Assembly (NCBI GenBank): GCA_004431415.1
Contig: QPMI01000408.1
Span: forward strand, 868,001 to 932,000
DNA: 64,000 nt
DNA from: Cyanophora paradoxa CCMP329
Lineage: Eukaryota; Plantae; Glaucophyta
Direction: 5' to 3'
Below, one piece after another: positions 1 through 64,000 of the stretch. Positions within the stretch are counted from its first letter, which is position 1; each line of letters opens with the position of its first letter. The notes beneath the pieces were generated by a model. That model did not search any database and had not been told where the DNA came from. It was given only the letters and a program-made list of their open reading frames with translations. The translations under genes were made by a program, and so were the position numbers.

Positions 1-7
1 TCGCAAA

Positions 8-1024
8 TTGGTTCCAAATCTCATGGACAAAAAGAACTATATCGTCCACATTAAGAACTTGCAGTATTACGTGAAGAAGGGTATGAGGGTTACGAAAGTG
101 CATCGTGGTGTTATTTTCGATCAATCGGAATGGTTGAAGTCTTACATTGATTTCAATACGAAACTGAGAACACGAGCAGCCAATGATTTCGAGAAGGACT
201 TCTACAAGCTCATGAATAACTCAGTTTTCGGGAAGACCATGGAAAATGTCCGAAAGCGAAGCAACATCAAGCTTTGCAGTGATCCAAAGAAGCAGCTAAA
301 ACACAATGGCAACCCATTGTTGAAGACAATGAAAATCATCAATGAGAATCTCACAGCTTTGGAGTTCTATAAGGGTTCCATTCTCTTGGACAAACCGATT
401 TATGTGGGTCAAGCCATCTTGGATCTTTCAAAACTGATCATGTATGAGTTCCACTACGACTACATCATGGTGAAGTATGGCAAGGATCGGGCAAGACTTC
501 TCATGACCGATACCGACTCGTTGTATTATGTGATTGAAACCCAGGACATCTACAAGGATATGAATGAAGATTCGCATTGGTTTGATCAATCCGATTATAG
601 CAAATCACACATTAGCTACAACCCAAAGAATAAGAAAGTTCCCGGTTTATTCAAAGACGACAGCACTGATTATCTTGTTACAGGGTTTGCAGGAATCAAG
701 CCGAAGGCATACTCTTACGAGAAAGAGTTAAATGTTAAGGCTCTTGGTCTCGATGTGGATGGGGAGAAGAAAACTGTTAAAAAGTTGAAGGGAGTTCAGA
801 GGTCAGTAGTGCAGAACAAGTTAGTGTTCCAGCAATACTACAACACTGTCATGCATCCTATGAATGAGCAAGAGCCAGTAACAGTTAGAGGCTTCCGATC
901 AAAGAACCACGAGGTAACAACGCAGGAAATGAAGAAACGGGCATTTAATGCGCTCGATACTAAGAGGTATCTTTGTGATGATCTCTACAATACTCTTGCG
1001 ATTGGACACTATCGCTCGCGTTAG
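8..1024 (+). CDS. protein-primed family B DNA polymerase, C-terminal part (5' end outside window)
   Basis: Motifs KLMNNSVFGKTMENVR, MTDTDSL, GLFKD, KLKGV, DTKRY; same clade as the pPolBs at 28078 and 52146. Confidence 0.93.
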   Translation: MVPNLMDKKNYIVHIKNLQYYVKKGMRVTKVHRGVIFDQSEWLKSYIDFNTKLRTRAANDFEKDFYKLMNNSVFGKTMENVRKRSNIKLCSDPKKQLKHNGNPLLKTMKIINENLTALEFYKGSILLDKPIYVGQAILDLSKLIMYEFHYDYIMVKYGKDRARLLMTDTDSLYYVIETQDIYKDMNEDSHWFDQSDYSKSHISYNPKNKKVPGLFKDDSTDYLVTGFAGIKPKAYSYEKELNVKALGLDVDGEKKTVKKLKGVQRSVVQNKLVFQQYYNTVMHPMNEQEPVTVRGFRSKNHEVTTQEMKKRAFNALDTKRYLCDDLYNTLAIGHYRSR

Positions 1025-1066
1025 GGTCGCTTGCGTGCCGCAAACAAAAACCCAATAGATATATAA

Positions 1067-2125
1067 ATGGATCAGGTGCTAAGCTATACCAAATACCGAC
1101 AGAAACTGATAAATGATGGTGTTAAATTTGATGAGGAAGAACTACGGAAACGTTACAGAAACCAGGAAATTGAGCAGATCTTTAAGAAACCGAAGAAACA
1201 GAAGACATTTCTAAGAATCGTTGCCCCACCAAATTCGTTCCAGGTGGACGTTATCTTTTTCAAGAACTACAAAACGGGAAATAATGGGATCGATAGGATG
1301 ATGGGATTTATCGACATACTGAGTCGGAAGGCGTTTGTGTATCCTTTTAAAATGGGTGAGTCTAAAATCGATATTTTCAATCGGTTCAAGGTCGAAGCAG
1401 GTAGGGTGAGTGCAATCGCAGGTGATAATGAGTTTTCAGCTCAAATGTATCAGAAATGGTGCGAGGAGAACAATGTCACACTTTATACAGATGTAGCTAA
1501 GAATGACCACATAACAGTAGGTGATAAATTGGGGATTATTGATAGGTTCACAAGGACATTCAAGCAGTATTTAAGAAAGGCAATTGCATCAAGTGGAAAC
1601 CCTAAGTGGACAGACTACTACAAAGAGGTTCTCGCAACCTACAACAATAGCCCTCATACTTCTTTAAAGAATGATTCCCCCAATGCAGTGTATGGTAATA
1701 GAGACAAGGAGTCATTTATATATTTCCGCGATTCCATGCATAATAAAAGTATAAGAGAAGGCATGCCTGATGTTAAAGAGGGTGATTATGTTCGTGCTGT
1801 GACAGAGAAAAAGGTGTTTGATAAGGAGGGTGCACGATACAGTAAGCAGGTATACAAGGTAGCAGGTAAAGTAGGCAATCGATTTAAATTATTGGAGGAG
1901 AACGATGGAGAGACACCGAAAGAGGTGAGTAGGAACTTTAAGTTGAATGAGTTGCAAAAGGTAGATAAGGACGCAATTGTGAAAATTCCAACCCAGAAAC
2001 GAGTGGAAAGGGTTAGCAAAACAACGAAAGTAAATAGGTTAGTTGCGAAAGAAGGGATCAAACCCAATAGGAAGGCAGTCGTGAGGAAGAGGTATAATTT
2101 GAGGAGTGGGCTTACTAAGCGATAG
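1067..2125 (+). CDS. retroviral-like (rve) integrase, Polinton type
   Basis: FQVDVIF, IDILSRKAF, AGDNEF, LGIIDRFTRT, YNNSPHTSLK, then an SH3-like GDYVR tail; directly follows pPolB. Confidence 0.9.
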   Translation: MDQVLSYTKYRQKLINDGVKFDEEELRKRYRNQEIEQIFKKPKKQKTFLRIVAPPNSFQVDVIFFKNYKTGNNGIDRMMGFIDILSRKAFVYPFKMGESKIDIFNRFKVEAGRVSAIAGDNEFSAQMYQKWCEENNVTLYTDVAKNDHITVGDKLGIIDRFTRTFKQYLRKAIASSGNPKWTDYYKEVLATYNNSPHTSLKNDSPNAVYGNRDKESFIYFRDSMHNKSIREGMPDVKEGDYVRAVTEKKVFDKEGARYSKQVYKVAGKVGNRFKLLEENDGETPKEVSRNFKLNELQKVDKDAIVKIPTQKRVERVSKTTKVNRLVAKEGIKPNRKAVVRKRYNLRSGLTKR

Positions 2126-2462
2126 GTTCCTCATCGAATTTAATTGGTTTGAATTTTTCGAATACTTCTTTATGATGAATTCCACGCATAAACCATGAGC
2201 CGTTTTCGTTATCCCATCGTGCTCCGTATGATTTAGCTTCTTCTTTTTTACTGTAAGGAACAGTGATATATACTATTTGATCTATTCCTTTTACTTCTTT
2301 GTTGGTGAGTTGTTGGAATTTCGTGAGCAGTTCGCTATCTTTCTTAGTTGTATACCAAAGGTGAGTATCAGGATCCCATCGACCACCCATTTGTTTAATC
2401 TCTTTGCGATCCTCAAAACGAGACACAATATAATAGCGTGTGGTTTTGGGTTTGGACTCCAT
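2115..2462 (-). CDS. protein with two DUF5710-like repeats
   Basis: Repeats FEDRKEIKQMGGRWDPDTHLWY and VPYSKKEEAKSYGARWDNENGSWF; ATAAAAATG start context. Confidence 0.75.
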   Translation of the reverse strand: MESKPKTTRYYIVSRFEDRKEIKQMGGRWDPDTHLWYTTKKDSELLTKFQQLTNKEVKGIDQIVYITVPYSKKEEAKSYGARWDNENGSWFMRGIHHKEVFEKFKPIKFDEEPIA

Positions 2463-2548
2463 TTTTATTGAAAGGTTTGGTAGTCTTTATATATGAGGCA
2501 GTAGTTATCGGAGAATATGGTGGAGTATCGGTGGATCGGTGGAATATT

Positions 2549-2972
2549 ACGATAAATGGTATCGTGGGGCAGAAAGTTTTTGGATTCAATGTACGACAAT
2601 CGAGAAATATGGTATACGTGTGTGTTATTTATAGAAAAATTCGTTTATGGTAAGGATTTATGAAATTCAATGAGATATGAGACGATAAATCGTATCGTGG
2701 GCAGAAAGTTTTTGGATTCAATGTACGACAATCGAGAAATATGGTATACGTGTGTGTTATTTATAGAAAAATTCGTTTATGGTAAGGATTTATGAAATTC
2801 AATGAGATATGAGACGATAAATCGTATCGTGGGGCAGAAAGTTTTTGGATTCAATGTACGACAATCGAGAAATATGGTATACGTGTGTGTTATTTATAGA
2901 AAAATTCGTTTATGGTAAGGATTTATGAAATTCAATGAGATATGAGACGATAAATCGTATCGTGGGGCAGAA
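2549..2972. repeat. 133-bp tandem repeat, 3 copies plus a partial copy (probable subterminal repeats of element A)
   Basis: Unit ACGATAAAT(G/C)GTATCGTGGGGCAGAAAG... starts at 2549, 2682, 2814 and 2947. Confidence 0.9.
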
Positions 2973-5431
2973 CGCCCAATATACCATTTTTTGCTGAGCC
3001 AGCACTATAGAATCGATGCAAGCATTTTCGAGTGGGTCTCGGACCGCAGCGCGTCGAAGTTCAAGCTCCTATTTTCAACTGAATTTGGCTTTGAACGCCG
3101 AGCCCACCTTTGCGTGGTCGATGCGCACTGCTTTCTAATTAAAGATAAGAGAACGTGCGAGATGCAGAAGTGCAGAGCCTGCGGAAAGATGCAGTATGAT
3201 TTGGCGACTCACAAGGAAACCTGCCGCTTCTGCTATACCTGCCGCTGCGCCTACAATCCGAAGGAGGACCATGCAAGCAAATGCGATGAAGCAGTGAGGA
3301 ACAAGAGCGTTATTGAACGCAAAATCAAGCCATGCGAGCCCGAGGAAGAGTTTACAGCCCTAAACTCAGTCATAGCGGCAGACTTTGAAACGTTTGCACC
3401 CAACCGCACGACCCACGTTCCGTACGCAGTCGATATGGACATAATTAGCAAAGGAGAGATCACGGAAACGAAATCGTTCTGCGGCCCCGAAACTCTGGAA
3501 CAGTTTATGCTCTGGCTTGACGACTGGAAAGAAAAGTCGACTCTAGTATTCTTCAATGGCAGCGGCTTCGACTTGATATTTATCTATAAGTGGCTTGTCC
3601 AGAACCGCCCAGACTGCCAGGTCAAGGTGATGCGCTCATCCGGAAAGATCAAGAGCATGGAGTGGAAGACGCTGGCTGGGGGAGAGTTTAAAAGCTTTGA
3701 CCCCTGTTTGCACATACAGGGCTCACTGCGGCAGGCTGGGAAGGACTACGGGTGCACCACCTTGAAAGGGGATTTTGACCACCGAAAGATAAGAGCGTGG
3801 GATGACGTTGAGATTCACAAGGAAGCCTGGAGCGAATATTTGAGAGCTGACGTTCGGTCGATGACTGAGCTGTATATTAAGTACGCTCGGACATGTTTTG
3901 ATCTGTTTGGGATCAATGTGAATTCGAAGCGCACCTTGACAGCATCGGCGATGGCTTTTCAGATCCACAGGCAGCTGATGAAAACGGAAGTGCTGCTACC
4001 GAAATACAAGGAGGACCAGATTTTTCGCAAAGCGATTTACGGAGGGCGATGCCTACCATTCAAGCGGAAGTTTGTCTCGAAGGGTCCAGATGATTACTTG
4101 GTAGATCTGGATGTGGTCTCTCTCTATCCGACGGCTATGTACTTTAATTACTTTCCCACTGGTAAATTCAAATGCATCACCGATCAAGCGGAGCTAGAGC
4201 GATTCCGCAAGTTTATGCTGAGCAGGAAAATGGAACAGCTGTTTGTTGCAAAGATTAGCGCTAAAATTCCTCAGGATCTTGTGCTCTCTCCCCTTCCCCG
4301 CCACGAAGCCAATCTGGGATGGTCTAACTTGAAGCCTATTGAGAAAGAAATGTACACCTCAGTCGATATCTACCGGGCAATAGCACTGGGAGTTGAGATC
4401 ACAGAGCTGCACGAGGTGTACTTGTTTGAGGGCAAGGAACGAATGTTCAAAGATTACATTGAGAAGCTGTACTGCATGAAAGCACGCTCACGAAAGGGAC
4501 CGCCCAGTATGCTACGGCGAAGATCCTCTTGAATGGGCTCTATGGAAAATTTGCTCAGCGTCCAGTAATTGAGACAACCGAGCTGGTCTCAAACTACAGA
4601 CGATTCAAGGAGATACAGCGATCATCGACGATTACAGACATTGACATAGAGAATGATACGAGAATGTACGTCACATTTGAGATCCCTGAGTATAGGCGGG
4701 ATGCCTGCGTTTCGAAGCCTTGCTTTGTTGGTGCATTTATCCTCTCCTACAGCCGCGAAATCATGGATCGATTTTTGGTGAGGATGAACTCATATAAGGA
4801 CGTAGAGGCAATGCCATACTACACAGATACAGATTCTATGATCGTGCACAGGAGGTTTGCTGAGCTTCTGAAGGACTGCATGAAGCAGCCATATTCAGTT
4901 GAGGGAATGTCAGAGGAGGAAGGGAATAGAATGATCTGCGAGAGCGAGCTGGGGAAACTAGATTATGACATCCAAGGGAGAATTACTGAGGCTTACTTCA
5001 TTGGCCCAAAGGTTTATTGCTGCTACTTTGTGAGGTCGAATGGGGAACCAGATCTGCATGTGCGGGCAAAGGGAATTCCGAAGAGCTGGATAGAGGAGAA
5101 CTGGCTCCCGAGTGATCCAGTGGCAAAGAAGGAATCCCTTGATAACCGAATTGCTTTGGAGGCCTTCACAAGGATGCTAGAGGAACGTTATCAGCCGCAG
5201 TGCACACTAGATTCTAAACTAGCGCGTGTTTTCAAGCCCAATGGAAAGCAACGCGATGCTGGGATCGACTTCAGCTCTATAATTCAGATTCCATTCAGCC
5301 GAATACTCAACAAAACGGAGTATACGAAACGAAAGATTATTCCTGACGAATATTACAGCACGGTTCCCCATGAATACGTTCGAGCAACAGGCGGCAGCCA
5401 AGAAGGCAACCTTGACTTTGTCGATCTCTGA
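2973..5431 (+). CDS. protein-primed family B DNA polymerase, second lineage; 5'-truncated; one frameshift near 4498
   Basis: ADFET (ExoI), FNGSGFD (ExoII), DVVSLYPTAM, KILLNGLYGKFAQ, YTDTDS, GPKVY; adding one G to the GGG run joins ORFs 2991-4532 and 4529-5431. Confidence 0.9.
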
Positions 5432-8400
5432 TGCTTACTATGATCCTGAGACAGGGCTCCAGTCAGCTGCACGGATAGCTAAGAAGCTGAAGATGCCGCT
5501 GGCAAGGGTGCAGGCAGTGCTCGCGAAGCTGTCCACAGCTCAGCGCTTTGCAAAACCGGTGAAAGAGAAGCCGTACACCAGTATCACGTATAATCACCCA
5601 GAGAAGTATTATGAAGTGGATTTGATCGATGTCAGTCCCTATGCTAGAAGCAACCGCGGAGTGCACTTCATCATGAACGCTGTGGATGTTGTAACCCGGA
5701 AAGCGTACAGCATCCCAATGAAAATAAAAGCGAGGGGACCCTGCTTTCGACACTGCGGCAGCTCATAGCAAGCTTTCCGGTGAAGCCCGATATCATTCAG
5801 ACGGATCAGGAATTCAAGGCTACAGCTGCAACTATGCTAGCAGCCGAGGGGATAAAGCACAATGCTGTCGAGGCGCATCGTCCGCAGGCAAATGGAAAGG
5901 TAGAGCGCTTTAATGGTACTCTGAAGCGGATCATTGCAAGATACATGGAGGCGTACGACACCGACCGATATATCGATAAGCTGCCATCCTTTCTGCGCAA
6001 CTATAACAGCTCCGAGCATAGAGCTATTAAAACTACGCCTGATGAGGCAGCAAAGAACCCAGCACCTGTTATTGCAAGAAACGATTATCAGAGAGAGGCG
6101 TACGAGCAGCAGCACTATCTGAAAGAGGCCGAGTTCAAGGTAGGAGACTCTGTGCGCGTAAAGCTGGCGAGGAACACGTTTGATAAATCAACGAAGCCGA
6201 CGTACTCAAAAGAAGTCTATCAGATTGAAGCTATAGGAGGATTTGGCCCTCTGCTCAAGTTCAAGCTTGCTGGATACGACAAGGAGGTGAGCTACCAGCA
6301 GCTGCTGAAAGTGCCAGCAGAGACAGAGCAGCGGCGGGCTGGAAGTGCTGCACAGAATGCCCTTCGCCGTCGAAAGCAGGAGCTGAATTTGATGCAAGAG
6401 AATCTGGACAAGTCAGACATCGAAAAAAATAAGAGACTTCTCCGGGTTCAAAAGCAGCTGCTTACTGCTGGAACCAAGGTGTCGGATAGGAGGATTCCCA
6501 CCCGATTGGGCGCCCGCGCGGTCCAGCGCGGGGCCGGCTCCCTGTGCTGGAGCAGCTGTAGATGCAGGCTGGTGTATTCTCTGTGTACCCGGAAGACTAC
6601 TGACACTGTACCCCTAGGATAGGTAGAGGCAGGCCAGCGTAGGCTACCGCGAGGTAAACCTACAGGAAGAGAGACTATGCTAAGGCACCGTAGACTGCGT
6701 CAGGCACCAACTAGCTCTAGTCACTAAGTCACCGCAAGGCCAGGGAATCGAGCCATGCGACAACTCCTCTTCCGCTGACGTCGCGTCCGCGCGACGTAGC
6801 CAGTCAAACCGTGACTCGGGTCGGCATAACCGCAAGAGAGCGTCCCCAACACCGCCAATGGGTGCGCCGCTCGAGGGCACCGACAGGCCCCAAGACGAGG
6901 AACCTGAGCCACAGCCCGGGGGCAGGAATGCAGACAGCTGCAGGCCAGGGAGAAGGCCAGGTAGATCCCGTCCAGGTCGATCCCGTCCAGGTCGTCCAGG
7001 TCGTGTGCAAGGCAAGGCAGGGTGAGGATGAGCATGCATATGCGTGCGTGCGTGCGATAAGCTCGGAAAGGGCAGAAAAGCATAAAAATCGCAGAAAGTG
7101 ATACTGGCCCGAAACTCGCTCCGTACGGCGAGCACCGCAGGAGAGGGGCACGGATGGGAAGTTTCACCGCCTCGGAAGAAAACAACGAGGAGGTATCCGG
7201 GCCACCCATCAGGCCCAACGAAAGAGCGGGGCACGATAGAGTGAGCCGCCGACTACACGCCTTTCTGGGCCGTGCACCAACGAAGCCCCACTCTACCACT
7301 CCTCTGAGCTCTAGGGCCCACGCTCCAGAAAAGGGAACGAAAGTCGTCAAGGAGCCAACACGCCACCGACCCACACTTGGCCCGACAAGACAGCGCAAGT
7401 GTGATCGGCCGACGTCTCCGAGAGAGGACAAGGCTGAGGCAAAGCTGGCAAAGAAATCTGCCCCCGCACCACATCTCACCACGATCACAGCGTCGCCCTC
7501 GGCATCCCCTCCTGGGATCCTCGGCGCCGACAGTAGGGGCGAAGTATGGGTTTTGTTCAGGATGGTTGGTAGAGGTTCGCCCGTACCTCCGAGTACTCCA
7601 GTCCTCCGTCTTGACTCGCAATTGTTGACTTGAGCCTCCGATCTCGATCGCGATCCAAGGGCGGCCAGTTGTCGAGCGGCGACCGTACGCGTGGCCACGG
7701 GTGCACGCTCAGACGGCCGACCCTTGAGCCGCGCGGCGGTTAAGGGTAGCAACGTCAACGCTTCAACAATATCGATCCCGTGGCTTCACGCGCGCTAGCG
7801 TTAACGTTCCCATAGGGAATTGCGTAAGAAGCGCAGGGAGCGTAGGGAATGCATATATCTATGGCCTTGGACGAGATGGGGCGAGGACCGAGACCGAGCC
7901 CTCGTTCTCGCGGTGTGCATGGCAGCGCTTGCGCTCGGCTGCTGGCGATGAAGCCAGACGACGATGCTCAAGATGGACGTGGCCATCGTCAAGACATGGC
8001 ACGCGTGCTGGCCGCGAAACCCATCGGTCGTTCCTTAGGCCTGGTCTTCCTGTGATCTGGCTCTAGCCAGGCTCGTTGACGAGCTTGACGGACCATGATC
8101 GCAGGAAGGGGTGCTGCAGCGATCCGTGAGACTGCATGTTCACGGTGCCGAGACCCTCGAGATATTGGGAGTCCTGTTTGCGCATAGCCGCATCGTTACA
8201 CGGCATGCAGTCGGCCGCTGAGATCCGATTCCGTTCCTTAAAATGCCGCATCAGTGAGTAGTGAGAACGGTGCACTGGCCGTAGCTGGGCTCTCAAGCTC
8301 TGTCGAAACAGCACTTGCCAGTCCGTTCCGGACACGGTCACCGGCAGTGCGCGTGACAACAGGGCCTGAGGGCCGTCAGCCCCAGTAGCACCGCCACCGA

Positions 8401-11400
8401 TGGGTTTCTGAGGCGGAGGGTGGTCCGCCAAGGGCGAGACCCGGATCCCGGCAAGCCGCCGTGTGAGAAGGCCTCAGGGCGGTTGCAGTTTGGCTAGGTT
8501 CAGTCGACGTCGCTCAGCCTACGCTCAGCCTACGGACCGCAGCTCCAATCCGTAGCCGGCGCGACTGTGCATGCACACTCGAGTCTGACTCAGTGATCCC
8601 GACTCCTCTTCCGCTGAAGAGGGAAAGTCGGGGCGTGCCATGGTGGCAGGCACACGCCAATCGGGGAGGTGCTCTGGCGTCTGGCCAGGGGGCAGCCTTC
8701 TGCTGGGGCGCCGGTGTACGTACTCCTCTTCCGCTGAAGAGCGGAAGCGGGTGTCTGTGCACGTACACGTACTCCTCTTCCGCTGAAGAGCGGAAGCCGT
8801 AGCACAGCGAACTGCTCTCGATACCACCCCCCTTCGGTGAAGCACCGTCCCCGGTGCTCCACCTTCGAGGTTTCATTTGGATTTGCGAAAACTCTGGCCC
8901 TCTGGAGCCACGAGGGCCCGTGCGCGTGAATGGATCGGGGCGGCGTTATTCGCCGAAGAAATTCGCGAATGCAGCTCGAAAGTACGGTGCCATGGCGTGG
9001 CAATGCACAACCACGACCGTCTCTCTTTCCCGATCGCGAGCTGCAGCTGCTTTCTAGCTTTTAAGCTCTTCGCGATCCAAGCTCACGTGACCCGCGGATA
9101 CGGGGTCTTCGGTTTGAATTGGGCCCAGGGTGTGGCCGATCGCGATTGCGGAGGCCGGTTACGTATATGTATATGTATACGTACTACGGTAAACGCCAGG
9201 CGCATCGAAGGGCTCGTCGTTTCGCCAAGTTGCGATTAAATCGAGTGCCGCTCTGTCGGGCTCAAACACGTCGAGCGTCGAGCTCGAGGGGATCGAGGCT
9301 TGAGTGCACGCACGTCAGTCAAGCTTTCAGAACACGGCGCCGGCTTTGCATAGCATAGCGCTTGCAATCGGCTGCATGTGCCAGTGTGCCTGCGGCTTGT
9401 GGCGTTGGTCATGACCCGTGCCAGAGACAGCGCTTCCACGTTTCGCGGCTGCGGGCCAGGCGTTGCGGGCTAAACCTTCAGGGGCGCGCCACTGCCGGAA
9501 TAAGATCCTGGGTCGCCGCCGTCGGGTGCGAAATCGATAACTGTATCGAGTTCGGTCCCACGCTTATTTGTGTGCGCAAATGGCTGAGCTGCGGGGCAGA
9601 ATTTAAGGTCCGCCGCGCCACTGCCGGGAATAAGATCCCGGGCCGGCCGCAGGAGCGAAATCGCTCAGTAGCGTATCGAACTCAAGGATCACGTGCACCG
9701 AGACGGGTCCCGGGCCTGTCCGCGCGACACTGTGACGGGGCATGCACAGGCGCCGCGTCTGCGCCACGGCGCGAAACTGCGTGCGCCGAGGCACCGGGCA
9801 GAATGCGAGCTTCACCGCCACCCGAGCACGAAATTTACGGTCGAGCTTGTAGCCTATACTGTGTAGGCTATAGCTACACCTCGTTTCCATGCCGCGGCGT
9901 TGTAGTGTGATCGCGAGATTGGATCGCAGGATCGCCGTAGCGCGATCGCGAGATTGGGCCGCAGCCACGTACGCGTGCACTTCGCGTCAGAGCCACACTT
10001 CGCTGAAGGCACACGTGGTGCATTGCCGAACTTGGGGGCCGTGCAGGGCTGCTGGCCATGGCCCCGAGGGCAGGCTGGACATGGTCGCGAAATCGCCACT
10101 TTCGAATTCGAATTCGAATTTGAATTTCGGAATCCTTTGAACGCAGTCGGCCGGCCGCGGGCCTAGAATTCGAATTCGAATTCGAATTTCGGAATCCTTT
10201 GAACGCAGTCGGCCGGCCGCGGGCCTAGGCCGGAGCAGGCTTGAGTTTTGACCCGCGATCGCTCGGTATGAGTAGCGAGTTTCCGAGCCTCGCTGCGAAA
10301 ACCACGTGCGTTCAATTTTCGCGCACGTACGCGTGGACCATGATCGGTGTGATGGCATGCGCGTGCCGCAGTGCCACGGCACGTGAACGCCAGCTCAAGG
10401 CGGGTTGGACCCCATGCTGGCTGCTTCATAATCATGATCATGGCATGCGCCGGTCTACCGCCTCGCCACAGTGCGATCGCGTTTCGCGGGCCGCTGGGCA
10501 GGCTGCCAGGGCCATGTCGTGGTGCGAAAATCTAACTTTCGGCACTGCGGCAAGGCTAGCGCCACAGCTGGCGCTAGTGCAGCGAGGCCGGGCGCTGGAG
10601 CCGCTGAGTTTGCCGCGGCCGGGCGAGCCGGTGCTCAGGGTTCCAATCGGAACGGCAGCACTGCTCTTGCAATGGACGGGCTATAGCTATAGCGCTGCCA
10701 GCGCCGCTCAGCCACCCTCGCCGCAGCGTTGCAGTGCGCCGCGGCGCGCGGCTCGGCGCGGATGCGTATGCCTGTCTCGGTGCTTTCGAATTCGACGGGT
10801 ATCCAAGTGCCATGCGCGGTTCTGCACCTGTCCGACGGTCGTCCCGAATTCGAACCCCGGTCCGGTGGCTTCGAATTCGCCAGTCACCGTCCCGCGAATT
10901 GTGTGGCTACAGCTGACGGGCCGGGGCCGTCGATGCATCGATCGAGGCTTGTCCGACGGTCCGTGCCACAGCTGGCCAGGGTCCGGGCTCGAGGCTCAGG
11001 GCTGCGGCGCAGCCTCGGAGGGGACTGCAGGCACGGGCATCGAAGTCCCGTTGCTCCGCAGTGTCATCATCTGATATTGATGAAGCGGGCCGGGGGCGAG
11101 GCTCGAGCTCGCGCTGCGGCCCGACGTTTTCGCGGTGCTCATGACCAAGGCCCGAACTCACGGCCGCGCTGCGTGCGCCTTCCGGCCCGCGGGGCCAGAT
11201 GCTCAATCAGTGAGAGCGGTACTAGTGTCTCGGCGGGCTCAGCGAGCTCGCGGCCGGGCGGTTTTCGCCGCTTTTAGCCCGTAGCTTCGCCAACCTAGAG
11301 CGCCAGCCTCGAGTTCGGGCACGGCCCGGCGGCGAAGCTGAAGTTGCTGAACTCGAGCTTAGGCTTTGAGAGACAAGCTCAGAGCAGAACTCGCCGAGTC

Positions 11401-14400
11401 GGCATCGGCCGTGACCAGATCTAGGGCCTTAAAGCTCGACGGTCTCATCGCGATCGTCTGCCCGGCCGCGGGCCGGCGACGGGTTTTCGCGAGGCCGAGG
11501 CTCGCCGCGAATTCGCTGAGCTCCGGCGACTCGGCGAGACGCCAGCTCAGCGGCTGACAGGCGAGCTATGACCGCCGAGCCGGCGCCCAGGCCCAGGCCT
11601 AGGCCGCCTCGGGGCTCGCGGGGCCCGGCCCGGGGCCGTACGCCCAGGACGCCCATATGCTTCAGGTGAAGGCGTGCGCAATCAGACATCGATTATCGCC
11701 GAGTCGGCTCGGACTCTCGGCTGCAGGCTCTCGGATATCGATTCGCCATATCGCCGAGCCGATTGTCTTGGATGCACGCAAAAATTGGACGCGGATCCGC
11801 TACGTATACGCCCTTAACAGCTTGCTGGCGCTGGCCGAGGCCTTCGGGCAGCCTTCGGGCAAGCCTTCAGGCTGGCCGAGGCCTTCGGGCATCCGCTACG
11901 CCTTTGTCATCGGCAAGCCTTCGGGCAGCCTAGGCCTGGCACCACCGTGGCACGGAGGCGCCAGCTCGAGAGAGCCTCGGGGGCCGCAGTTGCAATCGCA
12001 TTTGAGGCGCCGCGGCGAGCGGTTTCATCTGCTTGCCGCAGTGCGCAGCCTCTCGCATCCGGCGTCCGCTGGGCCACTATAGCTAGCAGCGCCCGCGGCC
12101 AAACACCGATCGGATCCGAGCTCGGAATTTCGAGGCTAGGTGGCGCTCATGATCAGGCCTGCAGCTGGGACTGGGGCCACCAGCTGCAGGCTGGGCCGCA
12201 AGGCCTATGATCATGATCAGCTGGCCCGTACGCGTGGCCAGTGCACGTGGGGCCGCGGATTCACTGGGTCCCGCGGGCCGGCCCGGAGCGCCGGGCCTCA
12301 TGATTGAGACCGTGCGCGTGACCGTGGCTAACGAGTGCCGAGGTGCCGCAGTGCTAGGCGTCGGCGGGCTGAATCAGGGCCACGGTTTGAGTTCGAAACG
12401 GCACTCGCGTGGCCGCGTGATCGCGACTTTCGGCGCCCGCCGGCCACGGGTTGGGAGTCTTGGGACCTAGTTTCGCGCTCGGTCGCGAAAATATGCCGCT
12501 AGCGCTGGGGCGGCGGGCGCAGGCTTAAGAGGACGGCTGCAGCGGGGTTGCGTTCGAGGAGGCTCAGGGCGCCGGCGCCGGCGGTTACGTCCGGCGGTCG
12601 GCTTGTGCAGCCTCGCGCGTCCCGAGTCCGGCGGCCACTCAGCGGCCAGGTCGCCAGCACCGCCGTGGTGCTCGCAGCCAAGCGCGCGCCTATTCGGCGA
12701 GGGTGATGCGCCCGGCGGCCGGCCTCGAGCTCGCCGATCGATATTGCGAGTCGATCGTGGCCGCGGCTGCGCACGCGATCGCGAGGTTCCGGCGCTGTAC
12801 ATGCGCCCGGGCTCGCAGGGCATTCGCTAGATCTCCGAGGCTCATGACCAGCCGCTGAGCCCCAGGCCGCGCTACTGGGCCAGGGCCGCGGGTTGCAGGA
12901 GCTCAAGCGGCAGCTTGGGGGGCCGAGGAGGCTTTTCGCTTCGAATTAGCTGCCACGGGCCGGGTGCCACGGCGCGGGGTAGTCAGCGCTAGCTGCAGTT
13001 GCGATCTGAGTCCGTGCCCAGCTGCCGCAGTCACTGAGTGCAGCTGCAGCTGCAGCCGAGTTCGGTTTGCGAATGCAAAGCGATTTGCAGCCCGCGAAGC
13101 GCGTGGCCGCTGGTTGTGGGGCCCTGGCCAGGAATCGAAGCCGCAGGGGACAGGCTTGGCGCGCGAGGCGCCGCCAGCGGCTGGGCCTTAAGCTTGTAGG
13201 GATCCGTGCTTGGACCCGTGCTTGCTGGGCGTTGCAATTGGATCCGTGCTTGCAACGCCGATCGGCAGCTGCAGCTGTGCACGCAGCGGCAGGCGACGCC
13301 AGCACGGCGCCGTCGGAGTCATTCGAATTTCGCATGCTTCACCGCAAGAAAACTCGTAGGGGTCGAAGGCAAGGGGCCTCCGCGGCCGAGCTCGAGGCTC
13401 GTGCGGGGTGAATTTCCCGGTTTCGCGGGCCGGATCATCGGATCCCCGAAGGGCCCTGCTGCGAAAACGGTATACCATGATAGCCCGGCGGATAAGCAGT
13501 ACGCTGGCAGCTCGCGCTACGGCGGCACTGCGAAAAGCGATTTGAAGTGCACCGTACGCGTGGCACGCCGAGGGCGAGCCATGGGCCTCGCTATAGACCC
13601 TGGCGGCGGCTGCTGCCCAGCCGTGGGTACAATTCGACGGCCGTGCGGGGCACTGGCGTAATGATCGGCCCGGCGGCACTTGGCGGCATGCACGCCCAAC
13701 TTGGCGATCATCGGATCGCGAGCCACGGAGCCCAAGTTCAAGGCTATGAGTGCGAGAGGGGCGTCTTGTGTGCGACCTCTAGATCTAGATCCGATGATCT
13801 GAGACTCGAGATCCGGGCCGGTCACAGGCTCAGCTGTAACGCGGCTTGCAGCCTCAAGGCTTCATGGCCTATAGCTAGGCTTGGTGGCTGAACCTGGGCC
13901 GCAGCGGCGACTCTCCCAGCGAGCTCGAGCTTGAGCCGGCCGGCTTCCCCGCGGCCGGCGCTGACGCTCGTGGCCAGAAGCTTGAGCGAGCCCGGGGCTG
14001 GTGTTTGAGCCCACGAGAAAGCAGCGGCAGCCTGCAGGCAGGTACCCGGTGATGTCCCGGAGCGAGAACCGGAGCTTCTGAAAAGCCTTTGAAGCTCAGC
14101 GGCTCGTGCGAACAGCAAGCTCAGATGGGCTTCATGATCAGGCTAGGGTCCGCTCTCCGAGGGCCCAGGCCCTGAGGGCTCGGGGGACTGAGCTGTGCCT
14201 ACAGTAGCATGTGCAGTGTAATTAAGGCTAGCGCTGGAGCCGGGGTCGCCCGTAGCTAGAGCCTTGAATTCGAAGGCACGTCGCTGGGCCGCGCGCGCAG
14301 CCGGGCCACGAGCTCGAGCTCGCAATCGAGCCTTTGATTTTGCGGCTTGCCCTGTTTGCCCTCACGGCGTCCACTCCCCCTTCTTGCTAGCACCGTCCGC

Positions 14401-16875
14401 GGTGCTTGCAATAGAATCTTGGAGAGAATTCAAGGCGGTGATGCCACTTTTAGCGCGCAGCCTGGCAGCGTGAGGCCTAGGGCCGGCTGCCGCGGCTCAT
14501 GATCAGCAGCTGGTGGTCGCGGCCGGGCCGCGGGATTCACGCCTAGTAGGCCTTGGGCTGGAGCCGGAGCTAGCGCTCGAGCTTGCAATTGGGCCTCGAT
14601 CGATCGCGAGCTCTGTCGACGTCTCCAGGCTTTTGTTTTGCAGCCTTGCCATGCATATGGCAGTACTGGTTGTACATGTGTTCCTGAGCAGCTAGCCGTG
14701 GAGCCTGCCAGGCTGCAGCGGCATGCACGCAGCTCATGATCAGCGGCTGGCATGCATATGCTCCGGATCTGGATCAGAGCTAGGCTCATGCATATGATCA
14801 GTGATCAGGGCCGAACTGATCATGAGTCACCGGTGTACCAGGCGCCGGATAGCTCAGAAATTGCAATTGCAATTGGGCGAGGCCTGCATGCGCAGCTGAT
14901 CATCTCGCGCGGCGCGGTCACCGGGTCACGAGCGCTGCGCGCTGGTCGGCGTGAATTCGAAAAAGCCTCGAGCTCGGAGCTCGAGCTCGTGATCTCAGTG
15001 TTCTGGCCAAGAGTCTGCACTAGCTATAGAGTACAGAGGACATTCTTCACACAAAATTCCGGGGGACATTCTTCACACGAAAAGCTCGCAGCGTAAAGCC
15101 AAGCTTATCGCGCAGAATGTCCACGCTCGGATTCCAGCGTCCTCGCCGTCCACGGTCGAGCACACCCTTTCAAGAAGACAGGCTCACTACGCAGTAGTAG
15201 AGCGCTGCTTCGGGTGGCTAGCGATGCAGCGGTGACTCGAGCAGTCTGCCTCGGTCCCGGTTCGCTTTCTCTCATCTCCATCGTCGGCTGATCAAGCACG
15301 CCCTTTCAAGAAGACAGGCTCACTACGCAGTAGTAGAGCGCTGCTTCGGGCGGCTAGCGATGCAGCGGTGACTCGAGCAGTCTGCCTCGGTCCCGGTTCG
15401 CTTTCTCTCCGGCCGTCGCTCGGTGCCGCAGGCAGCCGAGGTGAGCAAGCTCACATCGCACGAAACCGGAGCAATCTGCCCCCGGATCGTGTTTGCGCTT
15501 TATTTGCGAGAGCAGCACGCCCCAGTCGTAACCGCGCTGAGCCAGAACCTCAGCCCGCGGCCGTGGGCGCCAGGCTAAGCCACGCGGCTGCCCCACGTCT
15601 CCTCCGCTGAAAGATCTGCGTGCGAGCGGCTCGCCGGGCTCTATAGGTGGCCAGCGGCCGCCCGCGCTTAGTGCCGCGCGGCGCGAGCGAGGTCCGCGGC
15701 CGACCCCAGCAGATCAAATCTGCCGACCCCAGCAGATCAAATCTCACGGGCGAGGCGCGGCGCGCACCCCGGGAGGCCGAGCGCGTGCGCAGCGACAGCA
15801 CGGGCCATGATGAACTCGGGCGCGGAGCGAGCGAGGTCCGCGGCCGACCCCAGCAGATCAAATCTGCCGACCCCAGCAGATCAAATCTCACGGGCGAGGC
15901 GCGGCGCGCACCCGGGAGGCCGTGCGCGTGCGCAGCGACAGCACAGGCCATGATGAACTCGGGCGCGGAGCGCCGGGCTCGGGTGCAAGGCTCGCGAGGG
16001 CCAGCACGGCCGATCGACCAGGCTCGATGTACGCCTCGGTCTTGGGCGAGGCTCGCGGGTCGCCGGTCATCGTACAGGTCTTCTTTCGTCTGCGCGAGGC
16101 CGTGCGCGCGGCGCGGCGCCGCAGGGGGCGCGTACTAGCATGGGCATCGAGGTTGTCCCTCCGAGATCCGGACAAGATCTGCGACGTCCGTCGGCGAGGG
16201 CGACGGGAGGGCGCGTCCGACCGCATTTAGCAGTTCTCAAGAGCTAGTTCTACGTTTTCGGTGAGCTGACGGAGAGCCTGCCGGCTCGCTGTGGCTGATC
16301 GCTGTGTGCGTCCCGATCGCATGCCGATCCGGGCTCGCCGGTGCGCGGGGGTCGCCGATCGACGCTGAAATGATGTTCTAGAGCTACTGTCGATGCGCCC
16401 GCATCGCTGCTGGTCGCCGATCGTGCCGGGCTGATGTTGACGATGAACTGCCCACGGGTTGCTCCGTAGGCAGTGGCGCCTGTCGGATAGGAGGATTCCC
16501 ACCCGATTGGGCGCCCGCGCGGTCCAGCGCGGGGCCGGCTCCCTGTGCTGGAGCAGCTGTAGATGCAGGCTGGTGTATTCTCTGTGTACCCGGAAGACTA
16601 CTGACACTGTACCCCTAGGATAGGTAGAGGCAGGCCAGCGTAGGCTACCGCGAGGTAAACCTACAGGAAGAGAGACTATGCTAAGGCACCGTAGACTGCG
16701 TCAGGCACCAACTAGCTCTAGTCACTAAGTCACCGCAAGGCCAGGGAATCGAGCCATGCGACACAAGGCGTTAAATCCAGGAGGTTCGACAGCTCGGTGG
16801 TACACGTCTTTTGAAAATGCGAAGGCCTCTTATTCTGCGCCCAGCAACACGAGGACACTTAGACCGAGACGCTGA
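5370..16875 (+). CDS. rve integrase of element B; frameshift near 5725; C-terminal tail split by LTR insertion (coding 5370-6479 and 16769-16875)
   Basis: YYDP...G N-terminus, EVDLID, VDVVTRKAY, QTDQEF, NGKVERFNGTLK, YNSSEHRAI; removing the LTR element restores ...AGTKALNPGG...RTLRPRR*. Confidence 0.88.
6480..6762 (-). repeat. LTR (3' LTR on minus strand)
   Basis: Appears identical to 16481-16763; TG...CA termini. Confidence 0.93.
6763..6778 (-). promoter_or_regulatory. polypurine tract
   Basis: Minus strand reads TCAGCGGAAGAGGAGT immediately before the LTR. Confidence 0.65.
15159..15408. repeat. direct repeat, period 136 bp, 2 copies
   Basis: AGCAC(A/G)CCCTTTCAAGAAGACAGGCTCACTACGC... at 15159 and 15295. 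Confidence 0.85.
15683..15972. repeat. tandem duplication, period 144 bp, with an internal GCCGACCCCAGCAGATCAAATCT doublet
   Basis: Copies start at 15683 and 15827. Confidence 0.85.
16469..16480 (-). promoter_or_regulatory. possible primer-binding site
   Basis: Minus strand GGCGCCACTGCC directly follows the 5' LTR; resembles tRNA-Asp-type PBS (TGGCGCCGYTGCC) but lacks the initial T. Confidence 0.35.
16481..16763 (-). repeat. LTR (5' LTR on minus strand)
   Basis: Appears identical to 6480-6762. Confidence 0.93.
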
Positions 16876-17137
16876 TTCCAGCGGAAGCTAGGGCACTCTC
16901 AAGTACAGAGATTCGATTTATCAACCGAGTGCGATAGCGCTTGTTTGCCTCGTTGTGAGCATCTTTGTGCGAAGCCTGATATCTGCTGCTCTGCTCAATG
17001 TGTCTCTGGCGATATGCAGGGTCCTCGCTGTATTTTCTGCGGTGGTACTCTGCTTTCTTCTCCCTTCTTGCTTGAATAATCTCTGGCGTAAGAGCAATCG
17101 GTTTGCGCCCTGGTTTGCGACGCTGCGCTGACTCCAT
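16859..17137 (-). CDS. small basic helical protein, putative DNA-binding
   Basis: Homologous to 33037-33372 (TPEIIQARREKKAE vs TPEIVEARRKKRAE); PGRKP/RGRP motif. Confidence 0.7.
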   Translation of the reverse strand: MESAQRRKPGRKPIALTPEIIQARREKKAEYHRRKYSEDPAYRQRHIEQSSRYQASHKDAHNEANKRYRTRLINRISVLESALASAGISVSV

Positions 17138-17224
17138 TTCCCTCTTTCATTTAAGGATCTAAATTATTTAAGCGGTATAAATCGCGCTAGAATCACGAGA
17201 TTTATTTCTATCTTTTAAAGCATC

Positions 17225-17560
17225 ATGGAATCGCCGCTGCGCCTGACAATACTGAGAATTGGGAAATACAAAGGGCATACACACCTTGAAGTTGCTTTCA
17301 GAGATCCATCATATGCTCACTGGTTGTGTCGATGGGCCAGGCTAAGTGATTATGATCGCGCTCAGTTTGTCAAGGCATCTAAGCTAATCCGAGAGACAAA
17401 ACCAGACATTATGTGGGGATTGTACAAAAAAGAAAGAGCTGCTAGGATTGCTCAGGCTGCAGCCCAAAATTCTACGCAGCCACAAAATGTGGAGTTATCA
17501 CCAGCAGATGACCTTGATCTGGACTTATCGATATCAGAGGCGGATGGGCCGGGCTTTTGA
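17225..17560 (+). CDS. hypothetical protein with GKYKG motif (DUF3820/ExoX C-terminal-like)
   Basis: RIGKYKGHTHLEVAFRDPSYAHW; homologue at 33453-33815. Confidence 0.7.
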   Translation: MESPLRLTILRIGKYKGHTHLEVAFRDPSYAHWLCRWARLSDYDRAQFVKASKLIRETKPDIMWGLYKKERAARIAQAAAQNSTQPQNVELSPADDLDLDLSISEADGPGF

Positions 17561-17610
17561 ACTCTGAACTAGGCTTAAAGAGATCGCAATCTCAGATTGT
17601 AAAGAAAGAC

Positions 17611-18180
17611 ATGGAAGTCACAATTCCAGAGGTTCCTGAAGGCGCTGTAGCAATCCCGCTTGGTGGAATTCGCAATCGCCGCAAAGTCATCATTGCTTAT
17701 GCTCTTGTTTCACAGGAAGATGCTGATCGTGTGCTTGGATTTCGCTGGAGTTTAGATAATGGATACGCCAAAACCATCATCAATGGTAAGAAGGTAAGAA
17801 TGCATAATTTCATCAGTGGCGAGTTGGAGAATGGTTTAACTGTTGATCATATAAATCTGAACAAACTTGATAATAGACGCGAAAATTTTCGACTGGCAAC
17901 AAAGCGGCAGCAGACTCTAAACCAGAATCGGCGGGTCACAAACACCAGCGGTTTCATTGGTGTTTCATTCAATCAGCAGCTTGGTAAATGGAAAGCATAC
18001 TATCAGATAAACGGACATCGGAAACACATCGGCTACTATACTACTGCTGAAGCTGCTGCTAAAGCCAGAGACACCTATGCCCTTCATCATACGTCCGCCG
18101 AGGATAAGCCATTTCTGCATCTGAATTTTACAACCGAATCCTCTGGCCACCCATCGCATTCTTCATCTGCGACCCAGTAA
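17611..18180 (+). CDS. HNH endonuclease with AP2 DNA-binding domain
   Basis: VDHINLNKLDNRREN, TSGFIGV, GKWKAY, HIGYYTTAEAAAKARD. Confidence 0.9.
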   Translation: MEVTIPEVPEGAVAIPLGGIRNRRKVIIAYALVSQEDADRVLGFRWSLDNGYAKTIINGKKVRMHNFISGELENGLTVDHINLNKLDNRRENFRLATKRQQTLNQNRRVTNTSGFIGVSFNQQLGKWKAYYQINGHRKHIGYYTTAEAAAKARDTYALHHTSAEDKPFLHLNFTTESSGHPSHSSSATQ

Positions 18181-18760
18181 CATTTGGCTCGAAAACATTT
18201 GGAGTTGCAGGTTTTACTTCGGCAGAGTCAAGCGATTGCTCGGCTTTAGCTTTTTCGTTTTTCAGATACCGCAAATCCGGCACGTCCATGGGTCTGTGCT
18301 TAAACATCTCGCTTCGCAACATCTCGCGGATCTTAGCTCTTTCTTGCTTATCTTTTACATATGATTCGATATTAGCCGACCTCGCTTCTAGATCACGCAA
18401 TTTGGCAGCCAACTCGTCAATCTGACTTTTTGACACTGTTGCTGTCTTGATTTTCGGCCCTGAATAACGTGGTTCAGACGCCATGGCTTGGATAATTCTA
18501 GCAGCATCATCATCAATATCGTACTGCATTTCAGATACAGTTTTGACCTGGCTTTGTCGGTCGTCAACCGCACTGGCATTAGCTGCTGCCGAGGCGATCG
18601 TTTTAGCAACGGGTGCATTAAGACGTGGGTCACTAGCTAGTTCACCGCTAGGAGCAGCAACAGCTGCGCCCTCTGTCGCACCACTTTCGATGAGAGGGGC
18701 GTTTGGCTCTGGGAGCACCCTTCGTTCACGAAAACCCTTTCTTGGAATCCCACGTGGCAT
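18128..18760 (-). CDS. hypothetical viral protein (basic N-terminus, coiled coil)
   Basis: Conserved with 34396-35028, with many synonymous differences. Confidence 0.8.
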   Translation of the reverse strand: MPRGIPRKGFRERRVLPEPNAPLIESGATEGAAVAAPSGELASDPRLNAPVAKTIASAAANASAVDDRQSQVKTVSEMQYDIDDDAARIIQAMASEPRYSGPKIKTATVSKSQIDELAAKLRDLEARSANIESYVKDKQERAKIREMLRSEMFKHRPMDVPDLRYLKNEKAKAEQSLDSAEVKPATPNVFEPNVTGSQMKNAMGGQRIRL

Positions 18761-18769
18761 CTTCTGTTC

Positions 18770-19498
18770 TTATGCTAAGATTTTAAAACGCTTCTTTTTA
18801 GAGATAACAGGCGAAGACTCTTCTTTTTTAGACTCTTCTTCTTGTCTTAGCCATTTAGAGAAACGAAAACTCTTATCTTCAACAGCTTTATCAACATACC
18901 AGGCAGTATCATACTTCGTTCCATCAAGGACTAGGCACTGATAATCATGCGCCCAAGTCTCGAACAAAGCAATAAACTCATCTTTCGGGAGATGACTAAA
19001 TTCTCTATAAATTGCCTCGAGCTCGGTATGATTAGAGTAACTGAAGAAAAAACAATAGTCGGAGTTCGATCTTATAGATTGACTCAATGCTGTAAGCTTT
19101 TGGGTCATAAGAATCGTACTGATATTAAAATGACGACCTTGTGTAAAAAGTCGATTAACGGTCTTGCTATTTCGCAGATCAACAGTTTCAGAGGCAGCAA
19201 CGAGATCATCCAATACAAGCAATATCTGCGGCGCTTTCTTTTTGTTTTCAATCAAATTTCGCTGTGAATCAATGATTTCTGCAACGATAGATGGCTGAAA
19301 ATCGTCGTAAAGCTCTTTAGTTATTGCAGAGTATTCACCATTGAATTTGGTGGCCGTAAACACTACGACGCGATTGATCTTTGGATAAAGCAGTCGAAGC
19401 AAATGCTTTGTGCAATAGAAAGACTTCCCACTATTAGACTTTGAAATGAATAGGGCTTTGAATGGAACCCTCATATCGCTAGGCTGGAACTGATCCAT
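18770..19498 (-). CDS. A32/FtsK-like genome packaging ATPase
   Basis: Walker A SKSNSGKS, Walker B LLVLDD, QGRHFNISTILMTQ, IRSNSDY. Confidence 0.92.
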   Translation of the reverse strand: MDQFQPSDMRVPFKALFISKSNSGKSFYCTKHLLRLLYPKINRVVVFTATKFNGEYSAITKELYDDFQPSIVAEIIDSQRNLIENKKKAPQILLVLDDLVAASETVDLRNSKTVNRLFTQGRHFNISTILMTQKLTALSQSIRSNSDYCFFFSYSNHTELEAIYREFSHLPKDEFIALFETWAHDYQCLVLDGTKYDTAWYVDKAVEDKSFRFSKWLRQEEESKKEESSPVISKKKRFKILA

Positions 19499-19507
19499 CA
19501 AAAAATA

Positions 19508-19536
19508 GTCGGCAGACAAGCTGCCTCGGCTGCGCC
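19508..19536 (+). mobile_element. 29-nt GC-rich hairpin micro-element
   Basis: GTCGGCAGACAAGCTGCCTCGGCTGCGCC between the MCP stop and ATPase start; this sequence is absent from the same spacer in element C. Confidence 0.65.
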
Positions 19537-19560
19537 CAACTACCGAGATTAGCAGATTCT

Positions 19561-20948
19561 CTAGAGGTTAACTTTGCGAAGACCCGCAGCATCAACAATT
19601 AGGACAGTGTGCAGGAGAGCGCGAATTTGGACGTAAATCTTGTTGTTAGCATCATACGCAGCAGGGTTCATGATATTCAGGAAGCAGCTGCTCGAGTTCG
19701 TCAGATCTACGAAACCAGTTTGAGCAGCATTTCGGATCGATTTATCCCCACTAATGCAAAATGGCAAACCAGTCAGAACATATCGATTAAGAGGCGCGTC
19801 GAGATTTGAGCACTTGAAGACATCAGCGATGAGTTCAGCACCTTGCAATAGAGGAACAGGCTCGTTTGAATAAAGCCGCTGGCCATTCAATTCGCAGGAA
19901 ATAGTGATATCACGAGTATTCGCCTCGGTTTTGAGGACACTGTGTTTTCCGTCAGTTTGGTTCATGTTTGGCTGTTTGCGAATGCTAACGAACAGACCGT
20001 AGCAAAGTCCACTGATTTGAGACAGATTAATCCGGGTGGGCGCTCCCGCACCAGCATATGTAATTGAATCAGCATCAACCCAGCCGACATCGGTAGCGGG
20101 AATGGCAATCCCCGAAGATTTGACTTTCTCAATCACCTGGGCAAAAGTGGCCTCATCAACATTGATGCAGTGAGCTATAATCTTCGGATTCGAAAGCTCG
20201 GGTTTTTCAGGAGTGACAGTGAGGACATTGGGAGTTATATTCTGGCCGATGTTTGCAGGGATGCAGCAGCGGCTCCCACGCTCCCGAGTCCATCTTCTTT
20301 AGTCGCATCACCGCCTATGGCATATTCCGTTACAAACCTACCACCATAGCTGGTCTCAACAAAGCCCTGGGCACGATCACGGAACCAAACCTCGACAGAC
20401 ACCTCGCCAGAAAGAGCACCAATTGGGAGCACAGAACCCTCCCATGGACAGGGGATTTTTACACTGAAAATACCTCCAGTGCGATTTGTCCCCTGAGGTG
20501 GTGTTCCATGTAGCCAGCCACCTGACCGGTATTTCTTTTTGAGCTGAGCATCATCATTGAAAATCAGAGCGCTGTGAACAAGCCAGTCCTCAGGGACGAT
20601 GTAGCTGTAGGAAGCATATTTGATTTCAATTCGCTTTACAAGAGCACCAACAGACCGCAGATAACCAGTGCGAACCAGGTCAGTGTCACCAGTAAAAGCG
20701 GTCAGCTCGGGCAGGGTAAACTGGAGTTCAAGCCCCTGAAGGAAATTGTAACGGGGTAGGAAATAAGTAACCCTCTTTCCGAAGCAGTCTCCATAGTCAT
20801 TGCTAGGGTTGACAACGACACGCACAGGCTTTGTTTGGCTGGTTAGACCTAACATAAGCTCGTTATTCATAAAGAAATCCTTAGCTTCCTGCGGAGTTGT
20901 GAGCAGCTCCTTTAGACCAAGACGTTGCAAGTTCTGGGTAACATCCAT
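19561..20948 (-). CDS. double jelly-roll major capsid protein (one frameshift near 20258)
   Basis: FGKRVTYFLPRYNFLQGLELQFTLPEL resembles the NCLDV capsid N-terminus; intact 462-aa copy at 35834-37222 has GGGG where this copy has GGG. Confidence 0.85.
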
Positions 20949-20994
20949 TGAAGTGTTTATAATTCAAACGGAAGAAAATAATTCAGCGCTTAGC

Positions 20995-21078
20995 CGCCGG
21001 CGAGCCAGCTTGGCGCAGCGGTCGCTGTGCGGAGCACAAGTGGCTCCTTGCCTTCGGCTTGTCTGCGACTCTGGCGAC
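20995..21078 (-). mobile_element. nested hairpin micro-elements (26-nt outer, 58-nt inner at 21012-21069)
   Basis: 84 nt absent from element C (CGCTTAGC|TCAGTTTG at 37268); inner copy near-identical to 24915-24971. Confidence 0.8.
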
Positions 21079-22034
21079 TCAGTTTGACGAATCGATCCAA
21101 GGATATGTCTTTGACCTTTTCTGGAGCTGAAGCTTGGCGAGCTCGTAGACAACATCGCCATTGGGTTCATCTGGGCCATAACGAATTTCGAGTATAAATG
21201 AGACAGGACCTCCATTTAAATCAGCAATTCGCTGCATAAAATCGTAAATCTCAATAGTCACAGAGTAGAGGTCCAGCTTTGAATAAATATACTTGTACAA
21301 AGGATGTGCTTCAGTTGAATCATAGTATGCTATCTCGCCTGGACGAAGGACGCTTGGAATGCTCAGCTTCGAGAAGAAGCCAGGTATTGACGTGTTCGGC
21401 ATACTGACAAGGTCACCAATTTCAGGAATTCGTAGGAGCACATGATCATCAGGAGTGACATCAGGCTCATAAGCGCCTGCTATATATTCAGTATTTATAG
21501 ATAATGTCTTTGACCGAATCGGTAGAATTGATCTCAGCCCTAGAAGCTTTGCAGTTCGCTGAGCCCTTGCAACGGCCTGGTAGTTTCTGACTTCCCGCCC
21601 ACCCTGGTTCGTTGGCAACATCAGAGCAATAAAGAACTCGAAGTTAGCTGTGAACCCTATTAATTTGATCGCTGAATTATACGTGCACGTGATACCTGTT
21701 CCCGTCAACCTTTCGTTTATCTCTGTCACAAGCGAGGTGACGTCGTAATTTCCAGGTGGAATTGCAATGTTATTCCACGCTCCAAATCCGGCCTGAGGTG
21801 GGTCGGGTCCTTCATTAGTGGGATCATATTTGCACCAATATATATAGGTGTTAAAGACTAAATCCTCTGCCGGATCGAGTACATCGATTGTGCTCATAGT
21901 GTTGGGATCTCAGCTGATACCAAGCGCACGGCTTTCACATCCTGATAAACTTTAGGCAGTCTTACTTTAAATTTCGAGGTGGATGTCAGCTCCTCCGCTT
22001 GGTGACTTGCAATGCAGACGTAGTCCGTAGGCAT
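21079..22034 (-). CDS. minor capsid/penton-like protein 1 (frameshift near 21906)
   Basis: FKVRLPKVYQDVKAVRLVSAEIPNT, IPPGNY, C-terminal DLNGGPVSFILEI; intact copy at 37269-38225. Confidence 0.8.
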
Positions 22035-22060
22035 CTTTTTATATCAGTTAGAGAATAAAA

Positions 22061-22978
22061 ATGGTCAAAGACAAGCATCGACGCTGCGCCAGGCTTACCT
22101 TTGACAGCAGAGACAGAAGGCCAATCGATTCAGAGGCAAACTTCGTGCTCGAAATCAATGAACCGATAATCAATCCAGTTGCTGTTCGACTAACCCAGTG
22201 TGAGTTCGCAAACAGCCTTTACACCAGCATTAAAGCTGAGTATCTTTCCATCACCTTTCCCTACCTTGGAACGCAAAACGTGGAGGTGTTTGAGCCTGGC
22301 ATAATTACGACTGCAAATCTGGGCGAAACAGATATTTACAACTTTGGCCTATCATTTAATATTGAGCTAGAAGGGATTTCAATTGCGTATTTTAAACTAT
22401 TTCGAGACCCAGAGACGCTGAAAATGTCTGCGTATTGCAACCGTTCCTGCACACTGACCTGCCAGTTCAAAGCCTTATCGAATCTGCTCGGGCTGAACCG
22501 AAATGAGCCCCTCCAGCTGTCTCCTATTGTGCTTGAAGGGCCGCAAAGACCAGCAACTGCAGCTGAGCGGTATCTAGAGGTTGCTGGCATTCCAGTGACA
22601 CCTGCTCACCCTGAGTACGGCGTGGATTTCACCGGAAGAATGCAGAGTATAGCACTTGGTTACGCCGTCGAATTTCCAAAGATAATCGACATGAACAGCG
22701 ACCAGTACCTCTTCCTTGTCTGCGAAGAGCTACGGCCGTTTGCTTCGAAGCTTCGCCGTGGGGCTAAATCAATGTGTAATTACGGGCTCGCTCGAATCCA
22801 GATGAGCCAGGATGTTGGCAAGTTCGTTTATATAAATCAGGAAAATGACGGCGAGTGGATCCACATCGAAGAGCGCCTGGTGCTGACCTCTCTGCGACTG
22901 CGCATTGTCGACAGAGATGGTGATGACGTCTCTCTGAATGGCCTGCCTTGGTCTGGTGAACTGCAATTTCTAGTTTAG
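22061..22978 (+). CDS. minor capsid/penton-like protein 2
   Basis: FDSRDR N-terminal motif; C-terminal LRLRIVDRDGDDVSLNGLPWSGEL. Confidence 0.8.
   Translation: MVKDKHRRCARLTFDSRDRRPIDSEANFVLEINEPIINPVAVRLTQCEFANSLYTSIKAEYLSITFPYLGTQNVEVFEPGIITTANLGETDIYNFGLSFNIELEGISIAYFKLFRDPETLKMSAYCNRSCTLTCQFKALSNLLGLNRNEPLQLSPIVLEGPQRPATAAERYLEVAGIPVTPAHPEYGVDFTGRMQSIALGYAVEFPKIIDMNSDQYLFLVCEELRPFASKLRRGAKSMCNYGLARIQMSQDVGKFVYINQENDGEWIHIEERLVLTSLRLRIVDRDGDDVSLNGLPWSGELQFLV
22064..22090 (+). mobile_element. 27-nt micro-element, in frame directly after the ATG
   Basis: GTCAAAGACAAGCATCGACGCTGCGCC; absent from the element C allele (ATGCGGCTT). Confidence 0.75.
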
Positions 22979-24451
22979 GTAACGTCCCGGAAATCAAGCC
23001 GGAACGCGTTCACATTTATAAATTCGTTTGTTATAATTTGCACATAGTTATACACCTGTGGGGTGATCAAGTGCGAGTCACTATGCATTATATCGAAGCC
23101 TGTCATAGATGGGTTTGCAGCAAGCACATTGGCTAGGACCGTATTTTCAAATAGTGACCCGTCTCGTAAATATCCTAAATTGGTCAGAATGCTGAAATTA
23201 AATAGGACTCCGGCGGCAAAGGCTGGCCCATACATAATTATTTGATGTAGCTCAAAAGGCTTAGGAAACTCGACTTTGATCCAGGGATTAGGTAAAGTGC
23301 CCCTTGGAACCCTGTTGAGTTAGGTCGAACGTGAGAAGGTGGGTGCAATTCCTCAAAGTCGTTGCTTGTGATGTTTGCATCTGGAATTATAAACCAGTTG
23401 ACATCAAATGGCGGCTCAACTGTTAAGGTAGACGATATGATAAGTCTCTCATCGTTCAGTAGGTCGTAGTTCGCCAGTAGAAAGCTGCAGAGTGCATTTA
23501 TTTTAGCATTTATTTCGGTTTGTTTCAGCCATAAATCAGTCGTGGAAATCAAATAAGAAATATTCGAAGGGGAGGCATCATCAAGCTTGCTCATAACTGC
23601 AGCTGGCAGCGGAACACTTAAACGCCAGTATCTAGTTAAATTTCTATCTGCATCAACTGGAAGCAGCTCCTGCATTTGAAAGTGCGATTCCAGCTCGCTC
23701 CCAGCCATTAGCATAGAAATAATTGGGCTGCCTGAGAGGGATAAGATCCAGCCCAGGGCGCCCCAGCCTGACGTCTCCGCATTCGAAAAGCCTGCAGTCA
23801 GTTGCTCACTGGCTTGGACCTCACCACAGCTGATGCTCACAAGAACAATTGGATCCTCTGCATCATAAATTTTGCTGGCGTGGCTTAGCGCTGCAACTGA
23901 GGGATTATTTAAACAGGCGATGGCCCATCAACAAGGTTTTTGTCTCCTAGAACCTTCGGTGGAAAGAATGTTGGCGCTGCAGAAGATGCTCTAACTGCAT
24001 CACGAATCAGCGTGCTCGAGTATGGCCCATCTTTGGTGAAAACTACGGGCTGCATCCGAACTGTATCAAACGCTGTAATTAATATGTCTTTGGTCGATTC
24101 TGCAATTGTGTAGTCTAGGGCAACGTCTGTGAGCACCGACTCCAGAGGGTTTCCATCATAGCGGCTTCCTGAGAGCAAGCTTGTGAGTGATCTCGGATTT
24201 GCGAATATTACAGGTAGGTTCGTTTGATATAAACTGAAGATATCACCTGCAGAATATTGATAAGCGAGAACAGAGCCTGGAGTTGATGGGATAGCCAAAC
24301 CGGCCGCTATTATTGCCCCTGTTGAGGTGCCTGCAAAGAAATCAAACAGCTGTGGAATTGCTTTCCCAGTAATCGCCTCGATCCGCTGTAGAATTCGGGC
24401 AATGACTATGCCACGAGCACCTCCACCTGATAGTGAGAGAATGACCTTCAT
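22971..24451 (-). CDS. patatin-like phospholipase with C-terminal discoidin/galactose-binding-like domain (homopolymer frameshifts)
   Basis: GGGARG, GTSTG, ASSAAP; the B/C consensus restores LVDGAIACLNNP; C-terminal NPWIKVEFPKPFELHQIIMYG. Confidence 0.82.
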
Positions 24452-24474
24452 TTTTAAAAGGGGCTTATATAAAA

Positions 24475-26248
24475 ATGTCCTACATCTTGAAGAAGCCAGT
24501 ACCACTTCGTAAAGCTCCAGATTTTGTGGATGATCGGCATATAAATATTCGCGTATTTGGGAGTACTCTAATTGACTACAATGCTGACAAAGATATACAC
24601 CAGACTGAGTTTAATCGCCCAGCTGCATTAATTCTGCGCAACGCACATGTTGGCGCCCCAGATATTGCACAGAGATTTTGTCTGGGTCCAGCTGAGAATT
24701 ATGTTGCTGAAATAATCGGATCCAGGGCGTTGCCGCGGCACCTGCGAATTGCCTCCTCAGGCACAGTTTCCAAATATGATTCTGGTAGATTAATCTTTAG
24801 GCTCCAAAATGATAGAGGGGTCCACACATCAGCTCTACGTCTAATTGATGAATCCAATGCTGTCACAAACAAGACTGCGGCTCACATTACAGGGCGAATT
24901 CTCCTTGGCGAAGAGTCGCAGACAAGCCGAAGGCAAGGAGCCACTTGTGCTCCGCACAGCGACGCTGCGCCTGCTGGAATATCAGTGCTAGCATCGCAAA
25001 TCCAGCCGTTTCCCTGGGATCTACTTTTTACAGCTGCACGAGAAGCGAATATTTTATACGGTTTTGATGTAAATCAAATCGATACTGAGCCAGCCACCAG
25101 GTTAGATATTCCTGGATGCACCTTGGGCTCTATCCTGATTGAAGCTGACAGGCACCTGCTCCCTGCGTTGCATGACAGCTACGATCTAGGGCTCCGCACC
25201 AGGCAGTGGCGAAATATTCATGGAACAAATATTTATCAGGATGGTAAGAAGGTTAGCACTGAAGAGGAGGTGATCAACATTTTCAACTACTACTTCGGAC
25301 CTATTGTCCCTATACCACCTATACCACCTCTTCCAGGGCTACCGAAGCCGCCAACCCCGGACGGCCCAGGTCGAGAGCGAGTTGCTGATGAAACAGTTCC
25401 TTTCGGTCAACATATTGTCAGTTGGGAGCAAGTTCGCAATAAACCTATCTTCGAACCGAAAAAGCAAATAGATGAACAGTATTTACCTCCTGAAATCGAT
25501 ATATTAGAGCTTGAAGAATACCAATTTGTCCAGATGAGGAAGAGTATTTACCTGACGGTTTCGACCCGCAAGAGTATGAATATGATCAATATGACCCCAA
25601 TGAGGAAGAGTATTTACCCGATGGTTTAGATCCACAAGAGTATGAGTATGAACAGAACTATGAACCCCACGAGGATTATTTAGCAGATGGCCTCGAGCCT
25701 CCTGCTGTTGAGTATGCGCAGCCTTATGAACACCATGAGGAATTATTGCCAGATGGTTTACAACCTGAGATTTTTGAGATGTACCTTGACTGGGAGCAGA
25801 TCAACAATAAACCCGCGAGATATCCACCAGAGGATCACAACCATGACTGGGATGAGATCTTAGGTAAACCTGAGAAATATCCACCTGAAGATCACAGGCA
25901 TGATTGGGGCGATATTGATGGAATACCACCTGAGTTTCCGCCGGAAGACCATTTACATATTTGGAGCGAAATACGAGAGCAGCCCACTTTTGCATCAGCA
26001 GGTAATGTTTTACTAGGAGATATTAACAATGGGGTAAGTCTCTACCAAAATATAGACACACCAGAAAGATTACAATTAAATGATTACTATGTGAATCGCA
26101 AAGGAATCGATGCAGGCACCACAATGGAAGGCGAATTATACATTAGACCCCCTACAAGAAATGGAATATTGGGACTTGGTGGTGGTATTGAAATTAAAGA
26201 CACCAAACCAGGTATCTATCTTACCAGCTACTATGCAGATGACATCCC
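24475..26248 (+). pseudogene. large fibre/spike protein, 3'-truncated copy
   Basis: Near-identical to 40642-42358; ends at the junction with host DNA. Confidence 0.8.
24915..24971 (+). mobile_element. 57-nt multi-hairpin micro-element, in frame in the fibre gene
   Basis: Inserted in GAAGA|TGCTGG relative to element C; adds 19 codons. Confidence 0.85.
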
Positions 26249-26375
26249 CGGTTATTGCTCCCTTGCAATTGGTGGCAAGTGCAGTCTGAGTGCGGATGTT
26301 GACTCTGCGCGAGCACGCAGGTTCGAACGTGGCGATGTGTACCAGTGCATGTACCGGTTCAGACTTCGATCTCAT

Positions 26376-26915
26376 AAAAAAATGGTGATTCTGACTACGC
26401 GGTGGGCCCAGCCCCCGGCCCCCACCCTCTCTCCAGATCCTCGCCCCTCCCACACACCCTAGCTACGTCCCCAGCCCCCTCCTTTGAGCTCTCTGGATCT
26501 ACGTCTACCCTAGACCCTAGGGTCAACACCGGCCCTGTTCCCTTTTAGGGAGTATTATAGGAGTACTTTGGAGAGTTTTCTATTGAAAAATCAGGAAGAG
26601 AGAGGCGGCCCCCCATGCGCCGGTCTACCAGCTATCTCCTATGTGATTATTTAGTGTGTGCTTTAGATGTTCCTTGAAGCTAGCTTTTGTTAGGAATTTA
26701 GATTCGGTGATAGTAGTTTATGTTTGTGTTTCCGATCTATCAACAAAAATTTCGTTTAGATTCGGTGATAGTAGTTTATGTTTGTGTTTCCGATCTATCA
26801 ACAAAAATTTCGTTTAGATTCGGTGATAGTAGTTTATGTTTGTGTTTCCGATCTATCAACAAAAATTTCGGCGAGATTCGGTGATAGTAGTTTATGTTTG
26901 TGTTTCCGATCTATC
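26376..26915 (+). repeat. left terminal inverted repeat, with about four 58-bp tandem units
   Basis: Reverse complement of 47306-47729; units start at 26701, 26759, 26817 and 26875. Confidence 0.92.
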
Positions 26916-27059
26916 AACACAAATTTCAACAATGTTGATGTCGCCTATGTGCTGGTCCTAAAAGCGATCTCTTAATGTGGTGTTTAGACCTGTGGCCCAT
27001 TATCTTACAAGACTTAAAGGGAGTGGGGTTTTATATTAGAAAAACAAAAGCGAACGTGA

Positions 27060-27599
27060 ATGTCGGCGCTAGAGATTACAGTACCGGTCGATGTCCCTGA
27101 GGGAGCAGTTGCAATTCCAATTCATAGCAAATCCAGTATCATAGCCTATGCTCTAGTGTCTGATGTTGATGCAAATCTAATCAGTGGTAAGCGCTGGAAC
27201 CTCGCAAATGGTCATGCTAAGACGAAGTTCAACTCTCAGAAATCAATTCTCATGCAACGAATGATATTTGGATCTATTCATGATGGATTTAACATCACGC
27301 ATTTAAATGGAAATAAACTCGACAACCGCAGGGAAAATTTGCGGCTTTGTACAAAGCGTCAAGAGAACCTAGCTAGGAGTCAAACTTCAAGAAATACCTC
27401 TGGTTATGTTGGTGTAACGATGGACAAGAAAAGGCAAATGTGGCGAGCCAAGTTTATGGTTAATGGTACTTATAAAACAATCGGGCGTTATAATTCAGCA
27501 GAGGAAGCAGCTAAAGCTCGTGATCAGTATGCTATTCAAAATGTTAGTGAAGATGACCGGCATTTTCTACGTCTAAATTTCCCAGCCATTTTAAATTAA
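27060..27599 (+). CDS. HNH-AP2 endonuclease-like protein
   Basis: THLNGNKLDNRRENLR, TSGYVGV, WRAKF, IGRYNSAEEAAKARD. Confidence 0.88.
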   Translation: MSALEITVPVDVPEGAVAIPIHSKSSIIAYALVSDVDANLISGKRWNLANGHAKTKFNSQKSILMQRMIFGSIHDGFNITHLNGNKLDNRRENLRLCTKRQENLARSQTSRNTSGYVGVTMDKKRQMWRAKFMVNGTYKTIGRYNSAEEAAKARDQYAIQNVSEDDRHFLRLNFPAILN

Positions 27600-28077
27600 A
27601 TAAATGTTCTGAACAAAGTTGGCCAATCAGAATTTAGATGATCAAAAAACCGGTTCGGTCACAAAAAGGGCTTGGAGCCGTCTTTTTTTTCGACTTCGAA
27701 CCGGCAGCCGGAGCCATCGAGCTCTTTAAAAAAATAAGGTCGATAGCTGGACTTTGCGAAACGTCAAGACACTTTGTGTCCAACCAATCACAATCCGAGT
27801 TCCGTGCAAATGCAAAGGATTATCGTGCTGCGATTGGCTGGAAGTCGACACCATGTCCAACGATCCCTTGATTTTGCGACAGCTAGAAATCGAGCGCGCC
27901 CGAGAGTTATCTAACTAGATCCATTCCAAGCCCAAGCCACGGTGCAGGCTAGCCCTAGCCGTCGGTACGTATTTATTTACAACACTTAAAGAAATCGCAT
28001 ATATATTATGCATCGCGCGGTTTATTGCGCAAAAAATCAGAAAATTCTTTCTGAACATAACTTTAACCGAAAACAAG

Positions 28078-31000
28078 ATGGATCGTCGTTTTGAAATCGC
28101 CAGATATAAAGAACAAATCGCATCAAAGGCCGAATCACTTTATTCGAGGGGTTATATTCACAAAGCATTTAGTAAATCTCTGATTAATTTGACAAATCGA
28201 AATACTCGCTTGGAAACATTGCAGAAGAATGCTTCACTATTGGATGAACTCTCAAATCTCCCCCGGCCTGCAAAGAGAGTATCTTCAAAGACACTGGAGG
28301 TTTCTATTGCGACAGCCCAGGCCGATCTTGTTGCCAGTTTTAGTGAGCTCCCAGATGCAATTGCAACACAGGACACTTCAAGAGCAGTAACTGAGCAGGA
28401 TGGTTCAGTCACAACAGCACTCAATGGAACTTTAGCTGAGGGCACCTATCGCCTTTCTAGGGGCTCAGGAAGGGTGACAGCCATTCAGGCTCACTATGAT
28501 AACAATCAGCATTTTCGAGAGTGGATTACTGTGCCTATCAGTGGAGAGAGGGAAAGGGCTAATGCAGCTCGAATGGGGATAGCATTGAAGATATATGGGA
28601 ATGGACTGTTTAGAAAAGTAGATTCAGATGCAGCACAATCTAGGATGATTGAGCTGCACCAGTACATCAGGATTGAGCTGGGGGCAGATTTAACTGAGGC
28701 AATCAGGAATCAGCTTCTCGCCCTTGATGTCAAAGCTGCTGAAGCCACAACAGATTCCTGGTATTTCGATTCCTGGATCTATATTCAGTGGCAGACTATT
28801 CGCTACTTCAGGAGAATGGGAGGCCGTGGGTTGAGATTTAAATTACCAGAATGGCTGAGAGAAAAGCAAGCATTAATTAACATAGATGCACCAAGTAATA
28901 AATGCTTTCTATATTCAGTTATAGCAGCCAAACACCCTCTAGAGTCAGGACAAGACCCTCGAAGTGCCTGCCACTACAGGTCTTATGAGGGGGAATTTGA
29001 TTGTAAGATGCTAGCATATCCAACCCCACTTGACTCCAAAATGTTCTCAAAGTTCGAGGAGGCAAACAACTTGAAGCTGTGCATTTACACAGTGGCTGTG
29101 GATGAGCAGGACATCATCCCAATCCACATCAGTGCAGGTACTGATGCTATTCCAATCCTGTATGTCCCTCCTGTTGAAGGAACCAGCCAGGTTGGTCACT
29201 ATCTGTGGATAAAAAGTGTTTCGAGGCTGTTCAACAAACATGGTAAGCATTCCCTACACTACTGTTTGGCTTGTCAGAGGGGTTTTGTTACCCAGGAAGT
29301 TTTGAAAAAACATATTGACACAGACAGGTGTTTAGAAAGGAAGGAGCATGGAAGGGACAAACTACCCAAAAAAGGGGATCACATTATAAAATTCAAGCGA
29401 TGGGAAACAACAATTCAACAAAGGCTAGCCATATATGCAGACTGTGAAACACTATGCACTCAAATTGCAGAGATAAACCGAACAGATTCAAAGACTAAAC
29501 AAACAGGTGTCCACCAAATTGCTTCTATAGGGGCAGTTGCTGTATCTACTAGTGGAGAGACAGAGTGGTTTACTAAAATGGGTGGACCTGAGGATGATTC
29601 CGCGGATGCCTTTGTTAGATGGTTGGATGCAAAGGAGCCCGAGTTCATTAGAAAGCTGAAGGAGACAAAGCCAATGAATGCACTTACAGATGAGCAGAAA
29701 GAAGCCCACTATTCAGCTATGGCATGCTATATGTGTGGCAAGCAATTTGAATTTCTGAATGACAAGTTAATGGACCACTGTCATGACACAGGAAACTACC
29801 TTGGTCCAGCATGCAAATCCTGCAACAAAATCAGGTCAAAGCCAAAGTCAATCTCAATCTGGTTTCACAATGGCAGGGGCTTTGACTTTCACCTGCTAGT
29901 GCGTGCATTATCAGCAGGGTATAATCGCAGGATGGTAGCACACAGGGCCTTTAAACAAGAGATTGAGAGAAAGGTTGAAGAGAAAAGGCCAAGAATAATC
30001 AGAACCATCGAGGCTTCCAAGGCAAGAATTATGGTGAAAAATAACTGGAGTGAGCAGGAGTTTGAGCAGCAGAAGGAGAAACTTATAAAGGAAAAACTGA
30101 AACAAGCTTTTGATGCACTTGAGGAACAGTTCAGACCAGCAGACCTGCTTTCAATTAAATTCGACCAGGTTTTCCAGAACTCTGAGAAAATCTCCCAATT
30201 TGTGTATGGCATCTATATCTTTCGCGATTCCTGCCAGCATTTGCTAGGAAGCATTGATGAGCTTTCGAAAGCTTTACCAGATGATCTGAAGAAAATAACT
30301 CGAGCTTTGCACCCTGATGAGGCTAAATTCAAGCTGATGACCAAGAAGGGGACTTACCCCTACCAATATATGACATCATGGGAGAGAATGTTGGAGACTC
30401 AGCTACCAGGTCGTCGTCAGTTTTATAATGAGCTCAAGCAAGAGAAATGCTCTAAAGAGGACTATGCTCATGCCCACAATGTTTGGAGGGAGATGGGATG
30501 CACTACACTGGCTGATTACACTATGACATATATGAAGACAGACATCTCACTGCTGGCAGATGTGTTTGAGAATTACAGGAAGAAGTGTCTTGAGAAGTAT
30601 AAAATAGATCCCAGCCACTATATGAGCAGCCCCGGGTTTGCCTGGCAGGCAGCTCTGAAACATACAGGTCAGGTGTTGGAGGTATTCTATGATGGCCAGC
30701 AGGATATGCACTCTTTCATTGAAAATGGAATCCGCGGGGGTATCTCTATGATTTCTAAAAGGTATGCTAAAGCAAACAACAAATGGGTTGACAAGTATGT
30801 GGTTGGTCACAAACAAAAGCAAGGCTGGCTACTTTACCTTGATGCCAACAATTTGTATGGCCTTGCAATGAAGCAGAAGCTTCCAACTGGAAGATTCAAA
30901 TGGGAGGACCTGGAGGGTATTACAGACCTTCAACAGTACATCACAGACTTAGATGCAGAGGGAAGCAGAGGCTATGCCTTGGAGGTTGACATGCACTGCC

Positions 31001-32151
31001 CAGAGGAACTACATGATTATTTCAGTGATTATCCTCTAGCCCCAGAGCGCATGTGTGTTTTGAAAGAGCATCTATCAAAAGCTCAGAGCGCTATGATTGA
31101 AGCAGAGAAGCTCAGCTCGATAGAGAGAACTGAAAAGTTGGTACCAAATCTGCTTCCAAAAGAAAAGTATGCAGTTGATGTGAGGGCACTGCAGTTCTAC
31201 ATTTCACAAGGAATGGTGGTAACTAAAATTCATAGGGTACTCTCCTATGATCAGTCAGCCTGGCTTGCCCCATTCATTGATTTCAACACACAAGAGAGGC
31301 AGAAAACACCATTCAAACATGAGCAAGATTTGTATAAACTGATGAACAACTCAGTGTATGGCAAAACCATGGAGAATGTGAGGAATCACTGCAACTCAGA
31401 GTTGGTGACTGATGGTGAAAGATTGGCCAAAATAAACACTGAACCTAACAGGTTAAAACAGGTTGTTGTTTATGATGAAAACTTAGTTTATGTTTCAAAA
31501 CGAAAAAGTGAGTTTAATCTCAACAAACCCATTTACTGCGGCTTCTCGATTTTGGATGTATCAAAGATTCACATGTACAGGTTCTACTATGAAGTACTTA
31601 AACCGCTGTGGGGGCAGCGAGTTAGGCTTCTGGGTACTGACACAGATAGTTTGATGTTGGAGATTGAAACAGAGAACATGTATGTTGATTTGAGAAACAT
31701 CAAACAATATCTTGATGTTGGAGATTATCCTGACAACCATCAGTTCTTCGAGGGGATGACTACTGATGAGATTAAACATCTAAAGAGCCTAGCTAAAACA
31801 CCAGGGCTTTTCAAGGATGAGTTAAAGGGCATTCAGATGATTGAGTGGATTGCTAATCGACCTAAATCATACCACTGGACCTCAGAAGATAAAGAGAAGA
31901 CAGTGTGCAAGGGTGTTAAAAAAGCGTTCAATAAGAAGCTTACCAGAGACAGATACTACGAGTGCATTTTCGGAGGGAAGGCCTGTAATATTGAGGGCAT
32001 TGTTGGATTTAAATCGAACAAACATCACATTTATGTTCAAAAATCAACTAAACAAGCCCTGCACCCCTTGGATACAAAGAGGTACCTTTGTGATGATCAG
32101 TTCACCACCAGAGCGATTGGTCATTACTTAAACAAAAATCTCGCCAATTAA
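28078..32151 (+). CDS. protein-primed family B DNA polymerase, full length, with OTU-like and endonuclease VII-like domains
   Basis: NKCFLYS...GHYLWIKSVSRL, YADCE, DHCHDTGNYLGPACKSCN, HNGRGFD, YLDANNLYGLAM, KLMNNSVYGKT, TDTDS. Confidence 0.95.
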   Translation: MDRRFEIARYKEQIASKAESLYSRGYIHKAFSKSLINLTNRNTRLETLQKNASLLDELSNLPRPAKRVSSKTLEVSIATAQADLVASFSELPDAIATQDTSRAVTEQDGSVTTALNGTLAEGTYRLSRGSGRVTAIQAHYDNNQHFREWITVPISGERERANAARMGIALKIYGNGLFRKVDSDAAQSRMIELHQYIRIELGADLTEAIRNQLLALDVKAAEATTDSWYFDSWIYIQWQTIRYFRRMGGRGLRFKLPEWLREKQALINIDAPSNKCFLYSVIAAKHPLESGQDPRSACHYRSYEGEFDCKMLAYPTPLDSKMFSKFEEANNLKLCIYTVAVDEQDIIPIHISAGTDAIPILYVPPVEGTSQVGHYLWIKSVSRLFNKHGKHSLHYCLACQRGFVTQEVLKKHIDTDRCLERKEHGRDKLPKKGDHIIKFKRWETTIQQRLAIYADCETLCTQIAEINRTDSKTKQTGVHQIASIGAVAVSTSGETEWFTKMGGPEDDSADAFVRWLDAKEPEFIRKLKETKPMNALTDEQKEAHYSAMACYMCGKQFEFLNDKLMDHCHDTGNYLGPACKSCNKIRSKPKSISIWFHNGRGFDFHLLVRALSAGYNRRMVAHRAFKQEIERKVEEKRPRIIRTIEASKARIMVKNNWSEQEFEQQKEKLIKEKLKQAFDALEEQFRPADLLSIKFDQVFQNSEKISQFVYGIYIFRDSCQHLLGSIDELSKALPDDLKKITRALHPDEAKFKLMTKKGTYPYQYMTSWERMLETQLPGRRQFYNELKQEKCSKEDYAHAHNVWREMGCTTLADYTMTYMKTDISLLADVFENYRKKCLEKYKIDPSHYMSSPGFAWQAALKHTGQVLEVFYDGQQDMHSFIENGIRGGISMISKRYAKANNKWVDKYVVGHKQKQGWLLYLDANNLYGLAMKQKLPTGRFKWEDLEGITDLQQYITDLDAEGSRGYALEVDMHCPEELHDYFSDYPLAPERMCVLKEHLSKAQSAMIEAEKLSSIERTEKLVPNLLPKEKYAVDVRALQFYISQGMVVTKIHRVLSYDQSAWLAPFIDFNTQERQKTPFKHEQDLYKLMNNSVYGKTMENVRNHCNSELVTDGERLAKINTEPNRLKQVVVYDENLVYVSKRKSEFNLNKPIYCGFSILDVSKIHMYRFYYEVLKPLWGQRVRLLGTDTDSLMLEIETENMYVDLRNIKQYLDVGDYPDNHQFFEGMTTDEIKHLKSLAKTPGLFKDELKGIQMIEWIANRPKSYHWTSEDKEKTVCKGVKKAFNKKLTRDRYYECIFGGKACNIEGIVGFKSNKHHIYVQKSTKQALHPLDTKRYLCDDQFTTRAIGHYLNKNLAN

Positions 32152-32153
32152 CA

Positions 32154-33096
32154 ATGGCCCCGAGATTCATAATAACAGCTCCACCTGGAAGTTGGCAAGT
32201 CGACATTTTATTTATTGGGAAATTTCGTTTATTTGCAGCCGTGGAAATAGCCAGCCGATTTGCAATTGTTAGAAAACTTGAAGACGCAAAGCAAATCCCT
32301 GCGTTTATATCCAAGCTTCCCGGGATCTGGGGATTCTCTGGAGATAATGGCTTTAACACTGTAAGGATTCTCTGTAAGGGCAATGGCAGAGGCTAATAGG
32401 TTGAAAATGCACACTGATGTTGCCAAAGATGATCACATTTCGAAGGGGGACAAGCTAGGAGTTATCGATCGATTTGCAAGGACATTGCGGGCGATTATAG
32501 AGAAAGACTCAGAGTCCAGAGGCTCCCCCCACTTCCTTTCAAGGCTGCCAACCCTGGTCAGAGCTTATAATGAAACAAAGCACTCAGCCTTTGGAGGGGA
32601 GTACTCTCCAGCATGGATGCACAGCCATAGGCAGGTTGCAACACAGCTGCATTTAGTGAGGCAGAGGCAAAACGATATTGAGAGGGATGCAATGAATGTA
32701 CCAAAACCAGGCACAGAAGTTCAAATATTGGAACCCAAGCCAAACATATTTGCAAAGGGAACAACAAAACAAAGCAAGGAAACCTATGTTGTTGTAGGTC
32801 AGGAAGGCAACCGCATTAGAGTGGCAACAAAAGACGGGACTGTTTTAAGTCGCAGAGTCAAACCATCCGAGATTAAAACACCTAAACAGCTGCCAGATCA
32901 AACAAAAATAATCAAAGCAAAAGCAAAGGCCAGGCAAGAAACTCAATTACGTAGAGAGGGCTTGATCGATTCCAAAAAGTTTAGTTCTCAGACCAAACAG
33001 GCCCGAGAACTTAAGAGATTGGAAATTGCAGGAGAGTCAGCTCTGCGTGCTGGTGCGAGAGTTGATCGCGGCTACAGCAGCTTGAAGAGCAAGTAA
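32154..33096 (+). pseudogene. rve integrase of element C, frameshifted near 32362-32374
   Basis: Collinear with the intact integrase at 53906; WQVDIL, GDNGF, LGVIDRFARTLR; lesion is not a homopolymer slip. Confidence 0.85.
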
Positions 33097-33372
33097 CCTT
33101 TGTTTACACCTCAACCTATAGGCGCGATCTAATTCCCTTTTACGCTCAATATGTGCAAGCCTGTATTCGTTTGAACAGGCGATTTGTCTCCTTCGATATT
33201 CCTCATTGTTATGGTAACGAATTTTTTGTTGTTCAGCACGTTTTTTGCGTCTAGCTTCTACAATTTCTGGAGTAACTTCAATTTGTGGGCGCCCACGCTT
33301 GGGTTTAATGACAGAGTCGCTATCAGTAAAGTGCACCATAAGCTCTTCGTTGTTCATATAGATGATCGACAT
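33037..33372 (-). CDS. small basic helical protein, putative DNA-binding
   Basis: KRGRP AT-hook-like motif; homologue of 16859-17137. Confidence 0.7.
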   Translation of the reverse strand: MSIIYMNNEELMVHFTDSDSVIKPKRGRPQIEVTPEIVEARRKKRAEQQKIRYHNNEEYRRRQIACSNEYRLAHIERKRELDRAYRLRCKQRLLALQAAVAAINSRTSTQS

Positions 33373-33452
33373 ATCTTTAAGTGATAGAAACTTTTTGCAA
33401 CTTTTAGCGCGTTATATTCGAAAAAATAAAACCCGCGATTTATATAAATAAA

Positions 33453-33815
33453 ATGGTCGCAGACAAGCAGCGACGCTGCGCCAGCGGAACACAAATGCAA
33501 AACGAACCTCAAGCGAAACTCGCAACGATTAGAATAGGGAAGTATCGAGGGTTGACTCACCTGGAGGTAGCTTTCTGTGATCCTAATTATGCTCGGTGGC
33601 TGATGAACTGGAGCAAGCTCCGGGAAACGGACCGAGACCATTTTCAACAGGCTTTTAGGTTAATCAGTGAATCAAAACCAGAAATTCTATGGAGAGTGTA
33701 TCAAAATGAAAAGCAAGCCAGGACTGCCCAGCAGCGTTCAGAGAGGCCGCAGGCAACTGTTGAGCCAACTGACCTTGATCTGGACTTATCAGAGGCGGAT
33801 GCGCCGGGCTTTTGA
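33453..33815 (+). CDS. hypothetical protein with GKYRG motif
   Basis: Homologue of 17225-17560. Confidence 0.7.
   Translation: MVADKQRRCASGTQMQNEPQAKLATIRIGKYRGLTHLEVAFCDPNYARWLMNWSKLRETDRDHFQQAFRLISESKPEILWRVYQNEKQARTAQQRSERPQATVEPTDLDLDLSEADAPGF
33456..33482 (+). mobile_element. 27-nt micro-element directly after the ATG
   Basis: GTCGCAGACAAGCAGCGACGCTGCGCC. Confidence 0.75.
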
Positions 33816-33858
33816 ACTCTGAACTAGGCTTAAAGAGATCGCAATCTCAGATTGTAAA

Positions 33859-33885
33859 GTCGCAGACAAGCAGCTCGGCTGCGCC
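33859..33885 (+). mobile_element. 27-nt micro-element 2 nt upstream of the HNH-AP2 start
   Basis: GTCGCAGACAAGCAGCTCGGCTGCGCC; absent at the equivalent site in B (about 17603). Confidence 0.75.
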
Positions 33886-33887
33886 AG

Positions 33888-34448
33888 ATGGAGGTCACAA
33901 TTCCAGAAGGCGCTGTTGCTATCCCGCTTGGTGGTATCCGGAATCATCGTCGAGTAATTGTTGCCTACGCACTAGTTAGTCAGGATGATGCTGAGCGCGT
34001 GCTTGGATTTCGCTGGCGTTTAGATAAAGGATATGCTCGCGCTACTATAAATGGAAAGACCGTGTATTTGCATAACTACATTAGTGGTGATCTCGAGAAC
34101 GGGTTAACCGTTGATCATATAAATCTGAACAAGCTTAACAATCGTCGCGAGAATCTACGTTTGGCAACGAAGCGACAGCAGAATTTGAACCAAAACCGGC
34201 GGGTCACAAACACATCAGGTTTTATTGGTGTTAATTTCCATCAGCAGCATGGTACATGGCGGGCACGTTACAGGATCAATGGCCGTCAAAAGCACATTGG
34301 TTACTTTGCAACCGCAGAAGAAGCTGCTAGTGCCCGTGATGCCTACGCTCTAGAACATACCAGTGAAGATGATAAGCCGTTCTTGCGGCTGAATTTTACA
34401 AACGAATCCTCCGTCCACCCATCGCATTCTTCATCTGTGAGCTCGTAG
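33888..34448 (+). CDS. HNH-AP2 endonuclease
   Basis: VDHINLNKLNNRREN, TSGFIGV, HIGYFATAEEAASARD. Confidence 0.9.
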   Translation: MEVTIPEGAVAIPLGGIRNHRRVIVAYALVSQDDAERVLGFRWRLDKGYARATINGKTVYLHNYISGDLENGLTVDHINLNKLNNRRENLRLATKRQQNLNQNRRVTNTSGFIGVNFHQQHGTWRARYRINGRQKHIGYFATAEEAASARDAYALEHTSEDDKPFLRLNFTNESSVHPSHSSSVSS

Positions 34449-35028
34449 AATTTGGTTCAGAGACATAAGGTGATGCAGTTTTAACCTCGGCAGAATCAAG
34501 CGATTGCTCTGCCTTTATTTTTTCATTTTTCAAATAGCGTAAATCTGGTACGTCCATAGGTCTGTGCTTAAACATCTCGCTTCGCAACATATCGCGGATC
34601 TTTGCTCTCTCTTGCTTGTCTTTTACATACGATTCGATATTAGCTGATCGAGCCTCGAGATCTCGCAATTTAGCTGTTAGTTCCTCGATCTGACTCTTTG
34701 ATACTGTTGGTTGTTTAATCTTCGGGCCAGAGTACCGCGATTCGCTAGCCATTGCTTGTATAATTCTAGCAGCATCATTGTCGATATCGGACTGCATTTC
34801 AGTAACAGTTTTAGCCTGTGCGTGACGGTCATCAATCGCACTGGCATTAGCAGTTGCCGAGGCAATCATTTTAGCAACGGGTGCATTAAGACGTGGGTCA
34901 CTAGCTAGTTCACCGCTAGGAGCAGCAACAGCTGCGCCCTCTGTCGCACCACTTTCGATGAGAGGGGCGTTTGGCTCTGGGAGCACCCTTCGTTCACGAA
35001 AACCCTTTCTTGGAATCCCACGGGGCAT
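34396..35028 (-). CDS. hypothetical viral protein
   Basis: Orthologue of 18128-18760. Confidence 0.8.
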   Translation of the reverse strand: MPRGIPRKGFRERRVLPEPNAPLIESGATEGAAVAAPSGELASDPRLNAPVAKMIASATANASAIDDRHAQAKTVTEMQSDIDNDAARIIQAMASESRYSGPKIKQPTVSKSQIEELTAKLRDLEARSANIESYVKDKQERAKIRDMLRSEMFKHRPMDVPDLRYLKNEKIKAEQSLDSAEVKTASPYVSEPNSTSSQMKNAMGGRRIRL

Positions 35029-35037
35029 CTTCTGTTC

Positions 35038-35782
35038 TTAAGCTAAGATTTTAAAACGCTTCTTTTAGAGACAACAGGCGAAGACTCTTCTTTTTAGACT
35101 CTTCTTCTTGTCTTAGCCACTTTGTAAAGCGAAAACTCTTATCTTCAATCGCTTTATCAATATACCAGGCAGTATCATACTTCGTTCCATCAAGGACTAG
35201 ACACTGATAATCGTGAGCCCAAGTTTCGAACAAGGCTAAGAACTCATCCTTTGGGAGATGACTGAACTCTCTATAAATTGCCTCAAGTTCGGTGTGATTT
35301 GAATAACTAAAGAAAAAGCAGTAATCGCTGTTTGATCTTATCGATTGACTTAATGCTGTTAGCTTTTGCGTCATAAGAATCGTACTGATATTAAAATGGC
35401 GCCCCTGCGTAAAAAGTCGATTTACAGCTTTGCTGTTTCGCAGATCCACGGTTTCAGAGGCGGCGACAAGATCATCCAAGACAAGCAATATCTGCGGCGC
35501 TTTCTTTTTGTTTTCGATCAACTTGCGCTGTGAATCAATGATCTCTGCAACAATGGAGGGCTGAAAGTCGTCGTAAAGCTCTTTAGTTATTGATGAATAC
35601 TCTCCATTGAATTTTGTGGCCGTAAACACGACGACTCGGTTAATCTTTGGATACAGCAGCCGCAGCAGATGCTTGGTGCAATAGAAAGACTTGCCGCTAT
35701 TAGACTTCGAAATAAACAGGGCCTTAAATGGGACCCTCATTTCTTCTGGCTGGAACTTTGCGAGTTCTTGAGACTCATCCAT
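35038..35782 (-). CDS. A32-like packaging ATPase (homopolymer slip near 3' end)
   Basis: Same motifs as 18770-19498. Confidence 0.92.
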
Positions 35783-35833
35783 CAAAAAATTAAGTACTGA
35801 TATTCGCAGGCGAACACAACCGCGACACTTCGA

Positions 35834-37222
35834 CTAGAGGTTCACCTTACGAAGACCCGCGGCATCAACAATTAGGACAGTGTGCAGAAGAGCGCGAATT
35901 TGGACGTAAATCTTGTTGTTTGCATCGTATGCAGCAGGGTTCATGATATTAAGGAAGCAGCTGCTGCTGTTGGTGAGATCCACGAAACCTGTTTGAGCTG
36001 CATTGCGGATAGCCTTCTGGCCGTCTACACAGAATGGCAGGCCAGTCAAGACGTACCGATTAAGAGGAGCATCCAGATTAGAGCATTTGAAGACATCAGC
36101 GAGAAGCTCAGCACCTTGCAGCAGGGGAACAGGCTCGTTTGAGTACAACCTCTGGCCATTCAATTCGCAGGAAATAGTTATATCACGAGCATTGGCCTCG
36201 GTTTTGAGGACACTGTGTTTTCCATCAGTTTGGTTCATATTTGTCTGCTTGCGAATGCTAACAAATAGGCCGAAGCAGAGTCCACTGATTTGAGACAGAT
36301 TAATCCGGGTGGGCGCACCAGCACCTGCATAGGTAATTGAGTCAGCATCAACCCAACCAACTTCAGTTGCAGGAATGGCAATCCCCGAAGATTTGACTTT
36401 CTCAATCACCTGGGCAAAAGTGGCCTCATCAACGTTGATGCAGTGAGCTATAATCTTCGGATTCGAAAGCTCGGGTTTTTCAGGAGTGACAGTGAGGACA
36501 TTGGGAGTTATATTCTGGCCAATGTTTGCAGGGGATGCAGCAGCAGCTCCTACGCTCCCAAGGCCATCGTCTTTAGAGGCATCACCGTTTGCGGCATATT
36601 CTGCTACAAACCTTCCACCATAGCTGGTCTCAACGAAGCCCTGGGCGCGGTCACGGAACCAAACCTCCACAGACACCTCGCCGGAGAGCGCACCAATTGG
36701 AAGCACTGAGCCCTCCCAGGGGCAGGGGATCTTTACACTGAAAATACCTCCAGCGCGATTGCTCCCCTGAGGTGGGGTTCCATGGAGCCAGCCACCAGAC
36801 CGGTATTTCTTTTTAAGCTGAGCATCGTCATTGAAAATCAGAGCGCTGTGAACAAGCCAGTCCTCAGGGACGATGTAGCTGTAGGAAGCATATTTGATTT
36901 CAATTCGCTTTACAAGAGCACCAACAGACCGCAGATAACCAGTGCGAACCAGGTCAGTGTCACCAGTGAAAGCGGTCAGCTCGGGCAGGGTAAACTGGAG
37001 TTCAAGCCCCTGAAGGAAATTGTAACGGGGTAGGAAATAAGTAACCCTCTTTCCGAAGCAGTCTCCATAGTCATTGCTAGGGTTGACAACGACACGCACA
37101 GGCTTTGTTTGGCTGGTTAGACCTAACATAAGCTCGTTATTCATAAAGAAATCCTTAGCTTCCTGCGGAGTTGTGAGCAGCTCCTTTAGACCAAGACGTT
37201 GCAAGTTCTGGGTAACATCCAT
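35834..37222 (-). CDS. major capsid protein, 462 aa
   Basis: NCLDV-like N-terminal motif; C-terminal VQIRALLHTVLIV; lies between ATPase and penton. Confidence 0.88.
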   Translation of the reverse strand: MDVTQNLQRLGLKELLTTPQEAKDFFMNNELMLGLTSQTKPVRVVVNPSNDYGDCFGKRVTYFLPRYNFLQGLELQFTLPELTAFTGDTDLVRTGYLRSVGALVKRIEIKYASYSYIVPEDWLVHSALIFNDDAQLKKKYRSGGWLHGTPPQGSNRAGGIFSVKIPCPWEGSVLPIGALSGEVSVEVWFRDRAQGFVETSYGGRFVAEYAANGDASKDDGLGSVGAAAASPANIGQNITPNVLTVTPEKPELSNPKIIAHCINVDEATFAQVIEKVKSSGIAIPATEVGWVDADSITYAGAGAPTRINLSQISGLCFGLFVSIRKQTNMNQTDGKHSVLKTEANARDITISCELNGQRLYSNEPVPLLQGAELLADVFKCSNLDAPLNRYVLTGLPFCVDGQKAIRNAAQTGFVDLTNSSSCFLNIMNPAAYDANNKIYVQIRALLHTVLIVDAAGLRKVNL

Positions 37223-37268
37223 TGAAGTGTTTATAATTCAAGCGGAAGAAAATAATTCAGCGCTTAGC

Positions 37269-38225
37269 TCAGTTTGACGAATTGATCCAAGGATATGTCT
37301 TTGACCTTTTCTGGAGCTGAAGCTTGGCGAGCTCGTAGACAACATCGCCATTGGGTTCATCTGGGCCATAACGAATTTCGAGTATAAATGAGACAGGACC
37401 TCCATTTAAATCAGCAATTCGCTGCATAAAATCGTAAATCTCAATAGTCACAGAGTAGAGGTCCAGCTTTGAATAAATATACTTGTACAAAGGATGTGCT
37501 TCAGTTGAATCATAATATGCTATCTCGCCTGGACGAAGGACGCTTGGAATTCTCAGCTTCGAGAAGAAGCCAGGTATTGACGTGTTCGGCATACTGACAA
37601 GGTCACCAATTTCAGGAATTCGTAGAAGCACATGATCATCAGGAGTGACATCAGGCTCATAAGCGCCTGCTATATATTCAGTATTTATAGATAATGTCTT
37701 TGACCGAATTGGTAGAATTGATCTCAGCCCTAGAAGCTTTGCAGTTTGCTGAGCCCTTGCAACGGCCTGGTAGTTTCTGACTTCCCGCCCACCCTGGTTC
37801 GTTGGCAACATCAGAGCAATAAAGAACTCGAAGTTAGCTGTGAACCCTATTAATTTGATCGCTGAATTATACGTGCACGTGATACCTGTTCCCGTCAACC
37901 TTTCGTTTATCTCTGTCACAAGCGAGGTGACGTCGTAATTTCCAGGTGGAATTGCAATGTTATTCCACGCTCCAAATCCGGCCTGAGGTGGGTCGGGTCC
38001 TTCATTAGTGGGATCATATTTGCACCAATATATATAGGTGTTAAAGACTAAATCCTCTGCCGGATCGAGTACATCGATTGTGCTCATAGTGTTGGGGATC
38101 TCAGCTGATACCAAGCGCACGGCTTTCACATCCTGATAAACTTTAGGCAGTCTTACTTTAAATTTCGAGGTGGATGTCAGCTCCTCCGCTTGGTGACTTG
38201 CAATGCAGACGTAGTCCGTAGGCAT
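37269..38225 (-). CDS. minor capsid/penton-like protein 1
   Basis: Single jelly-roll terminal motifs and IPPGNY. Confidence 0.8.
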   Translation of the reverse strand: MPTDYVCIASHQAEELTSTSKFKVRLPKVYQDVKAVRLVSAEIPNTMSTIDVLDPAEDLVFNTYIYWCKYDPTNEGPDPPQAGFGAWNNIAIPPGNYDVTSLVTEINERLTGTGITCTYNSAIKLIGFTANFEFFIALMLPTNQGGREVRNYQAVARAQQTAKLLGLRSILPIRSKTLSINTEYIAGAYEPDVTPDDHVLLRIPEIGDLVSMPNTSIPGFFSKLRIPSVLRPGEIAYYDSTEAHPLYKYIYSKLDLYSVTIEIYDFMQRIADLNGGPVSFILEIRYGPDEPNGDVVYELAKLQLQKRSKTYPWINSSN

Positions 38226-38252
38226 CTTTTTTATATCAGTTAGAGAATAAAA

Positions 38253-39143
38253 ATGCGGCTTACCTTTGACAGCAGAGACAGAAGGCCAATCGATTCAGAG
38301 GCAAACTTCGTGCTCGAAATCAATGAACCGATAATCAATCCAGTTGCTGTTCGACTAACCCAGTGTGAGTTCGCAAACAGCCTTTACACCAGCATTAAAG
38401 CTGAGTATCTTTCCATCACCTTTCCCTACCTTGGAACGCAAAACGTGGAGGTGTTTGAGCCTGGCATAATTACGACTGCAAATCTGGGCGAAACAGATAT
38501 TTACAACTTTGGCCTATCATTTAATATTGAGCTAGAAGGGATTTCAATTGCGTATTTTAAACTATTTCGAGACCCAGAGACGCTGAAAATGTCTGCGTAT
38601 TGCAACCGTTCCTGCACACTGACCTGCCAGTTCAAAGCCTTATCGAATCTGCTCGGGCTGAACCGAAATGAGCCCCTCCAGCTGTCTCCTATTGTGCTTG
38701 AAGGGCCGCAAAGACCAGCAACTGCAGCTGAGCGGTATCTAGAGGTTGCTGGCATTCCAGTGACACCTGCTCACCCTGAGTACGGCGTGGATTTCACCGG
38801 AAGAATGCAGAGTATAGCACTTGGTTACGCCGTCGAATTTCCAAAGATAATCGACATGAACAGCGACCAGTACCTCTTCCTTGTCTGCGAAGAGCTACGG
38901 CCGTTTGCTTCGAAGCTTCGCCGTGGGGCTAAATCAATGTGTAATTACGGGCTCGCTCGAATCCAGATGAGCCAGGATGTTGGCAAGTTCGTTTATATAA
39001 ATCAGGAAAATGACGGCGAGTGGATCCACATCGAAGAGCGCCTGGTGCTGACCTCTCTGCGACTGCGCATTGTCGACAGAGATGGTGATGACGTCTCTCT
39101 GAATGGCCTGCCTTGGTCTGGTGAACTGCAATTTCTAGTTTAG
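38253..39143 (+). CDS. minor capsid/penton-like protein 2
   Basis: FDSRDR...LNGLPWSGEL. Confidence 0.8.
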   Translation: MRLTFDSRDRRPIDSEANFVLEINEPIINPVAVRLTQCEFANSLYTSIKAEYLSITFPYLGTQNVEVFEPGIITTANLGETDIYNFGLSFNIELEGISIAYFKLFRDPETLKMSAYCNRSCTLTCQFKALSNLLGLNRNEPLQLSPIVLEGPQRPATAAERYLEVAGIPVTPAHPEYGVDFTGRMQSIALGYAVEFPKIIDMNSDQYLFLVCEELRPFASKLRRGAKSMCNYGLARIQMSQDVGKFVYINQENDGEWIHIEERLVLTSLRLRIVDRDGDDVSLNGLPWSGELQFLV

Positions 39144-40618
39144 GTAACGTCCCCGGAAATCAAGCCGGAACGCGTTCACATTTATAAATTCGTTTGTTAT
39201 AATTTGCACATAGTTATACACCTGTGGGGTGATCAAGTGCGAGTCACTATGCATTAGATCGAAGCCTGTCATAGATGGGTTTGCAGCAAGCACATTGGCT
39301 AGGACCGTATTTTCAAATAGTGACCCGTCTCGTAAATATCCTAAATTGGTCAGAATGCTGAAATTAAATAGGACTCCGGCGGCAAAGGCTGGCCCATACA
39401 TAATTATTTGATGTAGCTCAAAAGGCTTAGGAAACTCGACTTTGATCCAGGGATTAGGTAAAGTGCCCCCTTGGAACCCTGTTGAGTTAGGTCGAACGTG
39501 AGAAGGTGGGTGCAATTCCTCAAAGTCGTTGCTTGTGATGTTTGCATCTGGAATTATAAACCAGTTGACATCAAATGGCGGCTCAACTGTTAAGGTAGAC
39601 GATATGATAAGTCTCTCATCGTTCAGTAGGTCGTAGTTCGCCAGTAGAAAGCTGCAGAGTGCATTTATTTTAGCATTTATTTCGGTTTGTTTCAGCCATA
39701 AATCAGTCGTGGAAATCAAATAAGAAATATTCGAAGGGGAGGCATCATCAAGCTTGCTCATAACTGCAGCTGGCAGCGGAACACTTAAACGCCAGTATCT
39801 AGTTAAATTTCTATCTGCATCAACTGGAAGCAGCTCCTGCATTTGAAAGTGCGATTCCAGCTCGCTCCCAGCCATTAGCATAGAAATAATTGGGCTGCCT
39901 GAGAGGGATAAGATCCAGCCCAGGGCGCCCCAGCCTGACGTCTCCGCATTCGAAAAGCCTGCAGTCAGTTGCTCACTGGCTTGGACCTCACCACAGCTGA
40001 TGCTCACAAGAACAATTGGATCCTCTGCATCATAAATTTTGCTGGCGTGGCTTAGCGCTGCAACTGAGGGATTATTTAAACAGGCGATGGCCCCATCAAC
40101 AAGGTTTTGTCTCCTAGAACCTTCGGTGGAAAGAATGTTGGCGCTGCAGAAGATGCTCTAACTGCATCACGAATCAGCGTGCTCGAGTATGGCCCATCTT
40201 TGGTGAAAACTACGGGCTGCATCCGAACTGTATCAAACGCTGTAATTAATATGTCTTTGGTCGATTCTGCAATTGTGTAGTCTAGGGCAACGTCTGTGAG
40301 CACCGACTCCAGAGGGTTTCCATCATAGCGGCTTCCTGAGAGCAAGCTTGTGAGTGATCTCGGATTTGCGAATATTACAGGTAGGTTCGTTTGATATAAA
40401 CTGAAGATATCACCTGCAGAATATCGATAAGCGAGAACAGAGCCTGGAGTTGATGGGATAGCCAAACCGGCCGCTATTATTGCCCCTGTTGAGGTGCCTG
40501 CAAAGAAATCAAACAGCTGTGGAATTGCTTTCCCAGTAATCGCCTCGATCCGCTGTAGAATTCGGGCAATGACTATGCCACGAGCACCTCCACCTGATAG
40601 TGAGAGAATGACCTTCAT
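39135..40618 (-). CDS. patatin-like phospholipase fusion, about 494 aa (one frameshift near 40105)
   Basis: GGGARG, GTSTG, DGA; one missing A relative to B. Confidence 0.85.
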
Positions 40619-40641
40619 TTTTAAAAGGGGCTTATATAAAA

Positions 40642-43600
40642 ATGTCCTACATCTTGAAGAAGCCAGTACCACTTCGTAAAGCTCCAGATTTTGTGGATGA
40701 TCGGCATATAAATATTCGCGTATTTGGGAGTACTCTAATTGACTACAATGCTGACAAAGATATACACCAGACTGAGTTTAATCGCCCAGCTGCATTAATT
40801 CTGCGCAACGCACATGTTGGCGCCCCAGATATTGCACAGAGATTTTGTCTGGGTCCAGCTGAGAATTATGTTGCTGAAATAATCGGATCCAGGGCGTTGC
40901 CGCGGCACCTGCGAATTGCCTCCTCAGGCACAGTTTCCAAATATGATTCTGGTAGATTAATCTTTAGGCTCCAAAATGATAGAGGGGTCCACACATCAGC
41001 TCTACGTCTAATTGATGAATCCAATGCTGTCACAAACAAGACTGCGGCTCACATTACAGGGCGAATTCTCCTTGGCGAAGATGCTGGAATATCAGTGCTA
41101 GCATCGCAAATCCAGCCGTTTCCCTGGGATCTACTTTTTACAGCTGCACGAGAAGCGAATATTTTATACGGTTTTGATGTAAATCAAATCGATACTGAGC
41201 CAGCCACCAGGTTAGATATTCCTGGATGCACCTTGGGCTCTATCCTGATTGAAGCTGACAGGCACCTGCTCCCTGCGTTGCATGACAGCTACGATCTAGG
41301 GCTCCGCACCAGGCAGTGGCGAAATATTCATGGAACAAATATTTATCAGGATGGTAAGAAGGTTAGCACTGAAGAGGAGGTGATCAACATTTTCAACTAC
41401 TACTTCGGACCTATTGTCCCTATACCACCTATACCACCTCTTCCAGGGCTACCGAAGCCGCCAACCCCGGACGGCCCAGGTCGAGAGCGAGTTGCTGATG
41501 AAACAGTTCCTTTCGGTCAACATATTGTCAGTTGGGAGCAAGTTCGCAATAAACCTATCTTCGAACCGAAAAAGCAAATAGATGAACAGTATTTACCTCC
41601 TGAAATCGATATATTAGAGCTTGAAGAATACCAATTTGTCCCAGATGAGGAAGAGTATTTACCTGACGGTTTCGACCCGCAAGAGTATGAATATGATCAA
41701 TATGACCCCAATGAGGAAGAGTATTTACCCGATGGTTTAGATCCACAAGAGTATGAGTATGAACAGAACTATGAACCCCACGAGGATTATTTAGCAGATG
41801 GCCTCGAGCCTCCTGCTGTTGAGTATGCGCAGCCTTATGAACACCATGAGGAATTATTGCCAGATGGTTTACAACCTGAGATTTTTGAGATGTACCTTGA
41901 CTGGGAGCAGATCAACAATAAACCCGCGAGATATCCACCAGAGGATCACAACCATGACTGGGATGAGATCTTAGGTAAACCTGAGAAATATCCACCTGAA
42001 GATCACAGGCATGATTGGGGCGATATTGATGGAATACCACCTGAGTTTCCGCCGGAAGACCATTTACATATTTGGAGCGAAATACGAGAGCAGCCCACTT
42101 TTGCATCAGCAGGTAATGTTTTACTAGGAGATATTAACAATGGGGTAAGTCTCTACCAAAATATAGACACACCAGAAAGATTACAATTAAATGATTACTA
42201 TGTGAATCGCAAAGGAATCGATGCAGGCACCACAATGGAAGGCGAATTATACATTAGACCCCTACAAGAAATGGAATATTGGGACTTGGTGGTGGTATTG
42301 AAATTAAAGACACCAAACCAGGTATCTATCTTACCAGCTACTATGCAGATGACATCCCAATGACAGGAGGATTGATCTCTCTACCATCTGATCCAGCAAA
42401 CTATGATGATAAAAACGCAGCAATCCAAATTAATGTTACTGATGTGAGTGATTTAGATTCATCAAGACCGAAATTAATATTCAGCAGAGAGAGATTGTTA
42501 CCAGATGCACTTTTGGGGAACCGAGATGACTATAAACAATGCGAGGTTGCATGGATTAAAACGAATTATAATGGTGGAGTTGGTGAGGGAGTTTTAGAAA
42601 TTAATCAGAGGGCAGCAGCAAAGAATATTCACAATGAGACCATATCAAGAGTGGTAACAGAGGATTATCTGAGAGACAATGGAGCAACAATCATCGCAGG
42701 AATTGCTGTGGAGGGTGCTTACCTTCCTCTCACTGGTGGAACTGTCACAGGTGATGTTCATGCTCCGAATTTCCTTGTTGATACTCCAAATGCTCAGACA
42801 TTTCCTGTTGTTCACCCAGGTGCTGAATATATATTAGATGCAAACACTCCAATTAGTAGAGTCGAATTACCAACGAATTTCACCTTTAATCTTGTGGATG
42901 TGTTCCCAAACAGCCATAATCTCATGTATTTCTCTTCTGAGAATTACCTTTCAGGTGCATTTTCGCCCATTGAACTCTCCATACCAAAGCAAAAGGTGAG
43001 CTACAAAGAACTCACAGATGTCCCGGCAGGATTTAGTGGTAAATGGACTGATATTACGGAGAAGCCAACTTGGAGTAGTGTAGCATTCACAGGTGATTAC
43101 TATGATTTATCAAGAATTCCCGATTTCACCACTTATATACCTCGTTGGATTGATCAAAGTGTAATTATATCAGAATCTACACTCCCTTTCAATGGGACAT
43201 GGGATAGACTATTTACTAAACCGAATTTGCATGCTGTGGCTACAAGTGGTGACTACAATGATTTAACTAACACCCCTACTGCACCGACCTTGCATGCTGT
43301 GGCTACAAGTGGAAACTATAATGATCTCGTTAATACACCAAACTTGCATGCTGTGGCTACAAGCGGGAACTATGACGATTTAATTAACACACCCACTTCG
43401 CCACCTACTCACAATCACAGCATAGAGTTGCTTACGAATTTCGGTAATTATGTGAATGCAAATGCATATGTGCAACAGGGGACAGCGAATGTAGTCATTC
43501 CTGCCGGAGTCTATTACAAAGGGGATTTTACCACAGTATCGGGAACCGTTACATTTTCTACCCCATATAATAGTGATCCAATAGTTAATGCTACTCTCGA

Positions 43601-43867
43601 AAATGATATTATCTTAACAAGTGTCAATTTTACAAACAGCATATATATCTCCGCTGAATTTGTGAGTGGGATTGCTATATTTACTTGTTACTCGGACAAA
43701 GCACTCGTAAATCCTGCCGTGTTGGTTTCAAAAATAAATTCACTTGGATTGCTATATTTACTTGTTACTCGGACATCAATTATACGAATGTGCCCCAAAA
43801 CGAAAGAACCCTTAAACTCCATTGGATTGCTGTCGGACCTCTCCAAAACAATAATATTCTCACGTAA
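40642..43867 (+). CDS. large fibre/spike protein (frameshifts near 42260 and 43700-43745)
   Basis: LPALHDSYDLG..W motif, acidic LPDG repeats, HxHxW..I..P..YPP repeats, LHAVATSG(D/N)Y(N/D)DL x3, C-terminal HWIAVG. Confidence 0.75.
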
Positions 43868-43887
43868 TTATAAAGAGCAATTTAAAG

Positions 43888-44816
43888 ATGACAACTGTAT
43901 TCACGCCTGTGTTTTCTTTGAGTGCAAGTGCTGTCCACAATGTCCAACACACTGTTTATGATTTATCTCCAAGCCACCCTTCGACTGAGACAGCGAAAAC
44001 CGATTCTTTTAATGACCAAAGCATACTCAGAGTCAAAGAACTCCGAGCTGACAAGGCTGATGGAGTCGTTAAAGCTACTCAAATGATCGTATCTAATCGA
44101 CCCGCAATCTCTTCGGGGCTGGTCACCAAAGAAAATCTATATGAAGGTCAACAGGATTCCAAAACGGCTTTTAATCCGGCTGATAGGAATTCGGCGGCTT
44201 TTCAAGTTTACAGTGGTGGGGCATGGATTGGGACTGGACTGAGTGTGAATGGGACAGTGACAGCGACTTCTTATGGGGCTGTGAGTGCAACCACTGGGAC
44301 GTTTTCAGGTCTCTTGACAGGAAATGGTGGAGTGAAAACAACTTCTGTCGATTCAGGAGCAGATTCTGATATAGTTTTGAAGCGAAATAATACAACGATA
44401 GCCGCCATCACAAATATTTGAAGGCTAATTTTTACCCATCATGTCGTGTTTATCATGCAACATCTACTGCTTATACAGCTGGTCAGGTGATCAAATGGGC
44501 AAACATTTACTACAATGTTGGGGGATGCTATAATTCAGCTACTGGTATTTTCACATGCCCTGTGGCTGGGATGTATGTTGTATCTTTTGGTGCATATGCT
44601 GATTCATCTACCTGTGATGTTGTGTGTCGACACAACGGTTCATCTACATTTTTAAGTCTTTTGAGTATAAAAACAACTTCAACACAAGGAGGAAGCCCTT
44701 GTGCAACATTTAAAGCCAATTCGGGCGATTACTTTGATGTTGCTGTGTCCCAAGGGACAGCAACAATTATCGCAAGTCAACAGAGTTTCTGTGTTGCATT
44801 AATTTATGCAGTATAA
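43888..44816 (+). CDS. fibre protein with C1q-like head (probable frameshift near 44414)
   Basis: YNVGGCYNSATGIFTCPVAGMYVVSF is a C1q-type motif; N-terminus shared with the genes at 45232 and 46102. Confidence 0.72.
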
Positions 44817-44837
44817 TAAAATGTTTTGCTATAATAA

Positions 44838-45086
44838 ATGTCGAACATCTACCAAGTGGTTCTAACTGATACTGAAAAACTGGGAATGGAATACTGTGCC
44901 TACTCTGTTCAGGATTGGATCGATAATGCTGCTCATAATCGGGCGAGAATTGCGATTGATGAGATTGTGGACAAAGAAGTTAAATCGTGTATTGCCGCTG
45001 GAATTCCGATTCCACTCACAAAGGAAGCGATTGTAGAGCAAGCGTTTGCAAGGGGACTGTTCGAAAGGCAAGCGAAATTCCTGTGA
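44838..45086 (+). CDS. small fibre-associated hypothetical protein
   Basis: TAAATG start; QDWIDNAAHNRARIAIDEIV; may extend to about 45100 if GGGG is really GGGGG. Confidence 0.7.
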   Translation: MSNIYQVVLTDTEKLGMEYCAYSVQDWIDNAAHNRARIAIDEIVDKEVKSCIAAGIPIPLTKEAIVEQAFARGLFERQAKFL

Positions 45087-45231
45087 GTGCTCCTATGTAA
45101 AGAACTCGAATTCGAAGAATGAGAGATGGGTTAATTGTTATTTTTCATAGATCATGCATAAGAAAGGCATGTATCTTGCATGTCCTTCTTGAAAGTCGTT
45201 TATTTTTCTTTCCTTCTTAGTAAAAGAAGCA

Positions 45232-46077
45232 ATGGGTGAATATAATCGAGTTCAACTTCCAATATATTCCCTTGGATCCCCTGCTATGCACTTTCGCCAG
45301 CATGAAGTAAATGATGAGGTTCGTGGATTAGAATCCACAGAGAGACCCAATTCCAATGGTAACTCCTTTGATAAGAATTCGATTATTCGAGTTAAAGAAC
45401 TTCGAGCCGACAAAAACTCAGGTGTGGTTAAAACAACTCGACTTCTTGTGACTAATGCCAACTTCTTTCAACCTACCAATGGAGGCCCTGATGCTTACAG
45501 TGTAAATCTGAAAGCTCTTGATTTCGATAAAAACACTGCTGCTGCTACAATTCGTTCAGGCGGTGCTTTTATTGGTGGAGGTTGCCGTGTATCCGGTCAA
45601 CTCTCTTCATCTGTTTCGTTTAATGATGTCCCTGATACTCTCGATCAAAATGTAGAGAATCCACAGCGTATTAGATTATATACACCTGTTGCACAGCAAC
45701 CATTTGTTCAATTTTACGTAGGTTATACAGTTACACTTGCAACCTCTGAACTAATTGAAGGAACCAAAAGAGTAATGAGAGGTCTCGCCATTCCAAACGC
45801 CATGCTCTCTTTATGTAGAGCCAACAACAACCAGCCAGGTCACAGGTACTATTTCAGTGTGCAGGGATATGATCATTTCGGCACAGGCTTCTGTGTTTAT
45901 AACAATAATTTCACTTACGATTTGTTTGTTACAGACATTGGCAAATATACTATAACAATTATCGGTTTGAGAACAGATATAGCAGCTGTTTCAGTTCTCA
46001 GAGGTGTTACTCCTGATACTCTTTCAGTATCAGGGTTTTACCAGGAACCAGATGTGATCGATGACCCCACTCCCTAA
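45232..46077 (+). CDS. fibre-like paralogue 2
   Basis: IRVKELRADK..GVVKTT and SGGAFIGGG shared with paralogues. Confidence 0.75.
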   Translation: MGEYNRVQLPIYSLGSPAMHFRQHEVNDEVRGLESTERPNSNGNSFDKNSIIRVKELRADKNSGVVKTTRLLVTNANFFQPTNGGPDAYSVNLKALDFDKNTAAATIRSGGAFIGGGCRVSGQLSSSVSFNDVPDTLDQNVENPQRIRLYTPVAQQPFVQFYVGYTVTLATSELIEGTKRVMRGLAIPNAMLSLCRANNNQPGHRYYFSVQGYDHFGTGFCVYNNNFTYDLFVTDIGKYTITIIGLRTDIAAVSVLRGVTPDTLSVSGFYQEPDVIDDPTP

Positions 46078-46101
46078 AATATATATATATGTTTAATATA
46101 A

Positions 46102-46934
46102 ATGGCTGAACCACCTCCAATTGAGCGTATTGTTACAGCACAGCTTTCATTAGCTGCACCAGCTAACCACGTTCTGCAGCATGCTACTTTCGATGATGTA
46201 GAAGGTCTGCAATCAACAGAGGTTCAACCTACGATGAACACCTTCGGTTCCACCCATAAACTGAGATTGCAGGAACTCAGGTGCGATAAAAATAATGGTA
46301 TAGTTAAGACCACGAAATTACTTGTAACTAATGCGAATTTTAGTGCCCATTATGGTGATCCAGACAGTTATGGCGCCCCTCTTTCGACTTATTCTTTCGA
46401 GTCTAGGTCAGGAGCTATTAACTGCAAGACGGGGGAGCATATATTGGTGATGGTTTGCGGGTTGGTGGAGCTGTTGGTGCTCCTCTCTTTGTTAATGATC
46501 AACCAAACCCTATTGATCCTAACACGAGAATTCGAACCTATTTGCCAAGTATGAATGCACCATATATTATAAAGATCTTCCCAATCGTTGTTAATGAGCA
46601 GACATCAGTAGTTGATTCTCTTGTGGAAATTGGTGACCACTACAAGGTGGTTGTTGATATCCCTCCAGACGTCTACGCTGTTTGTCAAGTAGAGGGTGGA
46701 ACCCCAAACATTGCTGTGGTGATTACTCCATATGATAATTTCGGGATCGCTTATCATGGTGTAAATTTCGGCCTTGAAGACTACCAGTTCTTGGTGAGAG
46801 CTACAAAATTCGGTATTTATAAATGCATTCTCTATGCAGAAAGAACCGATGCTATCGCAAGGCAGAATACCTATGCGGAGTACTACGGCACTAATAGGTA
46901 CTTCCCCATTTTCGGACAGGATACTGCCCCGTAG
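46102..46934 (+). CDS. fibre-like paralogue 3 (frameshift at G run near 46431)
   Basis: LRLQELRCDKNNGIVKTT; corrected frame reads TGGAYIGDGLRVGG. Confidence 0.75.
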
Positions 46935-47305
46935 AGAATATCCCTAATTATTTGCCGAGGCCTCTGATAATGGCCTCATGTCTTGCAGGGCTGTTTGAGT
47001 TGCTACATCATTTCCATGCACACTCCCGCTTGCAATCCCAGTGCTGCACAGCGGATCTTGACCTTTCCTTTGGTGGTGATCATGACAGCAACAGCGCCAA
47101 CCGTGAAGCTGAACGCGAAGCTCTTCAGCACGCAGAAGATCTAGCACCGCCCGGTGCGCACTACCAGAGGCCCCGGACTCCGTCAATAACGTACCATCTA
47201 TATCAGGATGCTTGAAGGCTCGCTGAGGCGGCCTGGACATCCTTTTTGTTTGCTTTTGAAAAATAAACAGCTAGCCGTTTTGAACAGTCCAGCTGCTGCA
47301 GCTCG

Positions 47306-47729
47306 GATAGATCGGAAACACAAACACAAACTACTATCATCGAATCTCGCCGAAATTTTTGTTGATAGATCGGAAACACAAACATAAACTACTATCACCG
47401 AATCTAAATTCCTAACTAAAGCTAGCTTCAAGGAACATCTAAAGCACACACTAAATAATCACATAGGAGATAGCTGGTAGACCGGCGCATGGGGGGCCGC
47501 CTCTCTCTTCCTGATTTTTCAATAGAAAACTCTCCAAAGTACTCCTATAATACTCCCTAAAAGGGAACAGGGCCGGTGTTGACCCTAGGGTCTAGGGTAG
47601 ACGTAGATCCAGAGAGCTCAAATGAGGGGGCTGGGGACGTAGCTAGGGTGTGTGGGAGGGGCGGGGATCTGGAGAGAGGGTGGGGGTCGGGGGCTGGGCC
47701 CACCGCGGCAACGCAATTTACATTTTTTT
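47306..47729 (-). repeat. right terminal inverted repeat, with about two 58-bp units
   Basis: Reverse complement of 26376-26915 with a few mismatches. Confidence 0.92.
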
Positions 47730-47959
47730 CTCATTTCTGCATCTGCCCGTTCTGCCTGAGTGCGGATGAGTGCGGCGTTTGACCGGCTGCAAGCACGCAG
47801 AATCTGCTGCTGGCACTTGCGTCGTGCCAGCATGTATTGTGCCTCGTCGCTGTCGGCTGGATCTGCATCGATACTGTTTGCCATGTTGTGCATCGTCGCC
47901 GTCGGCTGGATCCGCGTCGCGCCCCCGTCTCACATCTCAGTGCACGGCGCTCTCTTGCG

Positions 47960-49690
47960 ACCGTTCCCGTCGACTTCCAGCTCCCTGCTGCCCTCTAGCG
48001 CTCCGCTACCATCGCCCCTTTGCGCCCCGCTGCCATCTAGCGCACTTTCCCCGTCGCCCCTCTGAGCCCCACTGCCCTTTAGCGCTAGTTCCTCGCCCCC
48101 GTCGCCCCTCTGCGCCCCGCTGCCATCTGCTCTCCACCCCCTTCTCCCTTCTGCGCTCTGCTGCCTCTAGTGCCCCGCCCCCATCGCCCCCCAGCGCCCG
48201 GTCGTCGTCTAGTGCCCCGCCGTCCTCCCGCTCTCCGCCCCCGTCGTCCCCTAGTTACCGGCCGTCATTTAGCACCCTGCCGTCCTCCCGTGCCCCGCCC
48301 CCGTCTCCCCCCAGCGCCCGGCCGTCCTCTATCACCCCGTTGCCCTCCCGGACTCTGCCCCCGTCGCCTGTCGTACAAGCATTCCCCGGCCACTGCGCCC
48401 CCCAGCGCCTAGTCATCATCCATCATCTATCGTCCCGCCGTCCTCCAGTTCCCTTTCCACAACGGTAACGACACGTCAGCTGCAGCCAGTCTCTGTCTCA
48501 GTGAGCTGCAGCTGCGGCGCTACCGTAGTACGTACAAGTCACAGTGTGCGTGGCTGCAGCTGCCCATTCTTCAGGCACTCCGTTCGCGTTTAGCTGTAAC
48601 TGTAACTCTGCAGCTGACTCTCGAAACGGGCGCGCGCATGCAGCGGTATATGTGTGTGGTATCGATGCATATGCGGACGCAGACGGGAAGCATTTGAAGC
48701 AGTGACCGTCCGACGGTCGGACGTCGACGTCGGCGGCCCGTTTCAAGATTGACGCGTACGGCGGCTTGCCAATTGCAATCGCAAGTTTGGAATCGTGTGC
48801 GTGCCCTTGCCCTTCGGCGGCGCAATTGCAAGCGCTCAGCGGCTAGGCCCGCGGCCGGCGGCCATGGCCATGGGCCCGCATGAACTGACTCCCGGGGTCC
48901 GTGCGCCCGTTCCCTTCTACGCCATCACATCACCTGCCTCGTTGTTAGTCAGCTGCGGATTCGCCAGTTGCCCTCCCGGACTCTGCCCCCGTCGCCTGTC
49001 GTACAAGCATTCCCCGGCCACTGCGCCCCCCAGCGCCTAGTCATCATCCATCATCTATCGTCCCGCCGTCCTCCAGTTCTCCGCTCCCGTTGCCCCTTCT
49101 GTGCCCCGCCGTCCTCCCGCTCCCCGCCCCCTTCGTCCCCCAGCACCCGGCCGTCGCCCTCTAGCGCCCCGCCCCCGTCGCCCCTCTGCGCCCCGCTTCC
49201 CTCTAGCGCACTGCCCTCGTCGCCCATCTAAGCTCTGCTGCCCTCTAGCACTAGCGTTTCGCCCCCGTCGACCCTCTGTGCTCCGCTGTTCTCTGGTCTC
49301 CCGCTCCCTGCCCCCATCGTCCCCCATCACCCGGCCGTCGCCCTCTACCGCCCCGCCCCCGTCGCCTCTTTGCCCCCCGCTGCCCTCTAGCGCACCGCCA
49401 CCGTCGTCCTCTGAGCACCGCTGACCTATAGCGCTATCGCCTCGCCTCCGTCGCCCCTCTGTGCCCCACTCTCATCTGCTCTCCGCCCCCGTCTCCCTTC
49501 TGAGACCTGCTGCCCTCTAGTGTCCTGCCCACGTCGCCCCTTAGCGCCCGGTCGTCGTCTAGCGCTCCGCCTTTCTCCTGCCCCCCGCCTTCGTCGCCCC
49601 CTAGTGCCCGGCCGTCATGTAGCACCCCCCCGTCCGCCCGTGCCCCGCCCTCGTCGCCCCCCAGTGCCCGGCCGTCCTCTATCACGATTT
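47960..49690. repeat. degenerate C-rich host repeat array with an internal 113-bp duplication
   Basis: Recurrent CCGTCGCCCCT/CTCTAGCGC/GCCCCGCC units; 48339-48451 matches 48967-49079. Confidence 0.8.
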
Positions 49691-49772
49691 TGCCCATTCT
49701 GGCATTGTCGGATTCTGTTACATATGGATTCTTGTTGCGCCCTGCCGGCCTCTAATTTGTTGCGAGCTTCTG

Positions 49773-50357
49773 TTACATTCTTTGGGATGTGGCATTTGGA
49801 ACTCCGGTCGAAGTTTGTCCGCAAACGGAACGGGTGGGAATGACCTCGCGCAAATTTCTAGAGAAGTGAGACCCTGGCATTATGCGGAAGTACTTGTGGG
49901 AGTTGCAATCGTCGGAAATCTCACACAGTAATGTAGACGATGTCGGCATTGCGATAATATCCCAGTCGTCTCCTTCTGACGTCTTGGGTTCGGGGAACAC
50001 GATATTGAAGCACTCCCACGCGTCATCATGCAGCGGTCGAACGACACGATACATCATACCAGCGGTCCAATATATCAGTGCAATCCCGTTCTCCTGGAAA
50101 CGAATTGAGCGATCACCGTTGATAACCTCCAAGAATATGCGCTCAGTGTCGCTTGTTATGGCTATGATTGCAATCGACCCGTCGTAGACTGCTACGTGTG
50201 CACCCGCACTGAATCGAGTCGTCAATTCGCCGCGGTACCGTTGCAAGTGAGCATCGTGCCGAGCACTCCACATGATATCGCCGGCGGAGTTGCGATGCCT
50301 GAACTCGGCTACTGTCATCTCAACGACATGCCCGTCTGGGAACGTGTGCGAGTGCAC
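49773..50357 (-). CDS. hypothetical protein
   Basis: 194-codon ORF with globular-looking composition in about 50% GC sequence; no motif recognised; start uncertain. Confidence 0.4.
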   Translation of the reverse strand: MHSHTFPDGHVVEMTVAEFRHRNSAGDIMWSARHDAHLQRYRGELTTRFSAGAHVAVYDGSIAIIAITSDTERIFLEVINGDRSIRFQENGIALIYWTAGMMYRVVRPLHDDAWECFNIVFPEPKTSEGDDWDIIAMPTSSTLLCEISDDCNSHKYFRIMPGSHFSRNLREVIPTRSVCGQTSTGVPNATSQRM

Positions 50358-52145
50358 GATGTCATCTTGCAGCCTTCCGTCGGGCGAATGTGGCTGCGGC
50401 GCGGTTCATTTTTGTCTCTATAGCCATAGCAATGCGTGCGACGAACCTCGAGCTCCGCGCTAGTATCGTTCGGTCGCTCCTCGTCATATGTCACATTTGA
50501 CTGATCAGCCTGTACTATCGTGGGCGTTCGAGGACACGTGCTGCACACGTCCTCCGTCGACGAGCGCACATTATTTTCCACGCGAGGGCGCTTCGACCCA
50601 TGAATATCCCCGGCACCATTCATTCGTTCCTCTCTAATATATCACGCGGCGTTATTGAACGCTCAAGGATAGGGTATACACGTCGCACTGACCTAGACGT
50701 TGGTGTCGTTTGACTGACGGCGACTTGTATGTGATAGCGAAGGTTCGATATTTCTGGTACCCTTGTACGTGTACGTTGCAGTTCTGCAGTTCGTATCAGG
50801 ATAGCTTGTTCATCTGGCGTATCTGGTGCGATTGGCGACCAGTTGTATTGAGAGTACGTGCACTATTAAGTAGGTGCATATCTGCCTCCTTTTTGCGATG
50901 CATTACATCGCATTTGTAGATCTTCTCGTGCCCTGGTCTTCACTGAATGCATCTTAGATTGCGCTATATCCTGATACCATGTACGCTCCGGTCCGCTGTC
51001 TGTTTTTCCACTAGTGCTGTGATTCTGTCCGCGGGCTCTGGTGTGACCCCGGGTCCTCCCATTGCCGCCCCGTTACTTGAGTGTGCGATATTATACGTTG
51101 TCCATCCTATACTTAATTGATGCCTGCCGGCCGGCTGCTCATTCGGTCTCAGATTGAACAAGGTCCTGCCCCGTGAAGTGCCCCACCGCGCGTCCGTCCC
51201 GCCCCGCGGCCGGGAGCTGTCAACGCCGTCATCTGCGCCTCCGGCCCGCCCCGCGAGTCGTTGCCGTCGCTCGCCGTTCCTCCGGTCTGCCATGCGAGTC
51301 GCCGCTGTCGCCAAGAGTGCTATCTATTAACAATTATTACAGTCTACCTGGGTCGTCGGCCGTCAATCAATGATGTCAAATTATCCTACGGGCGTACACT
51401 TCGCGTACTGTCCTCCTGAAGTGGTGCGTTTAAAGTAAATGTCGCACGTATTGACTGTACGTATAATTTTATATACAGATTGAACTCCCCACCTGGCGCC
51501 CCCCTCAATTTTCCGCATTGAGCATGACAACTCTCGTACGCGTACATGTGGAATTATCGTACAGCCGTCTGGTTTGCCTGCCGCCCCGGCATTACTTGCG
51601 CTCAACGCCTGCGCCGCGGCGGCCCAGTCACCTGCTACGACCGCATCAACCATCTCGGCTGCATCATTGCTGCTTCCGCTGGGGCCGGCTGCGTCCGTTG
51701 GGGTGTCCGTCGTAGTGGTCGTCTCTGTCGCACAGTCCGACGCCACGCGCGCTGCAGCTACAGCTCCGATCAATTTCAGATCGTACGTGTCATCGGCAGA
51801 TCGGACCCACCCCCCAATGCGACGCGAGAGGGCCTGTTATCTGCGAGGTCTGTCGCTGCATCGACACCTGCTGGTCGGCCCGAACTCATCGCAGGCGTGC
51901 TCTATCACCGCACCTTCGTCGGCGTACGCGTACGAGTCGCCCATGTCCATCGGCGTCGGCGCCGTGCACGCCGCGCTCTCGTGCCGCCCTTGATCTTCCA
52001 GCTTGACATCTTCCGCGTCTATAACTGACCCCCTGCATTCAGCATCGCAGCGTGGCACGCGCTTTGACCGGTTGCAACATCCCTTGCACAAGCGCGCACC
52101 CTCAGGCTCATCGGTTGCATCGCTGCATCCTTCCATGACGCGCGC

Positions 52146-53897
52146 TTGCCTTCACCGGATGTATCTGAAGAGGACTATAGATTCGCCCAGAGCGTCTGGA
52201 GCGCACATAGGTGTTCCCAATCCGGTGGAATGCGAAAGTTCATGATGGAGTATTTACGATCTGATGTGACACAACTCGCTGATGTGTTTGAGAACTATCG
52301 ACAGGTGTCGCTGCAGACATACAGTCTCGACCCCGCCTACTACATGAGCAGTCCCTCCTACTTCTGGTCCGCTGCGCTGAAGCTCACAAACGTCAAGCTG
52401 GAGCTACTTCAGGAGGGGCAGGAATCGATCTACAGATTCTTCGAGCGCGGCATACGTGGTGGTATCGCGATGATTAGTCTGCGCCATGCACAAGCCAACA
52501 ACCCTTACGTTGATGGGTATGATGAATCCAAGCCGTGCACATACCTGCATTATCAAGATGCTAATTCGCTTTACGCAAATCCCATGCGAATGAAGCTACC
52601 GGTGGGAGGGTTTGCTGAGATGATTGGTGACGCTGGATTCAGTGAGGAGTCGATTCGTACGTTTGATTTCGATGCTGACACCGGGTACTCATTCGAGGTT
52701 GACCTTGACATAGATCCAAAGGATCACGATCGCTTCAACTCGTACCCGCTGGCCCCAGAGCGGATGGCTGTCGAGTCTAGATTGCTGTCGGAGAAGCAGA
52801 AGCGGATTATTCAAGACGAGAAGTTGCACCACGTGGAAAAGATTGAGAAGCTAGTCCCGAATCTGCTGAACAAAAAGAACTACATCGTTGAAGGTCGGAC
52901 TTTGCAGCTCTATGTGAACCTTGGCATGCGTGTTACTAAGATTCATCGTGTGGTCTCGTACACACAGAAGGCTTGGCTGAAGCCATACATCGACCTCTGC
53001 CTCGAGCTTCGCAAGGCAGCTACCAGCAAGTTCCAGGAGGAGTACTATAAGGAGGGAAGCAATGCTGTCTTCGGCAAAAATATTGAGAATGTAAGACATC
53101 ATATAAACGCTGAGCTTGTCACCGATCCTGCACGGCTCTCAAAGATTGCCGCAGAGCCGAAACTGGTCAGGCAGATCATACATTATCCAGGTGCAAACTT
53201 CGTGTTCGTGCAAATGCGTAAATCTGTGCAAATGCTTAACAAGCCCATCTATGGAGGGTTCGCAATCCTAGATCTATCGAAAATGCATATGTACGATTAC
53301 TTCTATAACACACTGCGGCCACTATGGGGGGATAGCGTACAGCTAATGACTACAGATACTGATTCGCATATGCTTAAGATAACCAAACCACACTCATTCG
53401 ATCTTTTCCATGACCTGCGCAATCCGATTATTTGGCCCAAGCTCGATGTGAGCAACTACCCGAACGAGCATCCTATATTCGCTGGCATGGGTATTGACGA
53501 CATCAAGCAGCATAAGGAGAACTGTCGAAAAGCGCCTGGACTCTTCAAAGACGAATACGGTGGCCGAATCTTCCTGGAGCATATCGCGAACAAGCCGAAG
53601 AGCTACTACCACGATGTCACTGATCTACCCGGCCTAGGTGAGCGCAAAAATAATGTCATAAAATGTAAAGGCGTTAAGAAAAGCCGTGCCAAACAGATCA
53701 ATAAACAGGCCTTCGTTGCATGCGTCAATGAAGGTGTGAGTCATAGCGTTGATGGGATAATGCAGCTTAGGTCGATCAAGCATAACATATACTTGCTGCG
53801 CTGCAAGAAGCAGGCGCTCCATACACTTGACACGAAACGGTATCTAATGGATGATGGTATAGAAACTCGAGCGATAGGGCACGTTCGAAATATCTGA
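52146..53897 (+). pseudogene. pPolB, 5'-truncated
   Basis: Similarity to the C polymerase starts abruptly at SEEDY; YQDANSLY, NAVFGKNIEN, TDTDS. Confidence 0.88.
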
Positions 53898-53905
53898 TCC
53901 AATTA

Positions 53906-54841
53906 ATGATGCCACAATACGTGATTACTGCGCCGCCCGGTGCGTGGCAGATAGATATCTTATTTATTGGTCAGCACCGATTATTCGCCGCAATAGAAAT
54001 TGCTAGTCGGTTCGCCGTCGTTAAAAAGCTGGACTCGTTTAAAGAAATCCCGAGGCTTATACGCGCGCTCCCGGGCATCTGGGGCTTCGAGGGTGATAAT
54101 GGTTTCAATACTAAAGCAATACGCACAATGTCTGCCGAGAATGACCTAGTTATGCATACAGACGTTGCTAAAGACGATCATATAACGAAGGGCGATAAAT
54201 TGGGTGTTATCGATCGATTTGCTAGGACACTGCGTGCACTGATTGCTAAGGACACACAGGCACGAGGCTCGCCGCATTTCTTGTCTCGACTGCCTCTCAT
54301 CATTCGTGCCTACAATTCAACTCCGCATTCGACATTTGGTGCAGTGTATGCCCCTGCTTACATGCATGAACATCAGGATATTGCTGAAAACTTTCACAGG
54401 TTGCGCAAAGAGCAGAACGACATCGAGCGAGCCGCTGCTACTACCCCCGAGGTTGGCACTCAGGTAAGAGTGCTCGAGCCGAAACCTAATGTGTTCTCGA
54501 AAGGCGTCGTTCAGCCCTCGAGAGAGATATACACTGTTTCCGGAACTGACCGCAATCGTGTTCGCTTAGTTACGAAAGACGGGGTTGAGATCACACGGCG
54601 TGTGAAACCGCAAGAGCTACGGCCTGTGGATTCGATTCCTGACGTATCTACAAAACGAATCGATGCTGCAAACAATCGGGAGAGGCAACGACGAAAGCTG
54701 CAACGTGAGGGGCTTGTTGATGTTGCTAAATATCAATCGAAATTGACTCGCGAGCTCAGGCGACTCGAGGTCGATGCGGAACCCAAGCTACGAGCAGGTG
54801 CGATAAAGACCGGCGCGGGGAGGGCACGCCTAAGATCTTGA
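53906..54841 (+). CDS. rve integrase
   Basis: WQIDIL, GDNGF, LGVIDRFARTLR, YNSTPHS. Confidence 0.9.
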   Translation: MMPQYVITAPPGAWQIDILFIGQHRLFAAIEIASRFAVVKKLDSFKEIPRLIRALPGIWGFEGDNGFNTKAIRTMSAENDLVMHTDVAKDDHITKGDKLGVIDRFARTLRALIAKDTQARGSPHFLSRLPLIIRAYNSTPHSTFGAVYAPAYMHEHQDIAENFHRLRKEQNDIERAAATTPEVGTQVRVLEPKPNVFSKGVVQPSREIYTVSGTDRNRVRLVTKDGVEITRRVKPQELRPVDSIPDVSTKRIDAANNRERQRRKLQREGLVDVAKYQSKLTRELRRLEVDAEPKLRAGAIKTGAGRARLRS

Positions 54842-55389
54842 TTGATCCTCAGACACCTCGCTGGCGCCCAACATGCGGCCAAGGTCACTTAGGAATAGCA
54901 CTCTGTATTAGCTAACGATAGAAGCTGAAGCTCATTCGGTGTAGGCGCTTCTAACTAGCTCCCTAGGCTGAAACAGAATTTCGAACTTAGGTTAGAGGTG
55001 GACACTGTGACGGGCGCCGCCGGAGAGAGCTAGGTGGTGGGGTGCGGGTATGGGGGCGTACCATGGCGATGGGGGTATCCCTATTTTTTTTACGTTCGAT
55101 GCACGCGCAAATTCACGGAGACGAGACGCCCCGTAAGCACCAGAAACACGCACGTCATTCCACTCAGGACCCTCCTAAATCGCGACACGAATTAGTATTT
55201 ACTCTTCCGAGTATACAGTATCCAGGAAATAAAGTACACGGACCAACGAAGTCACAATGGAAGCATAATGCTCGATGGTATTCTCCGCTTCAACTACCTT
55301 CTTCAACCTCGGAACCTGCGGAATGCGTGACTGAATTAGCGCGCTAAACTATAATATAGAGCTGCTCGCATACATGATAAGAAGATGAG

Positions 55390-57445
55390 CTCACATATTC
55401 GGAAATCAGGGACACAATCTGCTTCCGCCTTTTCGGCATCTCGGACAAATCCACCGTCATCTGTAAGTAAATTAAAACATGAACGCATAATAAGCACCCA
55501 TGCTCACCACAACTGGGCTCTCGTCTGAGGCGTCCGACTCGAAATACGAATCTAGTCCGCCACGGCCAACGATACGGGCATTTAAAGAGAGGTGCATGGC
55601 GCACTCCAGGCTTGTCGTTGGTTGCTTCGTAGCCTTATTCATAATTTAAATATAGAGTGCCGACCAAAAGATCACGAATAAACGGAGGAACGCACCACGA
55701 CATTCACACATTTTATGTGCAGGTTCGGAGAGAGTCGCTCACGAGGCGTCCCCGGGAGCAGGCCATCATCATTGCGCGCGGCAATGAAAAACCTGAGTAA
55801 TGTAAATAATAGAAATCAGAGCCGCGATGCCAACGACAACTAACCTGGATGCAGATGCAAAAAGAGACGAGTTATTGCGCAGTAGATCGGCGTGTCCGTC
55901 GTGACCACAAGAACAGATATGAAACAGACATGGTTCACGTCGACGATCATGATATCCTTTCCCTAAATTCCCCATATTACAAGCGAGTAGCAGGCTCCAG
56001 TGCCTGTCATTATATTAGAATACATGGTATAAAAAAACGGTATAATCAAGCCGGATACTTGAAGACGTCCTGTGAAATGGGGAAACCAAGTATGTCGGTC
56101 GAAAAAATATCGATGCCTGTCATCTGCAGCCATCTACGACTGTTGCTCCGAGCATCTCCTCGCTTGAAGCTATAGCCAGCCTGTACGGTATTACGAATAA
56201 CATAGAAACAATATAAATGCCCGGTATACCTTAAGATGGGGTGTGAATTGACTAGAAAAGAAGCAAATACTCATTGGAGACGGCGACATCGTCATTCCAC
56301 CCAACTCCCGCGACAAACAACTACCGCAGAGATTAAACTGGGTATGTGAATCCGATCAATGTATACAGTTGACGTACTGCATATCAAAATTGACGATCTC
56401 ATCGTTCACCATCTTATTCGGCTTGAGAGTAGCGAGATCCTTGATCGAGATCGTACAACTATTCACTCCTTTAACATCGTAAATAGCAAAGCCCTCCGGC
56501 AAGGAGTACCAATCTGTATGTAAAGATTACAATGCAGTACACAGGAATCCGTAAAATTCAGACGCAGGTACCTGCACAAGTCGCCCTCAGTTCACTTATC
56601 TCGTTTAAAACAATTGATCCAAACTCCACCATGAGTTCATAGTGAATCCCCATATACCCATCCGCAAGCCTTGTTAGCTCAGTCAGCTGCTCGGATAGTT
56701 GAGCTGAACACCTGGCCAACTCAGCTGGTAAATGTTTCCAGCCAAGTGAATGCAACCGTAGCACGGTAGGGCAGTGCTGCCATGCCTCCACCTTCGATTT
56801 AAACTCGGTATAAGACGACCAAAACTTCCTCGAGTGCTCATATGCATCCATCACATAGGAATGCGCTCCATCGACATCCAGAACCGGATCAGAAAGCTTC
56901 ACTTGCACGTTGACATATGCCTCCATGATAAGCACGCCCTCCGTGTTGCACGCACGATAAATGGACGACATGTCACTGTAACTCCCGAATGTCTTCCAGA
57001 TATCGTTCACATCTTGCGCACGCTCAGCAGCTCCAATTCGCAAGGAAGTTAGTTCGTGCCGGAGTAGGTCAGGTGTGATGTCCGTCCATGACGACAACGT
57101 ATCCTCGACACGTCTCCTGATCTTGTCCTTATCACCAGCTATCATCCCGAGGTAGCGTTGTCGATGAGTGGCATCTGAACCAAGTACACGTACAGGATAT
57201 GCGTTGGCTGCCCTGCCTTCAACGACGCCTACCAGGGTTTTAAAAGCCAAGTCGATTGTACTCTCGAAGGAGGCGAAGAGAGCCCGAAGATGACCCAAAT
57301 CGAGTACACGGTCAAACCGACATATACTAGTCAACTTGTCATACAGCAACTCCACAGAGTAGACCGCAGTGAGAAAGTGCGCGTGTGGAGGGGGAAACCC
57401 AGCGGTTGCCACTTTGGTTGCAGAATCTGCCCCAAATATATACAA
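55390..57445 (-). CDS. multi-exon gene with Ulp1/SENP (peptidase C48) domain; both ends uncertain
   Basis: Removing about 50-60 nt GT-AG introns by hand gives ISIKDLATLKPNKMVNDEIVNF, CFFSSQF, RRW...IDIF...FPI, HWSLLL, KQPTTSLECAM, KRRKQIVSLI; one apparent frameshift near 55728. Confidence 0.75.
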
Positions 57446-58095
57446 CTGCAGATCAACACATAAACACGCAAAGCCGACCTGCCGGAGTCGTGGGGTAGTG
57501 TGTGCGACTAGAACTGGCTTTCGAATAACACCATGCCGGAGTGCCGGCAGTCAGATCCCTGGACGCGGCGGCAGCCACTTGCATGGATGCCCGAATGCCA
57601 CTGCCAGCTGGGTCCGAATAATTAGGCGATACTGAACTGTACGATGCGTCCAAAACGCAGGAATACAGCACCCCCGCCGCACCTGAAATGCCGGGCAAGG
57701 TAGGAGATTGGGCGGCAGCGGCCGGAGACAACGTAGACGACGGGCTGGCAGTGGCCGGAGGCACGGTAGGCAAAGCGCAGGGGGTGGCAGCAGCCGAAGG
57801 CAAGGTATGCGACGGGCCGGCCACGGCCAAGACCGTCTGAATAGGCACATCGACACCAGACAACTCAGAAGGCAGGTGGTAGCCATCCCCGTCTATGAAA
57901 AGAGAGTAAATAGAAAGCAGGACCGGCCGGGAACGAAACACCAGCCTGATTCAGCCCCGTTGATCCCCTCCCCTGACAGCAGCGCTGACGACAGTTGCAC
58001 GGTAGAGTGAGCGGCACGATTAACGCAGCAGCGAGATGCAAACCATGAGTAGTGGATGGTCCATCTGTCACGTGCATCCCTGAATTCATCGGCAA

Positions 58096-59290
58096 GTGCA
58101 GGCCGCCAGCCGTGGCTGCAGACGGAAAGTTCAATGTCAGCCACCTATTGCCACGATGCGTCTGGTTCTGCCAGATCACGAGTCAGCAAACTCATCCCGC
58201 GAAACTAACCTGAGCCGGATCCGGTCGCCGTCCCGCCGATTGCAGCATCAGCCGGAGGCAATGTAAGCGACGGGGCGGCCCCGGCAAGGACCGGCGAAGT
58301 GGAAGCTCCTGCTGGCATAGCTGTATTCGATGGCAGCTGTAGTCTGCCTTCCGTGGCTGCAGACAGAAGCGTCAGTAGCAGGTACAATTGCCAGGCGCCG
58401 CGACAGGGCCCGTCATATCAAAACGCAGTCGCCACATCACCCATGCCTAACCTGACTCGCCAGACAAAGTAGGCGACAGGGCGACAGCGGCCGTAGGCAA
58501 CGTAGACGACGGGGCGGCAGCGGCTGCATGCAAGGTAGGCGAAGCGCCCGGGGCGGCAGCAGCCGGAGGCAAGGTAGGTGACGGGCCGGCCACTGCCTGG
58601 AAGTGCAGGCCGCCAGCAGTGGCTGCAGACGGAAAGGTCAGTGGCAGCCACCCATTGCCACAATGCGTCTGGTTCTGCCAGATCACGAGTCCGCAAACTC
58701 ATCCAGCGAAACTAACCTGAGCCGGATCCGGTCGCCGTCCCGCCGATTGCAGCATCATCCGGAGGCAATGGAAGCGACGGGGCGGCCCCGGCTAGAACCG
58801 GCAAAGTGGAAGCTCCTGCTGGCATAGCCGTATTCGATGGCAGCTGTAGTTCGCCTTCCGTGGCTGCAGACGGAAGCGTCAGTAGCAGGAACAATCGCCA
58901 GGCGCCGCGACAGTGCCCGTCATATCAAAACGCAGTCGCCACATCACCCAAGCCTAACCTGACTCGCCAGACAAAGTAGGCGACAGGGCGACAGCGGCCG
59001 TAGGCAACGTAGACGACGGGGCGGCAGCGGCTGCATGCAAGGTAGGCGAAGCGCCCGGGGCGTCAGCAGCCGGAGGCAAGGTAGGTGACGGGCCGGCCAC
59101 TGCCTCGAAGTGAAGGCCGCCATCCGTAGCTGCAGACGGAAAGGTCAGTGGCAGCCACCCACGCCGTGTCTAGTTCCGCCATATCAAAAGTAATGAAACT
59201 CAGCCAGCGACACTAACCTGAACCGGATCCGGTCCTCGTCGCGCAGAGTCCAGCATCAGCCGGAAGCAATGTAAGCGACGGGGCGACCCC
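58096..59290. repeat. 507-bp tandem duplication, about 2.4 copies
   Basis: GTG(C/A)AGGCCGCCA...GCTGCAGACGGAAAG at 58096, 58603 and 59110. Confidence 0.85.
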
Positions 59291-60999
59291 AGGCAACTCA
59301 TCAGGATAGTGGCGGCAATCTTCATCTGTGCACACAGTTGCACGATAGAGTAAGCGGCACAATACCCGCATCAGAAAGATACCCACCAGGCGGAGTGGAA
59401 TCCCCAGGTGGCACTGCTAAATTCGACGGCAGGTACAGTCCGCCAGCCGTGGCTGCAGACAAATGCGTCAGGGTCAGACACGCACACGGCATATGTGCCC
59501 GCCAGATCAAAGCAGGCGGGGCGTAGACACGGTAGGGCGGCGGCGGCAACAGGTCGGACGGGGTAGAAGCTCAGCCGACGGCAGTGGCGGCTTCAAGGGC
59601 GCCCCGGTGGCGCATCAGGCAGCGGCGACAGCTAGAAGGACGGGACGGAGGCGCTGCGGGGGACATTAGACCCAGCACCCAGACCTAGGCCCCTCGACAC
59701 TAGGCGACCCATCCAGAGAGTGGTAGCTAGATCCGTCGGTGTGCACAGCATTTAATACAACGGATCGTCATGGCGGCAGCAGCAGAACGCACAACCAGGA
59801 GAAGTGGACGCTCCAGCTGGCATATCTGAATACCCCGGCAGATTCGATCCACTGAGGTTACCTGCACACAGATGCGTCAGTGACAGGAAGGCAGCTGCGC
59901 TTACCCCTACGCCTACGCCTGACAGCTCAGATGACATCAGAACCAGCATGCGAAACGGACCTGCTCCGGGTCCAGACTCAGTCGCCGTAGCGCCGGGGCC
60001 AGTGGCGGCAGCACCACAACCGGTACTCCCCTCCGCTGTCAGAGACACTAATTTCAGTAACGCAGTAATAGTAGAACTAGCGGCACGACGACAGTAGCAG
60101 AAGCGGCACACCAGACGACATGGAGCCTCCAAGTGGAATCACTGGGTTCAACGGTAGCTGCAGCGGCGCCTGCAGAACACCAAACGCGGCATCAAACACA
60201 GCCGATGAGCACCATGGGGCATCGATAAGTCCAGCGGCGGATGCAGCGGCGCATGCGGACCACCAAAGGCAGCGGCCAACACGCCCTGAAGCTGCAACTG
60301 CGCGGGCGTGGGAGGCTGCGTACCGAAACGGCCGGCTACGCGACGGGAATGTCGGATGCCGGCACCGGCTGTAATCACGCGTTAGCGGCGGCCGTCGCTT
60401 CAATAGAAGATTACACGAGCTCAAGTCAGCAAGAGTACTCCGCGGCGAGCACGGACCTTCCCAAACGATGCAGTAGAAGATGAGAGCGGCCAGAGCAGCA
60501 CCTGCCTCACCTATAGCTAGACCTGCAAAGCGGTGACTCTAACGAGTCCACTCGAACGCCGTTCCTGGCCAGCGCCAGGCCGCGGGCACTAGATGCAAGT
60601 ACCACAGCCTGTGGCCAGACGATTCCAGTGTGGCGGGTGGCCCCTGTGACCAAATGAGTCCTGAACCTCACGCAAAGTGTACGGGTACATTAACCCCAGT
60701 ACACGCACGCCAACTCCAACTTCAGAGCCGAACTCCGCAGCACCCTCAGACCAACGACGAAGCGGCCAAGCATCGAGTGCCACTCCGGCTCAAATGGGCG
60801 CTCATCAGAACAACGTCGGCTTCTTCCAGATGCGACCGCAGCCCAAGACACGTGATTCATCCTGCTCCCCCAACACGGGACTCGCCGAGACAGCGGTTCA
60901 GTGAGGTGGAGGACCAGCGACGGGGCAGAGCCACGCGACGCAAGCACCAGGTGAGACGGAAACCGTGCGATTGGGATGAGCCTCGCGAAAGGCGGCGGT

Positions 61000-62455
61000 A
61001 CTCAGCGGGCAGTGCGCAGGATATGCAGACGAAGCGGAGCACCGCCGGCGCGGGAGGCGGCGTGGCTCGCCGCAGCAGACATAAGCTCGACCTACTGCAG
61101 CGGCAGCACACGGGGCGGGCCGGAAGCGCAGCAGTCGACGGTGGCATCACGCAGGGCGAGGCGGAGGCACGGCAGTCGGCGGCAGCAGCTCGCAGGGCGT
61201 AGCGGAGGCGCGGCGGGCCGCAGCGACAGCTCGCGGGGAGGGCCAAATGCGCAGCAGGCTGCGGCAGCGGCTTGCGGGGCGGACCGGAAGCGCAGCGTGG
61301 GGCGGCGGAGGCGTTGCAAGCGCTGCAACACCTCACGGGGTGGATCGGAGGCGCGGCAGGCGGCGTCGGCGACTCGACGGGCAGGCCGGCGACACGGCGA
61401 CCGGCAGTGAGCTCGAGAGTAGGAGGACCAACGACGGGGACGAGTCACGCGACGCAAGCAACAGGTAAGACGGAGTCCCGGGGATGGGGAGGAGCCTCAC
61501 GAAAGACGGCAGTACTCAGCGAGAAGGGCGCAGGATATACAGACGGCGGCGGCCCGCGGGGAGGGCCGAATGCGCGACAGGCGGCGGCGGCAACTCGCGG
61601 GGCGGGCCTGACGCGCGGCAAAGGGCGGCGGCAGTGCGTCGAGCGAGGCAGAGGTGCGGCAAGCGCTGCATCACCTCACGGGGTGGGCAGGAGACGCGGA
61701 GGGCGGCGGCAGCGACCCGCAGGCCAGACCGGAGGCAAGGCGAGCGGCGGCAACAACTCGCGGGGCGGGCCGGAGGTGCAGCGGACGGCGGCGGCAGATC
61801 CCAGGGCGGCCAGAGGCGCGGCCTGCCACGGCGGCAGCTCACGGGGCGGGCCGGAGGCCCAGCAGCCGACGGTGCCGGTCAGCAGGGCAAGTCAGAGGCA
61901 CGGCGGTCGTGATCATCACCTCGCCGGGCAGGGCCGAGGCGCGGCGGGCGGCAGCGGCGGCTCGCAGGGAGGGCCGGAAGCGCCGCAGGCCGCCGGCTGG
62001 CACTGGCCAGTTAGCGGGGCGGGCCCGGAGCGCGGCGAAGGGCTGCGGCGGCGCGTCAGGCGGGCCCATAGGCGCAGCGGTCGTCGGCAGCAGCTCACCG
62101 AGCGGGGCGAATGCACGGCCGGCGGCAGCGGCGGCTCGCGGAGAGGGCCGGATGGGCGGCAGGCGGCGGCAGCAGCTCGCGGGGCGGGCCGGAAGCGCGG
62201 CGAGGGGCGGCGGCGGCGCGTCGGACGGTGCAGAGACTCGGCAAGGGCTGCAACACATCACGGGGCGGGCCGGAGGCGCAGCGGACGGCGGCGGCAGATC
62301 CCGGGGCGGGACGAAAGCGCGGCATGGCTGGCAGGCGGAGACGGGGCGGAAGCGCTGCAGGGGGCACCGTGTCTCGCAGGGCGGGACGGAGGGGCACCGG
62401 GCGGCAGAGACGGCTCACGGGGCGGACCGGACGCGAGGCGAGCAGCAGCAGTACT
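61000..62455. repeat. degenerate G-rich repeat array
   Basis: Recurrent GCAGCTC(G/A)CGGGGCGGGCCGGA(A/G)GCGC unit; inverted relative at about 51170-51310. Confidence 0.75.
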
Positions 62456-63655
62456 AGCTTCCGACCTCCCCCGTTCAAACGCTGTATCACCAACAATATT
62501 CACGGTATACAATACATATTTAACATAGATATCTACCGATCTATATACCGAGCTGGCGCTAGATCTAGTGACAGGATAGGCGGGAGATTCACAGGGGGCT
62601 CCGGATCTAAACTGCACCCCGCCACGAGTCGGAGCTAAACTGCACCCCGCATCGACGAAGACCAGATGCCATTGAGCATCCTGAGATAGTAAGCAAAGCG
62701 GCAGAGCGCACACTTACGGCAAAGAGTAGAGATTGAAGATTCAAAGCTGACGAACGAGACGGGGGGGGGGAGTGGAGGGGGGGGGAGGGGGGGGCGGGGC
62801 GCACGGGCCGCAGAGCCGAGAGGGCACGGAGAGAGGAGGTGGCGGGCCTGGAGGCGAGGAGCTCCACGGCGATCCCAGCGTCGTCCCCCAGAGTGGCCTC
62901 AAACTGCGGCAAAGGTGTCGTACGCGTCAATCTTGAAACGGGCCGAGTAAGGCATGTCCGTCAGGAACATCAGGCACGACAGATGAGCAGAGTAGTTCCA
63001 ACTCAATGATGGACAGGAACATGCAGCGACCACGCCCAGTATTACTATCGATCGCGATATAGACTCACTGAGCCAGAGACTGGCTGCAGCTGACGTAAGG
63101 GGGGTAAGTCAACAAGACGTGTATCTTGCTCATGATCAGGTGGGCAACGTACACGAAAGCGGTAGCCGGCAATATGAACGAAGACGGCGGCCGCAGATCG
63201 CTCGACCGGGGACGCATCGCCGGCGGCTGATCATGATCGAGCACACACGTCTAGATCTGCACGATTGAGCACATGCGAGGGCGATGCCGCACGGCGGCGC
63301 GCGCCAGGAGCAGTAGCGACGGATGCGCACCAGGCGGCAGCAGCACCAAGCGGCGCGGGAGGAAGCGTAAACTTGAGGACATCCGAAGCGACACTTGCAG
63401 CGTTCCTTGTACTCTGCCATGAAACTGGCGATCCGTGCTGAACGCGCCATATGCGCGGGGAGCTGCTTTAGCGATACGCGAGCTGTGTACGCGCGAACGA
63501 GTAGGAGAGCAACACACCTAATCGTGACATCTCCAACTCCAACGTCCACGGCATCGGCACTGATTCCTTCGTAACCTCTGTCCGTAAGTGCAACTTATAG
63601 CTTTCAGCCGCAGTCCGTACCTGTATATCTGCACTTTTGGAGTATTGCAATACTT

Positions 63656-64000
63656 GGTCGACAGAATCAGTCGATCGACAGAATCAGTCGATCGACTGAT
63701 TTTGCGCCAGAATCGGTCGACCGAATCAGTCGAATTTTATCGACTGATTCTGCGCCAGAATCGGTCGACAAAATCAGTCGATCGACAGAATCAGTCGATC
63801 GACTGATTCTGCGCCAGAATCGGTCGACCGAATCAGTCGAATTTTATCGACTGATTCTGCGCCAGAATCGGTCGACAAAATCAGTCGATCGACAGAATCA
63901 GTCGATCGACTGATTCTGCGCCAGAATCGGTCGACCGAATCAGTCGAATTTTATCGACTGATTCTGCGACAGAATCGGTCGACAAAATCAGTCGATATAA
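63656..64000. repeat. 107-bp tandem repeat built of palindromes (runs to window end)
   Basis: GAATCGGTCGACCGAATCAGTCGAATTTT at 63710, 63817 and 63924. Confidence 0.9.

Follow-up and report, generated by a model that had tools for sequence, protein, structure and literature searches.

A graded and patchy capsid-side mosaic between two endogenous polinton-like viruses with different polymerase-integrase modules

How the replication and capsid modules of polinton-like viruses (PLVs) reassort is an open mechanistic question, for which the published evidence, in the parts of the literature covered here, consists mostly of incongruent trees and a handful of contigs. Mosaics of replicase and capsid genes, tandem arrangements and the algal elements treated below have all been published already. 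The portions of the polisuvirus report drawn on here (10.64898/2026.10.13.758929) describe tandem elements that, like those in our locus, carry homologous or nucleotide-identical morphogenic modules together with different replication genes, and in which pPolB likewise travels with a DDE integrase. One entry of that report, EVE_QPMI01_83, bears the WGS prefix given for C. paradoxa in Table S1 of PMC10120064; it is described there as a pair of transpoviron-like elements together with an AEP gene, and it does not match the locus analyzed here. PMC10120064 itself reports endogenous PLVs of Cyanophora paradoxa, with 366 MCP hits listed for the species.

Two polymerase classes on related elements have also been described elsewhere, in the sections of the following papers that were available. 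Nematode Polintons carry pPolB1 and pPolB2 at 16% median identity on close elements of one genome, one of the two classes bearing an HNH-type insert (10.1101/2023.08.22.554363), and both classes belong to Group 2. Alpha and Beta adintoviruses (PMC8502044) possess two PolB classes, one matching pfam03175 and the other less than 30% identical to it; some Alpha polymerases sit on Beta virion modules, and related Alpha-like proteins are mentioned in C. paradoxa contigs. EMALE02 of Cafeteria burkhardae (PMC8547959) is an endogenous recombinant, one arm of which has its homolog in a sister type, and GC-rich retroelements lie within the AT-rich proviruses of that system; both features recur here.

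Elements in the window and their class

The window (the whole analyzed stretch of 64,000 nucleotides) holds four elements, A, B, C and D, within 55 kb. B (2993-26248) and C (26398-47707), set apart by a 149-bp spacer (26249..26397) between truncated B and the left TIR of C, are integrated copies of one endogenous PLV family, whose host is likely the glaucophyte Cyanophora paradoxa. Element A (2..2125, plus strand) retains the 3' part of a C-type pPolB (2-1024; 40% amino acid identity to that of C) and an rve-type integrase (1067-2125; 30% to those of C and D), followed by a minus-strand DUF5710 ORF (2115-2462; Pfam PF18974) and a 133-bp tandem array (2549-2972; Tandem Repeats Finder) that is likely a sub-terminal repeat of A and stops abruptly at B. 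Element D (52068..54841, plus strand) comprises a 5'-truncated C-type pPolB, 47% identical in amino acids to that of C, and an unbroken integrase; tblastn with C proteins as queries found no capsid-module genes near it. An exact look-up of 10 window proteins in the protein collection returned no match.

Element C is 21.3 kb long and is bounded by 402-bp TIRs (left, 26398..26799, plus strand, where a 58-bp tandem array continues to 26927; right, 47306..47707, minus strand) that differ by 9 mismatches in 402 bp (97.8% identity), dimensions that fit a 15-30 kb TIR element. Its flanks, TGACTA and GCAACG, show no target-site duplication. Upstream of its polymerase lies an HNH-AP2 nuclease paralogue (27060..27599, plus strand; Pfam), 48-49% identical in amino acids to the other two. 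The genes that C shares with B (33037..42363) are orfX, a small ORF, an HNH-AP2 nuclease, a 210-aa ORF, the ATPase (35051-35782), an unbroken major capsid protein (MCP) of 462 aa (35834-37222), the pentons, a lipase and the 5' part of the fibre gene; the right arm (42360..46934, plus strand), with the fibre 3' part and three paralogous ORFs, has no counterpart in truncated B.

The capsid module of B begins with an A32-like packaging ATPase (18770..19498, minus strand; PF04665, E 8.8e-10; 92% amino acid identity to C), a match obtained for both elements at E 8e-10 to 9e-10; a Pfam 'Zot' hit on the same protein was weak, below cut-off and overlapped the A32 match. It continues with the MCP (19561..20948, minus strand; 96-97% amino acid identity to C; one frame break near 20257), putative penton 1 (21079-22034, minus strand), a putative penton 2 named as such by an earlier sequence-only reading of this DNA (22061-22978, plus strand), a patatin-like lipase (23909-24451, minus strand; patatin PF01734) and a fibre-like gene with tail-fibre PHROGs that is cut at 26248. 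Neither penton has a Pfam or PHROG match; the Atlas leads for penton 1 were DUF5901 clusters (13-17% of members) and Sputnik V18/19 (26%), at 0.97-0.98 and with recognition below threshold.

The MCP of C is 63% identical over its full length to a 456-aa EukProt protein of Cyanophora paradoxa, which is entered as an MCP in Table S2 of PMC10120064 (HHpred 98.47% to iridovirus MCP). Atlas feature matches to Capsid_N clusters (0.97-0.98) are a weak lead by recognition score, and a single-sequence fold of the MCP was uninformative (pLDDT 29.5). Among 7990 candidates scored, the MCP homology search returned a single relative, which is from an alga; animal Maverick capsids were not among its results. 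No viral contig searched contained a relative of the MCP or the ATPase, and no metagenome contig searched one of the MCP. An adenain-like cysteine protease gave no family match among 35 window proteins (Pfam) or 15 (PHROGs), a search that a very divergent one could escape. By its match to the published C. paradoxa protein, the MCP is assigned to the double jelly-roll type that characterizes PLVs, and by its MCP, ATPase, replicase and integrase, and TIR length the family belongs to the endogenous PLVs (Polisuviricotina). The protease, target-site duplication and Maverick-type MCP that mark a canonical Maverick/Polinton (adintovirus) were not found.

Replication modules and the integrase junction of B

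Both B and C encode a replicase and an integrase, recognizable by pPolB motifs A, B and C and by integrase D..D..E motifs. The pPolB of B (2993..5431, plus strand) carries DVVSLYP (4110), LNGLYGKF (4529) and YTDTDS (4820) and has a frame break near 4495; it is 5'-truncated, with a frame still open upstream of the ATG at 3162 and full-length relatives that possess ~340-400 extra N-terminal residues. The main part of its integrase (5370..6479, plus strand; D..D..VERFN, with VERFN at 5900; PF13683 rve_3, E 5e-8) has a frame break near 5720, and the integrase tail lies at 16764..16875 (plus strand). The Maverick-like pPolB of C (28078..32151, plus strand; 1357 aa) contains DANNLYG (30841), MNNSVYGKT (31342) and an endonuclease VII insert (~29686-29832, residues 537-585; PF02945, E 4.7e-7). 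Its integrase (32154..33096, plus strand; D..D..IDRF, with IDRF at 32464) is split in two frames near 32360-32380, where a short stretch is locally duplicated, and the halves are 69% and 55% identical in amino acids to the unbroken integrase of D. These motifs and the insert had all been named by the sequence-only reading, and we found each of them where it had been placed.

The polymerases of B and C are 21.6% identical over 385 aa, and the C-parts of their integrases 24.9% identical over 205 aa. The polymerase of B matches PF03175 at 154.7 bits and that of C has no match at E<=0.01, a behavior that would fit B as Alpha-like and C as Beta-like. We recovered 5819 relatives of the C polymerase with E<=0.001; the best 120 are 40-45% identical over residues 700-1357, and animals are the source of the named relatives among them. 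Neither polymerase matched a solved structure. In a tree of 46 trimmed sequences (22 of 149 B relatives, 20 of 120 C relatives and 4 window proteins), whose relatives were chosen by similarity to each query, B and C fall in two deep clades, as had been anticipated, and not in one shallow clade; A and D group with C, and the patristic distance is 4.26 for B-C versus 1.0 for C-D. These results support two deep lineages of pPolB, each paired with an integrase of its own, on one capsid family.

The 3' end of the B integrase is interrupted by a GC-rich, 10.3-kb LTR element (6480..16763) with identical 283-bp LTRs (6480-6762 and 16481-16763), TG..CA ends and a 5-bp target duplication, CAAGG; its two longest frames have no Pfam match. 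The element is absent from B-type contigs of four public runs, which join the B polymerase or integrase directly to the two ORFs that follow. In three of the four runs a contig of 3134 bp spans 4094-6479 plus 16764-17514, and in the fourth one of 1928 bp spans 5388-6479 plus 16764-17603. Because these contigs bridge the junction without the LTR element, the passage from the B integrase to the small ORF is real, and the suspicion of a chimeric assembly at 16764 fails; the four runs stem from no more than three samples, and the source of the window may be among them. Contig support for the B phase reaches ~17600.

B is cut at both ends. On its left the repeat array of A is fused to the inside of the B polymerase, at a junction that none of the listed contigs bridges, and a contig of run X18 extends 817 bases further left of the B pPolB with different sequence; on its right, contigs run on past 26248 with C-like fibre sequence. 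The frame breaks at 4495 and 5720, and several in the capsid block, are missing from the contigs, and we therefore reject decay as their explanation. B-type polymerase contigs differ from the window by 0-1 substitutions over ~3.5 kb, which hints at a recent spread.

The identity profile between B and C

Between penton 1 and the fibre B and C are nearly identical, as the sequence-only reading had pointed out. A recently shared block (B 20554..26248, C 36828-42358) runs from the MCP 5' third through the fibre-like gene and includes a 248-aa-type ORF, with 8 substitutions in 920 aligned bases (99.1%) across B 20554-21557 and 2 in 4605 (99.96%) across 21558-26248. Within it B has three short insertions relative to C, plus single-base indels. 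Reading the insertions as spliced introns is not supported: they lack target duplications, the coding ones are multiples of three, and GT..AG removal would leave the frame of C unrestored. A single viral contig matched their pattern, apparently by chance.

Next to the integrase, identity is at its lowest. The first gene of B with a homolog in C (33037-33372) is orfX (16859..17137, minus strand), at 36.9% amino acid identity over 84 aa and dS 1.75. Protein homology starts at this small ORF just after the integrase, in agreement with the sequence-only reading, and nucleotide homology begins at 17255. An old-divergence zone (17225..18568; 79.8% nucleotide identity, 261 differences in 1289 aligned bases) contains a small ORF (17225-17560), an HNH-AP2 nuclease gene (17611-18180; Pfam HNH_3 and AP2) and the 3' part of the 210-aa ORF, with dS values of 1.27 and, for the nuclease, 1.03, placing the latter among the most diverged genes. 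It is followed by a short, recently exchanged patch (18569..18853; 97.5%, 7 differences in 283) over the 5' end of the 210-aa ORF and the 3' end of the ATPase; apart from this patch, the integrase-to-penton stretch is 80-88% identical. Like the LTR insertion and the truncation of both ends of B, this drop goes unmentioned in the sequence-only reading. The four genes beside the integrase have 37, 50, 77 and 89% protein identity and dS of 0.6-1.75. Across nine gene segments from the integrase to the pentons, dS is 1.75, 1.27, 1.03, 0.63, 0.87, 0.50, 0.17, 0.015 and 0 (ATPase 0.87; MCP 0.50/0.17; pentons ~0), a gradient with one reversal, from 0.63 up to 0.87, and with imprecise values above 1; the fibre was left out of the series, and the dS of the patatin gene is inflated by a displaced indel. 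Since silent sites show the gradient too, we reject the idea that it merely reflects fast-evolving small genes, and the low dN with high dS of the ATPase and MCP indicates age under purifying selection.

Four identity changepoints each lay beyond all 100 permutations. Switch points inside the B MCP fall near 20099, 20248 and 20554, delimiting patches with 1 difference in 20099-20247, 36 in 20248-20553 and 2 up to 20990, and near-identity begins ~3.7 kb past the module edge, within the MCP gene. The sequence-only reading had proposed a recent swap of the pPolB-plus-integrase block, with both products side by side. Such a swap would predict near-identity at the module edge; as identity is lowest there and the edge genes are near silent saturation (dS 1.75, 1.27 and 1.03), it is not supported. 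Nor are B and C reciprocal products, as they share one right-hand block and correspond to a donor-type copy and a recipient. A polymerase swap cannot be dated from near-identical capsid blocks. The replication modules of B and C are likely an old difference, and the recent event was probably a patchy exchange of the block from the MCP 5' part through the penton and lipase genes to the fibre.

Variant letters in the contigs bear on direction. At all 4 B/C-aligned sites left of 20050, C has the contig letter that differs from B, and at 23 of 24 sites right of 20100 it has that of B, in a test of 28 sites taken from 40 variants listed out of 292 and picked for differing from B. In run X1, the letter of B has a depth of 574 of 2539 at 20044 and the B/C-shared letter 587 of 2413 at 20104, both close to the B polymerase contig depth of 592, contig depth not being copy number. 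The depths suggest that B belongs to a minority lineage, present in several near-identical copies, and that the block in C was received. C lacks the three short insertions of B, one of which occurs at high contig depth, so the present B copy is not the literal donor.

Explanations and comparison with known systems

We think it reasonably probable that two long-separated lineages with unrelated polymerase-integrase modules still trade capsid-side DNA by homologous recombination. Crossovers presumably could not form within the polymerase-integrase block, which would also have to stay matched to the element ends; the genes beside it would therefore be exchanged rarely and age with it, and distant genes would be overwritten often. 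The portions consulted of 10.64898/2026.10.13.758929 describe pPolB as paired stably with the DDE integrase and loosely with capsids. More tentatively, the latest event may have copied the MCP-5'-to-fibre block of the B lineage into a C-type element, the partners being integrated copies or else viral genomes that replicated together, after which B at this locus would have lost both ends and gained the LTR insertion. The mosaic of C is read from the window assembly, and the tract is traced up to 26248, where the right end of B is missing.

A related possibility, which we regard as open to considerable doubt, is a single virus population whose capsid genes recombine in one pool, with two ancient replication-integration alleles that exclude each other and are kept as a balanced polymorphism, the neighboring genes forming strata of decreasing age as at a sex-determining locus or supergene. 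If so, each allele would come with separate ends, and perhaps with a separate lifestyle (self-replication in the nucleus versus helper dependence), within the same capsid.

It is unlikely that the right-block near-identity is partly or wholly an assembly artefact, through misjoining of copies or majority-rule polishing. The many single-base homopolymer indels of the window that are missing from contigs do indicate that this is a long-read-type assembly with imperfections, in a family of many copies (584-2043 contigs per run over 10 kb), and majority-rule polishing at 95% similarity is published practice for such genomes, according to the part of PMC6704402 covered. However, B and C share a minority or contig-absent letter, not the family majority, at many tested sites; a single misjoin would leave one breakpoint and not several alternating patches; three insertions and 10 substitutions separate B from C inside the block; and the old divergence beside the integrase and the B junction are independent of it.

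Accretion and deletion in a tandem array, a model proposed in the consulted part of 10.64898/2026.10.13.758929, would fuse one replication arm to the next capsid arm by internal deletions and without repeated allelic exchange. Four elements in 55 kb, the fusion of the A array into the B polymerase and the cut in B before C are what it would produce, and the two ends of C, lacking a target-site duplication, may stem from different insertions. Against it, the two copies stay collinear and aligned across all switch points, in keeping with homologous exchange; the short patches within them require double crossovers or conversion; the TIRs of C match at 97.8%; and the A|B fusion is found in none of the listed contigs. 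We consider this account improbable.

That the elements' own nucleases drive exchange by cutting rival copies would accord with the presence, within the replication modules or next to them, of three HNH-AP2 genes and an endonuclease VII domain, and homing has been suggested in the literature as a driver of replicase turnover; with the HNH gene among the most diverged and the recent tracts 0.4 to 3 kb away, we judge it very unlikely here. Least credible is one recent pPolB-plus-integrase replacement in an element that is identical elsewhere: beyond motifs the modules show no relationship, the penton-fibre block reaches 99.9% identity and such events are known from nematodes (10.1101/2023.08.22.554363, in part), but there all non-polymerase proteins, including the integrase, remain highly similar, and for B and C four integrase-side genes at 37-89% amino acid identity (dS 0.6-1.75) already contradict it.

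The locus also differs from each described system, as far as the covered parts of those reports extend. In the nematode case (10.1101/2023.08.22.554363) the polymerase alone was replaced and the integrase is ~80% identical, whereas in B and C both differ and their neighbors are old. Among the close polisuvirus copies, which lie on metagenome contigs, the replicases belong to different classes (PolA versus AEP, or unnamed; 10.64898/2026.10.13.758929); B and C, unlike these, both carry pPolBs of deep lineages, with graded identity and switch points inside the MCP. Adintoviruses (PMC8502044) have animal hosts, an adenain protease and Maverick-type capsids, and were compared by protein clustering rather than by breakpoints. 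In EMALE02 (PMC8547959) an unrelated capsid module was swapped in at a single edge, whereas a homologous one was patchily homogenized here, and PMC10120064 is a catalogue by MCP that, in the parts covered, makes no between-copy comparison of replication modules. What is new here is the nucleotide-level gradient within one genome. The locus records the process at base resolution, as old linkage by replicase and recent patchy exchange in the capsid gene, and as the likely host can be cultured and has hundreds of such copies, the tracts can be mapped, and their direction and the part played by the TIRs can be tested.

Layout of the virus pieces

The window contains four polinton-like virus pieces (A to D), mostly of 40–50% GC, embedded in GC-rich host-like DNA. 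The sole relative found for the major capsid protein (MCP) is a EukProt protein of Cyanophora paradoxa, at 63% identity, and the EukProt proteins of that species also include a piece of the B polymerase at 97% identity, so that this glaucophyte alga is, on sequence grounds, the likely host. The former protein is also catalogued as MCP in PMC10120064, where 366 MCP hits are given for Cyanophora paradoxa.

Element A (2–2972) ends in a 133-bp tandem array that stops at 2972. Its order is unlike that of C (polymerase, integrase, DUF5710 ORF, then this terminal-type repeat array), and the element may lack capsid genes or be arranged differently. The array is fused to the inside of the B polymerase in a manner that looks like a tandem deletion, as in the model proposed in 10.64898/2026.10.13.758929; none of the contigs displayed bridges the fusion.

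Element B (2993 to 26248) carries in its integrase a 10.3-kb LTR element (6480–16763) whose 283-bp LTRs are identical and which is flanked by a 5-bp target duplication. Because the LTRs are 100% identical and the longest frames hold no recognisable coding domain, this insertion is probably non-autonomous and of very recent date. Contig depth is high for its LTR family.

Element C (26398 to 47707) is bounded by 402-bp terminal inverted repeats (TIRs) with 9 mismatches between them. Comparison of its flanks (26376–26397 and 47708–47729) revealed no target-site duplication; in each, A7-TG lies at a distance of exactly 13 bases from the end of the TIR, and the two hold a related short repeat, a pattern that may reflect a target preference or be a sign of ends from different insertions. 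The right arm of C (43888–46934) encodes three paralogous ORFs with a common N-terminal region (37–42% amino acid identity) and no family match. Element D (52068–54841) is a remnant comprising a third C-type polymerase-integrase pair (47% and 55–69% amino acid identity to C, respectively), with silent sites saturated relative to C and no capsid genes found nearby. A 107-bp tandem array, which contains internal palindromes, closes the window (63656–63996).

Six tiny GC-rich elements of 27–84 bp share a common head and tail: 19507–19536 (+), 20994–21077 (−), 22064–22090 (+), 24915–24971 (+), 33456–33482 (+) and 33859–33885 (+). They lie where genes begin or end, with one instance within the fibre gene, keep frame where coding, differ in presence among genomic copies, and are found without target duplication and nowhere in the host-like sequence of the window. 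Adding a hairpin to the 27-bp form yields the 57-bp one, which is nested within another copy at 20994.

The B junction and other B copies

A chimeric assembly at the B junction was weighed against contig sets from four public sequencing runs (X1, X3, X17 and X18, at most three samples), with contig records matched between two comparisons by length, depth and coordinates. The junction is real: a 3134-bp contig in X1, X3 and X18 (mirrored in the last) joins 4094–6479 (its positions 1–2388) to 16764–17514 (2384–3134) without the LTR element and without substitutions relative to the window, and a 1928-bp contig in X17 spans 5388–6479 and 16764–17603. Since these contigs join both sides of the insert, the B polymerase, integrase, orfX (the small minus-strand ORF directly after the integrase) and a small ORF are linked in copies lacking the LTR element. 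Across 16764–26248, 65–72% of sampled words are present in 20 of the 23 runs listed.

The bridging contigs lack the frame breaks seen at 4495 and 5720, which are likely assembly errors. The B polymerase is 5'-truncated at this locus; its relatives are about 340–400 residues longer, and one contig extends to the left by a further 817 bases of different sequence. B-type contig depth is 4.9–5.2 times that of an A-unique contig in three runs, a rough sign of several copies. The contigs also contain a second, related B-type polymerase and integrase (4068–4168, 5985–6114), about 90% alike in conserved parts only and at roughly half the depth of B; this polymerase stands at about 2.8 times the A-unique depth. 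On another contig, the gene model P0124 joins a retrotransposon RNase H region to a piece of B-type polymerase, and retroelements may therefore have hit B-type copies repeatedly.

Old replication modules beside stepwise capsid-side identity

All motifs that the sequence-only reading had listed for the parts of B and C were present, and its inventory of parts is correct. The B polymerase (pPolB, the polinton-type DNA polymerase) matches PF03175 with 154.7 bits; that of C has no such match at E≤0.01 and carries an endonuclease VII domain. The PF03175 result for the pair fits the Alpha/Beta split of PMC8502044. The two polymerases are 21.6% identical over 385 residues (the B frame break read through with X), and the integrase C-parts 24.9% over 205 residues. 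Of 7991 candidates scored, 5819 are relatives of the C polymerase (best at 40–45%); that of B has 1455 in a representative library, where the top full-length relatives reach 33–39%. A tree was built from 46 trimmed sequences and 487 columns (22 chosen from 149 relatives of B, 20 from 120 of C, and four from the window). A, C and D share one of its two clades and B belongs to the other, with patristic distances of 4.26 for B–C versus 1.0 for C–D; its unlabelled relatives were picked by similarity to each query, so that it gives the depth of the split rather than Group 1/2 membership.

Over 8780 columns, a global alignment of B 17225–26248 with C shows 481 differences. In a recursive changepoint analysis the splits fell at 18569, 18854, 20554 and 21558, all four exceeding every one of 100 permutations, with successive nucleotide identities of 79.8%, 97.5%, 87.9%, 99.1% and 99.96%. 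Protein identity rises from 37% in orfX through 50, 77, 89, 92 and 96–97% to 99–100% in the pentons, and dS falls along the genes (1.75, 1.27, 1.03, 0.63, 0.87, 0.50 in the MCP C-half, 0.17 in the N-half, 0.015, 0), with dN at or below 0.054 in ATPase and MCP. Within the MCP gene, differences are dense to 20098, then number one in 20099–20247, 36 in 20248–20553 and two to 20990. Such steps and alternating patches cannot arise from a recent swap of the pPolB-plus-integrase block at the integrase edge, as had been proposed; the recent event is a capsid-side exchange, not a polymerase swap. The profile can be explained by several homologous exchanges that differ in age, and we take it to resemble sex-chromosome strata.

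Direction, mechanism and known systems

The direction test used 28 of 40 variant rows (12 in the LTR were dropped) from 292, all chosen for differing from B. C has the alternative contig letter at 4/4 sites left of 20050 and the B letter at 23/24 right of 20100. In X1, depth is 574 of 2539 for the B letter at 20044–20047, and for the letter common to B and C 587 of 2413 at 20104–20118 and 552 of 1441 at 25814, near the 592 of the B polymerase contig. Given these depths and letters, and with the caveat that contig depth is not copy number, the simplest reading is that B alleles form a minority lineage and that C changes from the commoner to the B type inside the MCP gene. The C letter is not a clear majority at 18755 and 19693, and at five right-hand sites zero X1 depth is left for the B/C-common letter. 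C lacks three short insertions of B in the block from the MCP 5' part through pentons and lipase to fibre, and hence this particular B copy, in its current form, was not the donor.

Three points are established: the divergence beside the module is old, the identity further off is recent and patchy, and the B module is linked to the family gene order. The polymerase-integrase block would stay whole, dragging neighbouring genes along, because it would offer no usable DNA homology and because, according to 10.64898/2026.10.13.758929 (section 11), pPolB and the DDE integrase probably work on shared genome ends; capsid-side genes would be swapped by crossover or conversion, among either integrated copies or free genomes.

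Replicase-capsid reassortment has been called common, and tandem copies whose morphogenic genes are identical at the nucleotide level but whose replicases differ are described (both 10.64898/2026.10.13.758929), as are polymerase-only swaps in nematodes (10.1101/2023.08.22.554363), Alpha polymerases on Beta virion modules (PMC8502044) and a recombinant endogenous virophage (PMC8547959). In the titles, abstracts and passages covered, mostly of open-access papers and preprint main texts, no silent-site gradient between two pPolB lineages sharing a host is described, nor are switch points within the MCP gene. The B/C locus is a real, well-preserved case of a known kind of mosaicism.

Follow-up and report, generated by a model that had tools for sequence, protein, structure and literature searches.

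Polinton-like viruses in the broad sense are recognised as elements of 14-40 kb with terminal inverted repeats and often a target duplication of 5-6 nt. The closest described relatives of the element considered here are the endogenous Polinton-like viruses of the glaucophyte Cyanophora (PMC10120064, PMC12220804). In Table S4 of the first source, C. paradoxa has 366 capsid hits in two unnamed clusters, and the glaucophyte family clusters stand in the 'iterative HMM' columns rather than in the Maverick-Polinton columns, as counted by eye. Table S6 of the second source covers 156 glaucophyte elements, scoring A32 in 139, lipase in 89, rve in 85 and HNH_3 in 40, with zeros in all nine protease columns; the same source describes, for glaucophyte or rhizarian elements, a fusion of discoidin with patatin. 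Adintovirus-like proteins had been noted earlier in C. paradoxa contigs (PMC8502044), and the available parts of a 2026 framework preprint, which calls replication-module switches common, do not name glaucophytes (10.64898/2026.06.19.733378).

Other groups resemble the present element in part. Maverick/Polinton elements (Polintoviricetes) of groups 1 and 2 share with it a length of about 20 kb, repeats, target duplication, pPolB with rve integrase, ATPase, capsid and penton, whereas the present element is without a maturation protease, has a patatin instead of PLA2 and two penton candidates, and has a likely algal host. The Aquintoviricetes Polinton-like viruses (Tetraselmis TsV, Gezel-14T) likewise possess a morphogenetic module without protease (PMC12220804), and likewise carry fibre and discoidin genes on one arm beside a variable replication module (10.1101/2025.10.09.676808), but, unlike the present element, mostly have helicase-type replication proteins, and no capsid sequence link to them was found in the protein searches described below. 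Tetraselmis members depend on a giant virus (10.1101/2025.10.09.676808). Zephyr, Zora (VC102), VC40 and the Mriyaviruses share the proximity to an NCLDV-type capsid, with rve or lipase in some members, although a Mriya48, HUH or VLTF gene was not recognised in the present element; its integrase and 21-kb size do not fit the Mriyaviruses proper, and the available parts of the preprint report no endogenous Zephyr member (10.64898/2026.06.19.733378). Several Trimcap group B Polinton-like viruses have two penton genes, but three major capsid genes as compared to one here (10.64898/2026.06.19.733378).

Against this background, the element shares with the Cyanophora viruses the lack of a protease, the A32 ATPase, lipase, rve and HNH_3 genes and the fibre genes, but differs in sequence from the listed capsid and possesses two penton candidates and a C1q domain that go unmentioned in the available parts of those sources (PMC10120064, PMC12220804). 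It adds a full gene map for a family that those sources otherwise give as counts.

Boundaries and replication genes

The element lies in a 64-kb window, the whole stretch of Cyanophora paradoxa CCMP329 DNA that was analysed, and has the size, repeats and target duplication of a Polinton-like virus in the broad sense. A preliminary description had delimited a 21.35-kb element with both ends, and its coordinates proved exact:

26371..26375: left target-site duplication CTCAT, the same 5 nt as at 47730-47734
26376..47729: integrated element, 21,354 nt (about 21 kb), both ends present
26376..26799, plus strand: left terminal inverted repeat, its outermost 9 nt equal to the right end, followed by a differing 13-nt block
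26697..26927: 58-nt tandem repeat in four units, at the inner end of the left inverted repeat (the right repeat has about 1.8)
47306..47729, minus strand: right terminal inverted repeat
47730..47734: right target-site duplication CTCAT

The 424-nt inverted repeats (26376-26799 and 47306-47729) are identical at 406 of 424 positions (96%), and both termini end in a run of seven A/T. CTCAT stands directly outside both ends, with a chance probability of about 0.001; taking the right T-tract to be one base shorter would give a 6-nt duplication, TCTCAT. GC content is 44% in the element as compared to 60% in the right flank, and the coding share between the inverted repeats is 93%.

The left arm holds the replication and integration genes:

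27060..27599, plus strand: HNH-AP2 endonuclease 1, 179 aa (PF13392 E 1e-11, PF00847 E 2e-8)
28078..32151, plus strand: B-family DNA polymerase, 1357 aa, presumably protein-primed, recognised by motifs and with an endonuclease VII-like insert
32154..33096, plus strand: rve-type integrase, split over two frames near 32360-32390 (rve E 0.004, below cut-off)
33037..33372, minus strand: small basic ORF, 111 aa, 36% identical to the sister element's counterpart
33453..33815, plus strand: 120-aa ORF with a weak ExoX C-terminal-like match (PF20600 E 0.002), starting with a 27-nt short insert
33888..34448, plus strand: HNH-AP2 endonuclease 2, 186 aa, 48% identical to endonuclease 1

Above the Pfam cut-off are the two HNH-AP2 nucleases, together with the A32 ATPase and the patatin discussed below, with the rve integrase matched only weakly. 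A motif scan of the polymerase placed exonuclease and polymerase motifs at residues 453, 597, 922, 1086 and 1188, the names of which we take to be those of the B family. The Pfam search did not match PF03175, and a sequence search of solved structures with the polymerase returned nothing; its insert matches PF02945 (E 5e-7), and the protein is 41-48% identical to two other polymerases within the window. Replication would be protein-primed, and the pairing of such a PolB with an rve integrase, a Maverick/Polinton trait, is present by motifs and likeness, albeit with a broken integrase and with the priming presumed.

Cys276 and His374 of the polymerase presumably form, by motif, the pair of a vOTU protease domain. 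Such a domain has been described in Polinton polymerases, with the Cys/His pair of the present protein placed alike (10.1101/2024.03.18.585575). The element probably encodes, on the strength of this motif and without a profile match, a cysteine protease domain of the vOTU type within its polymerase; domains of this type are thought to release the terminal protein, and this one would be distinct from a capsid maturation enzyme.

The adenain/Ulp1-type maturation protease by which Mavericks and Polintons are recognised was not found in the element. No protease family is among the Pfam matches of all 146 stop-to-stop frames of at least 50 aa, a scan whose profiles also miss the capsid, so that a highly divergent protease could escape it, and a motif scan found the adenain-type motif pair absent from the element's real genes. 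The preliminary description, which had reported no maturation protease while allowing that an unassigned ORF might prove to be one, is borne out by both scans.

The integrase is interrupted in this copy. Its pieces are 69% and 56% identical to an uninterrupted 311-aa integrase at 53906 in the window. One independent contig (X1 record 2), of depth 2.9 and possibly derived from the window's own assembly material, matches the window at the break with 0 differences, and a sibling contig across the break, seen in three runs, is 7 nt shorter. Unlike the probable homopolymer slips considered below, the frameshift is confirmed in this copy by that one contig. The element earlier called complete is so in its ends, but with an integrase split over two frames it is not intact.

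Capsid module, lipase and fibre genes

The morphogenetic genes occupy the centre of the element, and in this copy the reading frames of capsid, ATPase and both penton candidates are open:

34396..35028, minus strand: coiled-coil-like ORF, 210 aa, adjoining the ATPase, 89% identical to the sister element's copy
35051..35782, minus strand: A32-like genome-packaging ATPase, 243 aa (PF04665 E 8e-10, above cut-off; Walker motifs)
35834..37222, minus strand: double-jelly-roll major capsid protein, 462 aa, uninterrupted
37269..38225, minus strand: minor capsid (penton) candidate 1, 318 aa, from Atlas clusters
38253..39143, plus strand: minor capsid (penton) candidate 2, 296 aa, tentative

The double-jelly-roll capsid and the A32 ATPase that characterise Polinton-like viruses are both found. 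The Pfam profile search misses the capsid itself, sequence searches of solved structures with the capsid, its alignment and the ATPase returned nothing, and a homologue search with the ATPase was empty. A structural model of the capsid built from 8 aligned rows reached pLDDT 63 and pTM 0.70, with 143 of 462 residues below pLDDT 50 (the single-sequence model reached only 29.5). The best Foldseek match of the model is PBCV-1 Vp54 (E 4e-17), and PBCV-1 also leads by fold score, with Z 30.0 and rmsd 3.4 over 359 aligned residues, followed by PRD1 (Z 20.0), Sputnik (15.8) and mavirus (15.4), a ranking in which the PDB rows shown include no Polinton or Polinton-like virus capsid and which cannot separate them. 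In a viral structure library the model is likewise closest to NCLDV capsids, to which sequence identity is just 7-15%. The nearest Atlas capsid clusters score 0.97-0.98 and are labelled Nucleocytoviricota, with Capsid_N or Capsid_NCLDV in 12-30% of their members, at a recognition value of 1832 that lies under the tool's mark. The modelling confirms a double jelly roll whose predicted fold is closest to NCLDV capsids. The element does not have the features of a virophage (Virophaviricetes), given the distance of Sputnik and mavirus from the model as compared to PBCV-1 and the lack of a protease among the 146 frames.

The NCLDV-like fold does not discriminate between lineages: PBCV-1 Vp54 was the best or sole match of ordinary Polinton and Tlr capsids as well (PMC4028283), and Polinton and Polinton-like virus capsids generally resemble NCLDV capsids (PMC10120064). 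Thus the giant-virus likeness seen earlier in the capsid N-terminus is upheld for the fold, but it loses its force as evidence against a Maverick.

Sequence comparison of the capsid places the element within the glaucophyte family. Among 5.8 billion proteins, the sole close relative is a named C. paradoxa protein (P0001), 63-64% identical over its full length. A search of 1.84 billion representatives gave 7 matches. Four are this protein and three capsid-like proteins without a name; the other three (P0004, P0006, P0007) are long, of low complexity, and were dropped as spurious. No named Polinton is among the 7, and there is no detectable capsid sequence link to that group. By contig name, length and visible sequence, compared by eye, P0001 is row 106 of Table S2 of Bellas 2023, a capsid whose best HHpred match is an iridovirus capsid at 98.5% (PMC10120064). 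Membership in that family is set at a capsid identity of at least 25-30% to a listed cluster member, and the present capsid lies well above it. Scans of viral and metagenome contigs for the relatives' loci were empty.

A further mark of Polinton-like viruses is a minor capsid protein with a single jelly roll, for which the element offers two candidates. The penton candidates are divergently transcribed, with starts 27 nt apart. Candidate 1 scores 0.98 in the Atlas to DUF5901 clusters and 0.97 to the Sputnik V18/19 cluster, with recognition under the tool's mark, and the DUF5901 profile gives E 0.12; these language-model features are weak to moderate grounds for naming it a minor capsid protein. 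For candidate 2 there is no Pfam match and the homologue search was empty. The ends of the two candidates are co-linear (z 2.5, equalled by 6 of 500 shuffles, with one control reaching z 2.2), and hhalign gives the pair a probability of 0.7%. Beside its position, candidate 2 carries what we take to be penton-type motifs, and it is likely a penton. Of the two divergent pentons proposed earlier, the divergence is confirmed and the first gene partly backed by these results, while the second depends on position, motifs and the co-linearity score.

The right arm carries the lipase and a series of fibre-like genes:

39135..40618, minus strand: patatin-like phospholipase with a C-terminal domain, one-base break near 40104 (PF01734 E 6e-23)
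40642..43961, plus strand: long fibre-like protein in two frames, one-base break near 42258 (PHROG tail-fibre/tail matches to E 2e-9)
43888..44816, plus strand: fibre-tip-like protein ending in a C1q domain, two frames (PF00386 E 1e-10)
44838..45086, plus strand: 82-aa ORF
45232..46077, plus strand: 281-aa paralogue, its N-terminal 120 aa shared with the ORFs at 43888 and 46102 (37-43%)
46102..46934, plus strand: second paralogue in two frames, one-base break near 46430

The patatin match confirms the lipase of the preliminary description. We take the C-terminal domain of this gene, by motif, to be discoidin-like. The long fibre-like gene holds 54- and 66-nt repeats.

Copy variation and the sister element

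The contigs disagree at the patatin break over a single homopolymer base, and the C-terminal half of patatin 1oxw is matched by the frame that follows (E 0.008). All 8 of the listed single-base contig differences sit at homopolymer runs. Given this placement, and a patatin match that carries on into the following frame, the one-base breaks in the patatin, fibre and last genes are likely assembly slips. In the C1q gene, sibling contigs carry 28 extra bases near 44411, a difference that may be a genuine deletion in the focal copy.

The family is present in many copies. Of the 24 listed runs, which all carry the same organism label, 20 contain at least half of the structural-region words, and in three runs between 1024 and 1759 contigs per run align to the element, in roughly equal thirds at 99+, 95-99 and 90-95% identity. 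The capsid module exceeds the polymerase in summed contig depth, a quantity that is not a copy number. One run, guessed to be RNA, covers 3 of 30 bins in short pieces and is uninformative on expression. A TATA-like word, picked after the starts had been viewed, lies upstream of 11 of 17 starts as compared to 5 expected, a pattern in which host and helper-virus transcription are indistinguishable. Splicing is an unlikely explanation of the short inserts, since GT..AG removal would shift the frame in the two coding cases, and they fold no better than shuffles; Replitrons have been reported absent from glaucophytes.

A related copy with the same capsid module is placed 16 kb upstream in the window; the preliminary description passes over it, although its stretch 17255-26248 is 84-99% identical to the focal element:

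3162..26248, plus strand: truncated sister element with a different, PF03175-type polymerase and a different integrase that holds an insert, followed by genes ordered as in the focal element as far as the fibre gene

The sister element is, by sequence comparison, a recombinant, because its identity to the focal element is 99% in one part (21078-26248) and 84% in another (17255-20994). Its polymerase, of the PF03175 type, is barely alignable with the focal polymerase, and its integrase is split by a 10.3-kb insert bounded by identical 283-nt TG..CA repeats (LTR-bounded) with CAAGG on both sides; none of the 23 long frames of this insert contains a reverse transcriptase. The sister element illustrates how capsid modules come to be combined, through recombination, with varying polymerase-integrase modules. 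Between the two window copies, silent changes exceed amino-acid changes by 72 to 12 codons in the ATPase (224 codons) and by 85 to 16 in the capsid (460 codons), an excess that points to selection for particle formation, presumably acting during sub-lineage divergence.

Placement of the family and alternative readings

The element is a further member of an already catalogued, protease-free family of Polinton-like viruses. Its giant-virus-like capsid, lipase and protease absence are family traits and mark no new lineage, so that the earlier classification as a Polinton-like virus rather than a classical Maverick holds, but the novelty it implied does not, the combination being already tabulated for glaucophyte elements. 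What carries that classification is the placement of the family's capsid clusters outside those of classical animal Mavericks in Table S4 and the lack of a recognisable maturation protease; the argument from an NCLDV-like capsid falls away, and the PolB and rve module is of Maverick type.

Very probably, then, the locus is an integrated glaucophyte Polinton-like virus, one copy of a multi-copy protease-free family whose life cycle can be outlined from its genes. The family would replicate by its own protein-primed polymerase, with priming perhaps at the inverted repeats, and the A32 ATPase would fill the double-jelly-roll capsid with the linear genome, no maturation protease being involved. 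Attachment may fall to the fibre, C1q and discoidin-like proteins, borne on pentons at the vertices, and the patatin may serve membrane crossing at entry. The rve integrase would mediate entry into the chromosome; in the focal copy it is broken, and the frameshift presumably arose after insertion, unless the copy was integrated with a sister's enzyme. The focal copy could thus presumably no longer excise or reinsert with its own integrase, and its spread would probably rely on sister copies or on a helper virus.

One alternative concerns placement and is compatible with an integrated Polinton-like virus, namely that the capsid likeness reflects closer descent and the element is a small Nucleocytoviricota-related virus on the side of Zephyr, Zora, VC40 and the Mriyaviruses. 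The Nucleocytoviricota labels of the nearest Atlas clusters and a PBCV-1 score far above those of Sputnik and mavirus are in its favour, as is the frequent presence of rve in Zora and of lipase in Zephyr (10.64898/2026.06.19.733378). However, Polinton and Polinton-like virus capsids generally match NCLDV capsids best and are missing from the PDB ranking, identity to NCLDV capsids is low and Atlas recognition falls under its mark, and no VLTF or HUH family is among the Pfam matches of the 146 frames; closer descent appears unlikely. The broader proposal, that the glaucophyte elements form a giant-virus-side branch of small DNA viruses with an NCLDV-type capsid, two pentons, no protease and interchangeable Maverick-type modules, is rather doubtful. 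If true, it would provide integrated members in an alga that can be cultured, while no host is so far known for the Zephyr group, and assembly without a protease and with a two-penton vertex would become open to direct test. The element itself would be of greater consequence if its capsid and ATPase grouped the family with small viruses related to NCLDVs, or if virus particles turned up; literature searches on glaucophytes returned no report of a particle from one.

It is unlikely that the family is particle-less and spreads as a transposon only, or that the locus is a dead relic. The integrase break and the truncated or interrupted neighbours would fit such a history, but capsid, ATPase and both penton candidates are open, the fibre, C1q and lipase genes are retained, the repeats are still 96% alike, and the silent-change excess in capsid and ATPase between sub-lineages is strong. 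Loss of the protease gene from a classical Maverick/Polinton (Polintoviricetes) is a very improbable origin: the size, terminal repeats, target duplication and a pPolB directly followed by an rve integrase are those of such elements, a protease is found in just 74% of Polintons (PMC4028283) and phospholipase is common in group 2 Mavericks (10.64898/2026.06.19.733378), but no named Polinton is among the 7 capsid matches in the 1.84 billion representatives, the MCP-POL profile is scored in just 2 of the 156 glaucophyte elements of Table S6 (PMC12220804), and the protease is absent from the whole family, not from one copy.

Short inserts that distinguish the two copies

A family of 27-84 nt inserts, whose ends are common to its members, is scattered through the focal element, an integrated Polinton-like virus, and its sister, the truncated related element upstream.

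Short inserts
19507-19536, short insert
20994-21077, minus strand, short insert
22064-22090, short insert
24915-24971, short insert
33456-33482, short insert
33859-33885, short insert

Each is carried by one of the two copies and is missing from its counterpart, and each is bounded by GTCGCAGACAAG on one side and GCTGCGCC on the opposite side, without a target duplication. Within coding sequence the inserts have lengths of 27 or 57 nt and leave the reading frame intact. Contig joints suggest that the inserts are variable among element copies, and the 30-nt unit is found in a different context in one contig from a sequencing run presumed to be RNA.

Ends and flanks of the focal element

The terminal 9 nt of the focal repeats match and are adjoined on the inner side by a 13-nt block that differs between the repeats (26385-26397 versus 47708-47720), beyond which the two are 98% alike over 402 nt. 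The sister is separated from the focal element by 127 nt (26249-26375), and a short motif, 80% similar, common to this interval and the right flank (47730-47800) indicates that a small repeat served as the target site. The window also contains degenerate GC-rich tandem arrays, with periods of 41-60 nt and about 507 nt, and, close to its end, a cluster of short palindromic repeats.

Tandem arrays and palindromic-repeat cluster, listed jointly
47948-49695
57665-59104
61034-62446
63662-63946

Other elements in the window

The sister's integrase is interrupted by a 10.3-kb GC-rich insert (6480-16763), flanked by two identical 283-nt TG..CA repeats and a 5-nt duplication; because no reverse transcriptase was found within it, this insert is possibly a non-autonomous LTR element. 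A third polymerase-integrase element is represented by its right part (1-2992); this carries a DUF5710 gene and 132-nt tandem repeats, and its terminus reads CATTTTTT, as in the focal element. Of a fourth, only a fragment is present (52146-55091), comprising the C-terminal half of a polymerase (47% to the focal polymerase), a 311-aa integrase without interruption, and an end that is GC-rich and gives way to a T-tract.
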